Positions 1 to 64,000 of a stretch of DNA of 64,000 nucleotides are shown here, one piece after another (positions within the stretch are counted from its first letter, which is position 1; each line of letters starts with the position of its first letter). The stretch lies in assembly GCF_041260155.1 (NCBI RefSeq), contig NW_027248355.1, positions 2,580,078 through 2,644,077 on the forward strand, written 5' to 3'. Below the pieces are notes generated by a model. The model saw nothing but the letters and a program-made list of their open reading frames with translations, was not told the origin of the DNA and ran no database searches. Source of the DNA: Ptychodera flava. Taxonomy: Eukaryota. A program made the position numbers and the translations under genes.

Positions 1-700
1 TATTTCAATAACCAATATTCATTTTCGAAAGACATATGTCCTCCTTACCTCGGGATCATTTGGGTATTTCTTGTAGGCAAGCCCAAAAAAAATAGATTGA
101 TAAGGGATGTCTTTTTCCTGGACCCCAAAACGTTGCAGTGCCTCTCTGTATGCGCTCATAGTAATCCTGCTGGTATTTGCAAAGCAGTCAGGCTTGGTTG
201 GATCACCAGTTGTAAAGTACAAGTTCTGATATTTCTCCGAGGACATCAACTCATACGCCGAACGTAAGACAGCTTTTGTTTGTTCTTTATCCGACAATAT
301 GTCCTCTATGGTCACCATTTTATAATCTGCAGATCTGTTCATACAAGTAGCTTAAGCAGATATAAGCCTGCTATACCGACAATTACGATAGCCTGCAGTC
401 GGACCTAATCTCCGTGCAGAGATCAAAGCGAGGCGTGGACAATAATAACCTAGCTAGGAAGTCTGAACGATGGCTGTACCCGCACAGTAGGCGATGACGT
501 AAGGGACGCTCTAGCAAGATTAGAATTATCCACGCCACTACATATCTCTGTGTGGTGATTGTAGTAGGACCCGGGAAAATTGCAATTTGAAAGACCCTCG
601 GATTCTTGTTGGAACTTTGCCTATGAGACTTTAATTGCAAACAATATGTATATGCCACGTGAACACGGCTGCAACATTTAGGGGCCGTTGATAATTAAAA
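1..700. repeat. Copy a (part 1) of a dispersed/segmental duplication; its paralog is at 14480-15170 with roughly 93-95% identity
   Basis: Direct comparison shows near-identical strings in both places, for example the stretch gtcctctatggtcaccattttataatctgcagatctgttcatacaagtagcttaag. The embedded minus-strand ORF is also conserved. Confidence 0.8.
49..342 (-). CDS. Apparent first coding exon of an unknown protein (MNRSADYKMVTIEDILSDKEQTKAVLRSAYELMSSEKYQNLYFTTGDPTKPDCFANTSRITMSAYREALQRFGVQEKDIPYQSIFFGLAYKKYPNDPE), ending at a donor GAG|GTAAGG; downstream exons lie outside the window
   Basis: ATG at 342-340, 98 codons with no stop, and a consensus 5' splice donor at 48-47. The same exon and donor are conserved in the paralogous copy at 14508-14801. 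I do not recognise the product. Confidence 0.4.
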
Positions 701-1329
701 CACGCGCACGGTAAACGAAACTCCCGTGTTTAGGGGCGGAAGGGACTTGGCTGCATTTTGATTACCGTGCGCAAAAATCGCGCTACAAGTTTTCATATCG
801 CAACATCTCGCTACACGTTTTTATGTACCGCAAAATATCTTGCTATACTGTTTGGCGTGTACCAGGGCAGTACAGCACACAGGCGTTATGTGGAGTGGGT
901 AGTTTTCAAAGTGTAGTTTGTGCTACGCTCCAACGTTCTGTTCTGTAGCATGTGTTCTATGATATAAACTCCACCTATATTTTCATAAACAACTGACCTG
1001 GCCGCATAAAAGTTCAATTACGGTACGGGGCATAGCGAGCAATACATTAATTCGTTTATAATAATAAGTAACTATTATACCTTAAACTGTGGAGGTAACC
1101 TCCATGATTAAATATTTTACAACACTGGATTGAACTTTGCACATGTTTACCGATTACCACATAAGGCCCGCTCAAGAAGTTAAGATTAGAAATTTTTTTC
1201 TGTCTGAAGATGCACAGTATTTATTAATGATTAGTAATATTTATATATAATCCCTTGAAATTTTTCTCTGTTTGACGTGATCGTATACGACCGTTTTTTA
1301 GCGGAGCCACATCTATTGCAAAATCCGAG

Positions 1330-2700
1330 GTTCTATTAAATTATTACAGCTAATAAATATAGTACGAACTAGGCTAGTTTAATGGACTGGGACTGCGACC
1401 TTGATCACTTGACCACTCTGTAATTGGGGTCTATAAATAGTGAATGGTGAGCTAATCGGCGTGGTGACTTCATCAAAGGATTAAATCAGTCGGTCAACAT
1501 CTCATGATATACTAATGACGTCACGAAAGACACGTCATCAGCGAATGACTATGCTGGCATCGATATCACTGTTGTGCGGTTTATCAATTTTCCTGCATAA
1601 TTTTGTAAACGTGGAATTCTCCACATCTTTCACGAAAAATTGTGATATCCAATCATTTTTAAATCCGATTTGTCAAGGTGAAAGTAGTTCCAGGTCAGTT
1701 TCAGTCAAGTGATGTCCAATAGTATGCAGCCTGCGAAGTCATCAAAAATGTTTGTGCGAAAATATGATACTTAACATGACGGGATGCTTGCATCTAAAAA
1801 ACAGTGCACTTTTTTTGGCTCTTTCTGCACTGATAATGTGCAATCTAAAGTAGTTATATCAGATATAATCAGACATTACATAACGCTTAGTCAACAACTT
1901 CAGATACCAACAGCTTGGCCGGTACTACTTTATGCCAAGGTATTGTACAGTGAAGCGGCACAAACTCAGTCTCGTGTAAACCTTGACAACAGTATTATCA
2001 TTTCAGGACATCGGAATTTGTTCCTACTTTTATTAATTTGAACTAACATATGGCTTGTAGTATATTTATAGGTCCTATTCTGTGAAAATTAGGTTACAAA
2101 GTTCAAAGAAGCCTCAAGCGAACGAGTATCTGTATGAGTGAAGTGTGTAAGGCAGAGATGTCTTCCCTGTACACCCACTTAATCGCTATCTCTAATCACA
2201 TATTGCAAACAGCTTACGAGATGGCAAATAACTTTAATTAGGAGCTCCATACCCTTGAAACCCCTATTTCAATGGGTGAATGAGCATTAAATACGCATTG
2301 TTTTTTAGATGGAAACGTCCCCTAATGGATACTTAACAACTAATAGACGACAGTAAAAATTACTTACAGACAAGTAAAACTACAGAAGATCATTCAAGAA
2401 TTTGGTTTGTGGCTTAATCTGAAGCATTTGTGATACAAATTCTAACTCTGAGACGTCATTATTTCATAGAAGAGTGACTTCGTGTTTTTCAGTGCTGTAG
2501 ATTTATAAGAATATAAACCTCTGAAAAAAGCAATAAAAACAGCAATGAAAAACTAAATTTATCGCAGCAAGTGACTGAAAACTAAAGCGTGTTCTATGAG
2601 GAGTGTCCATTTAGTTTTGATCGTGTTTTCCAAAATCAATTCGGTACTATTTAATTCAAATTTAGCATAAAGTGCGTTTACGTCCATATTTTGAAATGTC
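1330..2700. repeat. Copy a (part 2) of the same dispersed duplication; its paralog is at 17545-18350 and includes the conserved plus-strand ORF 1515-1712 / 17726-17953
   Basis: Shared strings include ctaataaatatagta...aatggactggga...cttgatcacttgaccactctg and the 3' part ...gcgtgttctatgaggagtgt.. in both copies. Confidence 0.75.
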
Positions 2701-2739
2701 ACTGTTTCGAAGGAATACCAGTTATAGGCGAGCGGCAGA

Positions 2740-4100
2740 CACACCCATTTTTCACACTTAATGTACCCACCTTACATACGGCCACATCATACATCATTTG
2801 AAAGCTTATTATCTCTACTTTAAGAAAATTGACGATGTGGAGCTGCCAAGTAGGGCCATAACCCCCTAATTTGCATAATTCACATGGGTACCCAATTTGC
2901 ATAAATGTGATATAAAATTAGGAAATTCATTGTTAACTACTCTAAACATACTTTTAAACTATTGAGTGATATATCAAATGAAAGGTATTTGCATGTAGAA
3001 TACAAAATTGATATCCAAAAAGATATTTAAAATGGTTTTACTGAAATATTTTCATATTAATACTGAAAAAAATATTGAACCCTTTTGAATAACAATATCT
3101 TAAATATTTGAACACATTCAGCCACATCATACAGCCACATTATACATCATTTGAAAGCTTACTATCTCTACTTTAAGAAAATAGACAACATTTAGTTGTC
3201 AAGTACGGCCGTAACCCCTAATTTGCATAAGTCCCACGGGTACCCAATTTGCATAAATGCGATTAATATTAGATATTTATTATTCACTACTCGAAAAATA
3301 CTTTTAAACTATCGAGTGATATATCAAATGAAAGGTATTTGCATGTAGAATACTAAAAAGACATCCAAAAATATATTTAAATTCATTTTACTGAAATATG
3401 TCATATTTATATTGAAAAGATATTTTCCCCTTTTCAATAACAATATTTAAAAAAAATTAATACAAAAAGCCAAATCTTACATCATCATCATACGTTATTT
3501 AAAAGCTTACTATCTCTACTTCAAGAAAATTGACAATGTGGAGCTGTCAGGTACGGACGTGGCCCTTAATTTGCATAATTTACATGGGTACCTATTGCAC
3601 CCTATTTGCATAAATGCAATATAAAATTAGAAATTTATTAACTACTATAAACATACTTTAAACTATCGAGTGATATATCAAATGAAAGGTATTTGCACGG
3701 AGAATACAAAATGGATATTCAAAGAGATATTAAAATGATTTTACTAAAATTTTTTCGTACTAATGTAGAACAATATACTTTCCCCTTTTTAATAACGATA
3801 TTATAATAATTTTAACACATAGAACCGCATCACACAACCACATCAAACGTTATTTGAAAGCCTATTATCTTTGCTTCATGAAAAAAGACGATATGCAGCT
3901 GACAAATAGGGCTGTAATGATTTAATTTACATAATGCAAACGTGTACCTAATTTTCATGAATACAATATAAAATTACAAAAATCAATTGTAAAGTACTCT
4001 AAACTTACTTTTCAACTATCAAGTGATATATCAAATGATAGGTATTTGCATGTAGAATAGAATCATGAACTCCAAACGTGTATTCAAAATATTTTTTGAA
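2740..4100 (+). repeat. Tandem satellite array, ~360 bp unit, about 3.8 copies
   Basis: Repeated blocks begin near 2750, 3120, 3480 and 3840 (..catttgaaagcttattatctctactttaagaaaattgac..tttgcataaatg..gagtgatatatcaaatgaaaggtatttgcatgtagaatac..). Confidence 0.85.
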
Positions 4101-5049
4101 TATTTTCAATTAAATCGTAAACGTTTTGACTAGTTTATAATATTCAAAATATTGTGTACTAATAACGAATAATGCTAAAGTTTTGGGGATAAATATCTGA
4201 ATTTGTTTTGCAATTGATTTTTTGTTTATTAAGGATACGAAAACTGGAACATTTTCCTGTCTAATTCCCATATAGCTGAACAACAAGAATACATAAAACC
4301 AATTGGAACTAATTTGGGATAATTGGGTCTTCATATTTTGCAAATTTTCTAAAGCGTGTTTTGTGCTCAATAGTTGAGTGTTGAAATATAACAAGTTACT
4401 CTTAAAAACATTACAAGTAAAAAGAAAAGCAGATGAGCTTAAATTTGCAAATTAAACCGACATTACTTCACCATCCAATTATCCCAAATTAGTTCCAATC
4501 TTGTTATAAATAGCTGTGTGTTGAATGACCCTTTTGTATTATTGATGTCATTTTTGTTTCAATTTCTCTAGAAATCTTGTTTGATGGAGACATCATTGGT
4601 TACTACATCTGTGTTACATCTGTATTTTCAGTTCAGTTCTGTGGAATATGTAGACGGAAGGCACCATATTTCATTTATCGTATTTATTGTCATATAATGA
4701 AGGAAAAGCAACTCAACACACCGTTCATATCTTCGTTGTTTGCATTTTGTGTATGATATTGTGTATATTGTAAGTGTATATTATGTTTGGCTGTTTTATA
4801 TAAAGTGTTAATTAGCCATGGCGATTATTCTAGTCGAGAGTAAAACACTAGCACCACTTACAAGTTGGTACCTTATGCTAAAAATACAAGTGAACAAAAT
4901 GACGCCCACGAGGAAAGTTCGTCGGCCGCCCAATTATAAGTTGATGATGCAGTCCAACCTTTCACAGATCAAAATTCATTGACTATTTTCTCAAATAAAT
5001 CGTGAAGAAATAAACAACATACATCAAAGATACGACTGATTTTACACGG

Positions 5050-5760
5050 AAAATTGAGACAATAAAAGTTCCGGCCAATGCGACATTGGTAACACTAGAC
5101 ATTGTTTCAATTTACACTAATACAACGCACAATGAACCAATGGAATCAGTCGACAGAGCATTAAATCAGGAAAGATCATCAAATGATTGCATAATCAAAC
5201 AACCAACAACAAAATACATGATAGCTATGCTGAAAATAATCTTGAAAAACAACACTTTAAGGTCAACAGTGAATTTTACCGTCATGTATTTGGGTGCGGT
5301 ACGAGATCTCCAGTTTCACCAGAAATTCCCGACATTACATTTCACAAGACAAAATGAGAATAATTCAGCAACACACTGAACAAATATCGCTCTGACTGAG
5401 ATTCAGAAACGATGTATGATTCTCATTGGAACTCAACACGAGCTTAATGAATTCATATCAAACATGAAAAAAATGCATCATACTTTCAAATTTTCGAAAG
5501 CTCTTCTCAAGAAATCATATCGTTAGACCTCATTATCTATAAAGGTCATCGGTGGAACAAAGAGGACATTCTCGACTGCAAAACACACACAAAACCAACA
5601 GATACATTGCGGTTCACGAAACCAAACGGCAACATTCAAGGGCCTTGTTAAACGCGAAACATTACGATACATTAGAACAATCATGCAACAACAAGGCAAT
5701 AGAGAATACAAGATATTTTCGAGATAAAAGTAATGAAATGCGATCAAACGATTCTAAATC
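5050..5760 (+). pseudogene. Degenerate reverse-transcriptase fragment, Penelope-like element type (TLDIVSIYTNTTHNEP...; ..LDLIIYKGH....TKPTDTLRFTKPNG), frameshifted and truncated
   Basis: The motifs resemble PLE RT domain 2 (FDVVSLYTNIP) and the C-terminal ...SVYRKPT.T...L.F.S.HP region. It is flanked by ~60 bp inverted repeats at 4775-4835 and 6333-6400. Confidence 0.4.
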
Positions 5761-6879
5761 TTGTTAAATTATTACTAACTTTGGACAATCGGATGACATT
5801 TAAATGTTATTAAATTTTCATTAAATTAATTTCAAATTTCCTTGGAATCGTAAATAGTAAAAGGGAACCAAAACATTTTCAGGTCCCCTATATGCTGATC
5901 AAAATCTCCAAGTACCCCTCTACAATCTCCCAAAATTTTCGATTCCAACCCGAATTCCTCTGCCTCTCACCGTTATTTGTGAGCGTAGCCTAATCACATA
6001 CATAAGAAACGGTAATATAAGCGTTACGATGATGCCAAACTTCACAAAACCTACAACAGTCCGATCTCCGATTCAAATGAGCTTACACAAATACAGCCTG
6101 AACGAACAGTAGACATCCTAGCTTCCGTACTTGAACAAACTGAACTTTCAGTGGAACAACTCGATTGGTAACACCTACAATCATTCAATCAGTGCACATG
6201 TTTCACCAAAAGAAAATGAAGGACTGATGAAGACAACTCAGTACTCTCGAAAGGTAGCATCAAAGGATATCGCAGTGTCACATTAGTCATGCTATCCCAT
6301 AGGGCAGAAACACGTAGATTAGGGTTGCGTCTCGCCATGGCAAATCAACACTATACATAAAACGGCCAAACATAACATAATATACACTTACAATATACAC
6401 ATGTACCGTACACAAAATTCAAACAACTAAGATATGAACGATTTGCGGAGCTGCTTTCTCTTATTACATGTCACCAATTGTGTCTGCTGTCGAATTAATC
6501 TTCCCTGCACAGACCTTTGTTCCTGCCAAGGCAGCGATAACTGTGGCAACCCTTTTACTCATGACAATGCTGGTGAAGAAGAGGATGATGAATTCCTACA
6601 ATTACTAGATTTACTGGAAATGACATGAATGATTTGGATCATAAATCATGCCATTACTTTGACTGTAGCTTACTCTGACACATTGTTTCAGCTACAAAGC
6701 TACATTTCAACAACTTAGTGTCTTTCGTGTGGATCTTTTTGTTGCATTGATACTTAAATTAATTTTTTTAAATACCATTATTAAAAAGAGGAAATATTTA
6801 TTTCGACAGAAATATGAAAATATTTCCGTAAATTAATTCAAATATCACTTTTGATATAAATTTTGTGTTTTACATGCAA

Positions 6880-7810
6880 TTACCATCACCACAGACCATA
6901 TATCACTCGATAGTGTAAAAGTGTGTTTAGAATAGTTAACAATGAATTTTCTAATTTCATATCTCATTTCTGCACATTGCTTACCAGTGTAATTTATGGA
7001 CATAAAGGGGTATGGCCTTCCTTAATAGCTCCACATTGTCAATTTTCTTTAAGTAGAGATAATAAGCTTTCAATGACTTATGATGTGGCTGTATGATAGG
7101 ACTCTATGTGTTAACATTTTCAAAATATTGTTATTCTAAAGGGGAAAATATTTTTTCCATATAAATATGAAAATATTTCAGTGAAATCCATTTCAATATC
7201 TCTTTGAATATTCATTTTGTATTCTACATGTAACTACCTTTCATTTGATATATCACTCAATAGTTTAAACGTATGTTTAGAAAAGTTAACTATAAATTTA
7301 TAATACTATATCGCATTTATGCAAATTGGGTATGCGTGTTTATTATGCAAATTAGGGGGTTATGGCCCGATTTCGTAGCTCCAAATTGTCAATTTTCGTG
7401 AAGTAGAGATAATAAGCTTTCAAATGACGTATGGTGTGGCTGTGTGTTGTTGCTGTATGTGTTCAAATTTTAAAATATTGTTATTCAATACCGGAAAATA
7501 TTGTTTTCCATATAAACATGAAAATATTTCAGTATAATTAATTTCAATATCTCTTTGAATATCCATTTTGTATTTTACATGGAAAGACCTTTCATATGAT
7601 ATATCACTCGATAGTTTAAACGTATCGTTAGAGAAGTTAACAATAAATTTCAAATATTATATCGCATTTATGCAAATTGGGTACCCTTGTTAATTATGCA
7701 AATTAGGAGGTTATGGCCCTACTTGGCAGCTCCACATCGTCAATTTTCTTAAAGTAGAGATAATAAGCTTTCAAATGATGTATGATGTGGCCGTATGTAA
7801 GGTGGGTACA
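6880..7810 (-). repeat. About 2.5 copies of the same ~360 bp satellite in the opposite orientation to 2740-4100
   Basis: Reverse-complement matches are visible (gtattctacatgcaaatacctttcatttgatatatcactc... corresponds to gagtgatatatcaaatgaaaggtatttgcatgtagaatac). Confidence 0.8.
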
Positions 7811-8200
7811 TTAAACTCCTAAAATAAGGCTCTTTTTGTGGATTCGCCGCTCGCCAGTCAAGAGTAGTAACGCTACGCTAGATTAAGAAAAACAGCAAAA
7901 CATTTACTTTGTCGGTAACAGAAGATTTATTCATATGTTTAGAAGATGCAATATCTTAGTCAACTTTGAAAATTCGGAACTTCGCAGTTACCTGATGTGA
8001 TGAAATTCTCTACAATCTAAGGCGGAAAAATTGTAACTTGCATAAGTGTATATTCGTGCCGAATAGAGGTATCAAAATGAAACATTATTTTTCTTCCCGA
8101 TCAGCATAATTATTCTGGTACCTTCCATGTATAAAAGTATGAAGTATGTCTTTTTCATCATCATAGGGCACTGAGATGCTCATCTCAATTCTACATCTTT

Positions 8201-8235
8201 ATGTTCGACATCATCTTGGCGAATTCTGGAGAGTA
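8201..8235 (-). CDS. Calmodulin-like protein gene 1, terminal coding exon (E)FAKMMSNIKM*
   Basis: Acceptor tttcttgtttactctccag| at 8236. The junction codon G+AA gives Glu, restoring EF-hand position 12, followed by a calmodulin-like EFxxMM tail and a TAG at 8201-8203. The identical exon is conserved in gene 2. Confidence 0.55.
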
Positions 8236-8948
8236 AACAAGAAATATTGTACTGTGTTTCAACGCTTGAAATAAATATTCAATGGGCATGGCAGAAGATA
8301 ATTAAGGCCTCCCAGGCTCGGGAAATATTGGAATGAACCAGGACATGTTCAAAGTAGATGTTACACAAATATGTACGAGCGTGAACATTCAAAGATGTTT
8401 ACACCAGACTATTTTGTATAAAGGGTGTTGTTGGGAGAGATTTCTAACATGGGAAAATGCTTCTCTAAAGAGGTGAACTCTCTGATTGTAGCGCTATATA
8501 TCACGTGACATCATATACCAATCATTCTCTGTTTGCGGATATATATTACTCACGTAGGTGGCGACGCCACTCCAAGAAAATTACCCTTTTTTCAAGGGGA
8601 TAGGGTTCTCTGAATGTTTGGCTAGTACGTTTTGACGAAAGGGCAGCACAACTGCTACGCAAGAGTTTTCAAACAACGCATCCTGCAAACTGTACTCTTT
8701 GCTAAACAGTATACATGCATTCACACTGAGAGCTCTCGATTATAAATGTTTATCTTTTAGTTGTGTCTTTCTGAACAAATTATGTCTGTTTCATGATTAT
8801 CATCTTATATTAACTAAAGACAGTGAGCTTGCTAATCTCTTAGAAAACCTCGATAATATCATTTTATATTAAATTCATCCCTAAGGAAAGCACTGTCGTA
8901 TTAAACACATAGTTTAATTGTCAACAGAGTTAACAAAGCAGCACATAC

Positions 8949-9188
8949 CTTCCAATGTTACTTGTCCGTCTTTATCGATATCAGACCTGTTAATCATTTC
9001 TTGGACTTCTTCGTCCGTCATCTTAAAACCAAGTTCAGCCATTGCTTGGCTCATCTCGGAGGCGGTGATGAAACCGTTGCCGTCTTTGTCGAATACGTTG
9101 AAGACTTTGCGGTAGGCTTCGTCTTTGCAGCCACTAAAGCTAAGCGCAGCTCTGGTGAGAAACTCCGGGAATTCGACGGTCCCGCTGC
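8949..9188 (-). CDS. Calmodulin-like protein gene 1, coding exon with EF-hands 3-4 ([79 protein letters not shown])
   Basis: Acceptor ..ggcacag| at 9189 and donor GAAG|GTATGT at 8948. 240 nt, phase 1 at both ends. EF loops [12 protein letters not shown] and [12 protein letters not shown] are completed by the next exon. Confidence 0.65.
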
Positions 9189-10441
9189 CTGTGCCAATGA
9201 AACACAAGAATAATTCTTTTTAAACTCCATAAAATCATATTGAAATGCCAGATTTCCAAATTGACGAGATACTTTAATTGTCAATATTCATTGTAGTCTC
9301 AGACTGTTTGACGAATGGACGTGATTTTGAGTAGAATAGGAAGCTGTTTTTCACAGCGGAAGAGGAAAATGAAAATGTATCTATGTGCAACCCTCATCTT
9401 TATAAGGCAGCATTTCCGGCTTATCGAAGATGTCATGAAAGCCACCTATTACTAAAGTTTTCAAAAACCAGAGAATTTCGTGGGGTGGCAATAGTTTACT
9501 TGAAAAATGAAAGGGTACATACACGGGATGGAAAACCTCAATTTTGGTATAAATAATCAGAATTCAGTCAATATCTTGAAATTCAATGTATCATTTGAAA
9601 CTATACTATATATAGAATTAAGGTATTTTTGTTTCGCATCACCCACTCTCATCAAGACTTGGTTCAACTCTGTGATTTGTAAATGTTTGAGTAGGGTGAA
9701 TGCGATGATTTGTGTTTTGTTTTTATTTGAAACGCGTGATTGGGGTGATAGGAATCAGTCAAATAGGCAGAGACATATGCTAATACATATGTGGGGTGAA
9801 CGCTATACATGGGAGTTTCTCCCGGAATCGCGGTGAAACTGGCAGAAACTAACCCACTACTGCGCAGACTCAAAGGTAACGCGTTCAGTCGCTAGGAAAC
9901 ACTGGCCTGGGCTGCCAAAGTCCAATTAGGTTTGTATGAAATAGGAGAGACACAAGAGAAAAACTTGTACAGATGATTTTATTTTATAGAAATTCAACGA
10001 CTTGAACTTAGTCTAATGTCGCATCTTATATGACAGCGGTTGTAAAAATGTATTTTGGGATTTTCAAAATTTTATCTAGCCACCGTGGAATCCAATTTTA
10101 TTGAGATGTTGAAAAAGGAAGAAATAAGAAGCCAGGTGATTGGGTGATATACCTTAACTTATGTTTACACTTCTTTCTCAGTCAGCTTGCAACTGCTTGT
10201 CATGATAATATATGAACTTAACTTATATTTTAATCTTGGATTAACAAATTTATTAACACTTAACGAATCTTTGCAAAAAAGTGATTTCGTGCAAAATACG
10301 CTGTGTTGCGTTCGACGCCACCTTAAAGTTACAGTTAATGGCGATTATCAATTACAGTTTCTCTAAACAATGTGTATGTATAAAAGACGTTGGAGAACAT
10401 TTGCCAAAGTGATCCGACAACGTTCGTTGTCAAAAACTCAC

Positions 10442-10585
10442 CATCGGCATCCATATCGCCAATCATTGCCTTTATATCGTCTTCTGTCAAATCTGGTCCC
10501 ATATCCTTCAGTACAGCCCACATTTCTGTAACCGTGATTTTCCCATCCCCATCCTTGTCGTAGTGGGCGAACGATTTCTTGATAC
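10442..10585 (-). CDS. Calmodulin-like protein gene 1, coding exon with EF-hands 1-2 (..IKKSFAHYDKDGDGKITVTEMWAVLKDMGPDLTEDDIKAMIGDMDADG)
   Basis: Acceptor ttttatgtcag| at 10586 and donor GATG|GTGAGT at 10441. Canonical EF-hand loops DKDGDGKITVTE and DMDADGSGTVEF (the latter spans the junction). Phase is consistent with the next exon. Confidence 0.65.
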
Positions 10586-10631
10586 CTGACATAAAACATG
10601 TTTTGACAAATCAATAACGTAGCTATATAGA

Positions 10632-10636
<5 letters not shown>

Positions 10637-10694
<58 letters not shown>
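10637..10694. repeat. (CT)n microsatellite upstream of gene 1 exon 2
   Basis: Visible run of ct dinucleotides. Confidence 0.95.
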
Positions 10695-10695
<1 letters not shown>

Positions 10696-13149
10696 CATTT
10701 ACATCTCTCAAGTATAGCTATCCCTTTTCAATTAAAATGGACAATTGAATACCATCAACTTCTTTATATTTTATGTTTGTAAGTCATTTCCAGATGAACG
10801 GATGACGGAAATGTATTTGATTCAAATGTCAGAGGTCAAATATTCTTACTTGTCTGGTCATAAAATTTGTTCAGTATTTCACAATGGCTGTTAATTTGTT
10901 TATGAGTCATGAGTGACATGTTCAGCTTAATTATATATTGGATTCCGTGCCCAGTGTGAGGGCGTTAGGAATTTCCCTTATTCTCAAAGAACACTCAGCA
11001 TAACAATATCAAAGAACGTTGTTACAGTAGTAGTTAGAGATCGATCGTCATATGTTAGGAGTGACAACAAGGTGGAAAGAGATTCGCAGCTATGTCTTTT
11101 GCTGAAAAATAAATTGCAGCCTGATACACTTGCAAAGTAAACCCTTTTGAGCGTTAGGAAAAGGACGACTTTTTGGAGATTTAAAAGTAAGTACGGAAGC
11201 CATTCACATTCCGCAAATATTTGTCGAGCAAAAGTTCGAGGCAAACGATTGTGTCGGTATCCCAGGTGGCTACCGCCATCCTTGATTCAGCCTTAATGCA
11301 TGTGAATACGGTGATTTCTGAGAGTGAAGTTATCGATAACCTTAAGTGACACGACATTGACTGTAATGGTGAGTAGGCCTACTTACGTTCAACGTCTTCG
11401 TCGGCTAGTTTATCAGCCTACAAAAAAATTAAGAAGCGAATATTGTCAACGATCATGAGATCTTTGGGCGGGCGGTAAAGGGGCGGGTTTTCATTCTCTT
11501 TATCTCAACACAAATGGATTACCTTCACACAACTTTCAAAGCAGAACCATGGACTAACATCATGATGCCAATGCCATCAAGTTCTCATACGAGAACACAA
11601 GGGTTAAGGACCGCCGCAGGTTGAATTGCGTATACTCTCGATGGTCCATTATTGTATGAGATACACCGCTGTCCCCCTAATAATTTGAATAAAGTATAGC
11701 ATTTTCCAATGCGTAAATGATTAAGGCATGGAAAAGTACTCACCATCGTTTGCTTCTTCGTCGTTTCAAAACAACAAATAATCAAGTCCGCAAAGGCGGA
11801 AAAACCGGTAATGAGAAGTTAGGGAAGGACGTCCGACTGAAGTTTGTAAAGAGTGCACAAGCAAATTAGGGGCATATTTATGCACTGTATGAATAATTAC
11901 TTATTTTACGACCTGCTTTATTGTTAATTTCATTTGACAGAATAACAGAAATCCTAATGTGTCTATTCAATTTAATAAAATGTCGGAATTTGCATATCAA
12001 TTTGATGTTTCGTGAATTCCATTTGACACGTTAAAAGTAATCTGCGTCCATTGTCATAAAGTAAAGAACGGAATGTGCATGCCCATTCACAAACCCATTA
12101 TCCCTTTCTAAAATAAAAACTGGAATGACAACCATGTTATTTATTTCATGTCGAGTAAGTACAGGGTCAGATAACTACAAAAATGAATATTGATGTTGGG
12201 TAGCTGTAACCTGGAACCGTCGGAACGCCGACCAAGGCAATGCACATGGAACGACAAATGGTTGAGGTCTTTCACTTTCGAGACGCATACTACCTTAAAG
12301 GAGCGGGCATGATATCAGCTTTATCTCTACACTAACTGATTAACAAGGCACAAATTTCAATATAGAAGATAGGATAATTTGTCTATGTCAACAAACACTG
12401 ATGCAAAAACCATGGATTGAGGACCGCCGCTTTCATGACCGTTACTGTAACGTACGCTGTCCAAAAGTCGGTGTTATCCCGTTCTGACACACATACAGAA
12501 AATAACGCAGAGCATGATGTACACAAACTGATGACAGATGTGAGTGATCGTAAAGGATTTAGATACAAAAATAAATTGTTGATTGGTTTGTACACGTAAC
12601 ATGATCATAGGCCAGGGACGTTAATTAACGGCGTCACCAAAAGTCAAAACAAGACTCGTCAGTTAATGCCACCAGATTTTAAAATGTAGATTTAGATGAG
12701 GAATATTTGCCTCGACATTCTGACAATATGTTATCTGAGATTGATCAATACTGTTTCCCTTCTCCTGAACACATACTTTTCACTGACACAAAACTACTTA
12801 TAACACGATTGAAACTAATTTGGGATGATTGAATGGTGAAGTAACGTCAATATAATTTGTAAGTGAAACCTCATCTGCTTTTCTTTTTTAGTTTGATAGA
12901 CACCTGTTTCTATGAGTAATTTGTATGTATTTGTTATGTATTTATGGCATTCATATGTAAATTACCTTGTATTTGTAATTCGTTGACGATTGTTGTGAAA
13001 ATAGCATCGCTCTCAAATAGCGCAAGACTGTATTTCTATAGCAATAATTAGGGCGATTTCCTTCACTAAGAAGATGGCTGTGAACTTTGGGCTTTAGCGT
13101 GTATGCATAGTTATTGTAAAATAAACACAGCATAAGTATATGTCCAAAT

Positions 13150-13208
<59 letters not shown>

Positions 13209-13234
13209 TGTGTGTGTGTGTGTCAGTGAGTGAG

Positions 13235-13273
<39 letters not shown>

Positions 13274-13275
13274 CT
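13150..13275. repeat. Compound microsatellite (AG)n(GT)n(GTT)n
   Basis: Runs of agag.., gtgt.. and gttgtt.. are visible. It lies immediately 3' (minus sense) of the LINE ORF2 fragment, consistent with a CR1-type microsatellite tail. Confidence 0.9.
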
Positions 13276-13480
13276 TTATTCCTCCTCAAGAAAGAGAAGA
13301 GTTACAACACACAAATAAACTCATTACATTTGAGATCATTATTTCAGCTGAACATAAGCTAAAATGTTCAAACATCTAAAGCTCGTTTACATCAAAAAGA
13401 TATTGATAAGTTATCCTTTGCGATGTATTTGATTTACCACATCGGACGCTTATCAAGCATCCAAGCACGCACTTATAAAA

Positions 13481-13960
13481 TCAAAGGCAAGTTCTTGGAA
13501 TATTTAGGTTGTTAGGCTGGTTGTTATCTTGTAAAATACAAGAAACAAACCCAATATCGTTAAATAAAGTAACAGCAAAATGTACATTAACCTTATCAAA
13601 TACTGTTGTCCAAAAAGCATCTCTCAATTCAGTAGTGTCGATACAGGAAGTGAGCAAGTGGGTTAAATAATTTTCTATAGCACACTGACATTTCGTACAT
13701 AGAAGGTCTGCTGGTAATGCAAGAGCTGCTACAATTCTATAAATAGTAAACTCGTGATGCGGGCGGTTACGTAATACAGTATATAAATAAAGAGGTTTGA
13801 AATTGTTGTGTAGTTGAGAAAAAAGAGATAATTCTTCTCTTCCTTCAAGCCTTTGTCTCCAAACAGTATACTCTTTTTCATTAATAGCTTCCTTTACAAT
13901 AGTTTTCCATATTGCTTTTGGAGGAAAATACCCTGTTGCACAAAATTCATCAAAAAACAC
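13481..13960 (-). pseudogene. C-terminal fragment of a non-LTR retrotransposon ORF2 with the cysteine-rich tail motif C-x2-C-x10-H-x4-C (..LCTKCQCAIENYLTHLLTSC..)
   Basis: 159-aa ORF with a CCHC-type motif spacing typical of LINE ORF2 C-termini; a microsatellite tail follows at 13150-13275. Confidence 0.45.
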
Positions 13961-14479
13961 AGAAGGTTGTATTTTGACAAAATTCTCGTAATATCAGGAA
14001 TAAATCTTAGAGAGTTTAGTATCGCCCTCATTAACACATGTGTCTAGGCCACCATAGAAACGAGACATGTTCCTCCTCGCTGTCTTCGGCAGATGTTGTA
14101 CCAACTATCGGAGTTAAACAATTTAACTATTTTTATCTGCCAGTCTTCTAGTTGATATTGATGGTAGAAGTGGCATTGTTAATGACGTTAACACTGGCCC
14201 CGGATGATAGTGATAACAATTGCAAATACAATGACTATGAGGCTGCTGCTGCTGCTGATGATGATGATGATCATGATCATGGTGACAACGTTGATGAAAA
14301 CGATGATTTCTGTGATGAAATTGACCGCAGTGCTTGCATTTCTGTTTTGTACATGAGAACAGAATGAGTACTGGTGGCACTCTCTATGTAAATACTTATT
14401 AAAATAAATTTCATGGAGACGGACAAGTAAGATTTTCATCCCATATTTGCATAACGAATATTTGCATAACGAATATAAA

Positions 14480-15170
14480 TTTTCGAAATACAAATGTTGT
14501 CATTACCTCGGGATCGTTTTGGTATTTTTTGTAAGCAAGCCCCCAAAAAATTAAATTTATAAGGTATGTCTCTTTCCTAGACCCTAAAACGTTTCAGTGC
14601 CTCTGCGTACGCACTCATAGTAATCCTGCTGGTATTTGCAAAGTAGTCAGGCTTGGTTGGATCACCAGTTGTAAGGTACAAGTTCTGATATTTCTCCGAA
14701 GACATCAACTCGTACGCCGAACGTAAGACAGCTTTTGTTTGTTCTTTATCCGACAACATGTCCTCTATGGTCACCATTTTATAATCTGCAGATCTGTTCA
14801 TACAAGTAGCTTAAGCTGATATCAGCCTGCTACACGGACAATATCGATAGAAAGCAGTCGGGCCCAATCTCCGCGCAGAGATTGGAGCGAGGCGAGGACA
14901 ATCATAACCTAGCTAGGGAGTTTGAACGATGGCCGTACCCGCCCAGTAAATGACCCGGTGACTCTCTCTGGCTAGGTTAGAATTATCCACGCCAATACAA
15001 TCTGTGTGTAGAGATTGCAGTGGGCCTCTGAAAAATTGCAATTCGAAAGAGCCTCGGATTCTTCTTTCAGGAAGGTGCTCGTTGGAACTGTGGTTATGAG
15101 ACTTCTTTGTTCGCAAACAATGTAAATGGTACGTCAACGTGGCTGCAACATTTAAACTTTGTGATGTACA
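14480..15170. repeat. Copy b (part 1) of the dispersed duplication (paralog of 1-700)
   Basis: See the 1-700 feature. Confidence 0.8.
14508..14801 (-). pseudogene. Paralogous copy of the 49-342 exon carrying a frameshift in an A/T run (stop after ...EALKRFRV); the donor GAG|GTAATG is retained
   Basis: Alignment with copy a shows mostly nonsynonymous differences plus a frame disruption near 14560. Confidence 0.4.
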
Positions 15171-16026
15171 CAATGGCAAATGACAAGCATGTCTTTTAAC
15201 CTTCATTAATCATGAACGTACCTTGGATACAGTGTTTACATTAGTCGTGTGGGTCCCATACTACCTTTGAGCGCAGTTCAGACAATTCCATTCCTTCAAA
15301 TAGAGAGATTGTGATTTCTTTTTAGGTTCGTTTTATTGCTCGACTCTCTGATGTCCATTGTTTGCACTTTTTAGCCAAAGATACATTTAAAATGTATACA
15401 TTTATTGGTCATTTCATTCATTGGTGTGACTATACAGTGCAATTTTTCCCACGTAACTGGTTTTTAGATTTTGTTTTTTTATGCTTGTTTCACTACTTTT
15501 TTTCCCCAAATAAAACAATGATATCAAGCGAAGAATAAGAAGCATAAGCAATACTGTTTGGACATGAAAAAATGTTAAAATCATTAACAAAGATGATTTT
15601 TGATTCTGCAATATGTCAATCAAGGGCTCTTCAGTCCTGGCGTATGTTTGTAAATTCCAGACTTTTACTTTTCCCCCATAGAGCTATTTACAAAGAGATG
15701 GCGGCCATTTTGAATTCCATATATTGGTAAAAGATGGGTTGTGTTTGTTTTTCTGGTACAAATTTGCCTGATGACACCTGATTTTTATTGTTCTTGATTT
15801 CAAAAGGGAGAGGTTTTAAGTTTCCTCACAGAAAGTTTGAACAAAATTTAAAGGCATGTACATCAAACCCCACTTATCGACAACGGCGGTTGAGTAAACC
15901 TTGCAAGCCCCCTCTACCCCCTCCCCCATCTACTACCCCCACAATTTTCGAACCCCTGAATTCCGCCACCCCCTGACTGTGTTTTCTGAACGCAGCTTTA
16001 ATAAGAAATGTCTTTGTTTTTGACAG

Positions 16027-16027
16027 G

Positions 16028-16065
<38 letters not shown>
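16027..16065. repeat. (GATA)n microsatellite; a second block at 17485-17530 flanks the TIR element
   Basis: Visible gatagata runs on both sides of the element. Confidence 0.95.
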
Positions 16066-17484
16066 CAGAGTTCGCGTTTACGCAAAAATCGTGCGTATTT
16101 ACGCATTGAAATTGACTCTCTACGCATTTTTTCATCGTTATGCGTTTTCTATACGCAAAGGATAACACCGAAAGCACTCCCCACGACTGAGCTTAGGCGA
16201 CATCCAGACGAAATTTGTGGCAACACATTTCTGTCAATCACTCATGTTGTGTGGAAAGTTTCGGATTCTCTGGGCGTTGTCTGAAAAATCGGCATCGTAG
16301 TCCACACGTTATCACGTTAGGCATGTTATCATGTCAGCTGTGCCTATGAATTACGTTGCTAATTTTCAGGCGAGCGATAGTTTCTGAAAGTGAGTGATTG
16401 ACAGAAATGTTGCGACAAATTATATAAATGCCGACCGTGCACGATCATCGCGTCTCGCTATTCCCAAATTTTGATCAAGCACACATGCAGCATGGCGTCG
16501 AAGCAGACAAATCTGTTTTCTTTCAACTTTGCTCTACGAGTCCGTGAAAAAAATGATTCATCGGTAGAGCTCGTCGGAATCCCGATAAATTTTGAACACT
16601 GCAGAAGTGTCTGGATGGTAACTGGTCGTTCAGGCACCAAGTTGTTTCGGCCCAAGTCGTTTCGGCCTCTCAATTTCCGGCCAAAGTCACTTCGGCACTG
16701 CAACCCAAGACGTTTCGGCATCTGTTTTTCGATTTTTTTTTTCAAACTATTCAGTAATTGACTGATCCGTCATATTTGTAAGCGTGACCTTTGCGTTCTG
16801 ACCAGTCCTTTATGTGCATTTTGTGTGAATTTTGCCGTGCTGTTTCGTCACCGCTTTCAAACTTTTGCCGTGTAGGCGGCTATTGATATCGATAAACTTG
16901 TGTCACAGATTTGAAAATGATATGAAGTTTTTTCTTACGGTCTCTTCCCATGTTCTCACAAAGATTAAGCATGTACGTGAATGTTAGTTGACACTATACT
17001 TTTTAGTACTTTGATTTGTAACATTACGCTCCAGCACTAGTTCCCACAGGTAGCCTTCAGCGGTGCCGAAACGTCTTGGGTTGCGGTGCCGAAACGTCGG
17101 ACTTGGGGCCTGAAATTCAAAGGCCGAAACGTCTTGGGCCGAAACGACTTGGTGCCGAAACGTCCAGACACCGTCTAGATAAGCTGCCATAACTCTAACT
17201 TTTGGGTTGCCCAATGTGTTTTGACGGTCGCATGTATAACCTTCACTGTTACGTTTCAACATTGTTCAAGTTGTTCGTTAAACTGTTTTCATTAAAATAA
17301 TGTTACATCGTACAATCCGAATATGTAGTGTAGGTTTATTCAACGGCACATTGTATTTTGCAGTCAGTTTTTTCATCAATCGAGTGCGGAAGTGAAATTA
17401 CGCACTCAAATCCAGCCATTACGCAATTTTAGCAGACTAATGCGTATGCCGTACGCGAGGAGAAAAAAGTCACCGCGAACACTG
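16066..17484. mobile_element. Non-autonomous hAT-like TIR DNA transposon (~1.42 kb) inserted in the (GATA)n repeat; terminal inverted repeats CAGAGTTCGCG / CGCGAACACTG
   Basis: 11-bp TIRs (10/11) with CAGNG-type termini. Subterminal TACGCA/TGCGTA repeats occur at both ends. A large internal inverted repeat (16610-16745 vs 17045-17175, ..ggcaccaagttgtttcggcccaagtcgtttcgg.. / ..ccgaaacgacttggtgccgaaacg..) is present, and there is no long ORF. The element is absent from the paralogous copy a (680-1330). Confidence 0.6.
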
Positions 17485-17494
17485 TAGATAGATG

Positions 17495-17540
<46 letters not shown>

Positions 17541-17544
17541 CCGT

Positions 17545-18350
17545 TTCTTAATTACTACCGCTAATAAATATAGTATGAAGTCGGCTAGGTCAATGGACTG
17601 GGACAGCTACCTTGATCACTTGACCACTCTGTGATTGGGGTTTATGAATAGTGACTGGTGGACTAATCGGCGTGGTGACCTCATCAAAGGATTAAATCAG
17701 TCGGTCAACATTTCACGATATACTAATGACGAGACAAAAGACACTTCATCAGCTAATGAATATGCTGGCATCGATATCACTGCTGTGTGGTTTATCAATT
17801 TTCCTGCATAATTTTTTAAACGTGGAATTTTCTACAACTTTCACGACAAATTGCGTTATCCAACCATTTTTAAACCGGATTTGTCAAGGTGAAAAACAGT
17901 TCCAGGTCAGTTTCAGTCAAGTGATGACAATAGTATGCAAGCCCGCCAAGTGATCAAAAATGTTTTAGCGAAAATATGATACTTATAAAGTAATGGATGA
18001 TTAATTTTCAGACTAGTTAAACCAAAGTAGATCATTCAAGAACTTAGTATGTGACTTAATCTGAAACATTTGTGGTGTGAATTACATTCTAGAACGTCAT
18101 TATTTCATATAAGTGTGACTTCCAACTATCTTGTTTTTCAGCGCTGTAGATTTATAAGAATATATACTTCTGAAAATGAGCAATAAAAAAAAACAATAAA
18201 AGCCAAATTTACCGCTGCAAGTTACTAAATACTAAGGCGTGTTCTATGAGGAGTGTTCATTTAGTATTGCTCTTGTTTCTTACAATCAGCTGATTTTATT
18301 CAGTGTCATTTAATTAAAATTTAGCATAAAGTGCGTTTAAGGTAAAGGGC
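17545..18350. repeat. Copy b (part 2) of the dispersed duplication (paralog of 1330-2700)
   Basis: See the 1330-2700 feature. Confidence 0.75.
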
Positions 18351-19505
18351 GACTAATTCGGACGCGCACACGCTTTAGAACGTTTCTGCGTAGATTTAAC
18401 TCAGGCCTGCCGCAAATGGGTTATTTTGTTGCGCATGTATTTAACATCACCTGTCAATGTTGAAATTGCACTTTTACCTAATTTTTTGACCCAGTCTCTT
18501 AGAAATACATGTGACCTTTAACCTTGTCATATTTTGATCCCCTAGGAAGCTGGTTTTTATTCATATGAGCGCAAAATTAACATTTCTCTCCCATTTACAT
18601 GGCGCATATTACCCATTCACCTGGAGATATTGTAAAAAGTAGCTTGGTGACACCCTTTTATTAAAGGTGTAAACTAAATGGTATTATGTTAGGATTTTAT
18701 TCGCCAAGTTTGGTCAAAATGACACCATTCAAAGCGAAAGGAAGTAAGTTCGAAAATTATGTAGTGATATAATTTCGATGTCGTCAGTTTGTAATCGATA
18801 CTTATGTTAAAATTTCTTTACAAACATCATGAAAACTATACATTCGATAGATATGGATCTTAATTCTTGGTATTGATTAAAATTAATTCATTTGCTAAGC
18901 GTATTATGATTGCTTTCTTTAGTTTATGTGAATTATATCATTTTTACTTATTTCAACGACGCCATTTTAACGTCCGTTTCCATGGAAACGAGCGTGGTGA
19001 CTCCCATTTTTTATTTCATTTTTGCACTTGCACAACTTCCAAGAATATTTGACTGTGCAATGTTTCAAGAAAATGACACCACAACCTAATTTTGACGTAA
19101 TTCGTAGTACTTCACCTTAACTCCCATATTTTAAATATCACCGTTTTGAAGGAATACAAGCCAAGAGTCTTAAATCTAGATTAAATAAAAACAAAACAAA
19201 CCATTTACTTTGTTGATAACAGAAGATTTATTCATATGTTTAGAAGATGCAGCATCTTAGTCAACTTCGAACATTCCAATATTTAGCAGTTCAATGATGT
19301 GACGAAATTCTCCAAATTTTGAAAAAAATTGTTGTTGGCATGAGTGAATTTTTGTGCTGAATAGAGATATATCAAAATGAAACATAATAATTGTACTTCC
19401 CGATCAAACATCAACATACTTATTCAATTCAGAAACCTCCCATGTATAAAAGTATCAAGCATGTGCTCTTCATCATCACAGGACACTCAGTAACTCATCA
19501 CAATT

Positions 19506-19540
19506 CTACGGCTTTATGTTCGACATCATCTTGGCGAATT
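19506..19540 (-). CDS. Calmodulin-like protein gene 2, terminal exon (E)FAKMMSNIKP*
   Basis: Acceptor ..tttcttgtttactccccag| at 19541. The sequence is conserved with the gene 1 terminal exon, with stop TAG at 19506-19508. Confidence 0.55.
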
Positions 19541-20243
19541 CTGGGGAGTAAACAAGAAATATTAATTTTGCAGTGTTTCAACGCGTGAAGAAAAGATGCA
19601 ATTGGTGTGGCAGAAAATTATGTAGCCTTCCCAGGCTGGTGAAATTTGATTGGAATGAACCAGGACATGTTCAATGTGGATGTGGAACAAATATATGTAC
19701 GCAGTGAACATTCAAAGATGTTTACATCAGACTACTCTCTGAAAAGGGTGTTGTTGGGAGAAATTTGTACGAAGAAAAAAGGCTCTCCAAAGAGGGGAAT
19801 TAATTGACTGTGGTGCTTCCTATATCTGACTTGACATCATATACCAATTATCCTCTGTATATGAATGTGTACTACTAACATAGGTAATAAAGCCACTACA
19901 AGAAAATTACCGTTTTTTTGAAAGGGACAGATTTCTCTGAATGTTTGGCTTGTAATTTTTAACAAAAGTCAACGTAACTGCTACTCAAGAGTTTTCAAAC
20001 AACACATCCTGTAAACTGTCCACTTCGGTAAACAGTGTACATGCATTCAGATTGAGTGCCCTTGATTATAAATGTTCGTCTTTAAGTTGCATTTTTCTGA
20101 ACTAAATTATGTCTGTTGAATGGTTACCATCCGATATAAACTAAAAACAAACGTAAATGTAATTTTATATTTAATTAATCCCTGGGAAAAGTACCGTCAA
20201 ATTAAACACATAATTTAATTGTTAACAGAGAAAAGTACCATAC

Positions 20244-20483
20244 CGTCGAATTTAACTTGTCCGTCTTTATCGATATCATACTTTTTGATCATTTCTTCGA
20301 CTTCTTCGTCCGTCATCTTCAGATCGAAACCAGCCAACACTTCACGCAACTCGGAGGCGGTGATGAAACCGTTTCCGTCTTTGTCGAATACATTGAAAGC
20401 TGCGAGGTACCCTTCGGTTTTACTGCCACTAAAGAATAGCGCTGCTCTGGTGAGATATTCCGGGAATTCGATGGTCCCACTGC
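20244..20483 (-). CDS. Calmodulin-like protein gene 2, exon with EF-hands 3-4 ([79 protein letters not shown])
   Basis: Acceptor ..ggcatag| at 20484 and donor GACG|GTATGG at 20243. 240 nt, as in gene 1. Confidence 0.65.
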
Positions 20484-21363
20484 CTATGCCAATAAAACAA
20501 AAGAATAATTTTTTCCAACTCCCTAAAACCATGTTGATATGCCAGATTTCCGATTTGACAAGATACTTTAGTTGTCGACATTCATTGTAGTCTCAGACTG
20601 TTCGACGAACGGACGTGATATTTAGACGTGATAAGAAGCTGTTTTTCACAGCGGAACAGAAAATGAAAATGTATCTATATGCAGCCTACATCTTTATAAG
20701 GCAACATTTCCAATCGGAGATGACATGAAAACCCCCTCATACTAATTTTTAAAATCCAAAGAATCTTAAGTTTAGTACTGTGGCAATAGTTTACTAGAAA
20801 ATTAAAAGGGGTACACACACGGGATAGAAAACCCCAATTTTAGTATCAATGATCAAAATTAAGTCAAACTTAATATTCCTACTCTCCAAAATTTAAAGTA
20901 AATAGAAATTATATGTAGAAATTTGCATTTACCTGTTCTCATACTAAATGACAGGGGTTGTAAAAATGTATTGTGAGAATTTCACAAAATTTGATCGAGC
21001 CAGCGTGAAAGTCAATTTTATTGAAATATTGAAAGAGGAAGAAATAAGAAGCCATCGGGTGATACGTATGCCTTTGCGTAAGTTTACACTTCTTTCTCAG
21101 CCAACTTTCGACTGCTTGTGATGATGATATATGAACTAAACCTGTATTTTAATCTTTGATTAAGAAATAATTAAAACTGAACGAATGTTTGCAAAAAAGC
21201 GATTTTGCGCAAACACGATGTGTTGCATTCGACGCCACCTTGAAGTTGCAGTTAATGACAAATACCAATTACAGTCTCTCTACTCTATAACAAAGTGTAT
21301 GTATGAAAGACGAGGGAGAACCTTTCCAAAGTAATCCGACAACGTTCGTTATCAAAAACTCAC

Positions 21364-21507
21364 CATCGGCATCCTGGTTGGCAATCATTGCCTTAATTTC
21401 GTCTTCTGTCAAACTTGGTCTCCATTCCTTCATAATAGTTTCCATTTCCGTAAACGTGATTTTTCCGTTCCCATCCTTGTCGTATGAATCGAACGTTGAC
21501 TTGATAT
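21364..21507 (-). CDS. Calmodulin-like protein gene 2, exon with EF-hands 1-2 (..IKSTFDSYDKDGNGKITFTEMETIMKEWRPSLTEDEIKAMIANQDADG)
   Basis: Acceptor ttttatttcag| at 21508 and donor GATG|GTGAGT at 21363. Same length (144 nt) and phase as the gene 1 exon. Confidence 0.65.
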
Positions 21508-21544
21508 CTGAAATAAAACATGTTTGACAAATCAATAACGTAGC

Positions 21545-21682
<138 letters not shown>

Positions 21683-22845
21683 CACATCTTTCAAGTAGAG
21701 CTACGCCTTTTCAGTTACAATGAACATTACTGCAAACTTCTTTACATTTTATGTTTTACATCGTTTCCAGATAACCGGATGAAGATACATTTATTTGATT
21801 CAAATCTCAGTGGTCAAATATTCTTACCTAACTGGTCTTAATAAACTTTGTTTCAAAATTTCACAATGGCTGTTTATTTGTTTATGGGCCATGAGTGGAA
21901 TTCTCAGCTCAGATATATATTGGATTCCGTGCCCAGTGTGAGGGCATCAGGGGTTTTCCTGTCTCGTTTAGCATTCAGAGAAGACTAAGCGAACTATCAA
22001 AGAACGTTGTTACAGTAGTAGCTAGAGATCGATTATATTTTAGAAAGAGTGACAAAAAGGTGGAAAACGATTCGCAGCTAATTTCTTTGCTTAACAAGTT
22101 GCAGTCTGATACTCTTGCAAAGTAAATCCATCTGGGAGTTAGGAATGTCTGAGTGTGAAGTATGGATAATCATAAATGACACGATATTGACGTCAGTGGT
22201 GTGTACTTACATTTAAGGTATGGTTTAGGCAGTTTATCAGCCTACAAAATAATAAAACGAGAATATTATCAATAGTCAGTAGATCTTTGGCAGGCGATAA
22301 AGGGCTGGGTTTTATAATTAGATTTATCTCTATACAAATGGATTAACTTCACACAACTTTCAATGTAGAACCACAGACAAACATCACGTTAATAACCATT
22401 GCTATTAACGTAAAAATTGCCGAAAACGTGCAATATTGCCATTCTTTCAATAACATTAACAATTTAGCTGACGACCTATTGAAAAGGGTGTGGCATTCTG
22501 AAAAGAAAGAAGGTAGACCCCGCCCCACTCCTAGCCGTTCCTAAACCAATCCAAAAATTGTCAAGGGTCGCAAAGCAAAAAAGCTGTTTTTTGCATGTTC
22601 AATATCCCTTGCAACTAAAGATCGACTTCAGATCTTTTTGTAAAGTATGGAGTTTCAAGAAGCTCCGTCTTATTTCCTTTATGAAGGAAACCGTAAACCG
22701 ACAAAAGTTGATGTCACGCCAACCAGCTTTAAGTAGCAAAACAGACAAACATGGAAATCATAAACCAGGGCCTGTACCGGTCATCCTCACCACAAAATCA
22801 TTGAAGAAGCCCTGCAATAAGAAAATAAGAAACTCTCTAATATAT

Positions 22846-23461
22846 TGTAACGAAATCCTCTGAATTACCAGAAATACCATGAAAGTCAACACCTGATAAA
22901 ATACGTGAGGACAATTCTCTCAGAAATCTGTAGTGTGGTAACGTGAACGGGCTTCTGAATGACGTCCGGCACTGAGATGTTCGACTTGTGCGTGGACAGA
23001 ACACGCACGTATAAAACTGGGTCTAGAGAGGCGACTGAACGCACGCCTTGACTCAGGCGAAACCAACAACAAAGAGAACCTGAGAAAACTAACTTGGTAT
23101 ACCTGTAAATCTGGCACCTTAGCCTCACGGAGGCTTACTAAGAGTAGCAAGAAGTATGATTTAACGCAAAATAGAAGGAAATAGAGGTAGCCAAGAGGTT
23201 AGATCAGGACAGCACAGACATGCACTGCTCACTGCAGGACGGCTACCTCCAGAGTGTCCCAGCCGGGGGATGGGTTGCCTATGGTTACCATGGACATGTG
23301 ACTAAAACCCCGCCCCTAATTTGGTGACTGACATACACGGGAACGCCCCATCTGAAAATCAGGGATATTGCCTATTTTCTCAACCACCTGCAAATTCAAA
23401 GTAGGGACCCATCCGCACCAACGGGCTCCAAGGGCGATTTTGTGTCCAGTATTTCATGACA
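22846..23461 (-). repeat. 3' LTR of the gypsy element
   Basis: Same as above; it starts TGTAACG and ends ...TTTCATGACA. Confidence 0.9.
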
Positions 23462-24877
23462 ACTCCCCCCGCCTAGACCTGTGCATGTCCTCATGCACAA
23501 TGGTTGTTAAAGAAGATCTTGTCATTTTCCCTTACTGATCCAACCGCAAGGCTATCAAGAGTATTTAACCCTCCTGTCGTGTCAAAAATTAAATCTGAAG
23601 AATATGTCTTGTCAATAACGTTACAGAACATAACTGTGGATACCACATACTTCTGTAGGTAGAGAGCTCGTAGTCCAGTCAGTCGACATTGTCATTCAAT
23701 AAAAAACAGCCATATCACAATGGAAATGCAAACACAAGGAGTACCCCCTTGAACTGAAATAAGAGTTATCATTGGTCTTTGCATGTCTTTTAATCAATGA
23801 TTACTTGCTACCCTAAGCATTCAAGGAGAAAGTAAATTAAGCATTTGCTGCATGGGCGTTATCCGGCAACACTTTTGACTTGCGTCTGGGTCCGCTTGAC
23901 ATAGCCTTTCCCTATGCCGTATACAACCCGACAACAATCACTAAAACCTTAGCCCACTGCAAACCCACAGCTCAAAACAATTAATTTTCTAATGTAATCT
24001 GTCCCCATTATTTTTTTTTCTTTTTTAAATTTTTTTTCATTTTTTTTATGTTTGTTTTCGTTAATTTTCATTAAGGGTATAATTCACTGTCAATCAATAT
24101 TTGTCGATTGTCGGGAAGAAAAATGATAAACGATGATCTCTCATCAACTAGTCACGGTGATCCCATACCACTACTTTTGGAATCACGTGACTGTGTGAAA
24201 CTGTGAACTATACTGAATATACATGTGTGGCTATATAACTTGCACACCACCAATGGAGCTCTCGTTTGTCAACCCTCTCCATGCTTGTTTTACGGCCCTT
24301 GACAGTCTACTAAAACCATAGTGATCCACTGCTTTTCTGTTTCTTCTTGGGTACCTATTGCTACTGTTTAGCTCCTCAGACTTGTAATCATTAAGGTTAT
24401 GAGGATTTTCCATGGGCATTTCATTATCACATTTTTGACCAACTTCCTTATCACCTTGCAGATTATTAAAACTTTTTCCTTTATCTATATCATTTGTACT
24501 CTTATTTTCATTATGGTCATTTTTCAGGTCGTTCCCTTCTAATTTACCAGTATCAGTCGGAATATCTGACCCAAGGTTGCCGTCAATTGACTGATCATTT
24601 ACGTAATCCAAGACATCATCAAATTTATCCTCAATCAAAGGTTTGAAAACCTGACTTTCACTATCTTCTCCTGCTTTAGCATGAGCAGCATTTTTAGGTT
24701 TGCCAACCTGTATACGCTCGTCCACGGGTATAGATTTCACTCTGTCCAACCAAGGATCCAGAGCTTTCCCCTAATACCGTTTCAATTTTTCTTGATGTAC
24801 TATCTTAGCTTTCCTTCTTGGGCTGAGTTGTATCCGTACACAAGGTCAGACACTTTACCGATGACCAGATACGGCCC

Positions 24878-27094
24878 CTAATAGGCCAACTGTAATTTGG
24901 GAGCATAGCCTTTCCTCCTCCTCTCATCTTTTAACCAAACGAATTCTCCCACCTTATAGTTATAAGTAGTCGCAAAACGATCGTACAGACGTTTCTGTTG
25001 GCGAGCAGTGACTTTCAATTGCTCTCTTGCATGTGCATGTGCTTGTTCTAATTTATCCCTTAAATTGGCCACATACTCAGAGCTAACCTCCCCTTCAGGT
25101 ATGTCTACAGGTACCAATGCCATATCCAATGGGTAGTGCAACTCTCTCCCTAACATCATCATGTTAGGAGTTTCTCCTGTAGATGGGTGTACACTACTGC
25201 GGTATGCAAAGGTGGCTAAACTGATGTTCTCGTCCCAGTCAGTTTGGTGTTGCAAGGGGTCCATATAAGCTCTAATATAGCGTACAACTGTGTGGTTAAA
25301 ACGCTCCACCTGCCCGTCACTCTGCAGGTGGCGTGGCGTGGTAAATGTCTTGTTAACCCCAAGCAAATCACACACTTCTTTGAATACATTGGAAACGAAG
25401 TTCCGGCCAAGGTCACTGTGACATTCGAGAGGCATACCAAACCGACTGAGAAAGTTGCCAAGCAACACCTTTGCAACCGTAGGAGCCTCCTCATTGGGAA
25501 TGGGGTAAGCTTCCATCCACTTGGTGAAGTAATCACCAAGTACCAAAATCTTTTTATTACCCCTGCTACTCTCGGGAAAGGGTCCCACTACATCAATTGC
25601 TATACGTTCAAGGGGTGCTCCGACAACGTAGGTCTTTAGTGGCGCCCTCCTTTTCCCTGTGATTAGTTTATTTTTAGCACATACATCACATTTTCGAATA
25701 TGACTCCGCACGTCCACAGACATCCCAAACCAAAAGTACTTGAGCCTGATTTTCGCGAGGGTTCGGCCAATACCTGCATGGCCTCCAAACTTGCTATCAT
25801 GAAATGTCTCTAACACAAGGGGTATGAAGGCCTTTGGCAAGATGATCTGCCACCTTACCATTCTTCCGTCAGCTGCTTCCCAAAGCTTATATAGTATTCC
25901 ATTATGTACCCTGAGTTGGGAGTATTGGGACCAATAGGTTTTGAGGGCTGGTGATCTATGGGAAATGTCCTCCCACGCTGGTCGAGTTTCACCACTCTCC
26001 ACCATCCTCATTATCAAACCTATATTTGAGTCTTCCAATTGTTGCTCCCTTAACTCAGCCATTGACCACAATACCTCATGCTCAATGTTTCTTTCGCTAT
26101 CTAAGCTAAGTTCCGCCTCCTGTTGCTCGGGCTGAGCAACAGGGGACTTCGTGGTTACCTTATGTACATCACACCTATGTGGATGGAGGCGTCCCTCCAT
26201 CCTAGGCCACCCATCAATCGAGTGATTGGGATTTTTCTCCACCTTGGAAGACTTTTTGCTGTTCTCAGCAATCTTGGCAGTAGAAGAGTCTTGCTGTGCT
26301 GTTTCGCATGACTCAAACTCTGACCGATTAGTTACCCTTGCGTTAATGTGTGTGTCTTTGTGATGCTCTCTACCACATTGCTTACAGTACTCGACTGGTA
26401 CACGACTCAGAGCATCTGCATTCAGATGCTTCTTACCAGGCCTATGTTCTATCTTAAATTTGTACTGACCTAAAAGTTCTATCCAGCGGGCTAATTGCCC
26501 CTCAGGGTTCTTAAACCGCAATAACCAGACCAACGAGGCATGATCTGTCCGAATTGTAAACTCTCTACCGAGCAAGTAGTGTCTAAAATATTTCACGTAT
26601 TCCACATCCGCTAACAGTTCTTTTCGTGTTACGCAATAATTTCTTTCGGTTTTACCTAGGACCTTGCTCGCATAACAGATGGGTCGTTCTACCCCCTCAT
26701 GCATTTGACTCAGTACAGCACCTATACCGACTTTGCTAGCATCCGTATCTAGGATGAAATCTCCTTCTGCAGACGGGAAGGCCAATACTGGCGAGGTTGT
26801 TAATATTTGCTTGAGTCGATCAAAAGCGTCTTGGCATTCAGATGACCAGATAAAATGAGCATTTTTCTTGGTCAGCTCATTGAGTGGTTTTGCTATAGAA
26901 GCAAAGTCTTTTATGAACCGTCTGTAGTAAGATGCCAATCCGTAAAAACTGCGCACCTCTGATACGGTGGTTGGCACCGGCCAGTTGCAAATAGATGCAA
27001 TTTTCTTGGGGTCAATGGAAACGCCCTCTTTTGAAAATCTGTGGCCCAAAAACTCGACCTGCTCGGCAAAAAGCACACATTTCTTTGCTTTCAA
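24878..27094 (-). CDS. pol segment: RT thumb, RNase H (..YASKVLGKTERNYCVTRKELLA..) and integrase (HHCC finger H..H..CDVCAKNK, then DDE core ..LGDYFTKW..SDLGRNF..QSDGQVER)
   Basis: 738-aa ORF with these motifs. The integrase C-terminus (GPYLVIGK..) continues in another frame, and a further 172-aa ORF lies at 24231-24749. Confidence 0.85.
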   Translation of the reverse strand: MKAKKCVLFAEQVEFLGHRFSKEGVSIDPKKIASICNWPVPTTVSEVRSFYGLASYYRRFIKDFASIAKPLNELTKKNAHFIWSSECQDAFDRLKQILTTSPVLAFPSAEGDFILDTDASKVGIGAVLSQMHEGVERPICYASKVLGKTERNYCVTRKELLADVEYVKYFRHYLLGREFTIRTDHASLVWLLRFKNPEGQLARWIELLGQYKFKIEHRPGKKHLNADALSRVPVEYCKQCGREHHKDTHINARVTNRSEFESCETAQQDSSTAKIAENSKKSSKVEKNPNHSIDGWPRMEGRLHPHRCDVHKVTTKSPVAQPEQQEAELSLDSERNIEHEVLWSMAELREQQLEDSNIGLIMRMVESGETRPAWEDISHRSPALKTYWSQYSQLRVHNGILYKLWEAADGRMVRWQIILPKAFIPLVLETFHDSKFGGHAGIGRTLAKIRLKYFWFGMSVDVRSHIRKCDVCAKNKLITGKRRAPLKTYVVGAPLERIAIDVVGPFPESSRGNKKILVLGDYFTKWMEAYPIPNEEAPTVAKVLLGNFLSRFGMPLECHSDLGRNFVSNVFKEVCDLLGVNKTFTTPRHLQSDGQVERFNHTVVRYIRAYMDPLQHQTDWDENISLATFAYRSSVHPSTGETPNMMMLGRELHYPLDMALVPVDIPEGEVSSEYVANLRDKLEQAHAHAREQLKVTARQQKRLYDRFATTYNYKVGEFVWLKDERRRKGYAPKLQLAY

Positions 27095-27300
27095 TTACAA
27101 CCCAGCTCCCTTCAGTTTATCAAACACCAACTGCAGTCGGTTTAGCTCTTCCTCAAATGAACTAGCAAAAGCAATCAAGTCATCCAGATACAATAAACAA
27201 ATTTCCCATTACAAATCGTAAAATACCTTCTCCATTAATTTTTGAAATGTGCCGATACCCATGGGCATAACTGTCCATTTCAGAAGTCTACCAGATGGCG

Positions 27301-28653
27301 TCATGATTGCCATTTCTTTCTGCTTGCCTCATCCAGAGCAACCTGATAAAAGCCGCTACAAAGGTCAAGGCAACTGAAAAAGCGTGCTCCACCCAGACTT
27401 TCCAAATTGTCTTGTATACGGGGCAAAGGATAAGCGTTTACAAGGGTTACTGCATTCAGACGACGGAAATCACAAACCAGACGAAATGAGGAATCTTTCT
27501 TAGCTACAAGTAGACATGGGCTGCTCCATGGGGAATCACTTTCTACCAACAGCCCCTTGTCAACAAATGTTTGTATCTGCTTATCAATCTCTGCTTTCTT
27601 CCAAAATGGAGCACGATATGGAAGTGATTTTATGGGTTTCTCAGTTGTCGTCGGGATATGATGTTCCACTACATGTGTCTTCCCCAAATCTGTCGGGTCT
27701 TTGCTGAAGACATCAGCATTCTTAACCAACAAATCAAATACTGACTGCCTTTGTTTATCTGAAGTTAAGTGTTGGACACTGCATTCATATAGATCCCTTT
27801 GATAGTCAGGCATTATGCCACTTTGGCCAGCAGTTATTTTATTGACTGACGGAGGTATTGTGTGCTCACTATGTTTACCCAAAGCAGGGGAGGACTCGAT
27901 ATCAAAATTAACAGTTTTGTCCATTCTTAACAAACCCAAACACTGTCCTTTTTTAACCTCGATGTCTTGGTTACTGAGATTTATAACCCGCACGGCGTGT
28001 AATTTACTTCCCACTTGACTGAGGGACCCTGCCCCCATTAGTCCTACTTTATTCAACTGCACTGGTGTCACCAAAGCTGTTATTTCCGAGAAGTTATTCT
28101 CGATATCATAACCTAACGTACCACCTGATTTTTCACTTTTACAAAACTGTCGACCCCCATACAAGTTGTAACCAAATTCAGCGACGCGAGGGGTTCTACT
28201 CATACGAGACATGATAATGGCTTCATGCCCGGCCGGAACAGATTCAGCCCAGTTTGCTTGCAACCGACAACAGAAAGGTTTTACATCTTCGTGAACAGTT
28301 TCCACAAGTTTGTTTCCTACCATTACTGTACCGTTTTGGAGGTCTAAACAACAATCAAATTCCCTTAAAAGATTCATACCCAGAATGCCCGCAGATCCAT
28401 TCAAAGATTCGGCTATTAAGATGGGTACGACACCTTGCCTGCCCCCTATTTCTGCTTTGATTAAAGCTTCACCCCATAGAGATACCCTGGACCCGTCCAC
28501 CTGTATTAAACATGTACCAGAATCTGTCACCTGAGGGCGTTCATTCTTTGGAATAAGTTCGAAAAAATCTTTAGATATTACGCTGTGTGTTGAACCAGTG
28601 TCGACAAGACACTTTTGTGTTACTCCCTGAAAAGTGACATCAACCAGTAACAT
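27301..28653 (-). CDS. pol segment: aspartic protease (LVDTGSTHSVIS) and the N-terminal part of RT (..FFSCLDLCSGFYQVALDE..)
   Basis: Both the DTGS motif and the RT motif of gypsy-type RTs are present. The frame breaks at ~27300, and the following ~200 nt (YLDD region) contain two in-frame TAA codons. Confidence 0.8.
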   Translation of the reverse strand: MLLVDVTFQGVTQKCLVDTGSTHSVISKDFFELIPKNERPQVTDSGTCLIQVDGSRVSLWGEALIKAEIGGRQGVVPILIAESLNGSAGILGMNLLREFDCCLDLQNGTVMVGNKLVETVHEDVKPFCCRLQANWAESVPAGHEAIIMSRMSRTPRVAEFGYNLYGGRQFCKSEKSGGTLGYDIENNFSEITALVTPVQLNKVGLMGAGSLSQVGSKLHAVRVINLSNQDIEVKKGQCLGLLRMDKTVNFDIESSPALGKHSEHTIPPSVNKITAGQSGIMPDYQRDLYECSVQHLTSDKQRQSVFDLLVKNADVFSKDPTDLGKTHVVEHHIPTTTEKPIKSLPYRAPFWKKAEIDKQIQTFVDKGLLVESDSPWSSPCLLVAKKDSSFRLVCDFRRLNAVTLVNAYPLPRIQDNLESLGGARFFSCLDLCSGFYQVALDEASRKKWQS

Positions 28654-28994
28654 GCTTATAGACTGTTCATTATTACCAAGATGTGAATGACCCAGTGCGA
28701 CTACAGGTTCGTGACCTTTGACTGGAGAACTGTCTCCAGGTTCAGACGAAAAATGCGTAGTATCAGCGGTGACAATTTCTGTTTGAGAAGAAGAGTTCTT
28801 TGTTACGGTATTAGTTTTCGGGAAAAGAGGTGTAGCACTGTATTGCTTGGGCTGTCGGCTTTTACCGACTTTCTTACTTTTACTTTCAGCAGGTACAGTG
28901 ATATGAGGTTTTATGACAGAATTAGAACTGTTCGTCGGTTTCTTACTAGCTCGATCTATTCCGGCCCTTTCTACAGTTTTACTGTGTGACTGTT

Positions 28995-30361
28995 TTATTC
29001 GGGTTGGAAGCCGGCCGGCTCTCCCAACCCTTTGGAGTTTGACGACTGCCCTTTCACATCAGACTGACTGGCTTTGTATTGAGGACATTGAACTTTTCGA
29101 TGTCCTTCAACTCCACAAATCCAGCATACAAGTTTCTTTCGGTTTCCCGATTTTGCTGACTGTGCAGCTTCTAACCGTTCCAAACGATCGAGTATTTGTA
29201 ATAACACGTCATCAGTAACTTTCGCTTGCACTTTACGTTCAACATCATCACCGACACTTGTGGCCCGAATGTTAGCAGACTTTCCTTTACCTTGACAAAA
29301 TTTCTGGAAACTTTCCTCGCATTGCGCTTCATGAACAACACTTTCTAGGGTAGCATCTTTTTTTCTACCCGCTTCACTTATTTTATGTTGAATAGCTACA
29401 TCTTTCACAGCCATCATCAAGCTATCAATACAGAGGCGATCCAGACATTCACCAGTAGCACTCGGATATGCTTTGATCATCATTTCTCTAATTTCCTGGG
29501 CCAAATCTTGTAATGACTGATCTTTCTTTCGCACAATAGTTTTGACCTGCAGACGGAAATCATATCATCTGCAAACCCACTAAGTGAGAACCGTTTTAGA
29601 AGCAACTTACATAAACCGTCATAGGTATCTATGTCTTGCCCACAATGAGCTGCAAATTGTAAAGCACGGCCCCTCAGTTTAGTCAACAACATGTTGTACC
29701 GTTGTTCTGAATTCCAATGATTGACTTTCGCACAAATATCAAAGTGAACCCGATAATTGGCAAAGTCTGATTCGCCAGTAAAGTTATCTACCTTGGCACT
29801 GTCTTTGCCAGCCGTAGGAAAGCTTTGCCCAGGAGAGCACATGTCTGGACTGTCGCGTGTAGCAACAATAGGAGTCATGTCCGCTCCCCTTGTCTGGCAA
29901 CTCTCGTTGCTACGCAATAAACTTCTCCCTCTACCGATAGGCAAATATTCTCTCCTTGCGTCTCTCACGCCAAGACGGTAATAAGGGCTAGCGAGGCTAG
30001 ATTTAGCGGGAGTAGCACCCACGTCTCCTGCTTCACCCTGACCGCACGGAGAAACACTTTTCTGAACCGTAGACGTGAAATTGCCGCTGCGATTAGTAGA
30101 CGCCGTGTTGAAACCACTGTCAACACTATGCATATCACCCCCAAGGGAGAATGGAATAGCCTGCTCTGTGTGCTGTACACGAGGCTTGATGACTACTCCA
30201 TCAGGTGACATAAGAGGCGACAAATCTTTGTCTCCCTCAGTCTTTCGTTCGGAACGAATATTAGTCAACTGAGTTTGATTCGCATTTGATGCCAGTAATT
30301 CCATTTTACCTGCGGGCTGACCGCGAGGAAATGAAATCTCACTGTCCACAAAACTTTCCAT
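28995..30361 (-). CDS. gag region in two overlapping frames (29480-30361 and 28995-29534), with a CCHC zinc knuckle CWICGVEGHRKVQC
   Basis: ORFs MESFVDSE... and ...CWICGVEGHRKVQCPQ overlap by 55 nt in different frames, which points to a frameshift. Confidence 0.7.
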
Positions 30362-30557
30362 CTCAGTAAAAGACTATTAAGAACACCTGCGAACACAGCT
30401 CTGAAAAGTACAACAATAGAACTATTGTTTGATCATAAAAAGTTGCAAACTTGATACCAACACGATATACAATGTATTATCGATTTTTCGAACACGAACA
30501 CGAGCAGAAATCAACGCCAATGACCCAATTTTATATCCCGCAAAAGCTGCCACCAGT

Positions 30558-31147
30558 TGTAACGAAATCCTCTTAATTACCAGAATACGTGAGGACAATA
30601 CTCTCAGAAATCTGTAGTGTGGTAACGTGAACGGGCTTCTGAATGACGTCCGGCACTGAGGTGTTCGACTTGTGCGTGGACAGAACACGCACGTATAAAA
30701 CTGGGTCTAGAGAGGCGACTGAACGCACGCCTTGACTCAGGCGAAACCAACAACAAAAAGAGAACCTGAGAAAACTAACTTGGTATACCTGTAAATCTGG
30801 CACCTCAGCCTCACGGAGGCTTACTAAGAGTAGCAAGAAGTATGATTTAACGCAAAATAGAAGGAAATAGAGGTAGCCAAGAGGTTAGATCAGGAGAGCA
30901 CAGACATGCACTGCTCACTGCAGGACGGCTACCTCCAGAGTGTCCCAGCCGGAGGATGGGTTGCCTATGGTTACCATGGACATGTGACTAAAACCCCGCC
31001 CCTAATTTGGTGACTGACATACACGGGAACGCCCCATCTGAAAATCAGGGATATTGCCTATTTTCTCAACCACCTGCAAATTCAAAGTAGGGACCCATCC
31101 GCACCAACGGGCTCCAAGGGCGATTTTGTGTCCAGTATTTCATGACA
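30558..31147 (-). repeat. 5' LTR of the gypsy element
   Basis: Aligns with 22846-23461 (about 6 substitutions; LTR1 carries an extra 28-bp insertion). Confidence 0.9.
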
Positions 31148-34100
31148 ATATGGTCAACAGCTCCCAGGAGCCGAATGATATAATCCACTGACACCTTACG
31201 ATGCCGTGAAAGAGAAAAACGAACGTATAAAAGAATACAGGTTGAATCTGAGGTTGACGTTAAAAACTGTCTCTTCAATTATTTGAGTACAGCATGGCTC
31301 TTTCCAATGTTCAAGGGATTGAAAAATACTCACCATCGTTTACTTCTTTCTCGTTTCTAAGGCGGCAGAACGGAACAAGAAAAACTAGGGATTGACGCCC
31401 GACTAAAGTTTGTGAAGAGTGCACCTCAACGAGTGGACTAGCAAGCACATTAGGGGCACATTTATGCATTTCATGAACAATTACTTATTTTTTACTACCA
31501 GCTTTTTTGTTAATTCCATTTGACAGAATAACAGGAATCTTTATGTGTCCATTGTCTTCAATACAATGTCGGAATTTGCATCTCCATTTGATGTTTCACG
31601 AACTCCATTTGACACGTCCCGTTAAAAGTAATCTTCGTCCATTGTCATAAAGTAAAGATCGGAATGTACATGCCCATTCACAATCTCATTATCCCATTCT
31701 AGCGTTCATTAATGTTACAAAGAAAATGATCTTTTACACAGAAAACAATATACCGGTAATTTCAAAAGGCTATCGTAAGATCGATATGTGGAGTGTATGG
31801 TCATTAACACTATGAAGTCTTTTGTTCTCACTGGAAATTTCAAACACCTGATGGGTAAATCTGATTTTCTAGTGACACTGCGACTTTCTGGACTGTTCAT
31901 TAGTTTCTTTCGACCGTTTCTTAATCATTGATTATTTTTTACCGTCCTGGTGCTGTGTGCACTTGGCACAGCTGCTAAAACCATGCAAACTTATATGTGA
32001 GAAATAATGACAAATAATTCTCAATATTTGGCAGAAAGAAATGATGCTGCCTTAATAGGTTGAAAAACTTAATGCGTCGCTGCTTTTGAGATGGAAAATT
32101 GACAATGATTCCATAATGGCTTTGAGCTTTACTTCAAAGTTTTGTATGGATTGGTATTGATATATATTATTACGATAATTACTTTTTCCTTGCAAGTAGA
32201 AATAAGAATGTGTGATTAACAGTGTTTTTCTTGATTCGGAAGGCCTGTCATCCATGCAGAGTCTGTTGATGAACCAAATGAGTTGTTGATAAAACTTAAT
32301 CAATTGCGTCTTGGAACGATAATCAATAAAATTAAAAGTTAATATGATCCAACAACAAACAGATTATTTGAAATATGGAAGAAAAAATTCATGTACGATC
32401 GATGACTTTCTCGTAATTCAAACTCTGTTAATGAGTACGTCATCGGCTAACAATAGGCCTCGTCATGACATACAGAAAGCAACAACAATTTTCTTGATAA
32501 GAACAAATAAAACTGGAATGGCAACCTTGTTATTTATTTCATGTTGTGTAACCTGTTCAGGGTCAGATAACTACAATAATGAATATTGATGTTGGGTAGC
32601 TGTGACCTGGAACCATCGATCGCCGACCTTGGCAATGCACTTGGAACGACATATGGTTTTAATGCACGTTTTAACCTGAGTAAATGACATTCTTACCAGC
32701 CAGGTCTATACATTTATTTAGTTAGCTGAAGAACGATTATTGGCTTTGCGTCAAAATAATTTAACTTTGGCAAGGAAATCATTATGTTGTCATCTTTTTA
32801 AATAAACATGTTAATGTATTGCTTACATTTGCATCCTGTTCATATATCAGAGTTAAAATTCACTTACGTTCATCTAGGTATGCCTCACAAAACACTAGAA
32901 GCAGTATGAGCACATATCTAGTCCAATAGCATTGTTTAGTTTTCAAGACAAGAGGAAAACCCTCCATAGGCCAAAAGTGCCACCCCATTTTCTTTTACAA
33001 TACACTTTCTGATTCACCACAATAAGCATCCCTTATTTTCCGAATAACCACGTTAAAATGATATTACTTTTGATAAATTTGGAAAAAAAACATCTCAAAT
33101 AATCTATTATATTGTATAATGAGAGGAAAGTATAAAATAGAAGACGTCGGTTTAATGAAAGTAATCAAAGATATATGTATTTAATTCTCTGAGCACGTAA
33201 GAGCAAAACACATATTGTGGGAGTTTATGAATGAAACCTAAAATTGCTGGATTCTAATTCCACCACAATTACAATAGCTGCTCGTGAATATTCAATAGAT
33301 TGCTTATTGTATACCGTGACAATGCATTCTTTGGAGTGAATCTAATTAAAACCATTTTTCGGTTATGGATTTATAATCGCTTTCTGCACTATTGCTTGAT
33401 CAAAGCAAATCACGAACGTAATGTATAGTGGTTTTTTAGTATCATTTTTGCCAAGCACAGATCTATAAATCTTCATTATCTAAATGTCTACATTGGCACA
33501 TATATGTGATAGTCACATTCCAAACGTTTGGCAATAACGTGGAGTATTTTGTGTGTGTTTTCAAATGATCCCAACATTGCATAGATTGTCTACTGAACAT
33601 GTGTAGAAACCAGTAAAATAAACAAATTTGCTGAGACAAGCGTTATTAAGGAAAAGTGTCTAAAATATTGGTTTCAACGAATTTTTACGCAAACGAGACA
33701 TCAAACTGCTGTAAACAATGACATTATCTGAAAACATTTTTCTCCTCACTATATTTATTTTTTGTCGAATCTGTGTAACGACAAAGTCTATGAATAATTC
33801 ATAAACTTACTATTTAAAACATCTTATATCAAGCTACAACAAAACCCTGTTTACTCCACTTCACAAGAGAAAGTCAATGTTAAACTGTTGTCTTAGCTTT
33901 TACAATCAAAACAGTAAAATGTATTGAAATACGGTCACTTCGTAAGTCGTATCTCGCTTAAATTGTTGTCTCCACCACAAAACCGGAAAGCCAAGAAGTT
34001 GCATTGATCATTTTCAAATTCGGAGTGGTTAATGTGTGCCAATTTGACATTCTCGCCAACCATGGTTTTTCGTGGTACATCTATAAGCTATTCTCTCCGT

Positions 34101-36299
34101 CAAGTGTGACTCGGTTAAACATGTGTGAGCTCACAACAGTTTACAATATGCATAAGAGGTCACTAGTATCGTATACAGTCAACGACTATTCCTAACTTCA
34201 CTGCTGACTTTCAATGATAGTTTGGTCATAGGTAACTGTGTTTTGGTTGACGAATATTTATACAGATAATCGGGTGATGCATTATCGAATGCGTTTTCCC
34301 CCAAAAGCAGTGAAAGTGGGGCCAACCTGTGACCAAGTTCATATCAGTGCACACTTCACGGTACAGCGTAACAAATTATTGGAATAGAAACGGCACTATG
34401 GTTTTATGCAGTTCAGGAAATGATTTCCTTTACTTAAGTACCTGGTCTTAGACAACTGTATAAAGCTAAATTCTGAAGAAAGTTGTTGCTTTTTAGCGAC
34501 AATGAGATGCTTTGTTCAACTTCGAACTGGTGATAATAATCAAATAGACAAAATAGACAAAAAGACGTTGTCTGTGTAATAATAAAGTACTATTTTGCCT
34601 CTACCCCACGGCCCAAAGCCGTGGCACTATTCAACATGTGGGTGTGGGCCATTCGCATTATTAATGAATACGTCCAAATGGATATGGTGTCCTAAAATGT
34701 TTAAATAATTGTTGCCAAAATCAATTGCTTCGAGTTATACAGGACCATATATCGATAAAATCCTAGGGTACAAGCAGATATAAGCCATGAGATAAACTGA
34801 TGAATGTTTGCCAAAATCTGTATCACTTGGAAGGCACGTGCCCTGTACCAGAGTCGCATTTCACATCAAAACATAACGCATTAAAACCGAATTCTTGGCG
34901 TCCTTAACGCGGAATATGACTTGAGAATAGTTTTTAACCACACCGAAATAATGCAAAAACGACGTTTCACTGCAGGTTTCCGATTTCGCTTCAGCCAAAC
35001 TCAACTTGCTTATTTGCATTGACGCTTATACATGACCTACTTACACAATATTCAGTTTCAAGTCTCCTCATAGGCTAAAAATGCCATGGAAATACCAAGC
35101 TTACGCGTGACCCTTTACCGGGTGATGTAAAACTGTTTCTAAGAACCTACTATAGTAAAATTGGTTTTCTTTGTTTCCATGAATGCTTTGCAAAGCAAAG
35201 TATCACGATGTGTGCTCATCTGCATGTCGAACGTGCAATTTTGTTTCACCGATTTTTTTCTTTGCTAACATTTTTCATCAAAGCTCAAAATCGCTCCATA
35301 ACAACTAAGCATACACTTTGTGAAATGATATTCACACGACCAGATTAGAAGTAAAAAAAACTGTACCGTAAATTTGGCAAATGACTTGAAGAAGCGTAAC
35401 AAGGGTTCTACCATGGACTTAACGTCCATTATTATACCCACGCCATGCTGCTGTCAAATAATAGATCGATCAATAAGTCGAACCCCGTAGTCGCTGTACG
35501 AAATGTTATGCTGGTTAAAGTGCCCATGACATGCCCAAACAGCCTCGCATCGGTGTCGCGGCGTCACATGATACGCGAACGGCTGATCGCCGCGCCGATC
35601 GAGTAAATCATGGTCCATTTTAAACTGACAAAAAACAATAGAAATTTTCTGCATGTTCACACCTTTACAGAAGTATTTATTCAGGGCAGCTTTAGCACTC
35701 GAATAATAATAGAACGGTACCGTAATGACCTTTCACCTTTTTGGTTGAGAGAGTAGAGAGGGACTGGTTTCATACAAACACTATCCTATTATCAGTTTGG
35801 TCCCTAACAACTTGGGCCCTGCAGCGAACTCGAAACTCCAATCCAAACCCCCACCCCCATGTCGCCTCGTCAAATCTTGTGATGTAAATGTATGATTAAA
35901 ATAGCGAACATTCGACCTCTAAACTAAGGGAATACAGGAAAATGCGCTAAAAAATGTTACTGCTCAATTCAAAAATGCATGAACACAAACGATCAATTTA
36001 GGTTGTCGATTATCGGCCGAGGCCTACAGTGTGTACAATCTGGCGTCGTTCACATAAGTGAAGTTTTGAATGACCGCTATACTGTGCAGCGAAAAGTCCG
36101 TGAAGCGCCTCTGTTCACGAAACGAGATGGAGTGGAGTTCTTATCGCTATCAAGAGTGAATTTCCATCGCTGAGACGACCTGATCTAGAAAGATGGTCTT
36201 TGAATTCGTCAAAGTCGGAACTGTTTACTAACGTTTTTTATTCATGAACATGGCCTTTTCCGAGTAAATACTGAAAATATTTGTAACAATCATATAGTA

Positions 36300-39053
36300 G
36301 ATTTGATTTTCTGTAACAACACAAACATTAAAGCCACATGTGTAGATCCAATTGTATCTTCTGTACGCAAGCCATCCTTTGTGAACTTTCCATCGACTCT
36401 CCTGCAAAGAAACTATTCACACCCGGCCGTGTGGTATACAAAAATTATCACAAGGCCGATTTCATTCATATGAAAGGCTTATTTCCTCATTGTCATGGTC
36501 AATGTTAGATAACTGCTCCACACTTGACGAGCCAGTTGACCTCTTTTTACGATTTGTTGCTTTCCATCATTGATGATTTCGCTCCAAAGCTGAACACCTG
36601 CAAACGTTAATTTCCACTTTGATTCGATGCTGACGTTATTTTCATCTTAAAAGAAAAAGACGCGGTTTACAGAAAATTCAAAAGATACCAGGCTACTCAT
36701 CGTGAATTTTCTGCTGATGTGCAGCATGCTAATTAGGTGATCTCTGATTGGTCCATTGTCACTATTCACAGCGACTTAGGGAGTCTATTTGTGTTTTTTT
36801 AATTATATTGGTAAAATTCAGCTACCCAATTGGATAACAGCTTCTTCGATGCTGCACATTAGCCCTGGATTTTCAGTTACAAATTATAGACCCTTTTTTC
36901 GCCTTCCACTAATAAGTAAATTGTTCGAAAAGATTATGAATCTAAAACTTTATGGTCATGTTAAAGGCATGGTTCAAGCGTCTGATTGTCTTGCCAGGAA
37001 ATTTACTTACTAGATTACAATTTCAATGGAAAGCAAAAGGGTATGACACCTTCATAATCCTTATACCGACTAGAACACACTCAATCCCTAGGATCGGGTC
37101 CCCTTCCTTTAAGCAAGGCCTGTGTGACTCCCACCATGGGTTCATGAAAAACAGATCAACACAAACTAACCTTGTTTGCCATTCCTATTTTATTGCCAGG
37201 GTATTAAAGGCATGGTTCAGGCGTCAGATTGTCTTGCCAGGAAATTTACTTACTAGATTCCAATTTCAATGGAAAAGAAAAGGCTATGGCACCTTCATAA
37301 TCCTCTTACAGACTAGAACAAACTCGATCCCTTGAATCGATTCCTCCACCTTTAAATACTGTAACGCCCCTCCCTGTAGAGATTATATCTTGAAGCGTCC
37401 CTCACGTGGCCAAGGCGTGTAAAGGTTATTGACTCAGATCGTACGAGAAGCAGATAAGAGATAGTGTGATAATTATTGGTTAAGATTTCAATGAGAACAA
37501 TCGAGAATGGGATATTCCATGGTGTGATCTTATTTAATCTTAAGAAACAATCAAAGACTGGCGGGAAAATTACCACGTGATAACTTTTGTAATTATGTAA
37601 GTTTGAAGATGTATTTAACTTTGTAGAGAGTTTAGACTAAGACTTGGGATCAGACCGTTGACAGTGAACGACACGGTCGCCATCTTGCAATAAAGTACGA
37701 GGTTGTGTTACAATCTACATCGTTGTGCTTCAGTTACTGAAAGCATTACGATCCAGACTGGTACCTCTCAACTCGTAATTCCCCTAACTACGAGCGCAAC
37801 AATACTAGGGGCCAGGTTGATGCTTTTTATACGGATTTTAGCAAATCTTTTGATAAAGTCGGATATAAGCTTCTGATTTATAAATTGAAACTTTACGGTG
37901 TGAGTGGCACAGTTTTGAAGTGGTTTAACTCTTAGTTAACCAATAGATTTCAACGGGTTCTTGTGGATGGATGTTCGTCGTCATGGAGCCCGGTAACTTC
38001 TGGTGTTCCCCAGGGGTCACTACTAGGTCCCTTGCTCTTTGTGATTTCTATGAATGAGATGGATTCTGTGTGTAGACATTCTTTGTGCTCTATGTATACT
38101 GATGATGTCAAAATGTACAAAATAATTAATTCAAGAGATGACTGCATGTGTTACAAGAGGATATTACACGACTAAATGAGTGGTGTTTCACGTGGAAAAA
38201 AACTTTAAATAACACAAAATGTTCAATCATCTCGTTTACTAGAAAGAAAAACTCTATTACCTTTCACTACTCATTAAATAATACCCACCTAGGAAGAGTT
38301 GATAAAATTAATGATCTGAGGTAATCTTTTCTTGCGATTTGAGTTTTTCTGCGCGTGTGTCGTTTATTATTAGTAACGAGTTTCGCATGCTTAGTCTTAT
38401 AAAGCGGAGTTGTAATACTTTTTCCAACATCAACTCCCTCAATTCACTGTACATAACTTATATAAGAAGTATTTTAGAATATGCATCAGTAGTGTGGTCA
38501 CCTTGGCAAAAACAACAACAGGACAAAATAGAGAAAAATGCAATTGAAATTTATCTAATTCCTGTTTCAAAACAAAACATTCTTACAACCGTAATAATTA
38601 TGAAGAATTGTGCCAGAGTTTTAGCCTTTCCCCTCTTTATCATCGGAGGCAATTTTAGATACTTTATTTTTATACAAATGTATCAATAACATGTATGATT
38701 GTCCCCAAATTATTTGTCGTATTAATTTTAATGTTCCCCACAGAACTACAAGAACTGTTTGTAGCCAGTAAACTCAATGTTTTTAAATACTCAGCTCTTC
38801 AAAGATGTTTGGCTACTTTAAATGAATTGTACATTTCCCATCCTGCCATTGGTATCAGTTCATCTTATCGAAGTTTCAGACGCCTTGTCAGAATGCCAGT
38901 CTCAACAGTGTATATGTTTTTAATGGTTTTGTACATTTTGTTGTCCGCGTGTTGCTTATCGTTTTCGTTTTATTGTACTTTATGCATTTTTTAATTTACA
39001 TTTTGTGGAGCCTGTAGATGGGACTTGTTCCTGTTGGTCTCCCTTGAAATAGA

Positions 39054-39124
<71 letters not shown>
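36300..39124 (+). mobile_element. 5'-truncated, degenerate CR1/L2-type non-LTR retrotransposon (LINE) RT region with a (TAAA)n 3' tail
   Basis: In order there is an EN-RT linker (..KADFIHMKGLF..W..), then RT motifs NYRPFFRLPLISKLFEKIM, HHGFMKNRSTQTNLV and SGVPQGSLLGPLLFVISMNE..YTDDVK, then the thumb LQEDITRLNEWCFTWKKTLNNTKC and a C-terminal ..YITYIRSILEYASVVWSP. Frameshifts and stops are present. It ends in the (TAAA)n run at 39055-39124. Confidence 0.75.
36952..37340 (+). repeat. Two copies (36952-37095 and 37197-37340) of a ~140 bp unit embedded in the LINE RT
   Basis: Shared ~90% identical string aaaggcatggttcaRgcgtc.gattgtcttgccaggaaatttacttactagatt.caatttcaatggaaa. The copies are separated by LINE coding sequence. 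Confidence 0.6.
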
Positions 39125-42100
39125 GTGGTTTGGAGGTCTAAACTCTCATTGCAATCGGCTTGTTTTGTTGTTGCAATAATCTCGCCTTTAAGTGGGATAA
39201 GGTATCATTTCGTTACTCGGTCTGTAGCCAAGACAATACGTTATAACATGTCACTTGCAAGTTATCAAGAGTTGGTCACGAATTAGAATGCGCATCGGAG
39301 ACAGAATTAATCCTAAACTTTTACAATACTGTTTTGGTCTACCACTTGTGAAGAATCATTTTGACGCTCATGTATGGAGTCAATACAGTTTTCACGCTCG
39401 TATTAAATTTTGAAATTCAATAGTTGTTTTACCCTTCATTGCGAAAATATAGCATAGGAGAAAAACTGGCAACGTTTAGCTTCTCGGAAGGCTGTATCTT
39501 ATTGGTTGATCATAATTATTGGCAACAACTCAAGATTTTTGGAACTACTATTGTTCTCTACCAACTTGGCAGTAACACGATTCGGTGACGAGTTGATGAC
39601 CATTATGGTTAAAGGTACTCCATTTCGATGACTTAGTCACAACTTGTCATCTACGTGGATTTTCACATAACCCATAGAGGGCATCCGTCTGCAACCGTAT
39701 CCAGGGGTATATTGCACCATTGAGAGAAGGCATAACCTCTGAACAAGTAGTACGAGCTGCTGTTAAACAGGTTTGTGTAGTAGTGCAACTATCGACTCCC
39801 TTTCATCAATATTCAAGAAGTGGTATAGCCACAGGATGACGATATAAAACGTAATTGAGTACATATAGAAATAACGTTAAATGATACGATCTGAAAGGAG
39901 GGAGTTTTATTTATTTATTTATTCATTTTGGCCTACTTATTTATTATTTATTTTTGTTTATTTATTTATTTACAATGAAGGATTGCTTATTACAATCACA
40001 AGTCGGGTCAAATGACCCGATAAGGCTTTAATCGTCAAAGCGGTCCTCTAAACAATAAGAGAAATAATATAAAAGTAAATTGTACAAATTTGTATGATCT
40101 ATAAATATTACAACTGTGACGTTTACAATTACACTTAAGCGTCAATAACAGTTTTCAAATGGCTTTTAAAAGATTGAGATTAGGGCTACGTTTTATAATG
40201 TCCGGTAACGTTCTCTGCCAACTTGCAGTACGAAACTTCCAAAGACGCAAGTCCAATGCTAAGGCTGCACGCGTGTTATAATCACGAACATTTCTAAGTG
40301 GAAGTAGAGCTACGTTCATGGAACATTTGTCTGTTCAAAGGCAGGTAAAGTAAAGTATATCTTGCTTGACAGCTTGAAATTTGCTAGCACTTTCCTCAAT
40401 CAAAATTTCCAACCATTCTCTTTCAAGATCTAGAATAAAAAACCAGGGGTCATCGTACAAATTTTGGTACCGGAGAAAAAAACAACCAAATCTTTGCTGT
40501 ATTTGAAATTCAAAATGGCCGAAATTCCTGTGTTATCTGTCTTGGGGAAATAAAATTTATGAAATTCACAAAACTAAGTTAGTGAAAAGTTTATTCACTC
40601 CATCAAAATGAGTTAAATCCAGGTGGTAGACCAAAACAATATTGTAAAATCTTGAGTGTCAGAGTATCTGTTTTCGAGGAGCATTCAAACTTAAAAGGCC
40701 TGAGAGGCATCAGTACGACGTTCGCCTGCAAGCATGAATAAGGGAGCTAGGAGTACTGTCAGTCTTGAATATTTTCAAAGGCAGGGAGACAAAACTAGTA
40801 CAGGAAGACATTATGATCAATTGAACTCGTGTATCCTTTATTGTGCCACCAAAGCTTAAATTTACATAAAAATGCCAACATCGAATACTGAAGTAAAAAC
40901 GTTGAGAAAGTGAGTCTTTATTAGAAAAAAATTAACTTCTGAATTTTAACGTCTTTAACGACTCTCATGTAATTTCATTACCGTTCATGAGTATTTAAGC
41001 CTCCTTATACATACTGAATTCCTCTTCAAGTGATAATTCTATGTGATAAAGCGATGAAGTGTTTTATCAGATAGTTGTGTTTGCATACATAGTGTAGAGT
41101 GGTGTAAATTTGGTTACGTAAGCAGGTTGATATAAAATGTTATTAATATAAGATTTTATAAATGTTTATTAATATTTATACAAATGCTTAAAACACAACC
41201 AAACGAACGATCGCTTCTATATAAATATTCCATACACTGCCTCAGATCATACAACTTGTGATGAATGTCAAGACATATTTAACCCTGACTTATAAAAGAA
41301 GTGCATTGACAAAGACTTATTGACTTACTCTCTTAAAGGGATAAAGTTGTCTTTTTGCTGATTTTCATATCAAGAAAGCATGGAATACTTGCATTATGTC
41401 ACTGTTTACAAGATGACGGTAACACATAACTGCAAAAGTGTCTAAAATCAACCCGTTGCTGAATGTACAACGAATGATTTCGTTTATGAAATGTACACAA
41501 AATGGATTTTTCTTTTTACTATCCTACGAAAATTAAAAAAAATATTCTACACTGTTAGGGATAGCTGCTATCCTTACGTATATGAAAGGCACCGCTGCTT
41601 AAGATTCAATCAGAAAACCTCGCAAAGGTCCAAACTGTATGTAACAATGTATGTTTAGCCATGCATGGTGTACGCTTCGATTTTCGAACTTCATAGATGG
41701 AGCAGATCGGTGAGTTTTTAGCATAATGTTTAATATTGTTTAGCTGCAAGAGCAGTTAAGGTTGTTCAAAGTTACCAGTATTTCAACACGTTTCAGGAAG
41801 TAATACAACACAAATTACTTTTATAATCAAGCAAAATTTTCGAAACAAGTCATTGACAATGACATAGTCCCCCCCATTGTAATTGGGAATTTGTCACTGG
41901 AAGTGACTAAAAATGGAAGCCGATGTGATGCACATGAAACAAGGAATGCGGGTACTAAAGCCCTGTCTGAGACTGATGCCCTTACTGGATTGGATTGTAA
42001 ACAAGTAGTGGCATAGGGTTATGTCCTTTTACCAAGTTTGACAGAATTCGGTATGTCATGCCCTGGCTTTTCAAATGTCAAAATTCAAATTATATGCAAG

Positions 42101-42439
42101 AAACTGGTCCAGGCTTGTCTGAGTAATGGCTCTCGACATAAAAAAGTCAGAACGCCAGATGTGAACAAAAAATGTCCTCATGTTCACTACAGAAGAGACT
42201 TCCTATAATTAGCTATTGATACTGCTAAAATTGAAACGTCTTTCTTGACTGGTAAATCTTTGTATAATCAACATCTGCAGCAAGTGTCATCAGATTTAGT
42301 GCAGTCATTCAGAATATAGATCTCTCATTACAAACACTGTTTCTCTATTCAGTCAATCTGGGCTGCTACCCTAATCACAAAGGTCATTAAATAAGTCAAC
42401 CAATAATTTACCAACAGGATGTCAGTTTTCAGTTTTACA

Positions 42440-43530
42440 CTACTGGAAGATCAATATCTGTACCATGTTTCATATAATTTGATACTGGAATTCTGGACGT
42501 ATCACACTTACATAGTAAGGAAAAGTCATTCAATATGCAAATAAGAAATTAATTAACATGATACTGATAAACGTCCTTATACACAGTTAAAGCAAGATGA
42601 GCTCAACATCTATACCAAGTTTCAACAAATCTGAAGTATTACTTGACGTATCAACCTAATTATGACTATTCATTAAATTTGCAAATACGCAATTAATTGA
42701 CATGATATGATTAATGTCTTTGCATGCTACTACCACACTTTGAGAGCAACATCTGTACCGAGTTTCATGAAATTTGGTGCAATATTTCTGGACATAGCAC
42801 ACTAATTAGGAAAGTTCATTAAATTCATAAATTAGCAATTAATTGACAAGATACTGCTGAATGTCTTTGTTCGCTAATACAACACTTTGAGATCAACATC
42901 TAAACCAAGTTTCTTCAAATTTGCAGTCGTATTACTAGACATATTTCCTTCATAAAAATATGCAAATTAGCAATTAAATGACATGATCCTGCAAGTTGTC
43001 TGTGCATACCGTTATAGCTCTGGTATATCAGCATCTGTACCATATTTCATCAAATTTGAGTGGGTATTTCTTGACATAGCACCCTAATTACAAAAATTCA
43101 TCAATATGCAAATTAGCTGTTAATTGACATGATCCTGCCAGATGCCTTTGCACAAAGCTTCAGCTCTTGTACGTATACATCTGTAAGAAGTTTCATTAAA
43201 TTTGAGTCAGCATTTATCGAAATATTAGTTGAATTACGAAAATCCATAATTTATGCAAATTAGCAAATTTGAAGATCACAAACACAATACTGACAAATGT
43301 CCGTATGTGCTGTTAGAGCTGTGTGAGACCAACATGTGTACAAAATTTCATCAAACTTGGTGCAGTCTCTTAAGAAACAGAGCTCGTTTTCAAAAATCAC
43401 TATTTATGCAAATAAGCGCTAATTATTGGTGCCACACTCCAAAACAATTGACTTGCATATGTATGCCAGAGTGCATCGTCCTTGTACCTAGTTTGAAAGG
43501 AATTGCTCAGACATGTCCGAGATATCTGCA
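42440..43530 (+). repeat. Tandem satellite, ~146 bp period and about 8 units (core ..catctgtacc.agtttcatcaaatttg..gcaaattagcaattaattgacatgatactg..); diverged monomers are scattered at 44440, 48460, 48840 and 48960
   Basis: Periodic recurrence of the catctNtacc.agtttcat.aaatttg motif about every 145-150 bp. The array terminates in (GACG)n at 43531-43565 and a hairpin ccctggacttcgtccgggg followed by an A-run. Confidence 0.7.
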
Positions 43531-45200
43531 TGGACGGACGGACGGACCGACGGACGGACGGACAGAACCCAAACCATAAGTTCCCCTGGACTTCGTCCGG
43601 GGGGACTAAAAAAAGTTACAACAAGAACGACTTTGCCCTTTAGGGGTGGATCATGTGATATCGGGGTTTTGGAAGATTTTCGGGCAAAAATCCCAGCAAA
43701 TATCAATAAAAAACATGCAGCCAGGAATGTCTTGGCAAAAAAAGGTGGGATAGTGGGAAAAATATTACGTACAAGGATCAGGTACAAAAATAATGCTACC
43801 TCATGAATCTCCCGAACCCCAGAATATCAAACGGTCCATCCCTTAAATTTGCGGCAGAGTCAGTGATATTTTGAACTACGTATTAATAAAATTCTGTCAT
43901 TTGCTTTTGAGCTACAAAATTAGAGGATTGCAGAGGATTGTATCTACAATAAAAAAATTAAAAATCGCACCAATTTCATCCTCATTAACCATGTATTGCC
44001 ATATTTCAAAGTCACCAGGAGGATTTCGCCAAAAAATTGAAATAACCTGTATCGAAATACACAATTGCATATTTCGTCACAGATGTAACAAATCTGACTG
44101 ACACTAATAACCTTAAGTAATTGTTAAGAAAATTTCGAAGCAAACTGACAAGCGGGATTCTGGGAAGGATATTCTTTTTTTGGGGAAAAAAAGAATATTA
44201 CTGTTAGCCACAAATTGAACAAATTTCACTAACATCATCCCTCGGAACCTACATAAAAAGTTTCCACACATTCGGAAGATGAACGCGTACGATTTCCGAC
44301 AAAAAGTCCAAAAAAGCCTACCCGATGAGCTCCGTGTCTCTGACGAAGCTAAAATAAGTACAAAATGAGGCGAATTTACAAAACCAGTCATGGTTTGGTA
44401 CAAATGAACTGACATGCCTAGGCTGACGCAAACACATTATCCTTATGCCAAGTTTGAATGAAATCGGTCAAGGACACACGAGTACCTTTTGCATTGGATG
44501 GACGGGTCTGGATATGACACAATCTGCAAGACTGGCTTTGCGGGGGTATCAAATTTCAGTCACCTGCATAATTTAAGCACCAGGAACAACACATGACAGA
44601 TATTTAAGCTTGGCCACTTTCCGTAAGTTAAAGGCCCGATAGCTTTATCTTTTAGCATTATTTTTTAGTGATTTTACTTCCAAACTAAAACAAGTTCATG
44701 GGAATGTACTCATTTAGGGGTGTTTATACAGGTAGAATAAACTGTCCACTGGGCAACATGTGCAATTTTGAGCAAGATAAATATAAATGTTTGCCAAAAC
44801 ATAAAATGGCGCCCTCATGCAGACAAAGCAAAAACACAGTGGGCAGTGCATATATGCATTGGAATCTTCACAGAAACAACAGAGTAGTCCATCATAATGC
44901 ATAGTGCTGAATGTTTCCACTTAGACACCATATGCTATGTTTTCATTGTAATATAACCAATTTTAAAAAAATGGCGGGAAATCAAAATAACGGTTAAAAT
45001 TTAAATTTACTCGTCCAATTTTCCAGTGGTAAAAGACTATATCCTTTAAATCTGTAGAATTTAAAGAAAACCAGAGAAAATAGAAAGCCTTTTTCAGGTC
45101 GACAATTTCAAGAGTTACAGCTACAGGGGCTTTAACTTTTAACAAAACATAATTGTCAACTTTCACCAAGACAAGACAGTGAAATGTAGTACTAGTACAT

Positions 45201-45500
45201 TTACTCTACAAGTGCGAGAATAAGTCCATACAAACAGAATATTAGCAAAGTGAAGGGCCGAACATGTGTCCCCGACGCGCATTCTAACTTGACGACCTCA
45301 TGTCCTGATGTCTGGTAAAGATAGTCCAGCAAGAAAACTGATATCATATTATTATCGGGGAAATCAGAGTCCAGACTTAAAATTCCTCCAGACTTGGCCA
45401 ATCTGTAGTGGATCATTTTCAAAGCCTTGGGAACTTTCTCCACATCTCGGAACTTGCGGTAGTTTCCATATGTAAGGTGTTTATCTGAAATACGTCAAAA
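45201..45500 (-). CDS. Candidate internal coding exon of an unknown protein (..DKHLTYGNYRKFRDVEKVPKALKMIHYRLAKSGGILSLDSDFPDNNMISVFLLDYLYQTSGHEVVKLE..), preceded by the acceptor cgtatttcag|
   Basis: Open frame of about 100 codons with an acceptor-like site at ~45492. I cannot assign a homolog. Confidence 0.2.
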
Positions 45501-45607
45501 TTTGGATGTGAGTGTCGTATGATTAAAGGGCCTCGGTAAAATTACAACTTTCGGAGAAACACACACACACACTAATACATGTCTACCACATATATTGGGC
45601 AATTAAT

Positions 45608-45683
<76 letters not shown>

Positions 45684-46197
45684 GATATTTTGAATGGTTT
45701 GACCTTAGATTTCAATACATTTCAAGTACTAGACATAATTTGATAATCTGTGCTAGCATATGCCTCGCTTCGGAAAGTTTGGACATTATTTAAATAGTAT
45801 TTTTTTTTTCACGTATCTAACAATTCATTGTCCGAGGATTAAAATATTGCATGAAACTTAAGAGGCGGATATTGTTACGTTTACTCGTCAAACAGACACA
45901 TCCCATGCATAGTTGAATGGATTAAAACGGATTACAAAGTAGTTGAGATAATGTAAGAGAAGATTGGTCGCTTCTGAGTCAGATTTGGGTAAGGTATTGA
46001 TAGTTGTATTGAGATACCTAGAGAGTCATTGTTTAATAAGGCAAACATCATTACACGTAACGATATGTCGCAAAGAAATCACGATCAAGAAATAAGTAAT
46101 AAAGTTAATTTACATTTTTACAGTCGGCGTCATATTCAAGCAGTAATGTTAAAGCAGAATGTTATTTGGATCGAACAAACTTAAGATTTTATGATCA

Positions 46198-46659
46198 AAA
46201 TGTACCTTTTGGCGGGAATGTAGTCCTGGGTTGTATCAGTCGCAATTTCCTCTTCGTAACAACGTCAGAAACCACTTTGTTGACACCGGGCGGAAGAATA
46301 TAGCGAGCTTGGAGACCAATGTCAGACAATCTCCTCTCGGCGCTGACGATTGACAGTCTTATGGCATTTGAGTACTGTAATTCCCAGTGATCAGAGGACA
46401 TCGGTCCGTCACATCGAATTCCAATTTCATACTTTGTACTCCACTCTTTAACTAGATCCGGGTGTTCTTCTGCAAAGTCGCCGTAGACAAACAAGGTCAA
46501 GGGCACATCAATGGGGTATGCTTCTATTGTAGTGATTAGGTTTCGCGCTCTTTTAGCATTCATTCCGACTTCTATGACAACTGATACGGTGGTTATATCA
46601 TCACCTCTCCCACAACTGTCCAGCGTCTGTCGTTCTGAACCTGGAGTGTCAGCTAGAAT
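46198..46659 (-). CDS. Candidate terminal coding exon; begins ILADTPGSERQ.. (a DTPG, GTPase G3-like motif) and continues ...LTLFVYGDFAEEHPDLVKEW...
   Basis: 153 codons open from the acceptor ttttaatag| at 46660 to the stop at 46195-46197. The DTPG motif followed ~45 aa later by hydrophobic-FxYGD resembles AIG1/GIMAP-type GTPase exons, but no P-loop exon was found upstream. Confidence 0.25.
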
Positions 46660-46933
46660 CTATTAAAACACAAAAGGCAGGGCGTAGGACTTAATCTACT
46701 GTAGATTAAAATGCAATAACTGTAAATTCTCAATGTATTACTTTAATGGGCAGCACTACCTTCATATTTTTCAAGAGTTGGAAACTGAGGTCTTATTATC
46801 GTTTTTGTACTATCTGACAGAGGTGTGTTTTTAATGGCTGCTTGTAATTTCCCTTAACTAGTGAGAGTAATGTAGCATTCCCATAACATGGCTGTCAATA
46901 GAAAGTTCGTAAAAGTTGTAAAGATATCCGTGT

Positions 46934-47009
<76 letters not shown>

Positions 47010-47359
47010 TATATAAAACACTGGTATTCATTCATTAATAATGCTCTGAAGTTTATCGTTGTCGGAAGCTGCTCTGTGGTAACGACGTGCTTATGGTGGC
47101 GCTGTTTACACAGCGGTTTGAATTTAATAATGACTGATGTTTTGAAAGTCGATGTGTCAGGACCTTACAGGCATGCACAACCACTGCCGCAGGTTGAATC
47201 ACTAAAGAAGGTTAGCCATGTTGATATGCAGCGCGGTTAGCAGGCCAACAAATGAAATACGATGAAATCCAACCAAATGGCAACATCTATTGAGATTAAT
47301 GCATATAATGCATGCATGTAATGCATACATAAATCTCTAAATCTGCATTCATTATTTAA

Positions 47360-47500
47360 GCAATAAAGCACACCCAGCGATGGTATACCACGAGATTTTG
47401 ACCAGTTCACGACATATATGCACGAGCGATAGCGATTGCATATATGAAGTGAACTGGTCAAAATCGAGTGGTATACCGTCGCTGGGTGTGATTTATTGCT
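47360..47500. repeat. Long, near-perfect nested palindrome (foldback): ~55-bp arms (gcaataaagcacacccagcgatggtataccacgagattttgaccagttcac / gtgaactggtcaaaatcgagtggtataccgtcgctgggtgtgatttattgc) around a 38-bp loop that is itself palindromic (catatatgca...tgcatatatg)
   Basis: Read directly off both strands. Related ggtatacc / ccatggtatat..atataccatgg palindromes also occur at 47590-47620. Confidence 0.8.
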
Positions 47501-48011
47501 ATTATATCATAACAGTATATTGAAATTCTGGCGTGGAACGTCAAAAACGGACTTTTACTCAAGCTGAGAGCTCGCGCGCATGCCTGCCATGGTATATCGC
47601 CAATATACCATGGTTGTTATCGCGTCTCGACCAATCAGATCGCAGCATTACCGCCATCAATATACTGGTATGATATAATTTTCGATATAGGCTGGTATTG
47701 CCTAACACTGGCATAATAGTACAGCCAAACTGTTCGTATACTTTCAATTTGAGAACTATGTTGATATGATGCAATACTTCGAAAGGCAAGAACGTCAACT
47801 TCTTACTGTTGGTGAGTTAACTTCGTCAAAGTCTTCGAAAGTTTTTGTCTCTGCTGCCCACGTGATAATATTTGTTAGTTCCTTCTCTACTGCATCAGTG
47901 ATTCTTTTCTTTTCTTCTTCTGTTTCGCCTGTTGGTTGCTTCGGGTGATATTCCCCATAAAACCTTGAAGAAGACGAAGATGTGAACATAATAACATCAT
48001 CGAAAGAAATT

Positions 48012-48012
<1 letters not shown>

Positions 48013-48072
<60 letters not shown>

Positions 48073-48115
48073 AAGAAGTAGTAGATGTAGTAGGTGTTGT
48101 TGTTGTTGTTGTTGT

Positions 48116-48149
<34 letters not shown>

Positions 48150-48157
48150 AGTAACAA
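48013..48157. repeat. (GTA)n followed by (GTT)n microsatellites
   Basis: Visible runs; they are the source of the poly-V, poly-T and poly-Q ORFs in the track. Confidence 0.95.
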
Positions 48158-50836
48158 CCAGTCAATATAAATGACACAGTCTCCACTTGTAATTTATGTG
48201 AGTTGATCCAATGTCATTGAATAGAAGTCACAATAATGCACAAAGTACAAAGTGCGATATAAAAGAACATATATATAGTCATAGTTATACGCCATAGCAC
48301 CTTGTCTTTGAGTCAAGTTTAAATGAAATTTGTCGTGCTAAGTCTGAGTTATGGCTTCAGCCTAAAAAATTAAAACGAAGTGTTCTTCAGGCAGCTATAT
48401 TGGATAATATCACATGAAACAATTGACATGCATTTGTACTTCATGGTATCACGCCCTTATGCCAAGTCAAAATGACCGCAAGACAAGATGGCCATATTTG
48501 ATCACATCGAAAACCAACTTGATGTGCATAGGGTATGTCTTCGAATAAGGGTAGAGTAAAAATCGAGATCTGGAACATTAAGACACTGCCATATTGTAAA
48601 AAAGATGTAAAGTAATGCTAACAACCGACAACTTGTGTCTGTTAAGTTATTGAAAGCATAAGTATCGAGACTGATAACTCAGCTTGCATTTCCAAACTTA
48701 CAAGCGTAAGATATGATCTGTCTTCACATGTCTGGGCACTGCTTGAGACCGATAGAAATTAAGAAAAGATTGGATCATGGCATGCATACTCGATTGTATC
48801 AAGAAACGTGCAGATGTATGTCACAGTACTATGTTCTAATGCGGAGTTTGAATGAAATCGGTCCCAGAAATTGCCTTGGAACAGCAATATGGCCGCCAGA
48901 TTGCCATTTTGAGTTGTATCGCGAGATAGATTGCCGTGCGCCTGACTACGTCCTTTTGCCAAGTTTGATTGAAATCGGTCAAGTAATGTCAGAATACTGA
49001 CTCCATACTTAATTATACACAATATATATTTTCGGCAACAAAGCCAGTGTGACGACCACGTCATGAAATCCTTGTATTTTCACTGATGGGAACAAACAAG
49101 TTAAATGATAAAAGCCTTACCAGTTCTCTGAATTATACTGTGTATTATCACTTCATCTAAGTTTCAAATTTTGGAATTTTCTATATCAAGATGAAAAGTC
49201 ATATAGATGAAGGATTGTTTTATGGCCTATAATGAATTTACCCACATTTCTTCTATTGCTGTTTGCTGAAAACATACACCTGTTAAATATGCTATCATTT
49301 GTTTGTTTAGTCCATGCTATTTTGCTTTAAAAAATCTAAGTTGCACAATTACGATCAACCGATATTGCACATGAATATGAAAGATTCTGATGATGCTACA
49401 CTACATTGGTAATATCTTGACACGTTGCAATTGGTGAACACAATATTCAAATAAATATCTCGAACGTCCATAAGACAAAGTAGCATATATTAACACGTGT
49501 TGTAACGGAAAAATGAATCAACTGCCATGTGTCCGGTGCAGGGATTGGTTAAAACAGGTCAAAACCGGTTCAAACCAGTCAGCTTTTCAAGGAGTATCAA
49601 AACGTAGGATTTTCCTTTTACTATACGTTGTAAATGAAAACACGTACAGTGGACGAAGATTTTTGTGAAGCATGAGCTAAAATGACTCCGCTAAGACAAT
49701 ATTCCTGACCTTGAAGGTATTACCAAGGTATTATCGACCAAAATGTTTGCACTGACTCGTCGGAAAGGCAACCGGAAAATGCACAGAAAGTTACAAATTC
49801 TGCCTAATCATAATTTAAACAGGCCAATATCCTGGACCTAACTCATATCTACAAAGTTTTAGATTATTAGCATTCACAGCATCATTATCGAATCCAAATA
49901 AACCTGAAAAGAAAAATTATTAGCTTTAAAAAACAATGTTACTGCATAAAAGCGTTGCAGTATCCACAATTAGTCAACAAATATCATTATTTTTAGTGTC
50001 ATGCCATGTACATTTGACATATCTTACAAAGTTTCATCAAATAACTACATTTAATCACAGAGAAACATAGACAGAGTCGCAACGGGTATTGTTTAAGGCG
50101 TTGTTTAAGCGGTTACGTAACCCATCCATGTTCGCCTCGCCTCAGGTTGCTCTCGCCTCTCTTTTCCGAAGAGTGCCGACCATGTATCCTTCGGTAATTT
50201 TCGGATTTTCGCATATTGTTAAGCGAAAGTATGTTCGGCAAAGTTTGTGTTGTTGTTGTCGTGTGGTGCTGAGCGGAATTGACGTGCATGCGAAAAAGGG
50301 AGTGTTTTGAGCTTCAGGAAAGTGAGTTTTACCGTTTTAAAAATTCCTCTCATATTTTTATGAATATATAATGAGTGCGCTTGAACCAAATTTGAAAGTC
50401 TTTTATCGATACTGTCTGGTTTTACTCAATGGTTTACGGTCAGTCATAACGTGTTTTACACGTGCGTCAAGGAAGGACATGTATATGAAACTGCTGACGT
50501 GTTATGTTTTGATTGGCGTGAAGCAGTGTTTCTGGCCTGAGAGCTCACAAAGTAACTATGGTTGCTACGCGACTGGCAGTACGATGCCATTTCGTCGTAT
50601 TTTTCGCATAATCTCGTGTAATTATCAACCACAAACAAAGTCTCCAAAAAGTTTAACACCTTTGAAGCTCATTTTAATATATAAAGACAATAGTCTACCG
50701 AGACGACCATGGAACAAAAGGCATGCAGCGTTTCTAGTCTGTCTATACTATTTGTCTGTGATTTAATCAGCTAAAACCAAGAAAGCAAATTTTGCTAGAA
50801 ATCTGGAGTACCGTTGAAATGGCAATGTTTGCTGTA

Positions 50837-50887
<51 letters not shown>

Positions 50888-50957
50888 GTTTGAAAAGTAT
50901 GGGGAAAGGGACCGGCTAGAGCGAGGCAAAAGATACTGCCAATTGATACTGCAATAC

Positions 50958-51259
50958 TTACTTGTCAATCCATTCAAATGTACCATCTTGTAACATTTTC
51001 CTCAAGATCCCATACTCTGCGCCCTCTACGTCCAATTTAAAGATGACATAGTCTTCTTTGTTGACATTTCGTTGTATCCACTGTGATAGGTCAACGGTAG
51101 GGATGACATCATGCCGAGACAATTTCCTCTTGCCGCCATCTTGTTTATCAACGCCTTCTTTTCTACTGACAAATAGGCTTCCACCTCCCCACTGCATATC
51201 CTGTCCGTTGTTTACTTTCCCTGGAAACCACACTCCCTCGTTAAAAGCAGTCATATTAC
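50958..51259 (-). CDS. FkbM-family methyltransferase-domain gene, terminal exon (..NMTAFNEGVWFPGK...DYVIFKLDVEGAEYGILRKMLQDGTFEWIDK*)
   Basis: KLDVEGAEYGIL matches the FkbM-domain signature (iDvEGaEleVL). Acceptor tttatttcatggcag| at 51260, stop TAA at 50958-50960. Phase is consistent with exon 57183-57370. Confidence 0.55.
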
Positions 51260-51922
51260 CTGCCATGAAATAAACAGTAAATTCATTTAAAGGCACGAAG
51301 AGGTAATCTTTTACCAAAAGAAAACGTGTTGTTAGATTTACTTTAGTTTTCTATCACGAGATGAGCTAATGTGATTCTGAAGATGCTAGGGGTTATTGTC
51401 AATTTCAGAAAAGGGTGCGCCCTTCATACCAAATGTTCTTGCCTCGTAAACTTCGTATTTGTATGATAGGTGTGGATACACTTCCTTTATATTGTAATAC
51501 TTTATTTACTCAGTTTTTGATATGATGTGTAAGATGTCAATTTCTCTACAATATTGTATCCTAGATAGAAGGTTTAAATCTGACCAATCCTCTCTTTGGT
51601 CCTACTTGGCAAAAATCTTTAAAATTAATACAATATATGTTTTGTTTTCACTTCGAATGAAATTTCACTGATTTAGTAAGCCTTAAAAATTGTCATATGT
51701 GTAAGTAACAAGTACTAAAAGACGAAATTGAAACTATTTTATTTTTCTATATGCTCTTGGATTGCCGAAATCTAGTTGCGATTGAAATACAGGTCTTCAT
51801 GATTTCGAGAATTGGTAATAATCCTAGTGCCAACACCTCAGTATATCATATCTGTATCCTTGTAACAAAGTAAATAAGTCTCTGCACTCAGAATAGCGCT
51901 ACATTATAAAATTTAACTATAC

Positions 51923-53363
51923 TTAAAGCGCAGTGGTCGTCGCGCTGCGCATGCTCCTGAGGGGTCCCCCCCCCCCCCCCCCCCCCCCTGTTGTCAACAT
52001 ATCCAAGAATGCCGCACTATACGTTACGGGTTGATAATAATGTTTGCGATATTGCCGCTTGTTAAAATGGCGGCTGATCTGTCACAAGCATACCAACTTA
52101 CCAAATCTAGTAATTACACGCTGGATTGAGATCACATTTGATCATGATTTTCTTGAATCAGTTGAATGGGGCTCGGATGTATTGTTATCGCTAGAGCCAT
52201 AGAGCTAAACACTTACCTGTACGCGTGTACATGTATATGCAAACAGACTATCAATGACCGGGCTGTAGTCTACGACATCGCTAGCAAGAACGAGAGCTTT
52301 CATTTCAAGAGGCCCAACAGGAGTACAATTGACAAAAACGCAAGTTACAGAAATCTACAGCTGTCAGAGCAATGCCCGCGGCAGCAAAAAGCATATGTTC
52401 CGTGGTCTACATGAACGTCCGTGTCAAGAGAACCGGGTATACAGCGCGCTACACTCGGCTGTGGAGAATCCAACTCCATTACGAAGTTTACCCCGTTGGG
52501 GGATGCAAATGAGATTTCGAGCACAGGTATCAAGTCAAGCGAATGACCTTTCATAGTTCTTCTTGCTATGTGGGGGTTATCTCATTTGAAAGGGGATTCA
52601 GACCTACCCGGCAATCAGGAGGTACAACAACGAAGTTTCCGTAGCACCGGTAGGCCAACACCTGCTACACTAGCTAGCCGTTGGATCTCTGCCATGACCA
52701 TGCACAGGATCTCTCGCTCGTTTTGTCTATTGTTTCTTGTCATTTGACTATTTCTTGCCACGTATTACTAGAAGCAGCAAGAAATGGTGATCAACAGTGG
52801 GTCGTGGGCCAAGTCGTCGTGGGGCCAGTAGGTTGTGGGACAGGATTCCCCCGTGTACGTCAACGCGGTGACCGTCTCCCTTATCGAAGCAACAACATCT
52901 CCCGTGCCCTGCTCTGGCTTGCCGATCACGCTCTTGAGTGTATTTTTTGTGTTAGACGTTGTGCTTGTTGCTAGTCTACATATATATACAATGTTGATCA
53001 TTTTAGTGATGTATTTTTACTGTACTATACAGAGCATTGTGTACAACCAGCGTGACCGCGCGCGATCATACCCATTTGTTCACCGTGACTGCATGCACTA
53101 AACTCAGCGACATAGTGTGCCGAGTGTAGTGTCTCAATGTTCGTAGCCTTACATTAGTTTATAAATAGAAATACACCATAGAAGTTCGTTTCCAATCTTA
53201 ATATTTTACTATTGCATGATGTTGAGTCTTACATAGGCGTTAACAAAGTGTGGGACCGCTCCCATCTTACTCAGATTGAAGTTCAGAAGACTATGTTTAC
53301 AAAAATTCATGTTTATCAACAAAAAAATCGCGCACGCGCAGCGCGACGACCACTGCGCTTTAA
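51923..53363. mobile_element. Non-autonomous TIR element (MITE-like, 1.44 kb) with 32-bp terminal inverted repeats TTAAAGCGCAGTGGTCGTCGCGCTGCGC(A/G)TGC
   Basis: Left end 51923-51954 and right end 53332-53363 match in 31 of 32 bp as inverted repeats. There is no convincing internal ORF. A C21 homopolymer lies just inside the left TIR. The termini begin TTAA (possibly a piggyBac-style TTAA target duplication). Confidence 0.55.
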
Positions 53364-54476
53364 ATCGCCAATTGACCTTCAAGATTAATACAGGAATGAT
53401 GCTTTTGAAAATGTGGTTCGACATCCATGTGTTACACATAGCTGTGACGTACCAGTTCACTAAATAGTTTTTGTCATAAAAGGGTGAAGTTCAATGACAA
53501 GTATCGAAGTTTTGATTCGAGGCCAAAAGCACGCTAAGATTATAGGCTCTCTCACAGCCCCTCGTCGGCTTCGCCTTAGTCCATACTAGCGCCCTTAGCT
53601 GTGGGTCTACAGCTGTGGTGTTTTCAGACGGGATTCCTGTCTTTTACGGGCTGGTTTTGACTTTTACGATTTTAACCCCGCCACCACAGCTGTGGGATAT
53701 TGAATAGACTAGCGTCCATGTTCCGCCGCAAGCACCCTTTGCGCAAGTTTGTTCGACGATATTTCGAAAAATTTTCCATCCAAATTACAATTTGCCAACA
53801 CTCATCGACAGCTTGGTTATTAGGGACTCACCAAACCAGAAGTCCGCTCAAAATTCACCGAAATATCGCCTTTTTTCTAGGTTTGCCAGACATGACTACA
53901 CGGAGACCGCCATTTTGCTGGCGTAAAACTGCTGGTCGAGGATCCCTGCAGCACGTCACTACAGTGACGTAGGCGGTGACCTATAAGCATTTCCTGCAGG
54001 ATCTTCAGTAAATCTTCAATCGTGTAAACATAGTATGAATAAACGCAAGTCAACATCGTTTATTATAGCTCACTATGAATACCTATTATAAATTTCATAG
54101 CATTATTTCGGCAAATCGTTATTAACAGAATGCTTTTTGGATTGCATGTTTCGATAAGAAATGATCGAAATCGACACGACTTTAATGCACGCAGAGTTAT
54201 ATTCAAAGTACCTCCTCGAACTTCGTCAGTGGGGACTAATGTCAACGCATTATTTCGTCTCTAGACTTTAAATTTGGTTGATTTCGCTGGGACGTAGATA
54301 GCATAATTAACACCGGTGAAAATGCTAAGTAACCATTGATTTCATTGTTTAGCTTGCACATTTGTGAAATTTAATCCCATTAGACATGTGTACAGAAATC
54401 AGGCCAAGAACATCTGCGTATTAATCTGACAAATAAAGAGAAAGAATGAAAGCTTTGACAAAGAGGAGGAATCATG

Positions 54477-54850
54477 GGCCAGTGGCTAGAGCAGTGGACT
54501 CACGTTCAAAGGATGGCGAGTTCGAGCTCCGGCATGGCTGTGGTGTTGTATCCTTGAGCAAGGCACTTTATTCCTCATTGTTTCTCCCCACCCAGGAGTG
54601 ATGGGTACCTGGTAGGACAGTGGTTGTAATGTGTGCGTTTAGCTCTGCTGCGCTTATTGGCTGCACATGTGAGCTGTTGTTTGCTCCCCAGGGAGTTGAG
54701 TGGTATCATATTAGGTCCAGTGACCAGGGGTAATAATAATCATAGGCGTAGGAACCGGGGGGGGGGGGGGGGGGCGGCCGCCCCCCCAATGCTGAAGTTG
54801 GGGGGGGGGCAAAGGTATACTTTTGCCCCCCCCCCCCCCCCCAACTTTTA
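54477..54850 (+). mobile_element. tRNA-derived SINE-like element (tRNA-like head with A/B box-like sequences) followed by a conserved body and G/C homopolymer tail structures
   Basis: GGGCCAGTGGCTAGAGCAGTGG...GGCGAGTTCGAGCTCC resembles a tRNA 5' half with pol III A and B boxes. An inverted partial copy of the tail region (..cctacgcc..ggggggcaaaggtaacc) lies at 56925-57000. Confidence 0.45.
54757..54850. repeat. Two perfect homopolymer hairpins: G19-CGGCCG-C7 and G10-caaaggtatacttttg-C16
   Basis: Read directly. Similar C-runs occur at 51968-51990 (C21) and 56946-56957. Confidence 0.9.
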
Positions 54851-57182
54851 CAAATACACATTGACTACGGCTAGCTGTCCCAACTATTGCTGATGTAGGG
54901 AGTTAAACAACTGGAGTTAAGGCGCCGTAAAATAAATTCTTTGTTTGCCGTCCGCGTGCGGGTAGGTTTTTGGACGAAATCTGAAAAACAAACACAGATC
55001 GTATGATCGAAAATACGGCGGGATGTGCTCTCCTTTGTTCGCGATGTCGCAGTAATTTACTTTAATGTCGCAAAAACGCAAATGTCGTACGATCGTTTCC
55101 ATACAAATCAGATTACCTATCTTAAAGGGGTACATCAACCGCTGTACGTAAAGTGTACATGTGCACCTCCTGTTGTAGTGGACTGCAGTGTACCGTAAGT
55201 GAAGATCAATCGACCGTTTCACAAGTTGATATCTCCCTCAAAGTTTTCAAATCGGCGGAAGTGCGTAAAATCTTTTTGGTCTCCGGCTCAGACTACAACT
55301 GAGCTGCAACAACGACCGCGCATGAAAAGATTTGTCCGAATTTCAGGCAGCGGTGTCTGAAGTCGCGCGTGCAGCTATATTTAGTAACAAACCTGACATC
55401 GCGATCAGCGCTATTGGAATTCGGCTAAAAAATAGTTGATACACAAAATTCAGAATAAATAGCCTTTAAAGTTACAGCTAATGGAGCATTTAACTCAACA
55501 GAAACAGTGATCAGGACTAGTATTTATTTGACACTTAAAAAGGAGGATTTGTACTCGAGGCTGTTATGATTTGTTCAGCTACCCACTCTTCTTACTGTAA
55601 AAATTGTAATTGTATGGAAGAGATAGTAGTTTCACCTTTTACCAAGATGTTTAACATTTGTTTTCTGAGTGACAACTATACATACTTTGTTATACTCAGT
55701 AAATTTTGCAGTTTTATATTTGGAATTTTCAGGTTTTGCAAGAACACCTTTTTGTTATAAGCTTAGCCCAACATGTTGAAATACATAGTGTACATTTGTC
55801 AAAACAGCTGTTACTACTCGTTTTTCTCCTATCATCTCATTACCTCATCTTGGCCTGCTTTTACTCATGGACTCGTCTTAGCTTGCTGAGAGGTGCTGGT
55901 AATCTTCGATTGACTACACGAGATGTTCAGAGTTCGTTGGTACTACATAGACTTTATTTCTCGGTAGACAAGCTTGACAGCTGCCATCGCCCAAGATACG
56001 CTTCTCCAATTGTCTGTCCTCCTGCCCTGTCTGTTGTATTTTTCTCTCTTGTCCTTTGTATTCCCTTTCCCGTATTATTTTAGAATGGGATTTTAAACGT
56101 TATGTTTAAGGCTTGGTTTTGATCATATGATAGATATGAATTAAAGATGGAAATATACGTCCAATCGTAAACATCAAATCAGATCTCGATCTTAAATGTA
56201 CATGTCATAATTAATATACAAATGTCACTTAGACACGTTGCAAAATTGAAGCCATTGCGTAAACGGTGAAGTTCTTATGTTCCTTCATTAGGTGTTGATT
56301 CAAATATATTTCGTTTTCTTCAAAACTTCGTAAACATCGTCGTAATACGTAATTTGCATCTTTTACATTTGTCGCAAATATGCTTTTTATTCATAATTGA
56401 GAACTTGTTATTTTTAATAGTTTTACTCTTGTCTATGACTACCTAGTGCATAAACCTCCGTCAGAGACAAACTATAGATCTGCGTAACACAACCAGTTGA
56501 TTACTATCACACTGTACATGTGGTACACTAGGGCCTATGTACTGGTATAGTGTTTATTGCCATTGTTTATTATGGAATTTTTGTTCAGACTCACAGTCAC
56601 CTAACTCTAAGTATGCTTGTTGTACTTATACAAAGTTAAAGTTTATGCGATTGATCTATGTTGTGTGTTTGTTTTGTATTTTTTTTTGCTCGCTGGCTGG
56701 TAGGTTTTTCAAAAATCCAAGGACGGCAAACAAAGAATTTTCTTTACACGGCCTAATACATAAAAACACAAATATTGAGACATTGCCGTATGTGAAAGTA
56801 GTAGTGCTTTAATTACATTTTTTACTATTAAGATTGATTTTGGCCTGTTTTAATTATTTTAATTTATTCGTGTATGATTTAATATTTTAATTTATTCATA
56901 TATGCAAATTTTAGATCGTAATTCATTCATCACCAGAATATAGGTTACCTTTGCCCCCCCCCCCAAGCGTGAATTGCTTCCTACGCCCCTGTAATAATTG
57001 TAAAGCGCCTTGATCGCATGTACTTGTGGACCCAATATTATTATTATTATTATTATTATAAAAGACAATTATGTCGTTTAATGGTGCTTTGTTCTTAGAA
57101 AACTGCATGCCAAGCAGCTCTGTCTTAACGTTCCGTAGATTACAATGTGTTGCAATTAACCAATCAACGAAAGAAGCCTTAC

Positions 57183-57370
57183 CGTCCTTGTCAGCAACAC
57201 CGACAGGGCAGTGGAGTGTGTGACCTTTGTCCTTATAATATGCAAAATATGGTCTCAGTCCTGCATCAATCTCAAATGAGTGAATGATATAATCTTTTGC
57301 ATCCGGGTATGTTTCCCTGAAAAGATTGACTGTTGAAGCTACGTTGGCACCGCAGTCTAGTAATATTTTC
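57183..57370 (-). CDS. FkbM-family methyltransferase-domain gene, middle exon (KILLDCGANVASTVNLFRETYPDAKDYIIHSFEIDAGLRPYFAYYKDKGHTLHCPVGVADKD-G)
   Basis: ILLDCGANVAS...HSFE(P) matches the FkbM N-terminal signature (v.iDvGAN.G...v.afEP). Donor GACG|GTAAGG at 57182. The acceptor is either caag| at 57371 (in phase with exon 1) or tattactag| at 57357. The upstream (TC)n tract serves as the polypyrimidine tract. Confidence 0.5.
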
Positions 57371-57384
57371 CTTGGTCTTCATCC

Positions 57385-57447
<63 letters not shown>

Positions 57448-58439
57448 TATACGCATTGTTTATCAATAAAAATGTCACAATAATTTTCTGGTGGAATAAA
57501 TACAACATGTCATTTCCATGCGAACGTCAGCGCTTAATATTATGCTTAAAGAATTTTTGTACATTTAATTTTACGCTGCAGTTAGCCTAGGATTGTCCTG
57601 AGGTTCCATTGTTTTGCCTTTTTAATTTCCTAAATATGGAAGCAGAACATAAGCCAGGATTACATCACTTCATATCAATCAAGGGTATTAGTTTTGTTGC
57701 CAGATTATTTCTTTCACCACAGGTTCCCATGCAACTATATTTTCAGTGTGAATTTAAATCCTTTCTTTAGTTCTGTAAATATTTATTGTAAATTTTGAGC
57801 AAAGACATACCGTACATCAGATCTTATGTAGATCATATTAATTGCCGTCAACAGTTTTAGGTAGAGTCTAACGGTTTGATACCATATTCAAGATTTGGAG
57901 TCTTTGTAAAACCCTTCTGCAAAATGTGTTTCTGAGAGTAGATTGTCAGTTTCGCATGCAATGTATTTATTCATGGTCAACATATCCTTACCCCGTTACT
58001 TTCTTTAATGGCTGTTTAACATTCGCTTCTTCTTCAAATCTGATGGAACAATGAGAAGAAAAAATTAACAATGATCATTTACTTCATTCATTAAAATGTC
58101 GTGCGCCGACCACTCCTTTCATGAGGGAGCTGACGGTAATCTTTAAAAAGCGAAATTGTACTATTGACTAGATATGTAATTCTGTGAAACTCACGTCACA
58201 ATCCTCTACAGTGAGATATGGAATACTGGAAGACAGCTCATGGAGTTAGTTTAACTTTGTTTGGAAATATAAAGAATGTAGGAGGGCCCTGACTGTGCTG
58301 CAATTAAGGTGGCACGCCTCAAAATGAAAGACTTGCACTTTTGCTCGAACTTTCGTAAGGGAACTTTAGACTATATCTTTTCGAAATCAAGAATAAAAAT
58401 CAGGGGGCCACCTTGCCTGGCCTATCCTAAATGCAAACA

Positions 58440-59360
58440 CATGTACACACTATTTGTATTGATGATAGGTCTGGGTCATCTTCCATACCGACATGTATTG
58501 GTATTGAAGATAGGCATAGATCATCTTCAATACTGTGTTCTTAGTGTACTTGTATTGTGGATAGGCCTGGGTATCTTCCATAGTGTGTACATGTATTTGT
58601 ATTGTGGATAGGCCTGGGTTATCTTCCATAGTGTGTACATGTATTTGTATTGTGGATAGGCCTGGGTTATCTTCCATAGTGTGTACATGTATTTGTATTG
58701 TGGATAGGCCTGGGTTATCTTCCATAGTGTGTACATGTATTTGTATTGTGGATAGGCCTGGGTTATCTTCCATAGTGTGTACATGTATTTGTATTGTGGA
58801 TAGGCCTGGGTTATCTTCCATAGTGTGTACATGTATCTGTATTGTGGATAGGCCTGGGTTATCTTCCATAGGTGTACATGTATCTGTATTGTGGATAGGC
58901 CTGGGTTATCTTCCCTAGTGTGTACATGTATTTGTATTGTGGATAGGCCTGGGTCATCTTCCATAGTTTATACATATATTTGTATTGAGGATAGGCCTGG
59001 GTCATCTTCCATAGTTTATACATATATTTGTATTGAGGATAGGCCTGGGTCATCTTCCATAGTTTATACATATATTTGTATTGAGGATAGGCCTGGGTCA
59101 TCTTCCATAGTGTGTACATGTATTTGTATTGTGGATAGGCCTGGGTTATCTTCCATAGTGTGTACATGTATTTGTATTGTGGATAGGCAGGGGTTATCTT
59201 CCATAGTGTGTACATGTATTTGTATTGTGGATAGGCCTGGGTTATCTTCCATAGTGTGTACATGTATTTGTATTGTGGATAGGCCTGGGTTATCTTCCAT
59301 AGTGTGTACATGTATAGGTCATAATATTTGCATGAAGATAGGCCCGGAACGTCATACAGT
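58440..59360. repeat. 48-bp minisatellite, about 19 tandem copies (unit gtgtgtacatgtatttgtattgtggataggcctgggttatcttccata), with a variant block (tttatacatatatttgtattgaggataggcctgggtcatcttccatag) at 58960-59100
   Basis: Exact periodicity of 48 nt (= 16 codons) keeps the array open in all six frames, which produces the long repetitive ORFs 58450-59448 in the track. It lies inside the predicted first intron of the FkbM-domain gene. Confidence 0.9.
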
Positions 59361-59973
59361 TACTCCATGCATGCGCAAATGCGCTAACCGGCTTGTTCAC
59401 CTCAGACATGCGCGAAAATGGCGTAGGATCGTATTACAGTCATTTTAGTTACAGCGTTTTACATAAAAATTAATATTAACGCGTTATTACGTGCTGAAAT
59501 GACTATATTTTACTTAAAATTGTAGAACACGATGCATTACGTGTGTTGCAGTAAAGTGTTAAATGCTCAGCCAACTTCTTGTCTGTTCGAAAATCAGATG
59601 TCACGAAAAAAAATTATGGTGCTTCTATAATTTAAGCTGGAAAAAATCCCCAGGAGAGATTACCTGATTTGTTGCTGCATTACGCACGCCGTCTGTATAA
59701 TTTCATCTAAGTATGACTGACGTACCTCGGGAATCCCATGATTCAAGTTAACGCACTCAGCGTTGTATGAAGTCTTCCAGATGTGGGACTTGGTTTGTTC
59801 TCAAATCGGTGTTCAGGTCGATTGGTCCAGGCTATACTCTTTTCATATTGGGTACCTAAGATCATTGCATATATCGTAAAGTGTCACAAAAATGCTTTAG
59901 ATATATATCACCCACCTTTTGTGGATCTCAGCCTTTCTCCACTTCTCAAGACAGATGCGAGCATTGATGTTAC

Positions 59974-60109
59974 CCTGGGACAGCATGGCGACGTGGTTGT
60001 CTCGCCCTTCGAGTTGAGCTAGCATGTACCCCATGACAAAGCTGGCAAAAAGTGCCAGAGCCAGGAATAAAACCTGTCTACGTCCCGTTATTGTAATATT
60101 GAAAGACAT
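59974..60109 (-). CDS. Probable exon 1 of the FkbM-domain gene: MSFNITITGRRQVLFLALALFASFVMGYMLAQLEGRDNHVAMLSQ (N-terminal signal-anchor / TM helix), donor CAGG|GTAACA
   Basis: The ATG at 60109 is the first one downstream of a TATATATA box at 60200-60207 (minus strand). There is a hydrophobic 20-aa segment. Its phase (2) fits a direct splice to 57370, giving a 208-aa type-II membrane FkbM-like protein. Confidence 0.4.
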
Positions 60110-60199
60110 GGCGTCACTGAAAACAACAAGAAACAAAATGGTCAAAAAAGAAAACAAACACACAATTATGCCAACGTGAATGTGATTTTGTTTCAAGGT

Positions 60200-60207
60200 A
60201 TATATAG
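60200..60207 (-). promoter_or_regulatory. TATA box candidate ~90 nt upstream of the predicted ATG of the FkbM-domain gene
   Basis: TATATATA on the minus strand. An upstream in-frame ATG at 60217 lies 5' of this box and would be excluded from the transcript. Confidence 0.3.
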
Positions 60208-60469
60208 ACTCATCCATGCAAAACCATATTCACACCTACTATCAAGAAAGCTACGACAAAAGAAAATACCTGAATGCGTGCAAGATTCATTTTTGATTTT
60301 TTCACAGAAAAATTAAAAACTAAAACGTATATTGTGCATAAAACATGGTAAAATAAAATAAGAGGGACATTTTACCGGCCAATGTAAGAGTTGTATCCTT
60401 GCCTAAGGAGGCTTATCACAACATTTTTGTAAGTAATTACTCAAGTTGAAAAAAGGTGGGTTTTTTTAG

Positions 60470-61960
60470 CTTTCATATCCATTTTAATATTAAAATGCAT
60501 TTCCACTATAACTTATTTGTCATTTTATAACTAAGTTTAATTCTAATGGCGATTTTGACTTCAGATTCCTTTCCCTATTTTATTTTCGTTTTCAAAGCTA
60601 AATTCATTTTATTTTTTTAAAATGTAATAATGCTCTTTCATATTTTCTTTTTGATTTGTATTCTGATTTATATTTTTTTTTAATTTATTTTGTTTGAAAA
60701 GTCATCTGTTTTAATTTAATTGAGATATTGCTGTTAATTTCAATTTTGACTTTCTAAAACTAAATTGATTTGTATTTAATTTTGACTTTTGTTCAGATCA
60801 TAATTTTTATTTTCGATTTACTTTTTTCCAAAACTCATGATGTTACAGAGTTTATGCACTTTTAAGTCGATTCTGCATAACGGTCAATTATAGAGAAAAA
60901 AAACAAATAAATTCTGGTGTTAATAGTGTTAGCCATGGATATGAACCTTGGCCTCTACACGCCATCACCAAGGAGGGACACAAATGATGAGATGATAGTT
61001 GTATGTAAATAATCACTGGACAGATTGTATACAGGATGTGTCTTTACCAACACACGCACATGACTTAAGGTAGAACGCACCTCGGGGACAGACATTCAGA
61101 CTCTCAAACTTTTACAATTATCTTCTGATATATACGGTGGCCCCTAGACGCCACATAGAATTTTCTTTCTGAGTGATATAAACTCTTAATTTTCTAGAAA
61201 TTATTTTAAGTAATTATGAAATTTATTTCCCCAAAACAAACTTAAAATTTTGTTGGATGCAACTGTAATTATTAGGGGCAAAACTTTTTTTTTCACGGAC
61301 GAAACTTTCTATATTTGACAGTACAAATTTAATTTTAGTGGACACAACTTCTTGTTACGAGAACAAAACTGATATTTGTAGACGCAACTCTAATTTTGGT
61401 ATACACGACTTTTTAATTTTTGCGGGTACAACTTTAATATTCTTTGCCGGTTTTAATTCTTCAAAAAACAATCAACTTCTTTTCTTCTGAGAGTAAACTT
61501 TTAGTATTTTGTAAGAACTTAAGCTTTACAACGACTAATATTTAATATTGAAAGTAATTCTTCATTTTACATTAGTAAGTTGTAAATACTCAAAAAAAAT
61601 TATTTCTGAAGGCTGAACATTTAACACATGTCGAGATTTTATTTTGTTTTTTGAAGAGTAAACTTTTCATAGCTATATTAATGATTGTGTGATTTAATCA
61701 GAGCACATTCCTAATACCTTGAAAATATTCATTTTAAAGAAAAAAAGTTAATTTTCAAAAGCCAACTGTATTTTTTCAAGACTAAAATTTCAATATTTAG
61801 CACGCATCTTTCACTTTCTGAAATAAATTTTTTAATATTCTGAAGAAATCTGTTGGTTTCGAGACAAATATATATTTGGAAGTCTTTTGTTTTCAAAAAA
61901 GAAATGTTTTACTTTCTCAAGGGATTGTTTAATTTTCTGAAAGGAACAATATATTTTCCT
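60470..61960. repeat. AT-rich low-complexity region with degenerate ~20-25 bp tandem motifs (..N-aactt(t)NNaatatt.. / ttttgactt)
   Basis: Recurrent strings such as acaactttaatattc, taaacttttagtatttt, aaactttctatatttg and gcaactctaattttgg. Confidence 0.6.
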
Positions 61961-62344
61961 AAGTGAATTTTTTTCTTTTTACACAAGTGAATTTTAATTT
62001 TCTAGAGTCGCACAACTCCTGTGAGGGCGCCTTTTCTCTTGTACTGACCAACTCTTTTTGGGAGGGCGCAGTTTCAGTTTTCAACGTGCAAACTTTCTTT
62101 TGAGATGACAAAATATATTTCGAGACAGCAAAATACTTTTTTCTTCGCGGCGGAAGTGAAGTTATCCCACAATTCCCATATAAGAGAACGTTGTAGGAGT
62201 ACACAAACTCAAACAAACAGATAAGATGTGTGCTGCACTGAGCAGGTTCCAGTTCACCGAGTGGAGGGATCGTATTACCTGGCATGTAAAGCGGAAAACC
62301 CGTCCCGTGACGAGACGATCGGGACCCCTTTTGCGGACCCCCAG

Positions 62345-63607
62345 TTTATGATTCATGGGCTATATGTGCGAGGGACAATAATGGGGTCACCATCTCATCA
62401 GCAGCTTTCATCATCCCACCATTCTATAAATTCTTCAGATTCTGATATGGATACTGATGACGGGGCGGTGTATTGTGACGACGAAGAGGGTTTGATACGA
62501 TCTTTTTTCTTTAGAGGATTCATGTATGACGAAATCCTGCTTTTCTTAAGGAAGTACCATAATATTCATATGAGTAAACGAACACTGAATCGTCGTATTA
62601 ACTTGTATGGTTTGAAAAGAAGACGCATAGAGTACGACATCGATACGGTTAGAGACAAAATTAAGGAAATGCTGGATGGGCCCGGGTGCATAGGCGGATA
62701 TCGGACAGTATGGCACAGTCTCAAAATGGAAGGTATGAGTGTACCAAGAATTGTTTTTCAACAATTATTGAAAGAATTGGACCCGGAGGGTAGTTCTTTG
62801 AGAAGAGCACATCGACTCAAGCAGAGGTTATACTTGAATCCTGGACCAAATTTTGCATGGCATGTTGACGGTTATGATAAACTGAAACCGTTTGGATTCC
62901 CCATACATGGAGCCATCGATGGATACAGTAGGAAGATATTGTGGCTTTATGTAACAAAGTCAAATAATCTCCCAGATAACATTGCATCATATTATCTTGA
63001 AGCAGTGAACAGATTTGATGGATGTCCCATTGAGCTAAACTCTGATCTTGGTACAGAGAATGGCACTATTGCTGCAATACAGGCATTTTTCAGGAATGAC
63101 AGTGATGCACATAGATATGTAGCATCTCAGCGGAATCAGAGAATTGAAGCTTGGTGGTCTTTCCTGAGAAAAAATCGCTCTACGTGGTGGATTAATTTCT
63201 TCAAGGATATTGAAGCACAAGGCATTTTTGATTCGACTAGTGTTTTGCAGAAGGAATGCCTGTGGTTTTGTTTTGCGTGTTTACTACAGAACGACCTTGA
63301 TCATGTTCGTGCACGTGAACATTGGAACACTCATTACATCAGGCAGTCAAGACACGATACAGTTCCAGGCAGACCAGACTCACTGTATTATCTCCCAGAA
63401 CTGCATGGAGGTGTAGACAACTTAATCCAGCCAGTTGCACAGGATGAAGTGAATTATGTATATCATGAGCTCATTGATAGAGACAGTGATAATGACTATC
63501 AACAATATTTCCAGTATGTTTTGCAAACATGTGCTATAAGCAAACCACACAACTGGAGAGATGCACTACAACTATATGAAGGGTTAATACAGGTGGCAGA
63601 AGAATAA
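62345..63607 (+). CDS. Intact intronless ORF encoding an N-terminal HTH plus DD35E (rve-type) integrase/transposase-like protein; candidate IS3EU/Ginger-type DNA-transposon transposase or a domesticated integrase gene
   Basis: The track ORF is 459 aa from 62228, and the first in-frame ATG is at 62345. The catalytic triad is in WHVDGYD (D), LNSDLGTENG (D) and, 35 aa later, QRNQRIEAWWSFL (E). This matches the retroviral-integrase/IS3 pattern (W.vD.t / hsDnG.ef / QGkvEr.n.tLK). The upstream ..GYRTVWHSLKMEGMSVPRIVFQQLLKELDPEG..R...Y is the typical IS3-type linker, and an HTH-like FMYDEILLFLRKYHNIHMSKRTLNRRINLYGL precedes it. No RT or LTRs are adjacent. The 3' flank runs off the window, so TIRs could not be assessed. 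Confidence 0.6.
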   Translation, partial: FMIHGLYVRGTIMGSPSHQQLSSSHHSINSSDSDMDTDDGAVYCDDEEGLIRSFFFRGFMYDEILLFLRKYHNIHMSKRTLNRRINLYGLKRRRIEYDIDTVRDKIKEMLDGPGCIGGYRTVWHSLKMEGMSVPRIVFQQLLKELDPEGSSLRRAHRLKQRLYLNPGPNFAWHVDGYDKLKPFGFPIHGAIDGYSRKILWLYVTKSNNLPDNIASYYLEAVNRFDGCPIELNSDLGTENGTIAAIQAFFRNDSDAHRYVASQRNQRIEAWWSFLRKNRSTWWINFFKDIEAQGIFDSTSVLQKECLWFCFACLLQNDLDHVRAREHWNTHYIRQSRHDTVPGRPDSLYYLPELHGGVDNLIQPVAQDEVNYVYHELIDRDSDNDYQQYFQYVLQTCAISKPHNWRDALQLYEGLIQVAEE

Positions 63608-64000
63608 ATCAGTATTCAACATTTTATGAATTCAGAAATTTCAATTCACAATGTGTACGATATCTTTTCACTCTCTTTTATGTGAGCCACTAGCCATATT
63701 GGAATGGTATGGTTAATCCAAGTCCAATACCAAAATCCCATCTCTGGACAGACATTTAGCAAATATACAATCTTTTATCCTTGTGTGTACATTGGCAACA
63801 TAGCATGTACCACCTCTGTGAAATATTGACATACTGAAATGAAATAAATATATTTGTTAGTCTGAAACACTACAAATGACCACTCATACAGTTCTTTATG
63901 TGCCAGTAAGTTATTGGCTGTATAAAGTGAGGGTTTTTTGCAAGTGTCTGTGCGTGTATATGTGTGTGTATATGTATGTGTGTGTATATGAGTGTGCATG

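What the first reader, a model, noticed from the sequence alone, without database searches (positions are those of the whole stretch)
7870..32650. Tandemly duplicated calmodulin-like gene unit, with a young gypsy element inserted in one copy and the empty site preserved in the other
Two ~4.4 kb units each carry a 4-EF-hand gene with identical exon structure (exons of 144, 240 and 35 nt with the same phases). Unit B is split by the 8.3 kb LTR element, between positions homologous to ~11600 and ~11620 of unit A. This gives an internal before/after comparison for the insertion and its 4-bp ATAT duplication, and it dates the duplication as older than the retrotransposition. LTR identity is ~99%, while the units are ~85-90% identical.
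Basis: seen in the sequence. Interest (0 to 1): 0.6.

Follow-up and report, generated by a model that had tools for sequence, protein, structure and literature searches.

The report
Duplicated calmodulin-like genes, one with retrotransposon
Two old tandem copies of a calmodulin-like gene in the acorn worm Ptychodera flava, one carrying a recent but defective Ty3/gypsy retrotransposon in its first intron: a real but ordinary piece of animal genome structure, and the other copy does not keep a clean "empty site".

Summary
Unit A (7878-12263) and unit B (19176-22845 + 31152-32658) are collinear direct repeats. Each carries an intact 150-aa, four-EF-hand gene on the minus strand. Gene B's protein is 100% identical to RefSeq XP_070549527.1, "calmodulin-2-like [Ptychodera flava]". 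An 8,302-bp Ty3/gypsy element (22846-31147) splits unit B. It has TG..CA LTRs of 616 and 590 nt (582 matches, 6 mismatches, 2 indels) and a 4-bp ATAT target-site duplication.

Corrections:
- The genes have five coding exons (ATG only, 31, 144, 240, 35 nt), the usual invertebrate calmodulin layout.
- The element lies in intron 1 of gene B, in the same orientation as the gene.
- Its pol is broken by frameshifts and stop codons.
- The units are about 83% identical in well-aligned non-coding sequence and 80% in CDS, not 85-90%.
- The duplication is larger than 4.4 kb: 1-2680 also matches 14459-18339.

The "empty site preserved" claim fails at nucleotide level. The element sits in 573 bp of B-specific sequence. 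Unit A has an unrelated 106 bp there (11563-11668), with no ATAT and no similarity beyond shuffled controls. The order of events holds: unit divergence is about 19 times LTR divergence. This is ordinary biology of low interest.

The parts
7878..12263 (-). It contains calmodulin-like gene A plus its 5' and 3' flanks.
   Evidence: BLASTN self-comparison; MAFFT alignment to unit B with the element removed.
11744..11746 (-). Gene A coding exon 1. It holds only the ATG, followed by the donor GTGAGT. The extent of the 5'UTR is unknown.
   Evidence: AAACGATG|GTGAGTA is conserved at homologous positions in A and B. It is the only strong ATG|GT site upstream of exon 2. Invertebrate CaM genes also have an ATG-only first coding exon (PMC6171432).
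11387..11417 (-). Gene A exon 2 (31 nt), encoding ADKLADEDVE plus 1 nt.
   Evidence: Acceptor tttttttgtAG and donor GTAAGT. It is homologous to the B exon that encodes residues 2-11 of XP_070549527.1.
10442..10585 (-). Gene A exon 3 (144 nt), EF-hands 1-2.
   Evidence: Pfam EF-hand_7 and EF-hand_1.
8949..9188 (-). Gene A exon 4 (240 nt), the end of EF-hand 2 through EF-hand 4.
8191..8225 (-). Gene A exon 5 coding part (35 nt), encoding (E)FAKMMSNIKM and the stop.
   Evidence: polypyrimidine tract plus AG acceptor, conserved with B..
11563..11668 (.). A 106-bp stretch of gene A intron 1 that brackets the position equivalent to the insertion. It is not alignable to the flanks of the element in B.
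19176..22845 (-). Unit B, left part: gene B exons 2-5, the 3' flank and the proximal part of intron 1.
19506..19540 (-). Gene B exon 5 coding part (35 nt).
20244..20483 (-). Gene B exon 4 (240 nt).
21364..21507 (-). Gene B exon 3 (144 nt).
22211..22241 (-). Gene B exon 2 (31 nt), encoding ADKLPKPYLK plus 1 nt.
   Evidence: tblastn with the N-terminus of P0001.
22387..22845 (.). B-specific intron-1 sequence (459 bp) directly left of the element. It ends in the ATAT target-site duplication at 22842-22845.
   Evidence: No counterpart in unit A or elsewhere in the window.
22846..31147 (-). Ty3/gypsy LTR retrotransposon, 8,302 bp, in the same orientation as gene B and inside its intron 1.
   Evidence: LTR pair; ORFs and domain order on the minus strand.
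22846..23461 (-). 3' LTR of the element (616 nt), TG..CA. It carries a 28-bp indel relative to the other LTR. The polypurine tract AGGCGGGGGGAG lies just inside, at about 23463-23474.
30558..31147 (-). 5' LTR of the element (590 nt), TG..CA. A primer-binding-site-like TGGTGGCAGC lies 2 nt inside, at about 30546-30555.
24234..30373 (-). gag (zinc knuckle) and pol (protease, RT, RNase H, integrase) coding region. It is interrupted by frameshifts and stop codons.
   Evidence: Frame map; Pfam; RT region read in three frames; tblastn of the intact homologues P0020 and P0025, showing frame changes near 27313/27286 and 24836 and 3-4 in-frame stops.
31148..32658 (-). Unit B, right part: the second ATAT copy (31148-31151), 114 bp of B-specific sequence, the distal end of intron 1, exon 1 and the upstream region. 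It includes an 803-bp B-specific segment at 31702-32504.
31334..31336 (-). Gene B coding exon 1 (ATG only, donor GTGAGT).
   Evidence: With this exon the spliced product equals XP_070549527.1 exactly. Any ATG-terminated exon would give the same protein, so the placement is inferred.
1..2680 (.). Left extension of duplication copy 1. It matches 14459-18339 in three collinear blocks.
   Evidence: BLASTN 1-607~14459-15063 (86.6%), 1339-1773~17550-17985 (89.2%) and 2364-2680~18006-18339 (79.4%); tblastx.
14459..18339 (.). Left extension of duplication copy 2.

Best explanation
The window is Ptychodera flava genomic DNA carrying an old tandem segmental duplication. The copies span at least 12 kb (1-12263) and at least 18 kb (14459-32658).

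Each copy contains a calmodulin-like gene on the minus strand. The layout is the ancestral invertebrate calmodulin one, with five coding exons: ATG only, 31, 144, 240 and 35 nt. Both paralogues keep intact 150-aa reading frames with four canonical Ca2+-binding loops. They have diverged strongly: 66% amino-acid and 80% CDS nucleotide identity, dN/dS about 0.5-0.7.

Much later, a Ty3/gypsy LTR retrotransposon integrated into intron 1 of the second gene, in the sense orientation. It lies 186 nt below the exon-1 donor and 604 nt above the exon-2 acceptor. The integration duplicated ATAT and lengthened the intron from about 0.8 kb to 9.1 kb. The copy now has about 1% LTR divergence and a pol with several frameshifts and stops, so it cannot move on its own.

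The intron-1 segment that received the element is itself B-specific. Either B gained it through an earlier insertion or A lost it through a deletion. Unit A therefore does not preserve the pre-insertion site.

Shown: the repeat structure, the LTRs and target-site duplication, the domain order, exons 2-5, and the identity of gene B to the RefSeq protein.

Inferred: the position of exon 1 and hence the intronic location, the relative ages, and the origin of the duplication by unequal exchange or replication error.
For: - Collinear direct repeats with E values down to 0.
- LTR alignment, TG..CA ends and ATAT on both sides.
- A PBS-like and a PPT-like motif on the minus strand.
- PR, RVT_1, RT_RNaseH, Integrase_H2C2 and rve domains in that order.
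- 41-48% identity to thousands of metazoan Ty3/gypsy Pol proteins.
- Frame breaks and stops relative to intact homologues.
- Gene models with GT/AG at every junction; the gene B product is identical to XP_070549527.1.
- EF-hand Pfam hits of 1e-30 to 1e-35.
- ATG|GTGAGTA conserved in both copies at homologous positions.
- Invertebrate CaM genes have five exons, and the first encodes only the start codon (PMC6171432).
- Divergence: JC 0.194 for well-aligned non-coding columns against JC 0.0103 for the LTRs.
- No LTR-like sequence in unit A.
Against: - Exon 1 is placed by conservation and splice consensus only. No transcript data were available, and the RefSeq model's coordinates could not be retrieved.
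- Gene A's protein is absent from the protein collection, so its expression is unknown.
- LTR identity can be inflated by LTR-LTR gene conversion, and paralogue identity by inter-copy conversion. The age ratio is therefore approximate.
- The number of disabling lesions in pol looks somewhat high for about 0.5% divergence per lineage. This is my own rough estimate. The copy may already have been defective when it inserted.
Confidence: 0.85

Rival explanations
1. One reading: unit A preserves the exact pre-insertion (empty) site, with a single ATAT and continuity. The locus would then give a nucleotide-level before/after comparison.
For: At unit scale the flanks of the element are collinear with A. 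A global alignment places ACTCTC...ATGGTC of A (11634-11646) opposite the joined B flanks.
Against: - That 6+6-nt match needs a 5-nt gap and sits in otherwise unalignable sequence.
- The local alignment of A 11563-11668 against the 573 bp of B flanks scores no better than shuffles, and the junction-centred score is below the shuffle mean.
- There is no ATAT in the A interval.
- B has 459 + 114 bp next to the element with no counterpart in A.
Confidence: 0.05
2. The element lies upstream of gene B, in its promoter region, rather than inside intron 1. The true first exon of gene B would be between the element and exon 2, or inside the proximal LTR. An LTR-driven first exon is one such case.
For: Other ATG|GT sites exist on the minus strand at 22399 (GCAATG|GTTATT), 22880 and 23291, the last two within the LTR. 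Any ATG-terminated exon would give the same RefSeq protein.
Against: These sites have weak donor contexts and no counterpart in unit A. ATG|GTGAGTA at 31336 is a consensus donor conserved with A 11746, within an 86-93% identical upstream block.
Confidence: 0.08
3. The two units are an assembly artefact: two haplotypes of one locus placed in tandem, one allele with the gypsy insertion and one without.
For: Heterozygous marine invertebrate genomes are prone to false duplications (general knowledge). One copy carries the element and the other does not.
Against: - Divergence is far above allelic levels: 17-25% non-coding difference and 34% amino-acid difference.
- There are many large copy-specific indels of 5.2 kb, 2.5 kb, 0.8 kb and 0.57 kb.
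- If these were alleles, the empty site would align, and it does not.
Confidence: 0.02

Closest known systems
Invertebrate calmodulin and calmodulin-like gene families. Examples: RefSeq XP_070549527.1 calmodulin-2-like of Ptychodera flava; the five-exon CaM genes of abalone and sea squirt described in PMC6171432.
   Same: - About 150 aa with four EF-hands in two pairs.
- Five coding exons, the first encoding only ATG.
- No intron inside the fourth exon.
- The 31- and 144-nt exons equal those I recall for human CALM genes (from memory).
- Gene B is the annotated RefSeq protein itself.
   Different: - Only about 40-54% identical to vertebrate calmodulin, so these are calmodulin-like proteins, not canonical calmodulin.
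- 150 aa rather than 149.
- The paralogues evolve quickly (dN/dS 0.5-0.7), whereas canonical calmodulin is nearly invariant.
- Paralogue A is not in the protein collection searched.
Ty3/gypsy (Metaviridae) LTR retrotransposons of metazoans. Hits carry names such as 'transposon 412' and 'Ty3-I Gag-Pol'.
   Same: - Direct LTRs with TG..CA ends.
- A 4-bp target-site duplication in an alternating AT sequence. Drosophila gypsy also makes 4-bp duplications at TATA/ATAT-like sites (from memory).
- PBS-like and PPT-like motifs.
- A gag zinc knuckle and PR-RT-RH-INT order.
- 41-48% Pol identity to thousands of animal elements.
   Different: - This copy is defective, with frameshifts and stop codons in gag and pol.
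- No near-identical relative was found in the protein collection, so recent activity of the family could not be assessed.
- The tRNA that matches the PBS was not identified.
Paralogous empty-site / filled-site comparisons, used to validate TE insertions in segmental duplications.
   Same: One duplicate carries the TE and the other lacks it. This orders the events: duplication first, insertion later.
   Different: The unfilled paralogue does not align across the junction. The surrounding 573 bp are specific to the filled copy, so the site cannot serve as a nucleotide-level empty site.

Membership tests
Ty3/gypsy LTR retrotransposon | Two long terminal repeats in direct orientation with TG...CA termini | tested here: met
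   22846-23461 and 30558-31147. Both read TGTAACG...CATGACA. 582 matches and 6 mismatches.
Ty3/gypsy LTR retrotransposon | Short target-site duplication (4-6 bp) directly flanking the LTRs | tested here: met
   ATAT at 22842-22845 and 31148-31151. Chance expectation about 0.005.
Ty3/gypsy LTR retrotransposon | Primer-binding site next to the 5' LTR and polypurine tract next to the 3' LTR | tested here: inconclusive
   On the minus strand, CA|AC TGGTGGCAGC follows the 5' LTR and AGGCGGGGGGAG-T precedes the 3' LTR. The matching tRNA was not identified, and there are no tRNA genes in the window.
Ty3/gypsy LTR retrotransposon | pol domain order protease - RT - RNase H - integrase. Integrase comes last, unlike Ty1/copia. 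| tested here: met
   Pfam Asp_protease_2 and RVT_1 in 29058-27304, then RT_RNaseH, Integrase_H2C2 and rve in 27094-24881. Collinear with the intact homologues P0020 and P0025.
Ty3/gypsy LTR retrotransposon | Uninterrupted gag and pol reading frames (an autonomous copy) | tested here: not met
   gag is split between two frames. pol has frame changes near 27313/27286 and 24836 and 3-4 in-frame stops. This does not bear on family membership, only on autonomy.
Calmodulin (canonical) | Near-invariant 149-aa sequence, more than 90% identical across animals | tested here: not met
   tblastn of vertebrate calmodulin gives 52-54% identity over the C-terminal exon and 38-43% over the N-terminal exon. 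The proteins are 150 aa.
Calmodulin-like EF-hand proteins | Four EF-hand motifs in two pairs within about 150 aa, with canonical 12-residue loops | tested here: met
   Pfam EF-hand_7 (two stretches), 1e-35 and 3e-32; EF-hand_1, 3-4 stretches. By inspection, the loops [60 protein letters not shown] and [24 protein letters not shown] are all canonical.
Calmodulin-like EF-hand proteins | Calmodulin-type gene structure: first coding exon is ATG only, with shared intron positions | tested here: met
   Exons of 3, 31, 144, 240 and 35 nt, all with GT/AG. This matches the five-exon invertebrate CaM layout in PMC6171432. The position of exon 1 is inferred.
Calmodulin-like EF-hand proteins | Ca2+ binding and target regulation | not testable with these tools
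   Needs biochemistry.
Tandem segmental duplication | Adjacent, same-orientation, collinear copies with similarity far above chance | tested here: met
   Eight collinear BLASTN blocks, E from 1e-32 to 0. The global alignment has 2,948 matching columns.
Empty-site / filled-site pair | The unfilled copy aligns continuously across the insertion point and has one copy of the target sequence | tested here: not met
   Homology is interrupted: A 11563-11668 against 573 bp in B. There is no similarity above shuffles and no ATAT.

The most novel reading that the evidence does not exclude
The sense-oriented gypsy copy in intron 1 may have changed how paralogue B is expressed. Its LTRs could act as an alternative promoter or as a premature terminator, or it could change intron-1 regulatory content. 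That would contribute to regulatory divergence between the two calmodulin-like paralogues. One curious point: the TE-bearing copy is the one with a RefSeq protein, while the TE-free copy A is absent from the protein collection searched.
Probability: 0.1. Interest if true: 0.3.

Novelty: new member of a known kind. Interest (0 to 1): 0.1.

Why it matters
It matters little beyond annotation.
- It gives a second, apparently intact calmodulin-like paralogue next to an annotated P. flava gene.
- It gives a well-delimited, dated Ty3/gypsy insertion in an intron.
- It gives a rough relative timescale, with the duplication about 19 times older than the insertion.
- It does not provide the clean internal before/after insertion comparison that made the finding attractive.

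Tried and rejected
1. My first gene model used a 7-nt first exon, ATGGTGA. I dropped it when the RefSeq homologue showed the N-terminus MADKLPKPYLKY. That sequence maps to a 31-nt exon at 22241-22211. The ATG at 31336/11746 is followed directly by GTGAGT, so exon 1 is ATG only.

2. I looked for a nucleotide-level empty site in unit A by global and local alignment with shuffles and by word-7 BLASTN of the B-specific flanks against the whole window. Nothing was found.

3. I looked for terminal repeats or a target-site duplication that would mark the 803-bp B-specific segment (31702-32504) as a mobile element. The result was inconclusive.

4. I noted an ACGTTAA at both edges of the 573-bp B-specific intron segment. 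It cannot be read as a target-site duplication, because A has 106 unrelated bp there rather than an empty site.

5. I tried to fetch the RefSeq locus of P0001 to see the annotated exon 1. It is not on record.

6. I looked up gene A's protein. It is not in the collection.

7. I searched for homologues of the duplicated ORF at 19-342 (Pfam; protein search). None were found, so I make no claim that it is a gene.

8. I searched for near-identical Pol proteins as a sign of recent family activity. The best hit is only 48% identical.

9. Literature searches for P. flava calmodulin-like duplicates or LTR dynamics found nothing specific.

10. I considered a haplotype-duplication artefact and rejected it on divergence.
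Full report
**Source and overall picture.**
The window is eukaryotic, at about 38% G+C. Splicing the second EF-hand gene from the window gives a protein identical over all 150 residues to XP_070549527.1, "calmodulin-2-like [Ptychodera flava]". The DNA is therefore from the hemichordate Ptychodera flava.

**The repeat.**
A BLASTN self-comparison shows collinear direct matches between unit A and unit B:
- 7878-9571 ~ 19176-20867 (79%)
- 10027-10693 ~ 20945-21614 (83%)
- 10634-11160 ~ 21617-22145 (81%)
- 11314-11562 ~ 22145-22386 (77%)
- 11858-12110 ~ 31442-31701 (86%)
- 12111-12263 ~ 32505-32658 (88%)

E values run from 1e-32 to 0. The jump in offset between the fourth and fifth blocks is caused by an LTR element. 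A global alignment with that element removed has 2,948 matching and 959 mismatching columns (75.5%). Well-aligned non-coding columns are 82.9% identical, JC distance 0.194.

The duplication is also larger than the 4.4-kb units:
- 1-607 ~ 14459-15063 (87%)
- 1339-1773 ~ 17550-17985 (89%)
- 2364-2680 ~ 18006-18339 (79%)

These blocks continue the collinearity to the left. The copies therefore span at least 1-12263 and 14459-32658, and copy 1 runs off the window edge. Copy-specific indels are large. Copy 1 has 5.2 kb at 2681-7877. Copy 2 has about 2.5 kb at 15064-17549, 803 bp at 31702-32504, and the LTR element.

**The genes.**
Both EF-hand genes are on the minus strand, and they are the only two in the window.

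Two more coding exons exist. A 31-nt exon lies at A 11417-11387 and B 22241-22211. It was found because the RefSeq protein begins MADKLPKPYLKY. The first coding exon holds only the ATG. The best candidate is AAACGATG|GTGAGTA, conserved at homologous positions (A 11746-11744, B 31336-31334). No other ATG|GT site upstream has a comparable donor or is shared by both copies.

The result is ATG | 31 | 144 | 240 | 35 nt, 150 aa, with GT/AG at every junction. [quoted passage not shown]

The two proteins:
- share 99 of 150 residues, and 362 of 453 CDS nucleotides;
- have dN 0.205 and dS 0.38 by NG86, a ratio of 0.54, or 0.73 by LWL85;
- keep four canonical EF-hand loops by inspection, and hit the EF-hand Pfam families at 1e-30 to 1e-35.

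They are only about 40-54% identical to vertebrate calmodulin, so they are calmodulin-like rather than calmodulin. Gene A's exact product is not in the protein collection. The first search, with an A-derived query, also found nothing closer than gene B. Gene A may be unannotated, and I could not test its expression.

**The LTR element.**
The LTRs are 22846-23461 (616 nt) and 30558-31147 (590 nt). Both begin TGTAACG and end CATGACA. They align with 582 matches, 6 mismatches and two indels of 28 and 2 bp. That is 98.98% identity, JC 0.0103. ATAT flanks the element on both sides (22842-22845 and 31148-31151). The chance of this in the local composition is about 0.005.

The element is on the minus strand. 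A PBS-like TGGTGGCAGC lies 2 nt inside the 30558 LTR. A polypurine run AGGCGGGGGGAG abuts the 23461 LTR. The minus-strand frames encode:
- a gag with a CCHC knuckle;
- an aspartic protease;
- RVT_1;
- RT_RNaseH;
- Integrase_H2C2 and rve, in that order.

This is the Ty3/gypsy arrangement. The RNase H-integrase frame is 41-48% identical to thousands of metazoan Ty3/gypsy Pol proteins.

The copy is not intact. gag is split between two frames. The RT domain has a frame change near 27313/27286 and two in-frame stops around the YLDD motif. There is a further stop at 24881 and a frame change at about 24836, all relative to the intact homologues P0020 and P0025. "Young" is fair on LTR identity, but the copy is defective. 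Whether it was already defective when it inserted cannot be decided here.

**Where the element sits.**
With the exon-1 assignment above, intron 1 is 326 nt in gene A and 9,092 nt in gene B, or 786 nt without the element and one ATAT. The element lies 186 nt from the exon-1 donor and 604 nt from the exon-2 acceptor. It has the same orientation as the gene. This placement is inferred. The alternative, an exon 1 between the element and exon 2 or inside the LTR, rests on weak, non-conserved ATG|GT sites. I give it under 10%.

**The empty-site claim.**
This was the core of the finding's interest, and it does not hold. Alignable sequence ends at A 11562 / B 22386 and resumes at A 11669 / B 31266. 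In between:
- A has 106 bp;
- B has 459 bp to the left of the element and 114 bp to the right.

The best local alignment between these scores 10, against 9.8 +/- 1.3 for 500 shuffles, and 240 shuffles reach that score. The junction-centred comparison scores below the shuffle mean. The B-specific flanks match nothing else in the window. The A interval contains no ATAT.

The element therefore landed in a stretch of intron 1 that has no counterpart in A. The cause is either an earlier insertion in B or a deletion or replacement in A. I cannot distinguish these without the rest of the genome or an outgroup.

**Order and relative timing.**
The element is present in only one copy, and A holds no solo LTR or LTR-like sequence. 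Unit divergence (JC about 0.19 in well-aligned non-coding sequence, 0.30 over all aligned columns) is 19-29 times LTR divergence (0.0103). Duplication before insertion is well supported. The ratio is approximate, because gene conversion can lower either figure. Absolute ages would need a hemichordate mutation rate, which I do not have.

**Artefact check.**
A haplotype mis-assembly is excluded. Non-coding difference is 17-25%, amino-acid difference is 34%, and there are several kilobase-scale copy-specific indels.

**Verdict.**
This is a correctly spotted, real and statistically solid structure. It consists of ordinary components: a tandem duplicate of a calmodulin-like gene, and an intronic Ty3/gypsy insertion with a 4-bp target-site duplication. 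The one feature that would have made it a neat natural experiment is absent. Interest is low.

Noticed in passing
window 2758-4113 (+) and 6759-7814 (-): Two arrays of a ~351-bp repeat (about 3.9 and 3 copies, 76-82% identical) lie in inverted orientation around a 2.6-kb core at 4114-6758. Together they make up most of a 5.2-kb segment (2681-7877) present in duplication copy 1 and absent from copy 2. The layout resembles a foldback-type element with tandem-repeat arms.
   Followed up: partly
window 10634-10700 and 21555-21690: A (GA)n microsatellite, followed in copy B by (GACA)n, lies about 50 nt upstream of the 144-nt exon's acceptor in intron 2 of both paralogues. It predates the duplication and has persisted through about 20% divergence. 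Similar (GA)n runs occur at about 13150-13210, 50840-50889 and 57388-57445.
   Followed up: no
window 19-342 (-) and 14520-14954 (-): A 107-aa ORF (MNRSADYKMVTIEDILSDKEQ...) in the left extension of copy 1 is about 81% identical at protein level to copy 2. Copy 2 has an in-frame stop, and its reading frame is no longer comparable beyond it. It has no Pfam family and no homologue in the 5.8-billion-protein collection.
   Followed up: yes
window 22872-22899: The 28-bp indel that distinguishes the two LTRs is bounded by a short direct repeat (AAATAC), which suggests slippage. On the gene strand it contains an ATG|GTAT.
   Followed up: no
window 12029-12110 vs 31620-31701: This is the best-conserved block between the two units, at 93% over 82 nt. 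It lies about 280-360 nt upstream of the start codons, and is a candidate shared promoter or 5'UTR element of the two paralogues.
   Followed up: no
window 62228-63607 (+): An uninterrupted 459-aa ORF with an integrase core domain (Pfam rva_4, 5.8e-28). It is probably a transposon-derived gene or an intact mobile-element ORF.
   Followed up: partly
window 58444-59315: A minisatellite of about 18 copies of a 48-bp unit, 90-94% identical between shifted copies. It gives long spurious ORFs on both strands.
   Followed up: no
window 50958-51317 (-): An ORF fragment with an FkbM-type methyltransferase domain (Pfam Methyltransf_21, 8e-6), presumably an exon of a neighbouring gene.
   Followed up: no
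window 13481-13960 (-): A 159-aa ORF in the spacer between the end of copy 1 and the start of copy 2. It has no Pfam match, and its origin is unknown.
   Followed up: partly

Follow-up and report, generated by a model that had tools for sequence, protein, structure and literature searches.

The segment at 16066-17484 is probably a non-autonomous DNA transposon of the cut-and-paste type (class II) and would have inserted into a (GATA)n microsatellite that already existed. Within the window, the whole 64,000-nucleotide stretch of DNA analysed here, this complex segment of 1,419 bp splits a (GATA)n array into two half-arrays that run in the same orientation, and its terminal inverted repeats directly abut both halves of the microsatellite at the exact borders. 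We infer its mobility from these junctions, from motif clusters that approximately mirror each other near the two ends, and from the restoration of the array phase on excision. The parts of the element and its immediate flanks are as follows.

16066-17484, + strand: whole element, 1,419 bp, non-coding.
16028-16065, + strand: left (TAGA/GATA)n half-array, (TAGA)9.5, 9.5 units, 100% pure.
17485-17538, + strand: right (TAGA/GATA)n half-array, (TAGA)13.5, 13.5 units, with one impure unit (GATG) adjoining the element.
16066-16076, + strand: left terminal inverted repeat, CAGAGTTCGCG.
17474-17484, + strand: right terminal inverted repeat, CGCGAACACTG, with reverse complement CAGTGTTCGCG.
16079-16157, + strand: left subterminal cluster of TACGCA/TGCGTA, six cores by motif mapping.
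17399-17457, + strand: right subterminal cluster, with cores TACGCA, TACGCA, TGCGTA and TACGCG.

The original prediction described CAGNG-type termini with microsatellite sequence on both sides, and both are present, the termini at 16066-16076 and 17474-17484 and the half-arrays at 16028-16065 and 17485-17538. Comparison of CAGAGTTCGCG with CGCGAACACTG gives complementarity at 10 of 11 positions, the tips differing at position 4, such that the left tip reads CAGAG and the right tip CAGTG. With the base composition of the window, the probability of complementarity at 10 or more of 11 positions at that fixed location is ~1.4e-5. When position is ignored, ~0.9 chance matches to CAGWGTTCGCG with at most one mismatch are expected per window; the two ends of the element are the only such matches in the 64 kb and are oppositely oriented. 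The similarity of the ends spans 11-13 bp, or 15 of 18 positions once the flanking TA is counted. This TA is palindromic and so lengthens the inverted repeat even if it is not part of the element, and as such the true ends may lie up to 1-2 bp further out.

The microsatellite context limits how the target-site duplication can be read. Since slippage adds or removes whole 4-bp units, the phase of each half-array relative to the element tips is preserved. We enumerated candidate ends and duplication lengths. For CAG...CTG ends, the duplications that fit are TA, present at 16064-16065 and 17485-17486, TAGATA, and a 10-bp duplication with one mismatch. Removal of the element together with TA, or with TAGATA, rejoins the GATA array in phase. 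From the array phase we infer that the duplication for the canonical tips has a length of 2 mod 4. The original prediction of an 8-bp duplication masked within the microsatellite does not appear to agree with the termini that it described, as the 8-mers flanking those tips, GATAGATA and TAGATAGA, are identical at only 4 of 8 positions and are out of register, and 2 or 6 bp fits instead. If the ends are taken as ACAG...CTGT, with one extra base per side, AGAT fits, and AGATAGAT is a perfect 8-mer duplication.

This in-phase interruption of the microsatellite is better evidence for insertion than comparison with the paralogous segment. Self-comparison of the window identifies an old tandem segmental duplication, in which copy a (1-12263) and copy b (14459-32658) are 74-89% identical in blocks. 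Positions 1-680 of copy a align with 14459-15154 of copy b, and 1339-1773 with 17550-17985, and homology is lost between these blocks, over 681-1338 in copy a (658 bp) and 15155-17549 in copy b (2,395 bp), two stretches that cannot be aligned. Copy a does lack the element, as had been proposed, but it also lacks the microsatellite and ~870 bp to the left of it. The absence of the element from the paralogue is thus borne out by the alignment of the two copies, but its proposed use as support for insertion is not, because the 2.4-kb difference does not isolate the element and copy a does not offer a clean empty site. We also considered whether the private 658 bp of copy a (681-1338) is related to the element or its left flank, and rejected this since the sequences do not align; the one 11-nt word that they have in common, CGCAAAAATCG, is at chance level (~0.45 expected).

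The duplicated segments contain the first exons of a tandemly duplicated gene, at 14577-14801 (- strand) in copy b and at 1-~330 (- strand) in copy a, encoding MVTIEDxLSDKEQTKAVLRSAYELMSSEKYQNLY.... The element and its microsatellite lie ~1.3 kb upstream of the start codon of copy b. The open reading frame of copy b ends earlier than that of copy a, which may mean that copy b is a pseudogene or that its intron is positioned differently. Copies a and b differ by several transposon-sized insertions and deletions, and copy b is interrupted by an LTR retrotransposon.

The second line of evidence is the organisation of the subterminal regions. Clusters of TACGCA/TGCGTA had been described near both ends, and mapping confirmed six cores on the left and four on the right, all within ~90 bp of the tips. 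Eight of the 29 TACGCA sites of the window fall in 16079-16157 and 17399-17446, where ~0.06 would be expected, and the enrichment is ~100-fold in the left and right subterminal zones of ~80 bp and ~60 bp respectively. The left cores start 14, 27, 35, 56, 76 and 87 nt from the tip, with those at 14, 35, 56 and 76 following a period of ~21 bp, and the right cores (TACGCA, TACGCA, TGCGTA and TACGCG) start 81, 60, 39 and 28 nt from the tip, and are mostly 21 bp apart. The distances of the cores from the left and right tips are close to mirror images (27/28, 35/39, 56/60 and 76/81), with orientations that are mixed and not strictly mirrored. Each end also carries a pair of cores, TGCGTA..TACGCA on the left (27-40 nt from the tip) and CGCGTA..TACGCA on the right (28-44 nt from the tip). 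A step of 21 bp corresponds to two helical turns, and this phasing would line the sites up along the same face of the helix, an arrangement that would be suited to cooperative binding by a multimer.

The element itself has no coding capacity. Scanned in all six frames against Pfam, it gave no match at E <= 1; all of its open reading frames are shorter than 100 aa, and the longest, of 96 aa, had no homologues among 5.8 billion proteins. This fits the expectation for a deletion derivative. An origin as a tRNA-derived SINE is unlikely because an Rfam scan of 14000-19000 and an ARAGORN tRNA scan of the whole window both returned nothing. At 16494-16565 (+ strand) there is a short ATG-started frame, MASKQTNLFSFNF..., in which a PCNA-interaction-like motif (QxxLxxF) is partially present; a possible GT splice donor comes after the frame. 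Speculatively, and judging from sequence features, this frame might be the leftover first exon of the transposase of the parent element; database searches gave no support for this.

By its architecture, the element appears most like members of the hAT superfamily. The hAT tip consensus is YARNG, which both CAGAG and CAGTG fit, and hobo and Hermes begin with CAGAG; in its CAGNG tips the element is like the Ds-like deletion derivatives of hAT families (hobo, Hermes and Ac-type), and its size of ~1.4 kb without an open reading frame is similarly like that of non-autonomous hAT elements. hAT transposases carry an N-terminal BED zinc finger that binds asymmetric subterminal repeats. In Hermes, the short subterminal repeats to which the BED domains bind differ in arrangement between the two ends, and a quasi-palindromic pair of repeats lies beside the terminal repeat (PMC10368747). 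The element resembles Hermes in that multiple short repeats lie near its tips, in either orientation and with a different layout at each end; these are putative transposase binding sites. hAT elements have short inverted repeats of 10-25 bp, a range that includes the 11 bp found here, and 8-bp target duplications (PMC3942097), and in this last respect the element appears to differ, an 8-bp duplication being out of register with its CAG...CTG tips. Therefore, of the hAT-like TIR element in a (GATA)n array that was originally predicted, the TIR transposon stands, whereas the hAT assignment comes down to architecture, from which the label is plausible, short of established membership. We consider it close to an even chance, if slightly under, that the element belongs to hAT, of either the 8-bp or the 6-bp type, and rather unlikely that it belongs to another or an unknown superfamily.

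If the element is a non-autonomous cut-and-paste transposon, a transposase encoded elsewhere in the genome would move it in trans. The recognition sites of such an enzyme would be the 11-bp terminal inverted repeats together with the phased TACGCA/TGCGTA motifs of the subterminal regions. By analogy with elements that have been studied, it would bind these subterminal motifs and synapse both ends, after which cleavage at the tips and integration through a staggered cut would duplicate a few bases of the target.

The junctions are also compatible with a non-autonomous element of the Tc1/mariner or pogo type that integrated at the TA of a GATA unit with duplication of this TA, which we regard as a possible but doubtful origin. 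With CAG...CTG ends both flanks are TA, and excision with one TA restores the phase of the (GATA)n array. Since TA is the sole possible Tc1/mariner target within a GATA unit, the observed junction is what such an insertion would be expected to produce, and the right tip, TA-CAGTG, matches the Tc1/Tc3-type terminus. However, the left tip is CAGAG and not CAGT, and the ends are alike over only 11-13 bp, whereas the binding sites of Tc1/mariner transposases normally give inverted repeats of at least 20 bp. Short repeats of both orientations are also numerous near the tips, which is typical of hAT, P or CACTA-like ends and not of Tc1/mariner. A TA duplication is present but not exclusively indicated, as a 6-bp duplication fits the identical register, and inverted repeats of at least 20 bp with TA-CAGT tips are not found.

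The interior of the element raises the separate matter of whether it is a single unit. It contains two further inverted repeats, whose arms are as follows.

16212-16244, + strand: left arm of the short internal inverted repeat, 33 nt, 91% identity, with 20 nt perfect.
16391-16421, + strand: right arm of the short internal inverted repeat, partner of 16212-16244.
16610-16720, + strand: left arm of the long internal inverted repeat, with four ~15-bp subrepeats (CCAAGNCGTTTCGGC).
17064-17179, + strand: right arm of the long internal inverted repeat, 83.6% identity over 116 bp.

An internal inverted repeat of 130 bp had been predicted, and the long repeat accounts for its presence but not for its length, which is 116 bp at 83.6% identity. 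The arms are separated by a 343-bp loop, and each carries four of the ~15-bp subrepeats (CCAAGNCGTTTCGGC). It is unlikely, on balance, that the element is a composite in which the 573 bp at 16607-17179, with their 116-bp arms, form a separate foldback or MITE-like element nested in the outer one. The long inverted repeat, with its 15-bp subrepeats, has a very strong fold (folding z-score -18), and just before its left arm, at 16594-16601, lies an internal GAACACTG, a copy of the last 8 nt of the right terminus, for which the estimated chance of a match of this type inside the element is ~2%. This internal copy may be the trace of an older end or of a composite origin. However, the arms are not flanked by a target duplication (CAGAA versus CCGTC), they are 16% diverged from one another, and the subrepeat is absent from the rest of the window. 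The element as a whole is not a foldback element, as its long inverted arms (16610-16720 and 17064-17179) lie well inside it and are not its termini: it is like FB-like elements in having long inverted arms made of short tandem subrepeats, and unlike them in that the arms start ~540 bp from the left tip and end ~300 bp from the right tip. Nor is it a MITE in the strict sense (under ~800 bp and of high copy number), being 1,419 bp long and the sole copy in 64 kb.

The 6-bp register also allows a more specific hAT assignment. A TAGATA duplication would still be consistent with hAT because hAT5 and hAT6, groups with 5-bp and 6-bp duplications respectively, exist within an animal hAT lineage (PMC12730594), those with 6-bp duplications being ascribed to Kapitonov and Jurka 2007 as cited in PMC12730594. 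Membership of the hAT6 subgroup would agree with the hAT-like architecture of the element and with the perfect TAGATA/TAGATA match at the canonical CAG...CTG ends. However, in a 4-bp repeat any length of 2 mod 4 fits equally well, and as such the length cannot be fixed inside the array and the match carries little information; hAT6 is, moreover, a minority group, and we consider this specific assignment improbable. Of comparably low probability is an undescribed lineage of TIR elements in enteropneust hemichordates, defined by CAGNG tips, 21-bp-phased TACGCA sites and a duplication other than 8 bp (TA or 6 bp). The TACGCA motif with 21-bp phasing was not matched to any described family.

It is very improbable that the segment was never mobile and that its inverted repeat is a coincidence in a rearranged, indel-rich spacer between GATA arrays that expanded independently or grew from a short duplicated motif, for although the segment is single-copy in the 64-kb window, the whole of 15155-17549 in copy b is unalignable to its paralogue, implying a complex regional history, and about one terminal match is expected per window when position is ignored, the two matches are inverted and lie exactly at both microsatellite borders (P ~1e-5), the subterminal motif arrays are independent of them, highly enriched and mirrored, and excision restores the phase of the array.

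Searches for further copies of the element were negative within their scope. A blastn search of 15900-17700, comprising the element and its flanks, identified no second copy in the 64-kb window. This single occurrence counts against the transposon reading, as a transposon family is defined by its repetitiveness. The terminal-repeat pattern gave one match in viral contigs, confined to the 20-nt pattern, and in metagenome contigs the strict pattern gave none and a relaxed pattern 89, none longer than 20 nt and approximately the number expected by chance for a pattern of that length. These viral and metagenome matches are of chance length (19-20 nt). A search of the literature for the terminal-repeat sequence as a string returned only unrelated primers and oligonucleotides.

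The window is rich in transposons, including a Gypsy LTR element and an integrase-like open reading frame. The former, at 22900-31148 (- strand), is a Ty3/Gypsy LTR retrotransposon with LTRs of ~565 bp (22900-23462 and 30584-31148) that are 98.8% identical, and with protease/reverse transcriptase and RNaseH/integrase open reading frames; it looks like a recent insertion. The latter, at 62228-63607 (+ strand), is an intact open reading frame of 459 aa with an rva_4 integrase core domain. It has 1,511 relatives at a threshold of E <= 1e-20, of which the best with a name, from the coral Oculina patagonica, is 64% identical, and it probably represents a transposon-like gene that is widespread among marine invertebrates. 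A dispersed repeat with the motif ATGGCGGCCATTTTGAA occurs at ~70-77% identity at 15647-15851, 40374-40572 (- strand) and 58332-58404 (- strand), and the first of these copies lies within the private stretch of copy b just left of the microsatellite. Tandem repeats are represented by two arrays of a ~351-bp unit at 2758-4113 and 6759-7814, which are mutually inverted with ~78-81% identity, and by a 48-bp minisatellite at 58451-59315 (18 copies, 93% identity) that contains spurious long open reading frames on both strands. Two long (AT)n arrays, at 45611-45681 and 46936-47015 and ~1.3 kb apart, appear as inverted repeats because they are self-complementary. The host gene content of the window includes exons of a FkbM-type methyltransferase-like gene on the - strand (51254-50943, 47965-47828 and 46650-46534, and possibly 57342-57124), whose closest match is a Ptychodera flava protein (85% identity), ahead of a second P. 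flava paralogue (79%) and a Saccoglossus protein (65%). These identities point to a ptychoderid acorn worm, an enteropneust hemichordate, as the origin of the window.

The element is a real and ordinary feature of this genome, one of several transposon-sized differences between the gene copies that have accumulated since their duplication. Because the element lies in a 4-bp microsatellite, its target duplication is ambiguous, yet the phase of the array still constrains its length, and this constraint to 2 mod 4 argues against an unchecked assumption of an 8-bp hAT duplication. If the improbable case of an undescribed hemichordate lineage were true, the element would represent either a group in hemichordates akin to hAT6 or a hybrid architecture that has yet to be catalogued. 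The value of the finding is otherwise mainly one of annotation, adding one more non-autonomous DNA transposon to a repeat-rich invertebrate genome.

Follow-up and report, generated by a model that had tools for sequence, protein, structure and literature searches.

In an intron of an FkbM-type methyltransferase gene of the acorn worm Ptychodera flava, we found a non-coding 1441-bp unit whose ends are inverted copies of each other and which has TTAA at both outer edges. With moderate confidence, we read it as one copy of a non-autonomous Kolobok-type class II (cut-and-paste) transposon that inserted at an intronic TTAA and duplicated that TTAA. We infer from this one copy both that the unit ever moved and that it belongs to the Kolobok superfamily, and for a non-autonomous element an assignment built on two terminal bases plus a target-site duplication (TSD) is weak. 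All coordinates refer to the window, which is the whole 64,000-nucleotide stretch of DNA that was analyzed. The features of the unit and of its host intron are collected in Table 1.

Inverted arms define a 1441-bp unit

The unit is delimited by two arms of 32 nt each (51923-51954 and 53332-53363), which are complementary at 31 of 32 positions (97%) and separated by a 1377-nt spacer. This agrees with the original prediction, which had also rightly described the termini as GC-rich. The sole mismatch is at arm position 29, where the left arm reads CATGC and the right arm, as its reverse complement, reads CGTGC; a difference of CA versus CG is the change that would be expected from CpG decay. The core 24-mer of the arms, AGCGCAGTGGTCGTCGCGCTGCGC, has only two sites in the 64-kb window with up to three mismatches permitted. 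There were no matches to it in 100 dinucleotide-preserving shuffles, and thus the inverted repeat is beyond chance.

The inverted match extends through TTAA on both sides and then ends, with C as the next base on the left and A on the right. Immediately outside the arms, there is no direct repeat of 2-10 bp on either side. Therefore, the TSD, if any, is TTAA itself or its central TA. When the unit is read with TTAA as the target, the element proper spans 51927-53359, its terminal inverted repeats (TIRs) are 28 bp long and match at 27 of 28 positions, and it starts with 5'-AG and ends with CT-3' (TTAA-AGCGCAGTGG...CCACTGCGCT-TTAA).

We also searched the whole window for pairs of TTAA sites whose inward-facing 14-mers form inverted repeats. 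The pair at 51923-53363 scored 14/14, and nearly all of the other pairs fell within the satellite/foldback region at 2.7-7.8 kb. At a looser threshold of at least 12/14, simulated sequence gave 0-2 hits per window. One larger enclosing candidate (TTAA 49549...56853) reached 12/14, a chance-level score, and was dropped on inspection of the sequence.

Each arm holds its own hairpin with an 8-bp stem. In the left arm, 51928-51935 pairs with 51943-51950, and the DNA fold of this hairpin has an energy of -12.5 kcal/mol (z = -3.4 versus shuffles). The homopolymer inside the left TIR, previously given as C21, is C23.

Table 1. Features of the TTAA-flanked unit and its host intron, in window coordinates
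Feature	Coordinates	Strand	Basis
Left TTAA, putative target-site duplication	51923..51926	.	inverted match ends here, outer bases unmatched
Left TIR, 28 bp AGCGCAGTGGTCGTCGCGCTGCGCATGC, 5'-AG terminus	51927..51954	+	inverted-repeat search, arm comparison
Self-complementary hairpin in left TIR, 8-bp stem, 7-nt loop; motif also in right TIR	51928..51950	.	DNA fold
C23 homopolymer, 11 nt inside left TIR	51966..51988	+	sequence
Internal region, 1377 bp, unique in window, without coding or RNA-family signal	51955..53331	.	
Right TIR, 28 bp, reverse complement AGCGCAGTGGTCGTCGCGCTGCGCGTGC, ends ...CT-3' on + strand	53332..53359	-	inverted-repeat search
Right TTAA, putative target-site duplication	53360..53363	.	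sequence
Host intron containing the element	51260..57182	-	GT at 57182-57181, AG at 51261-51260
Upstream exon, FkbM-type methyltransferase gene; 5' boundary predicted	57183..57376	-	homologue colinearity
Downstream exon, same methyltransferase gene, Pfam PF05050 Methyltransf_21; then donor GTAAGT	50962..51259	-	Pfam and homologues

The unit is non-coding

The unit had been called non-coding from its letters and open reading frames, and this description stood up to searches of Pfam, protein, Rfam and tRNA models. Its longest stop-to-stop frame is 98 aa. Among its ten longest ORFs, Pfam returned two matches at E <= 1, both far below their cut-offs (16.2 versus 27 bits and 13.3 versus 23.2). When every open stretch of at least 45 aa from the six frames was joined into a 1069-aa query, it had no relatives at E <= 1e-3 among 5.8 billion proteins. 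No Rfam family was found in the unit at either the gathering threshold or E <= 1, ARAGORN called no tRNA in it, and a search for subterminal or extra transposase-binding repeats found none that were convincing. The G+C content of the whole unit is 46%, versus 37.5% in the 2 kb on its left.

The unit lies in an intron of a methyltransferase gene

The host gene runs on the minus strand. Its upstream exon encodes ...LLDCGANVASTV...VGVADKD and ends at 57183 with the donor GTAAGG. The downstream exon begins at 51259 after the acceptor CAG, encodes NMTAFNEGVWFPGK...KLDVEGAEYGILRKML...WIDK, and has a Pfam match to Methyltransf_21 (FkbM domain). The spliced junction, ...VGVADKDG/NMTAF..., is colinear with homologues from Saccoglossus and Branchiostoma. 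Based on these exon ends and the colinear spliced product, the intron is the 5.9-kb GT-AG interval 51260-57182, and the element is inside it. An insert at this site would be tolerated because it landed in an intron.

The spliced product is 62% identical to the Saccoglossus kowalevskii homologue over 203 aa and 66% identical to that of Branchiostoma. In the protein search, its closest relatives were two Ptychodera flava proteins, with 90% and 79% identity over the covered parts, and a direct comparison with the closer of these gave 84% identity over all 143 aa. Over its whole extent in the window (46198-57376, minus strand), the gene has exons at about 57.2-57.4, 51.0-51.3, 47.8-48.2, and probably 46.2-46.7 kb, and it is closest to multi-copy Ptychodera flava proteins. 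Taken alone, these identities make an enteropneust hemichordate the most likely host.

TTAA flanks and terminal bases point to Kolobok

According to a 2026 review, the superfamilies with strict TTAA duplication in eukaryotes are piggyBac and Kolobok (PMC13565253). Kojima and Bao describe Kolobok termini as 5'-RR and YY-3', unlike those of piggyBac, and list hemichordates among the hosts (PMC9587614). The unit conforms to the 5'-RR...YY-3' rule, with AG at 51927-51928 and CT-3' at 53358-53359. TTAA together with 5'-AG...CT-3' ends is therefore a Kolobok signature and not a piggyBac one.

Because TTAA is palindromic, and because we have one copy and no empty site, a duplicated target and a TTAA that is part of the repeat look alike. 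The simplest reading of the sequence is that TTAA would be the duplicated target, with the 28-bp TIRs inside it. The original prediction had coupled this possibility to piggyBac-like behavior. Its first half is the best reading, as TTAA is the exact limit of the inverted match and is not bordered by any direct repeat; its second half fits poorly with TIRs that begin with A and are 28 bp long.

All ten of the full-length Xenopus Kolobok copies begin with AG beside TTAA, and one subfamily begins with AGCGATTC...; the Xenopus T2-MITEs, which are regarded as non-autonomous Kolobok relatives, have TTAA followed by AGGRR (PMC6004289). Our unit shares the flanking TTAA with the T2-MITEs and with these Xenopus elements (XKol), it has the AG start found in all ten full-length XKol copies, and it also begins with AGCG, as does XKol subfamily A1. 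Like non-autonomous Kolobok elements it has no transposase, and its host phylum has reported Kolobok. On the other side, its terminus is AGCGC, versus the AGGRR of the T2-MITEs, its GC-rich 28-bp TIR with an internal hairpin is a further difference from Kolobok, and at 1.4 kb it is longer than insect Kolobok MITEs, which average about 386 bp (PMC5199201). The unit is also a single copy in the window, no Kolobok transposase or TIR-sharing autonomous partner was found, and the protein search gave no trace of the interior, all of which count against a mobile Kolobok copy. For non-autonomous elements, Repbase practice is to ask for equal TSD length and an alignment of terminal positions 1-11 to another element with at most one mismatch (PMC4455052).

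Under the Kolobok reading, a Kolobok-type DDE transposase encoded elsewhere in the genome would act in trans on both 28-bp TIRs, excise the unit, and insert it into a TTAA, and the flanking TTAA pair would then arise as the staggered cut or gap is repaired. The TIR hairpins and the C23 tract would not be needed by this mechanism.

Searches for other copies and for the empty site

A second copy was sought in the window with the arm 24-mer (up to three mismatches) and with BLASTN of the whole element, which found only the two arms and homopolymer matches. Insertion at TTAA predicts a precise empty site, ...CTATACTTAAATCGCC... (also given as AAATTTAACTATACTTAAATCGCCAATTGACC). BLASTN of both 1.5-kb flanks and of the joined empty-site query against the window gave self matches only and no paralogue.

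We extended the search to contigs from metagenomes, viruses, and prokaryotic genomes, where neither the exact 22-mer AAGCGCAGTGGTCGTCGCGCTG nor the CpG-decay-tolerant 28-mer TTAAAGYRCAGTGGTYRTYRYRCTGYRC had any matches. Little can be read into these zero counts, or into the blank protein search with the concatenate, given that those collections lack the host genome. We judged it to be absent since the 738-aa pol fragment of this window has no relative above 48% identity in the protein collection and the Ptychodera flava homologues come without a contig record. The terminus string was likewise not found in the literature, nor in the KolobokP consensus supplement.

Alternative explanations

A non-mobile origin is unlikely in our judgment. 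In this case, about 32 bp would have been duplicated locally in inverted orientation, or the unit would be a structural hairpin palindrome, with TTAA at its ends by chance. Consistent with this, it is a single copy in every searched data set (the host genome being absent from them), no empty site was found, and further G/C-rich palindromes and imperfect inverted pairs occur in the host intron. The negative searches weigh little here for the reason given above, and a sharp 32-bp inverted copy 1.4 kb away that ends in TTAA and follows the RR/YY rule is unlike the usual replication-slippage duplications. A classical foldback element would have much longer arms.

The foldback element that had been offered as the alternative to a transposon finds no support: the inverted termini are able to pair as in foldbacks, but the long, internally repetitive arms that make up most of such an element are lacking, since only 2 x 32 of the 1441 nt are arms and these have no internal subrepeats.

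We give only a small chance to a non-autonomous element of the Tc1/mariner or pogo type that duplicated TA, in which the outer T and A would be coincidental host bases and the TIR would start AAGCGCAGTGG. There is a TA at the center of each TTAA, and a CAGTGG motif lies 6 nt inside the unit's end; Tc1-like ends begin with CAGTG. This explanation requires that the left T and the right A match by coincidence, with a probability of roughly 0.1 at this base composition, and the inverted match is perfect across the entire TTAA. A start with AAGCG is atypical and is not known as a Tc1/mariner terminus. In favor of this explanation, no MITE superfamily of insects is more abundant than the elements that duplicate TA (PMC5199201).

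Slightly less probable again is some other or undescribed TTAA-targeting cut-and-paste lineage that is not Kolobok proper, such as a new family or a Sola-type element, whose TSD would be 4 bp long. At its most specific, this would be an undescribed hemichordate lineage with hairpin-forming, GC-rich 28-bp ends and a transposase distinct from those of both canonical Kolobok and piggyBac, for which our expectation is equally low. The self-complementary, GC-rich TIR and the AGCGC start are unlike the Kolobok ends in the literature that we compared, and the unit has no linked transposase. Against this, piggyBac and Kolobok are the only superfamilies that the review cited above names for strict TTAA specificity (PMC13565253), and the unit follows the Kolobok RR/YY rule. 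A TSD consensus for Sola1-3 was not found in the literature searched.

Least probable among these is a piggyBac-type non-autonomous element whose TTAA was duplicated by a piggyBac transposase. The TTAA on both sides of the unit would suit one of the two strict-TTAA superfamilies (PMC13565253), and piggyBac is found in Saccoglossus according to a species list (PMC5381638). The unit resembles piggyBac elements and their derived MITEs, such as the coral CMITEs, in its TTAA flanks and short TIRs, and non-coding derivatives of piggyBac exist (PMC5381638, PMC2872659). It departs from them at its very ends. Among 157 piggyBac-like elements, C is highly conserved at the first position of the TIR, within the motif C[C/A/T][C/A/T]..., TIRs average 14+-2 bp, and removal of the terminal G at one (3') end abolishes excision (PMC5381638); CC[C/T]T is a hallmark of piggyBac-like TIRs (PMC2872659). 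Our unit has A in place of the conserved C, T beside TTAA at its other end, no CC[C/T]T motif, and a 28-bp TIR, which is twice the usual length and beyond the range of about 12-19 bp. Thus, of the two TTAA-specific superfamilies, the piggyBac-like behavior originally suggested is the less likely.

Other features of the window

The window comes from an animal genome; besides microsatellites and satellites, it carries EF-hand genes, an integrase-core ORF, and a Ty3/gypsy element with frameshifts. A second TTAA-ended structure, the 5,057-bp unit at 2758-7814, has TTAA at both outer ends and inverted arms that are at least 150 nt long and 98% identical. Its architecture is foldback-like because the arms are composed of a 351-bp tandem repeat, and it is a much better foldback candidate than the unit at 51923-53363. 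It begins with TG after TTAA, a start at odds with both the RR rule of Kolobok and the C rule of piggyBac.

Further inverted features occur in the host intron. An imperfect inverted pair at 54744-54842 and 56944-56990 (reverse complement) has GGCGTAGGAA and a long G run on both sides; together with a 26/30 inverted match, GTAAAATAAATTCTTTGTTTGCCGTCC, and the sites 54927-54956 and 56718-56747, it may be another degraded TIR element. At 54757-54842, a G18 run is followed by a near-perfect palindrome, G10-CAAAGGTA joined directly to TACTTTTG-C17, for which Rfam gave only far sub-threshold matches to miRNA hairpins; the minus strand has G(n)CAAAGGTA again at 56944-56964. In the same intron, about 54470-54720 resembles a tRNA-derived SINE by eye (GGGCCAGTGGCTAGAGCAGTGG...CCTTGAGCAAGGCACTT...); ARAGORN calls no tRNA there.

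Elsewhere in the window, three TIR-bounded units lack TTAA flanks: 524 bp at 16633-17156 with GGCACCAAG... ends, 1331 bp at 39319-40649 with TTTTACAATA... ends, and 142 bp at 47359-47500 with AGCAATAAAG... ends. One of these three may be the first TIR element to which the original prediction alludes by calling the present unit the second. The Ty3/gypsy element lies at about 24200-30400 on the minus strand and carries protease, RT, RNase H, integrase, and a zinc-knuckle gag across several frames; even the closest matches to its 738-aa pol fragment reach no more than 46-48% identity. A 459-aa open frame at 62228-63607 on the plus strand has an rva_4 integrase-core domain (E = 6e-28) and probably belongs to a further mobile element. 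An EF-hand (calmodulin-like) gene is present twice, at about 9000-13000 and 17000-21000 (approximate coordinates, from the order of the frames); the copies have two open frames each with near-identical peptides, and they look like a tandem gene duplication. A 48-bp satellite fills 58451-59315 with 18 copies at 93% identity.

Implications

The importance of this unit beyond annotation is little. It does illustrate that TTAA flanks by themselves are no marker of piggyBac and that the first base after TTAA, C versus the purines of RR, parts the two TTAA-specific superfamilies. If other copies exist, the unit would represent a Kolobok-type non-autonomous family in the acorn-worm genome, which would aid repeat masking and the annotation of introns.
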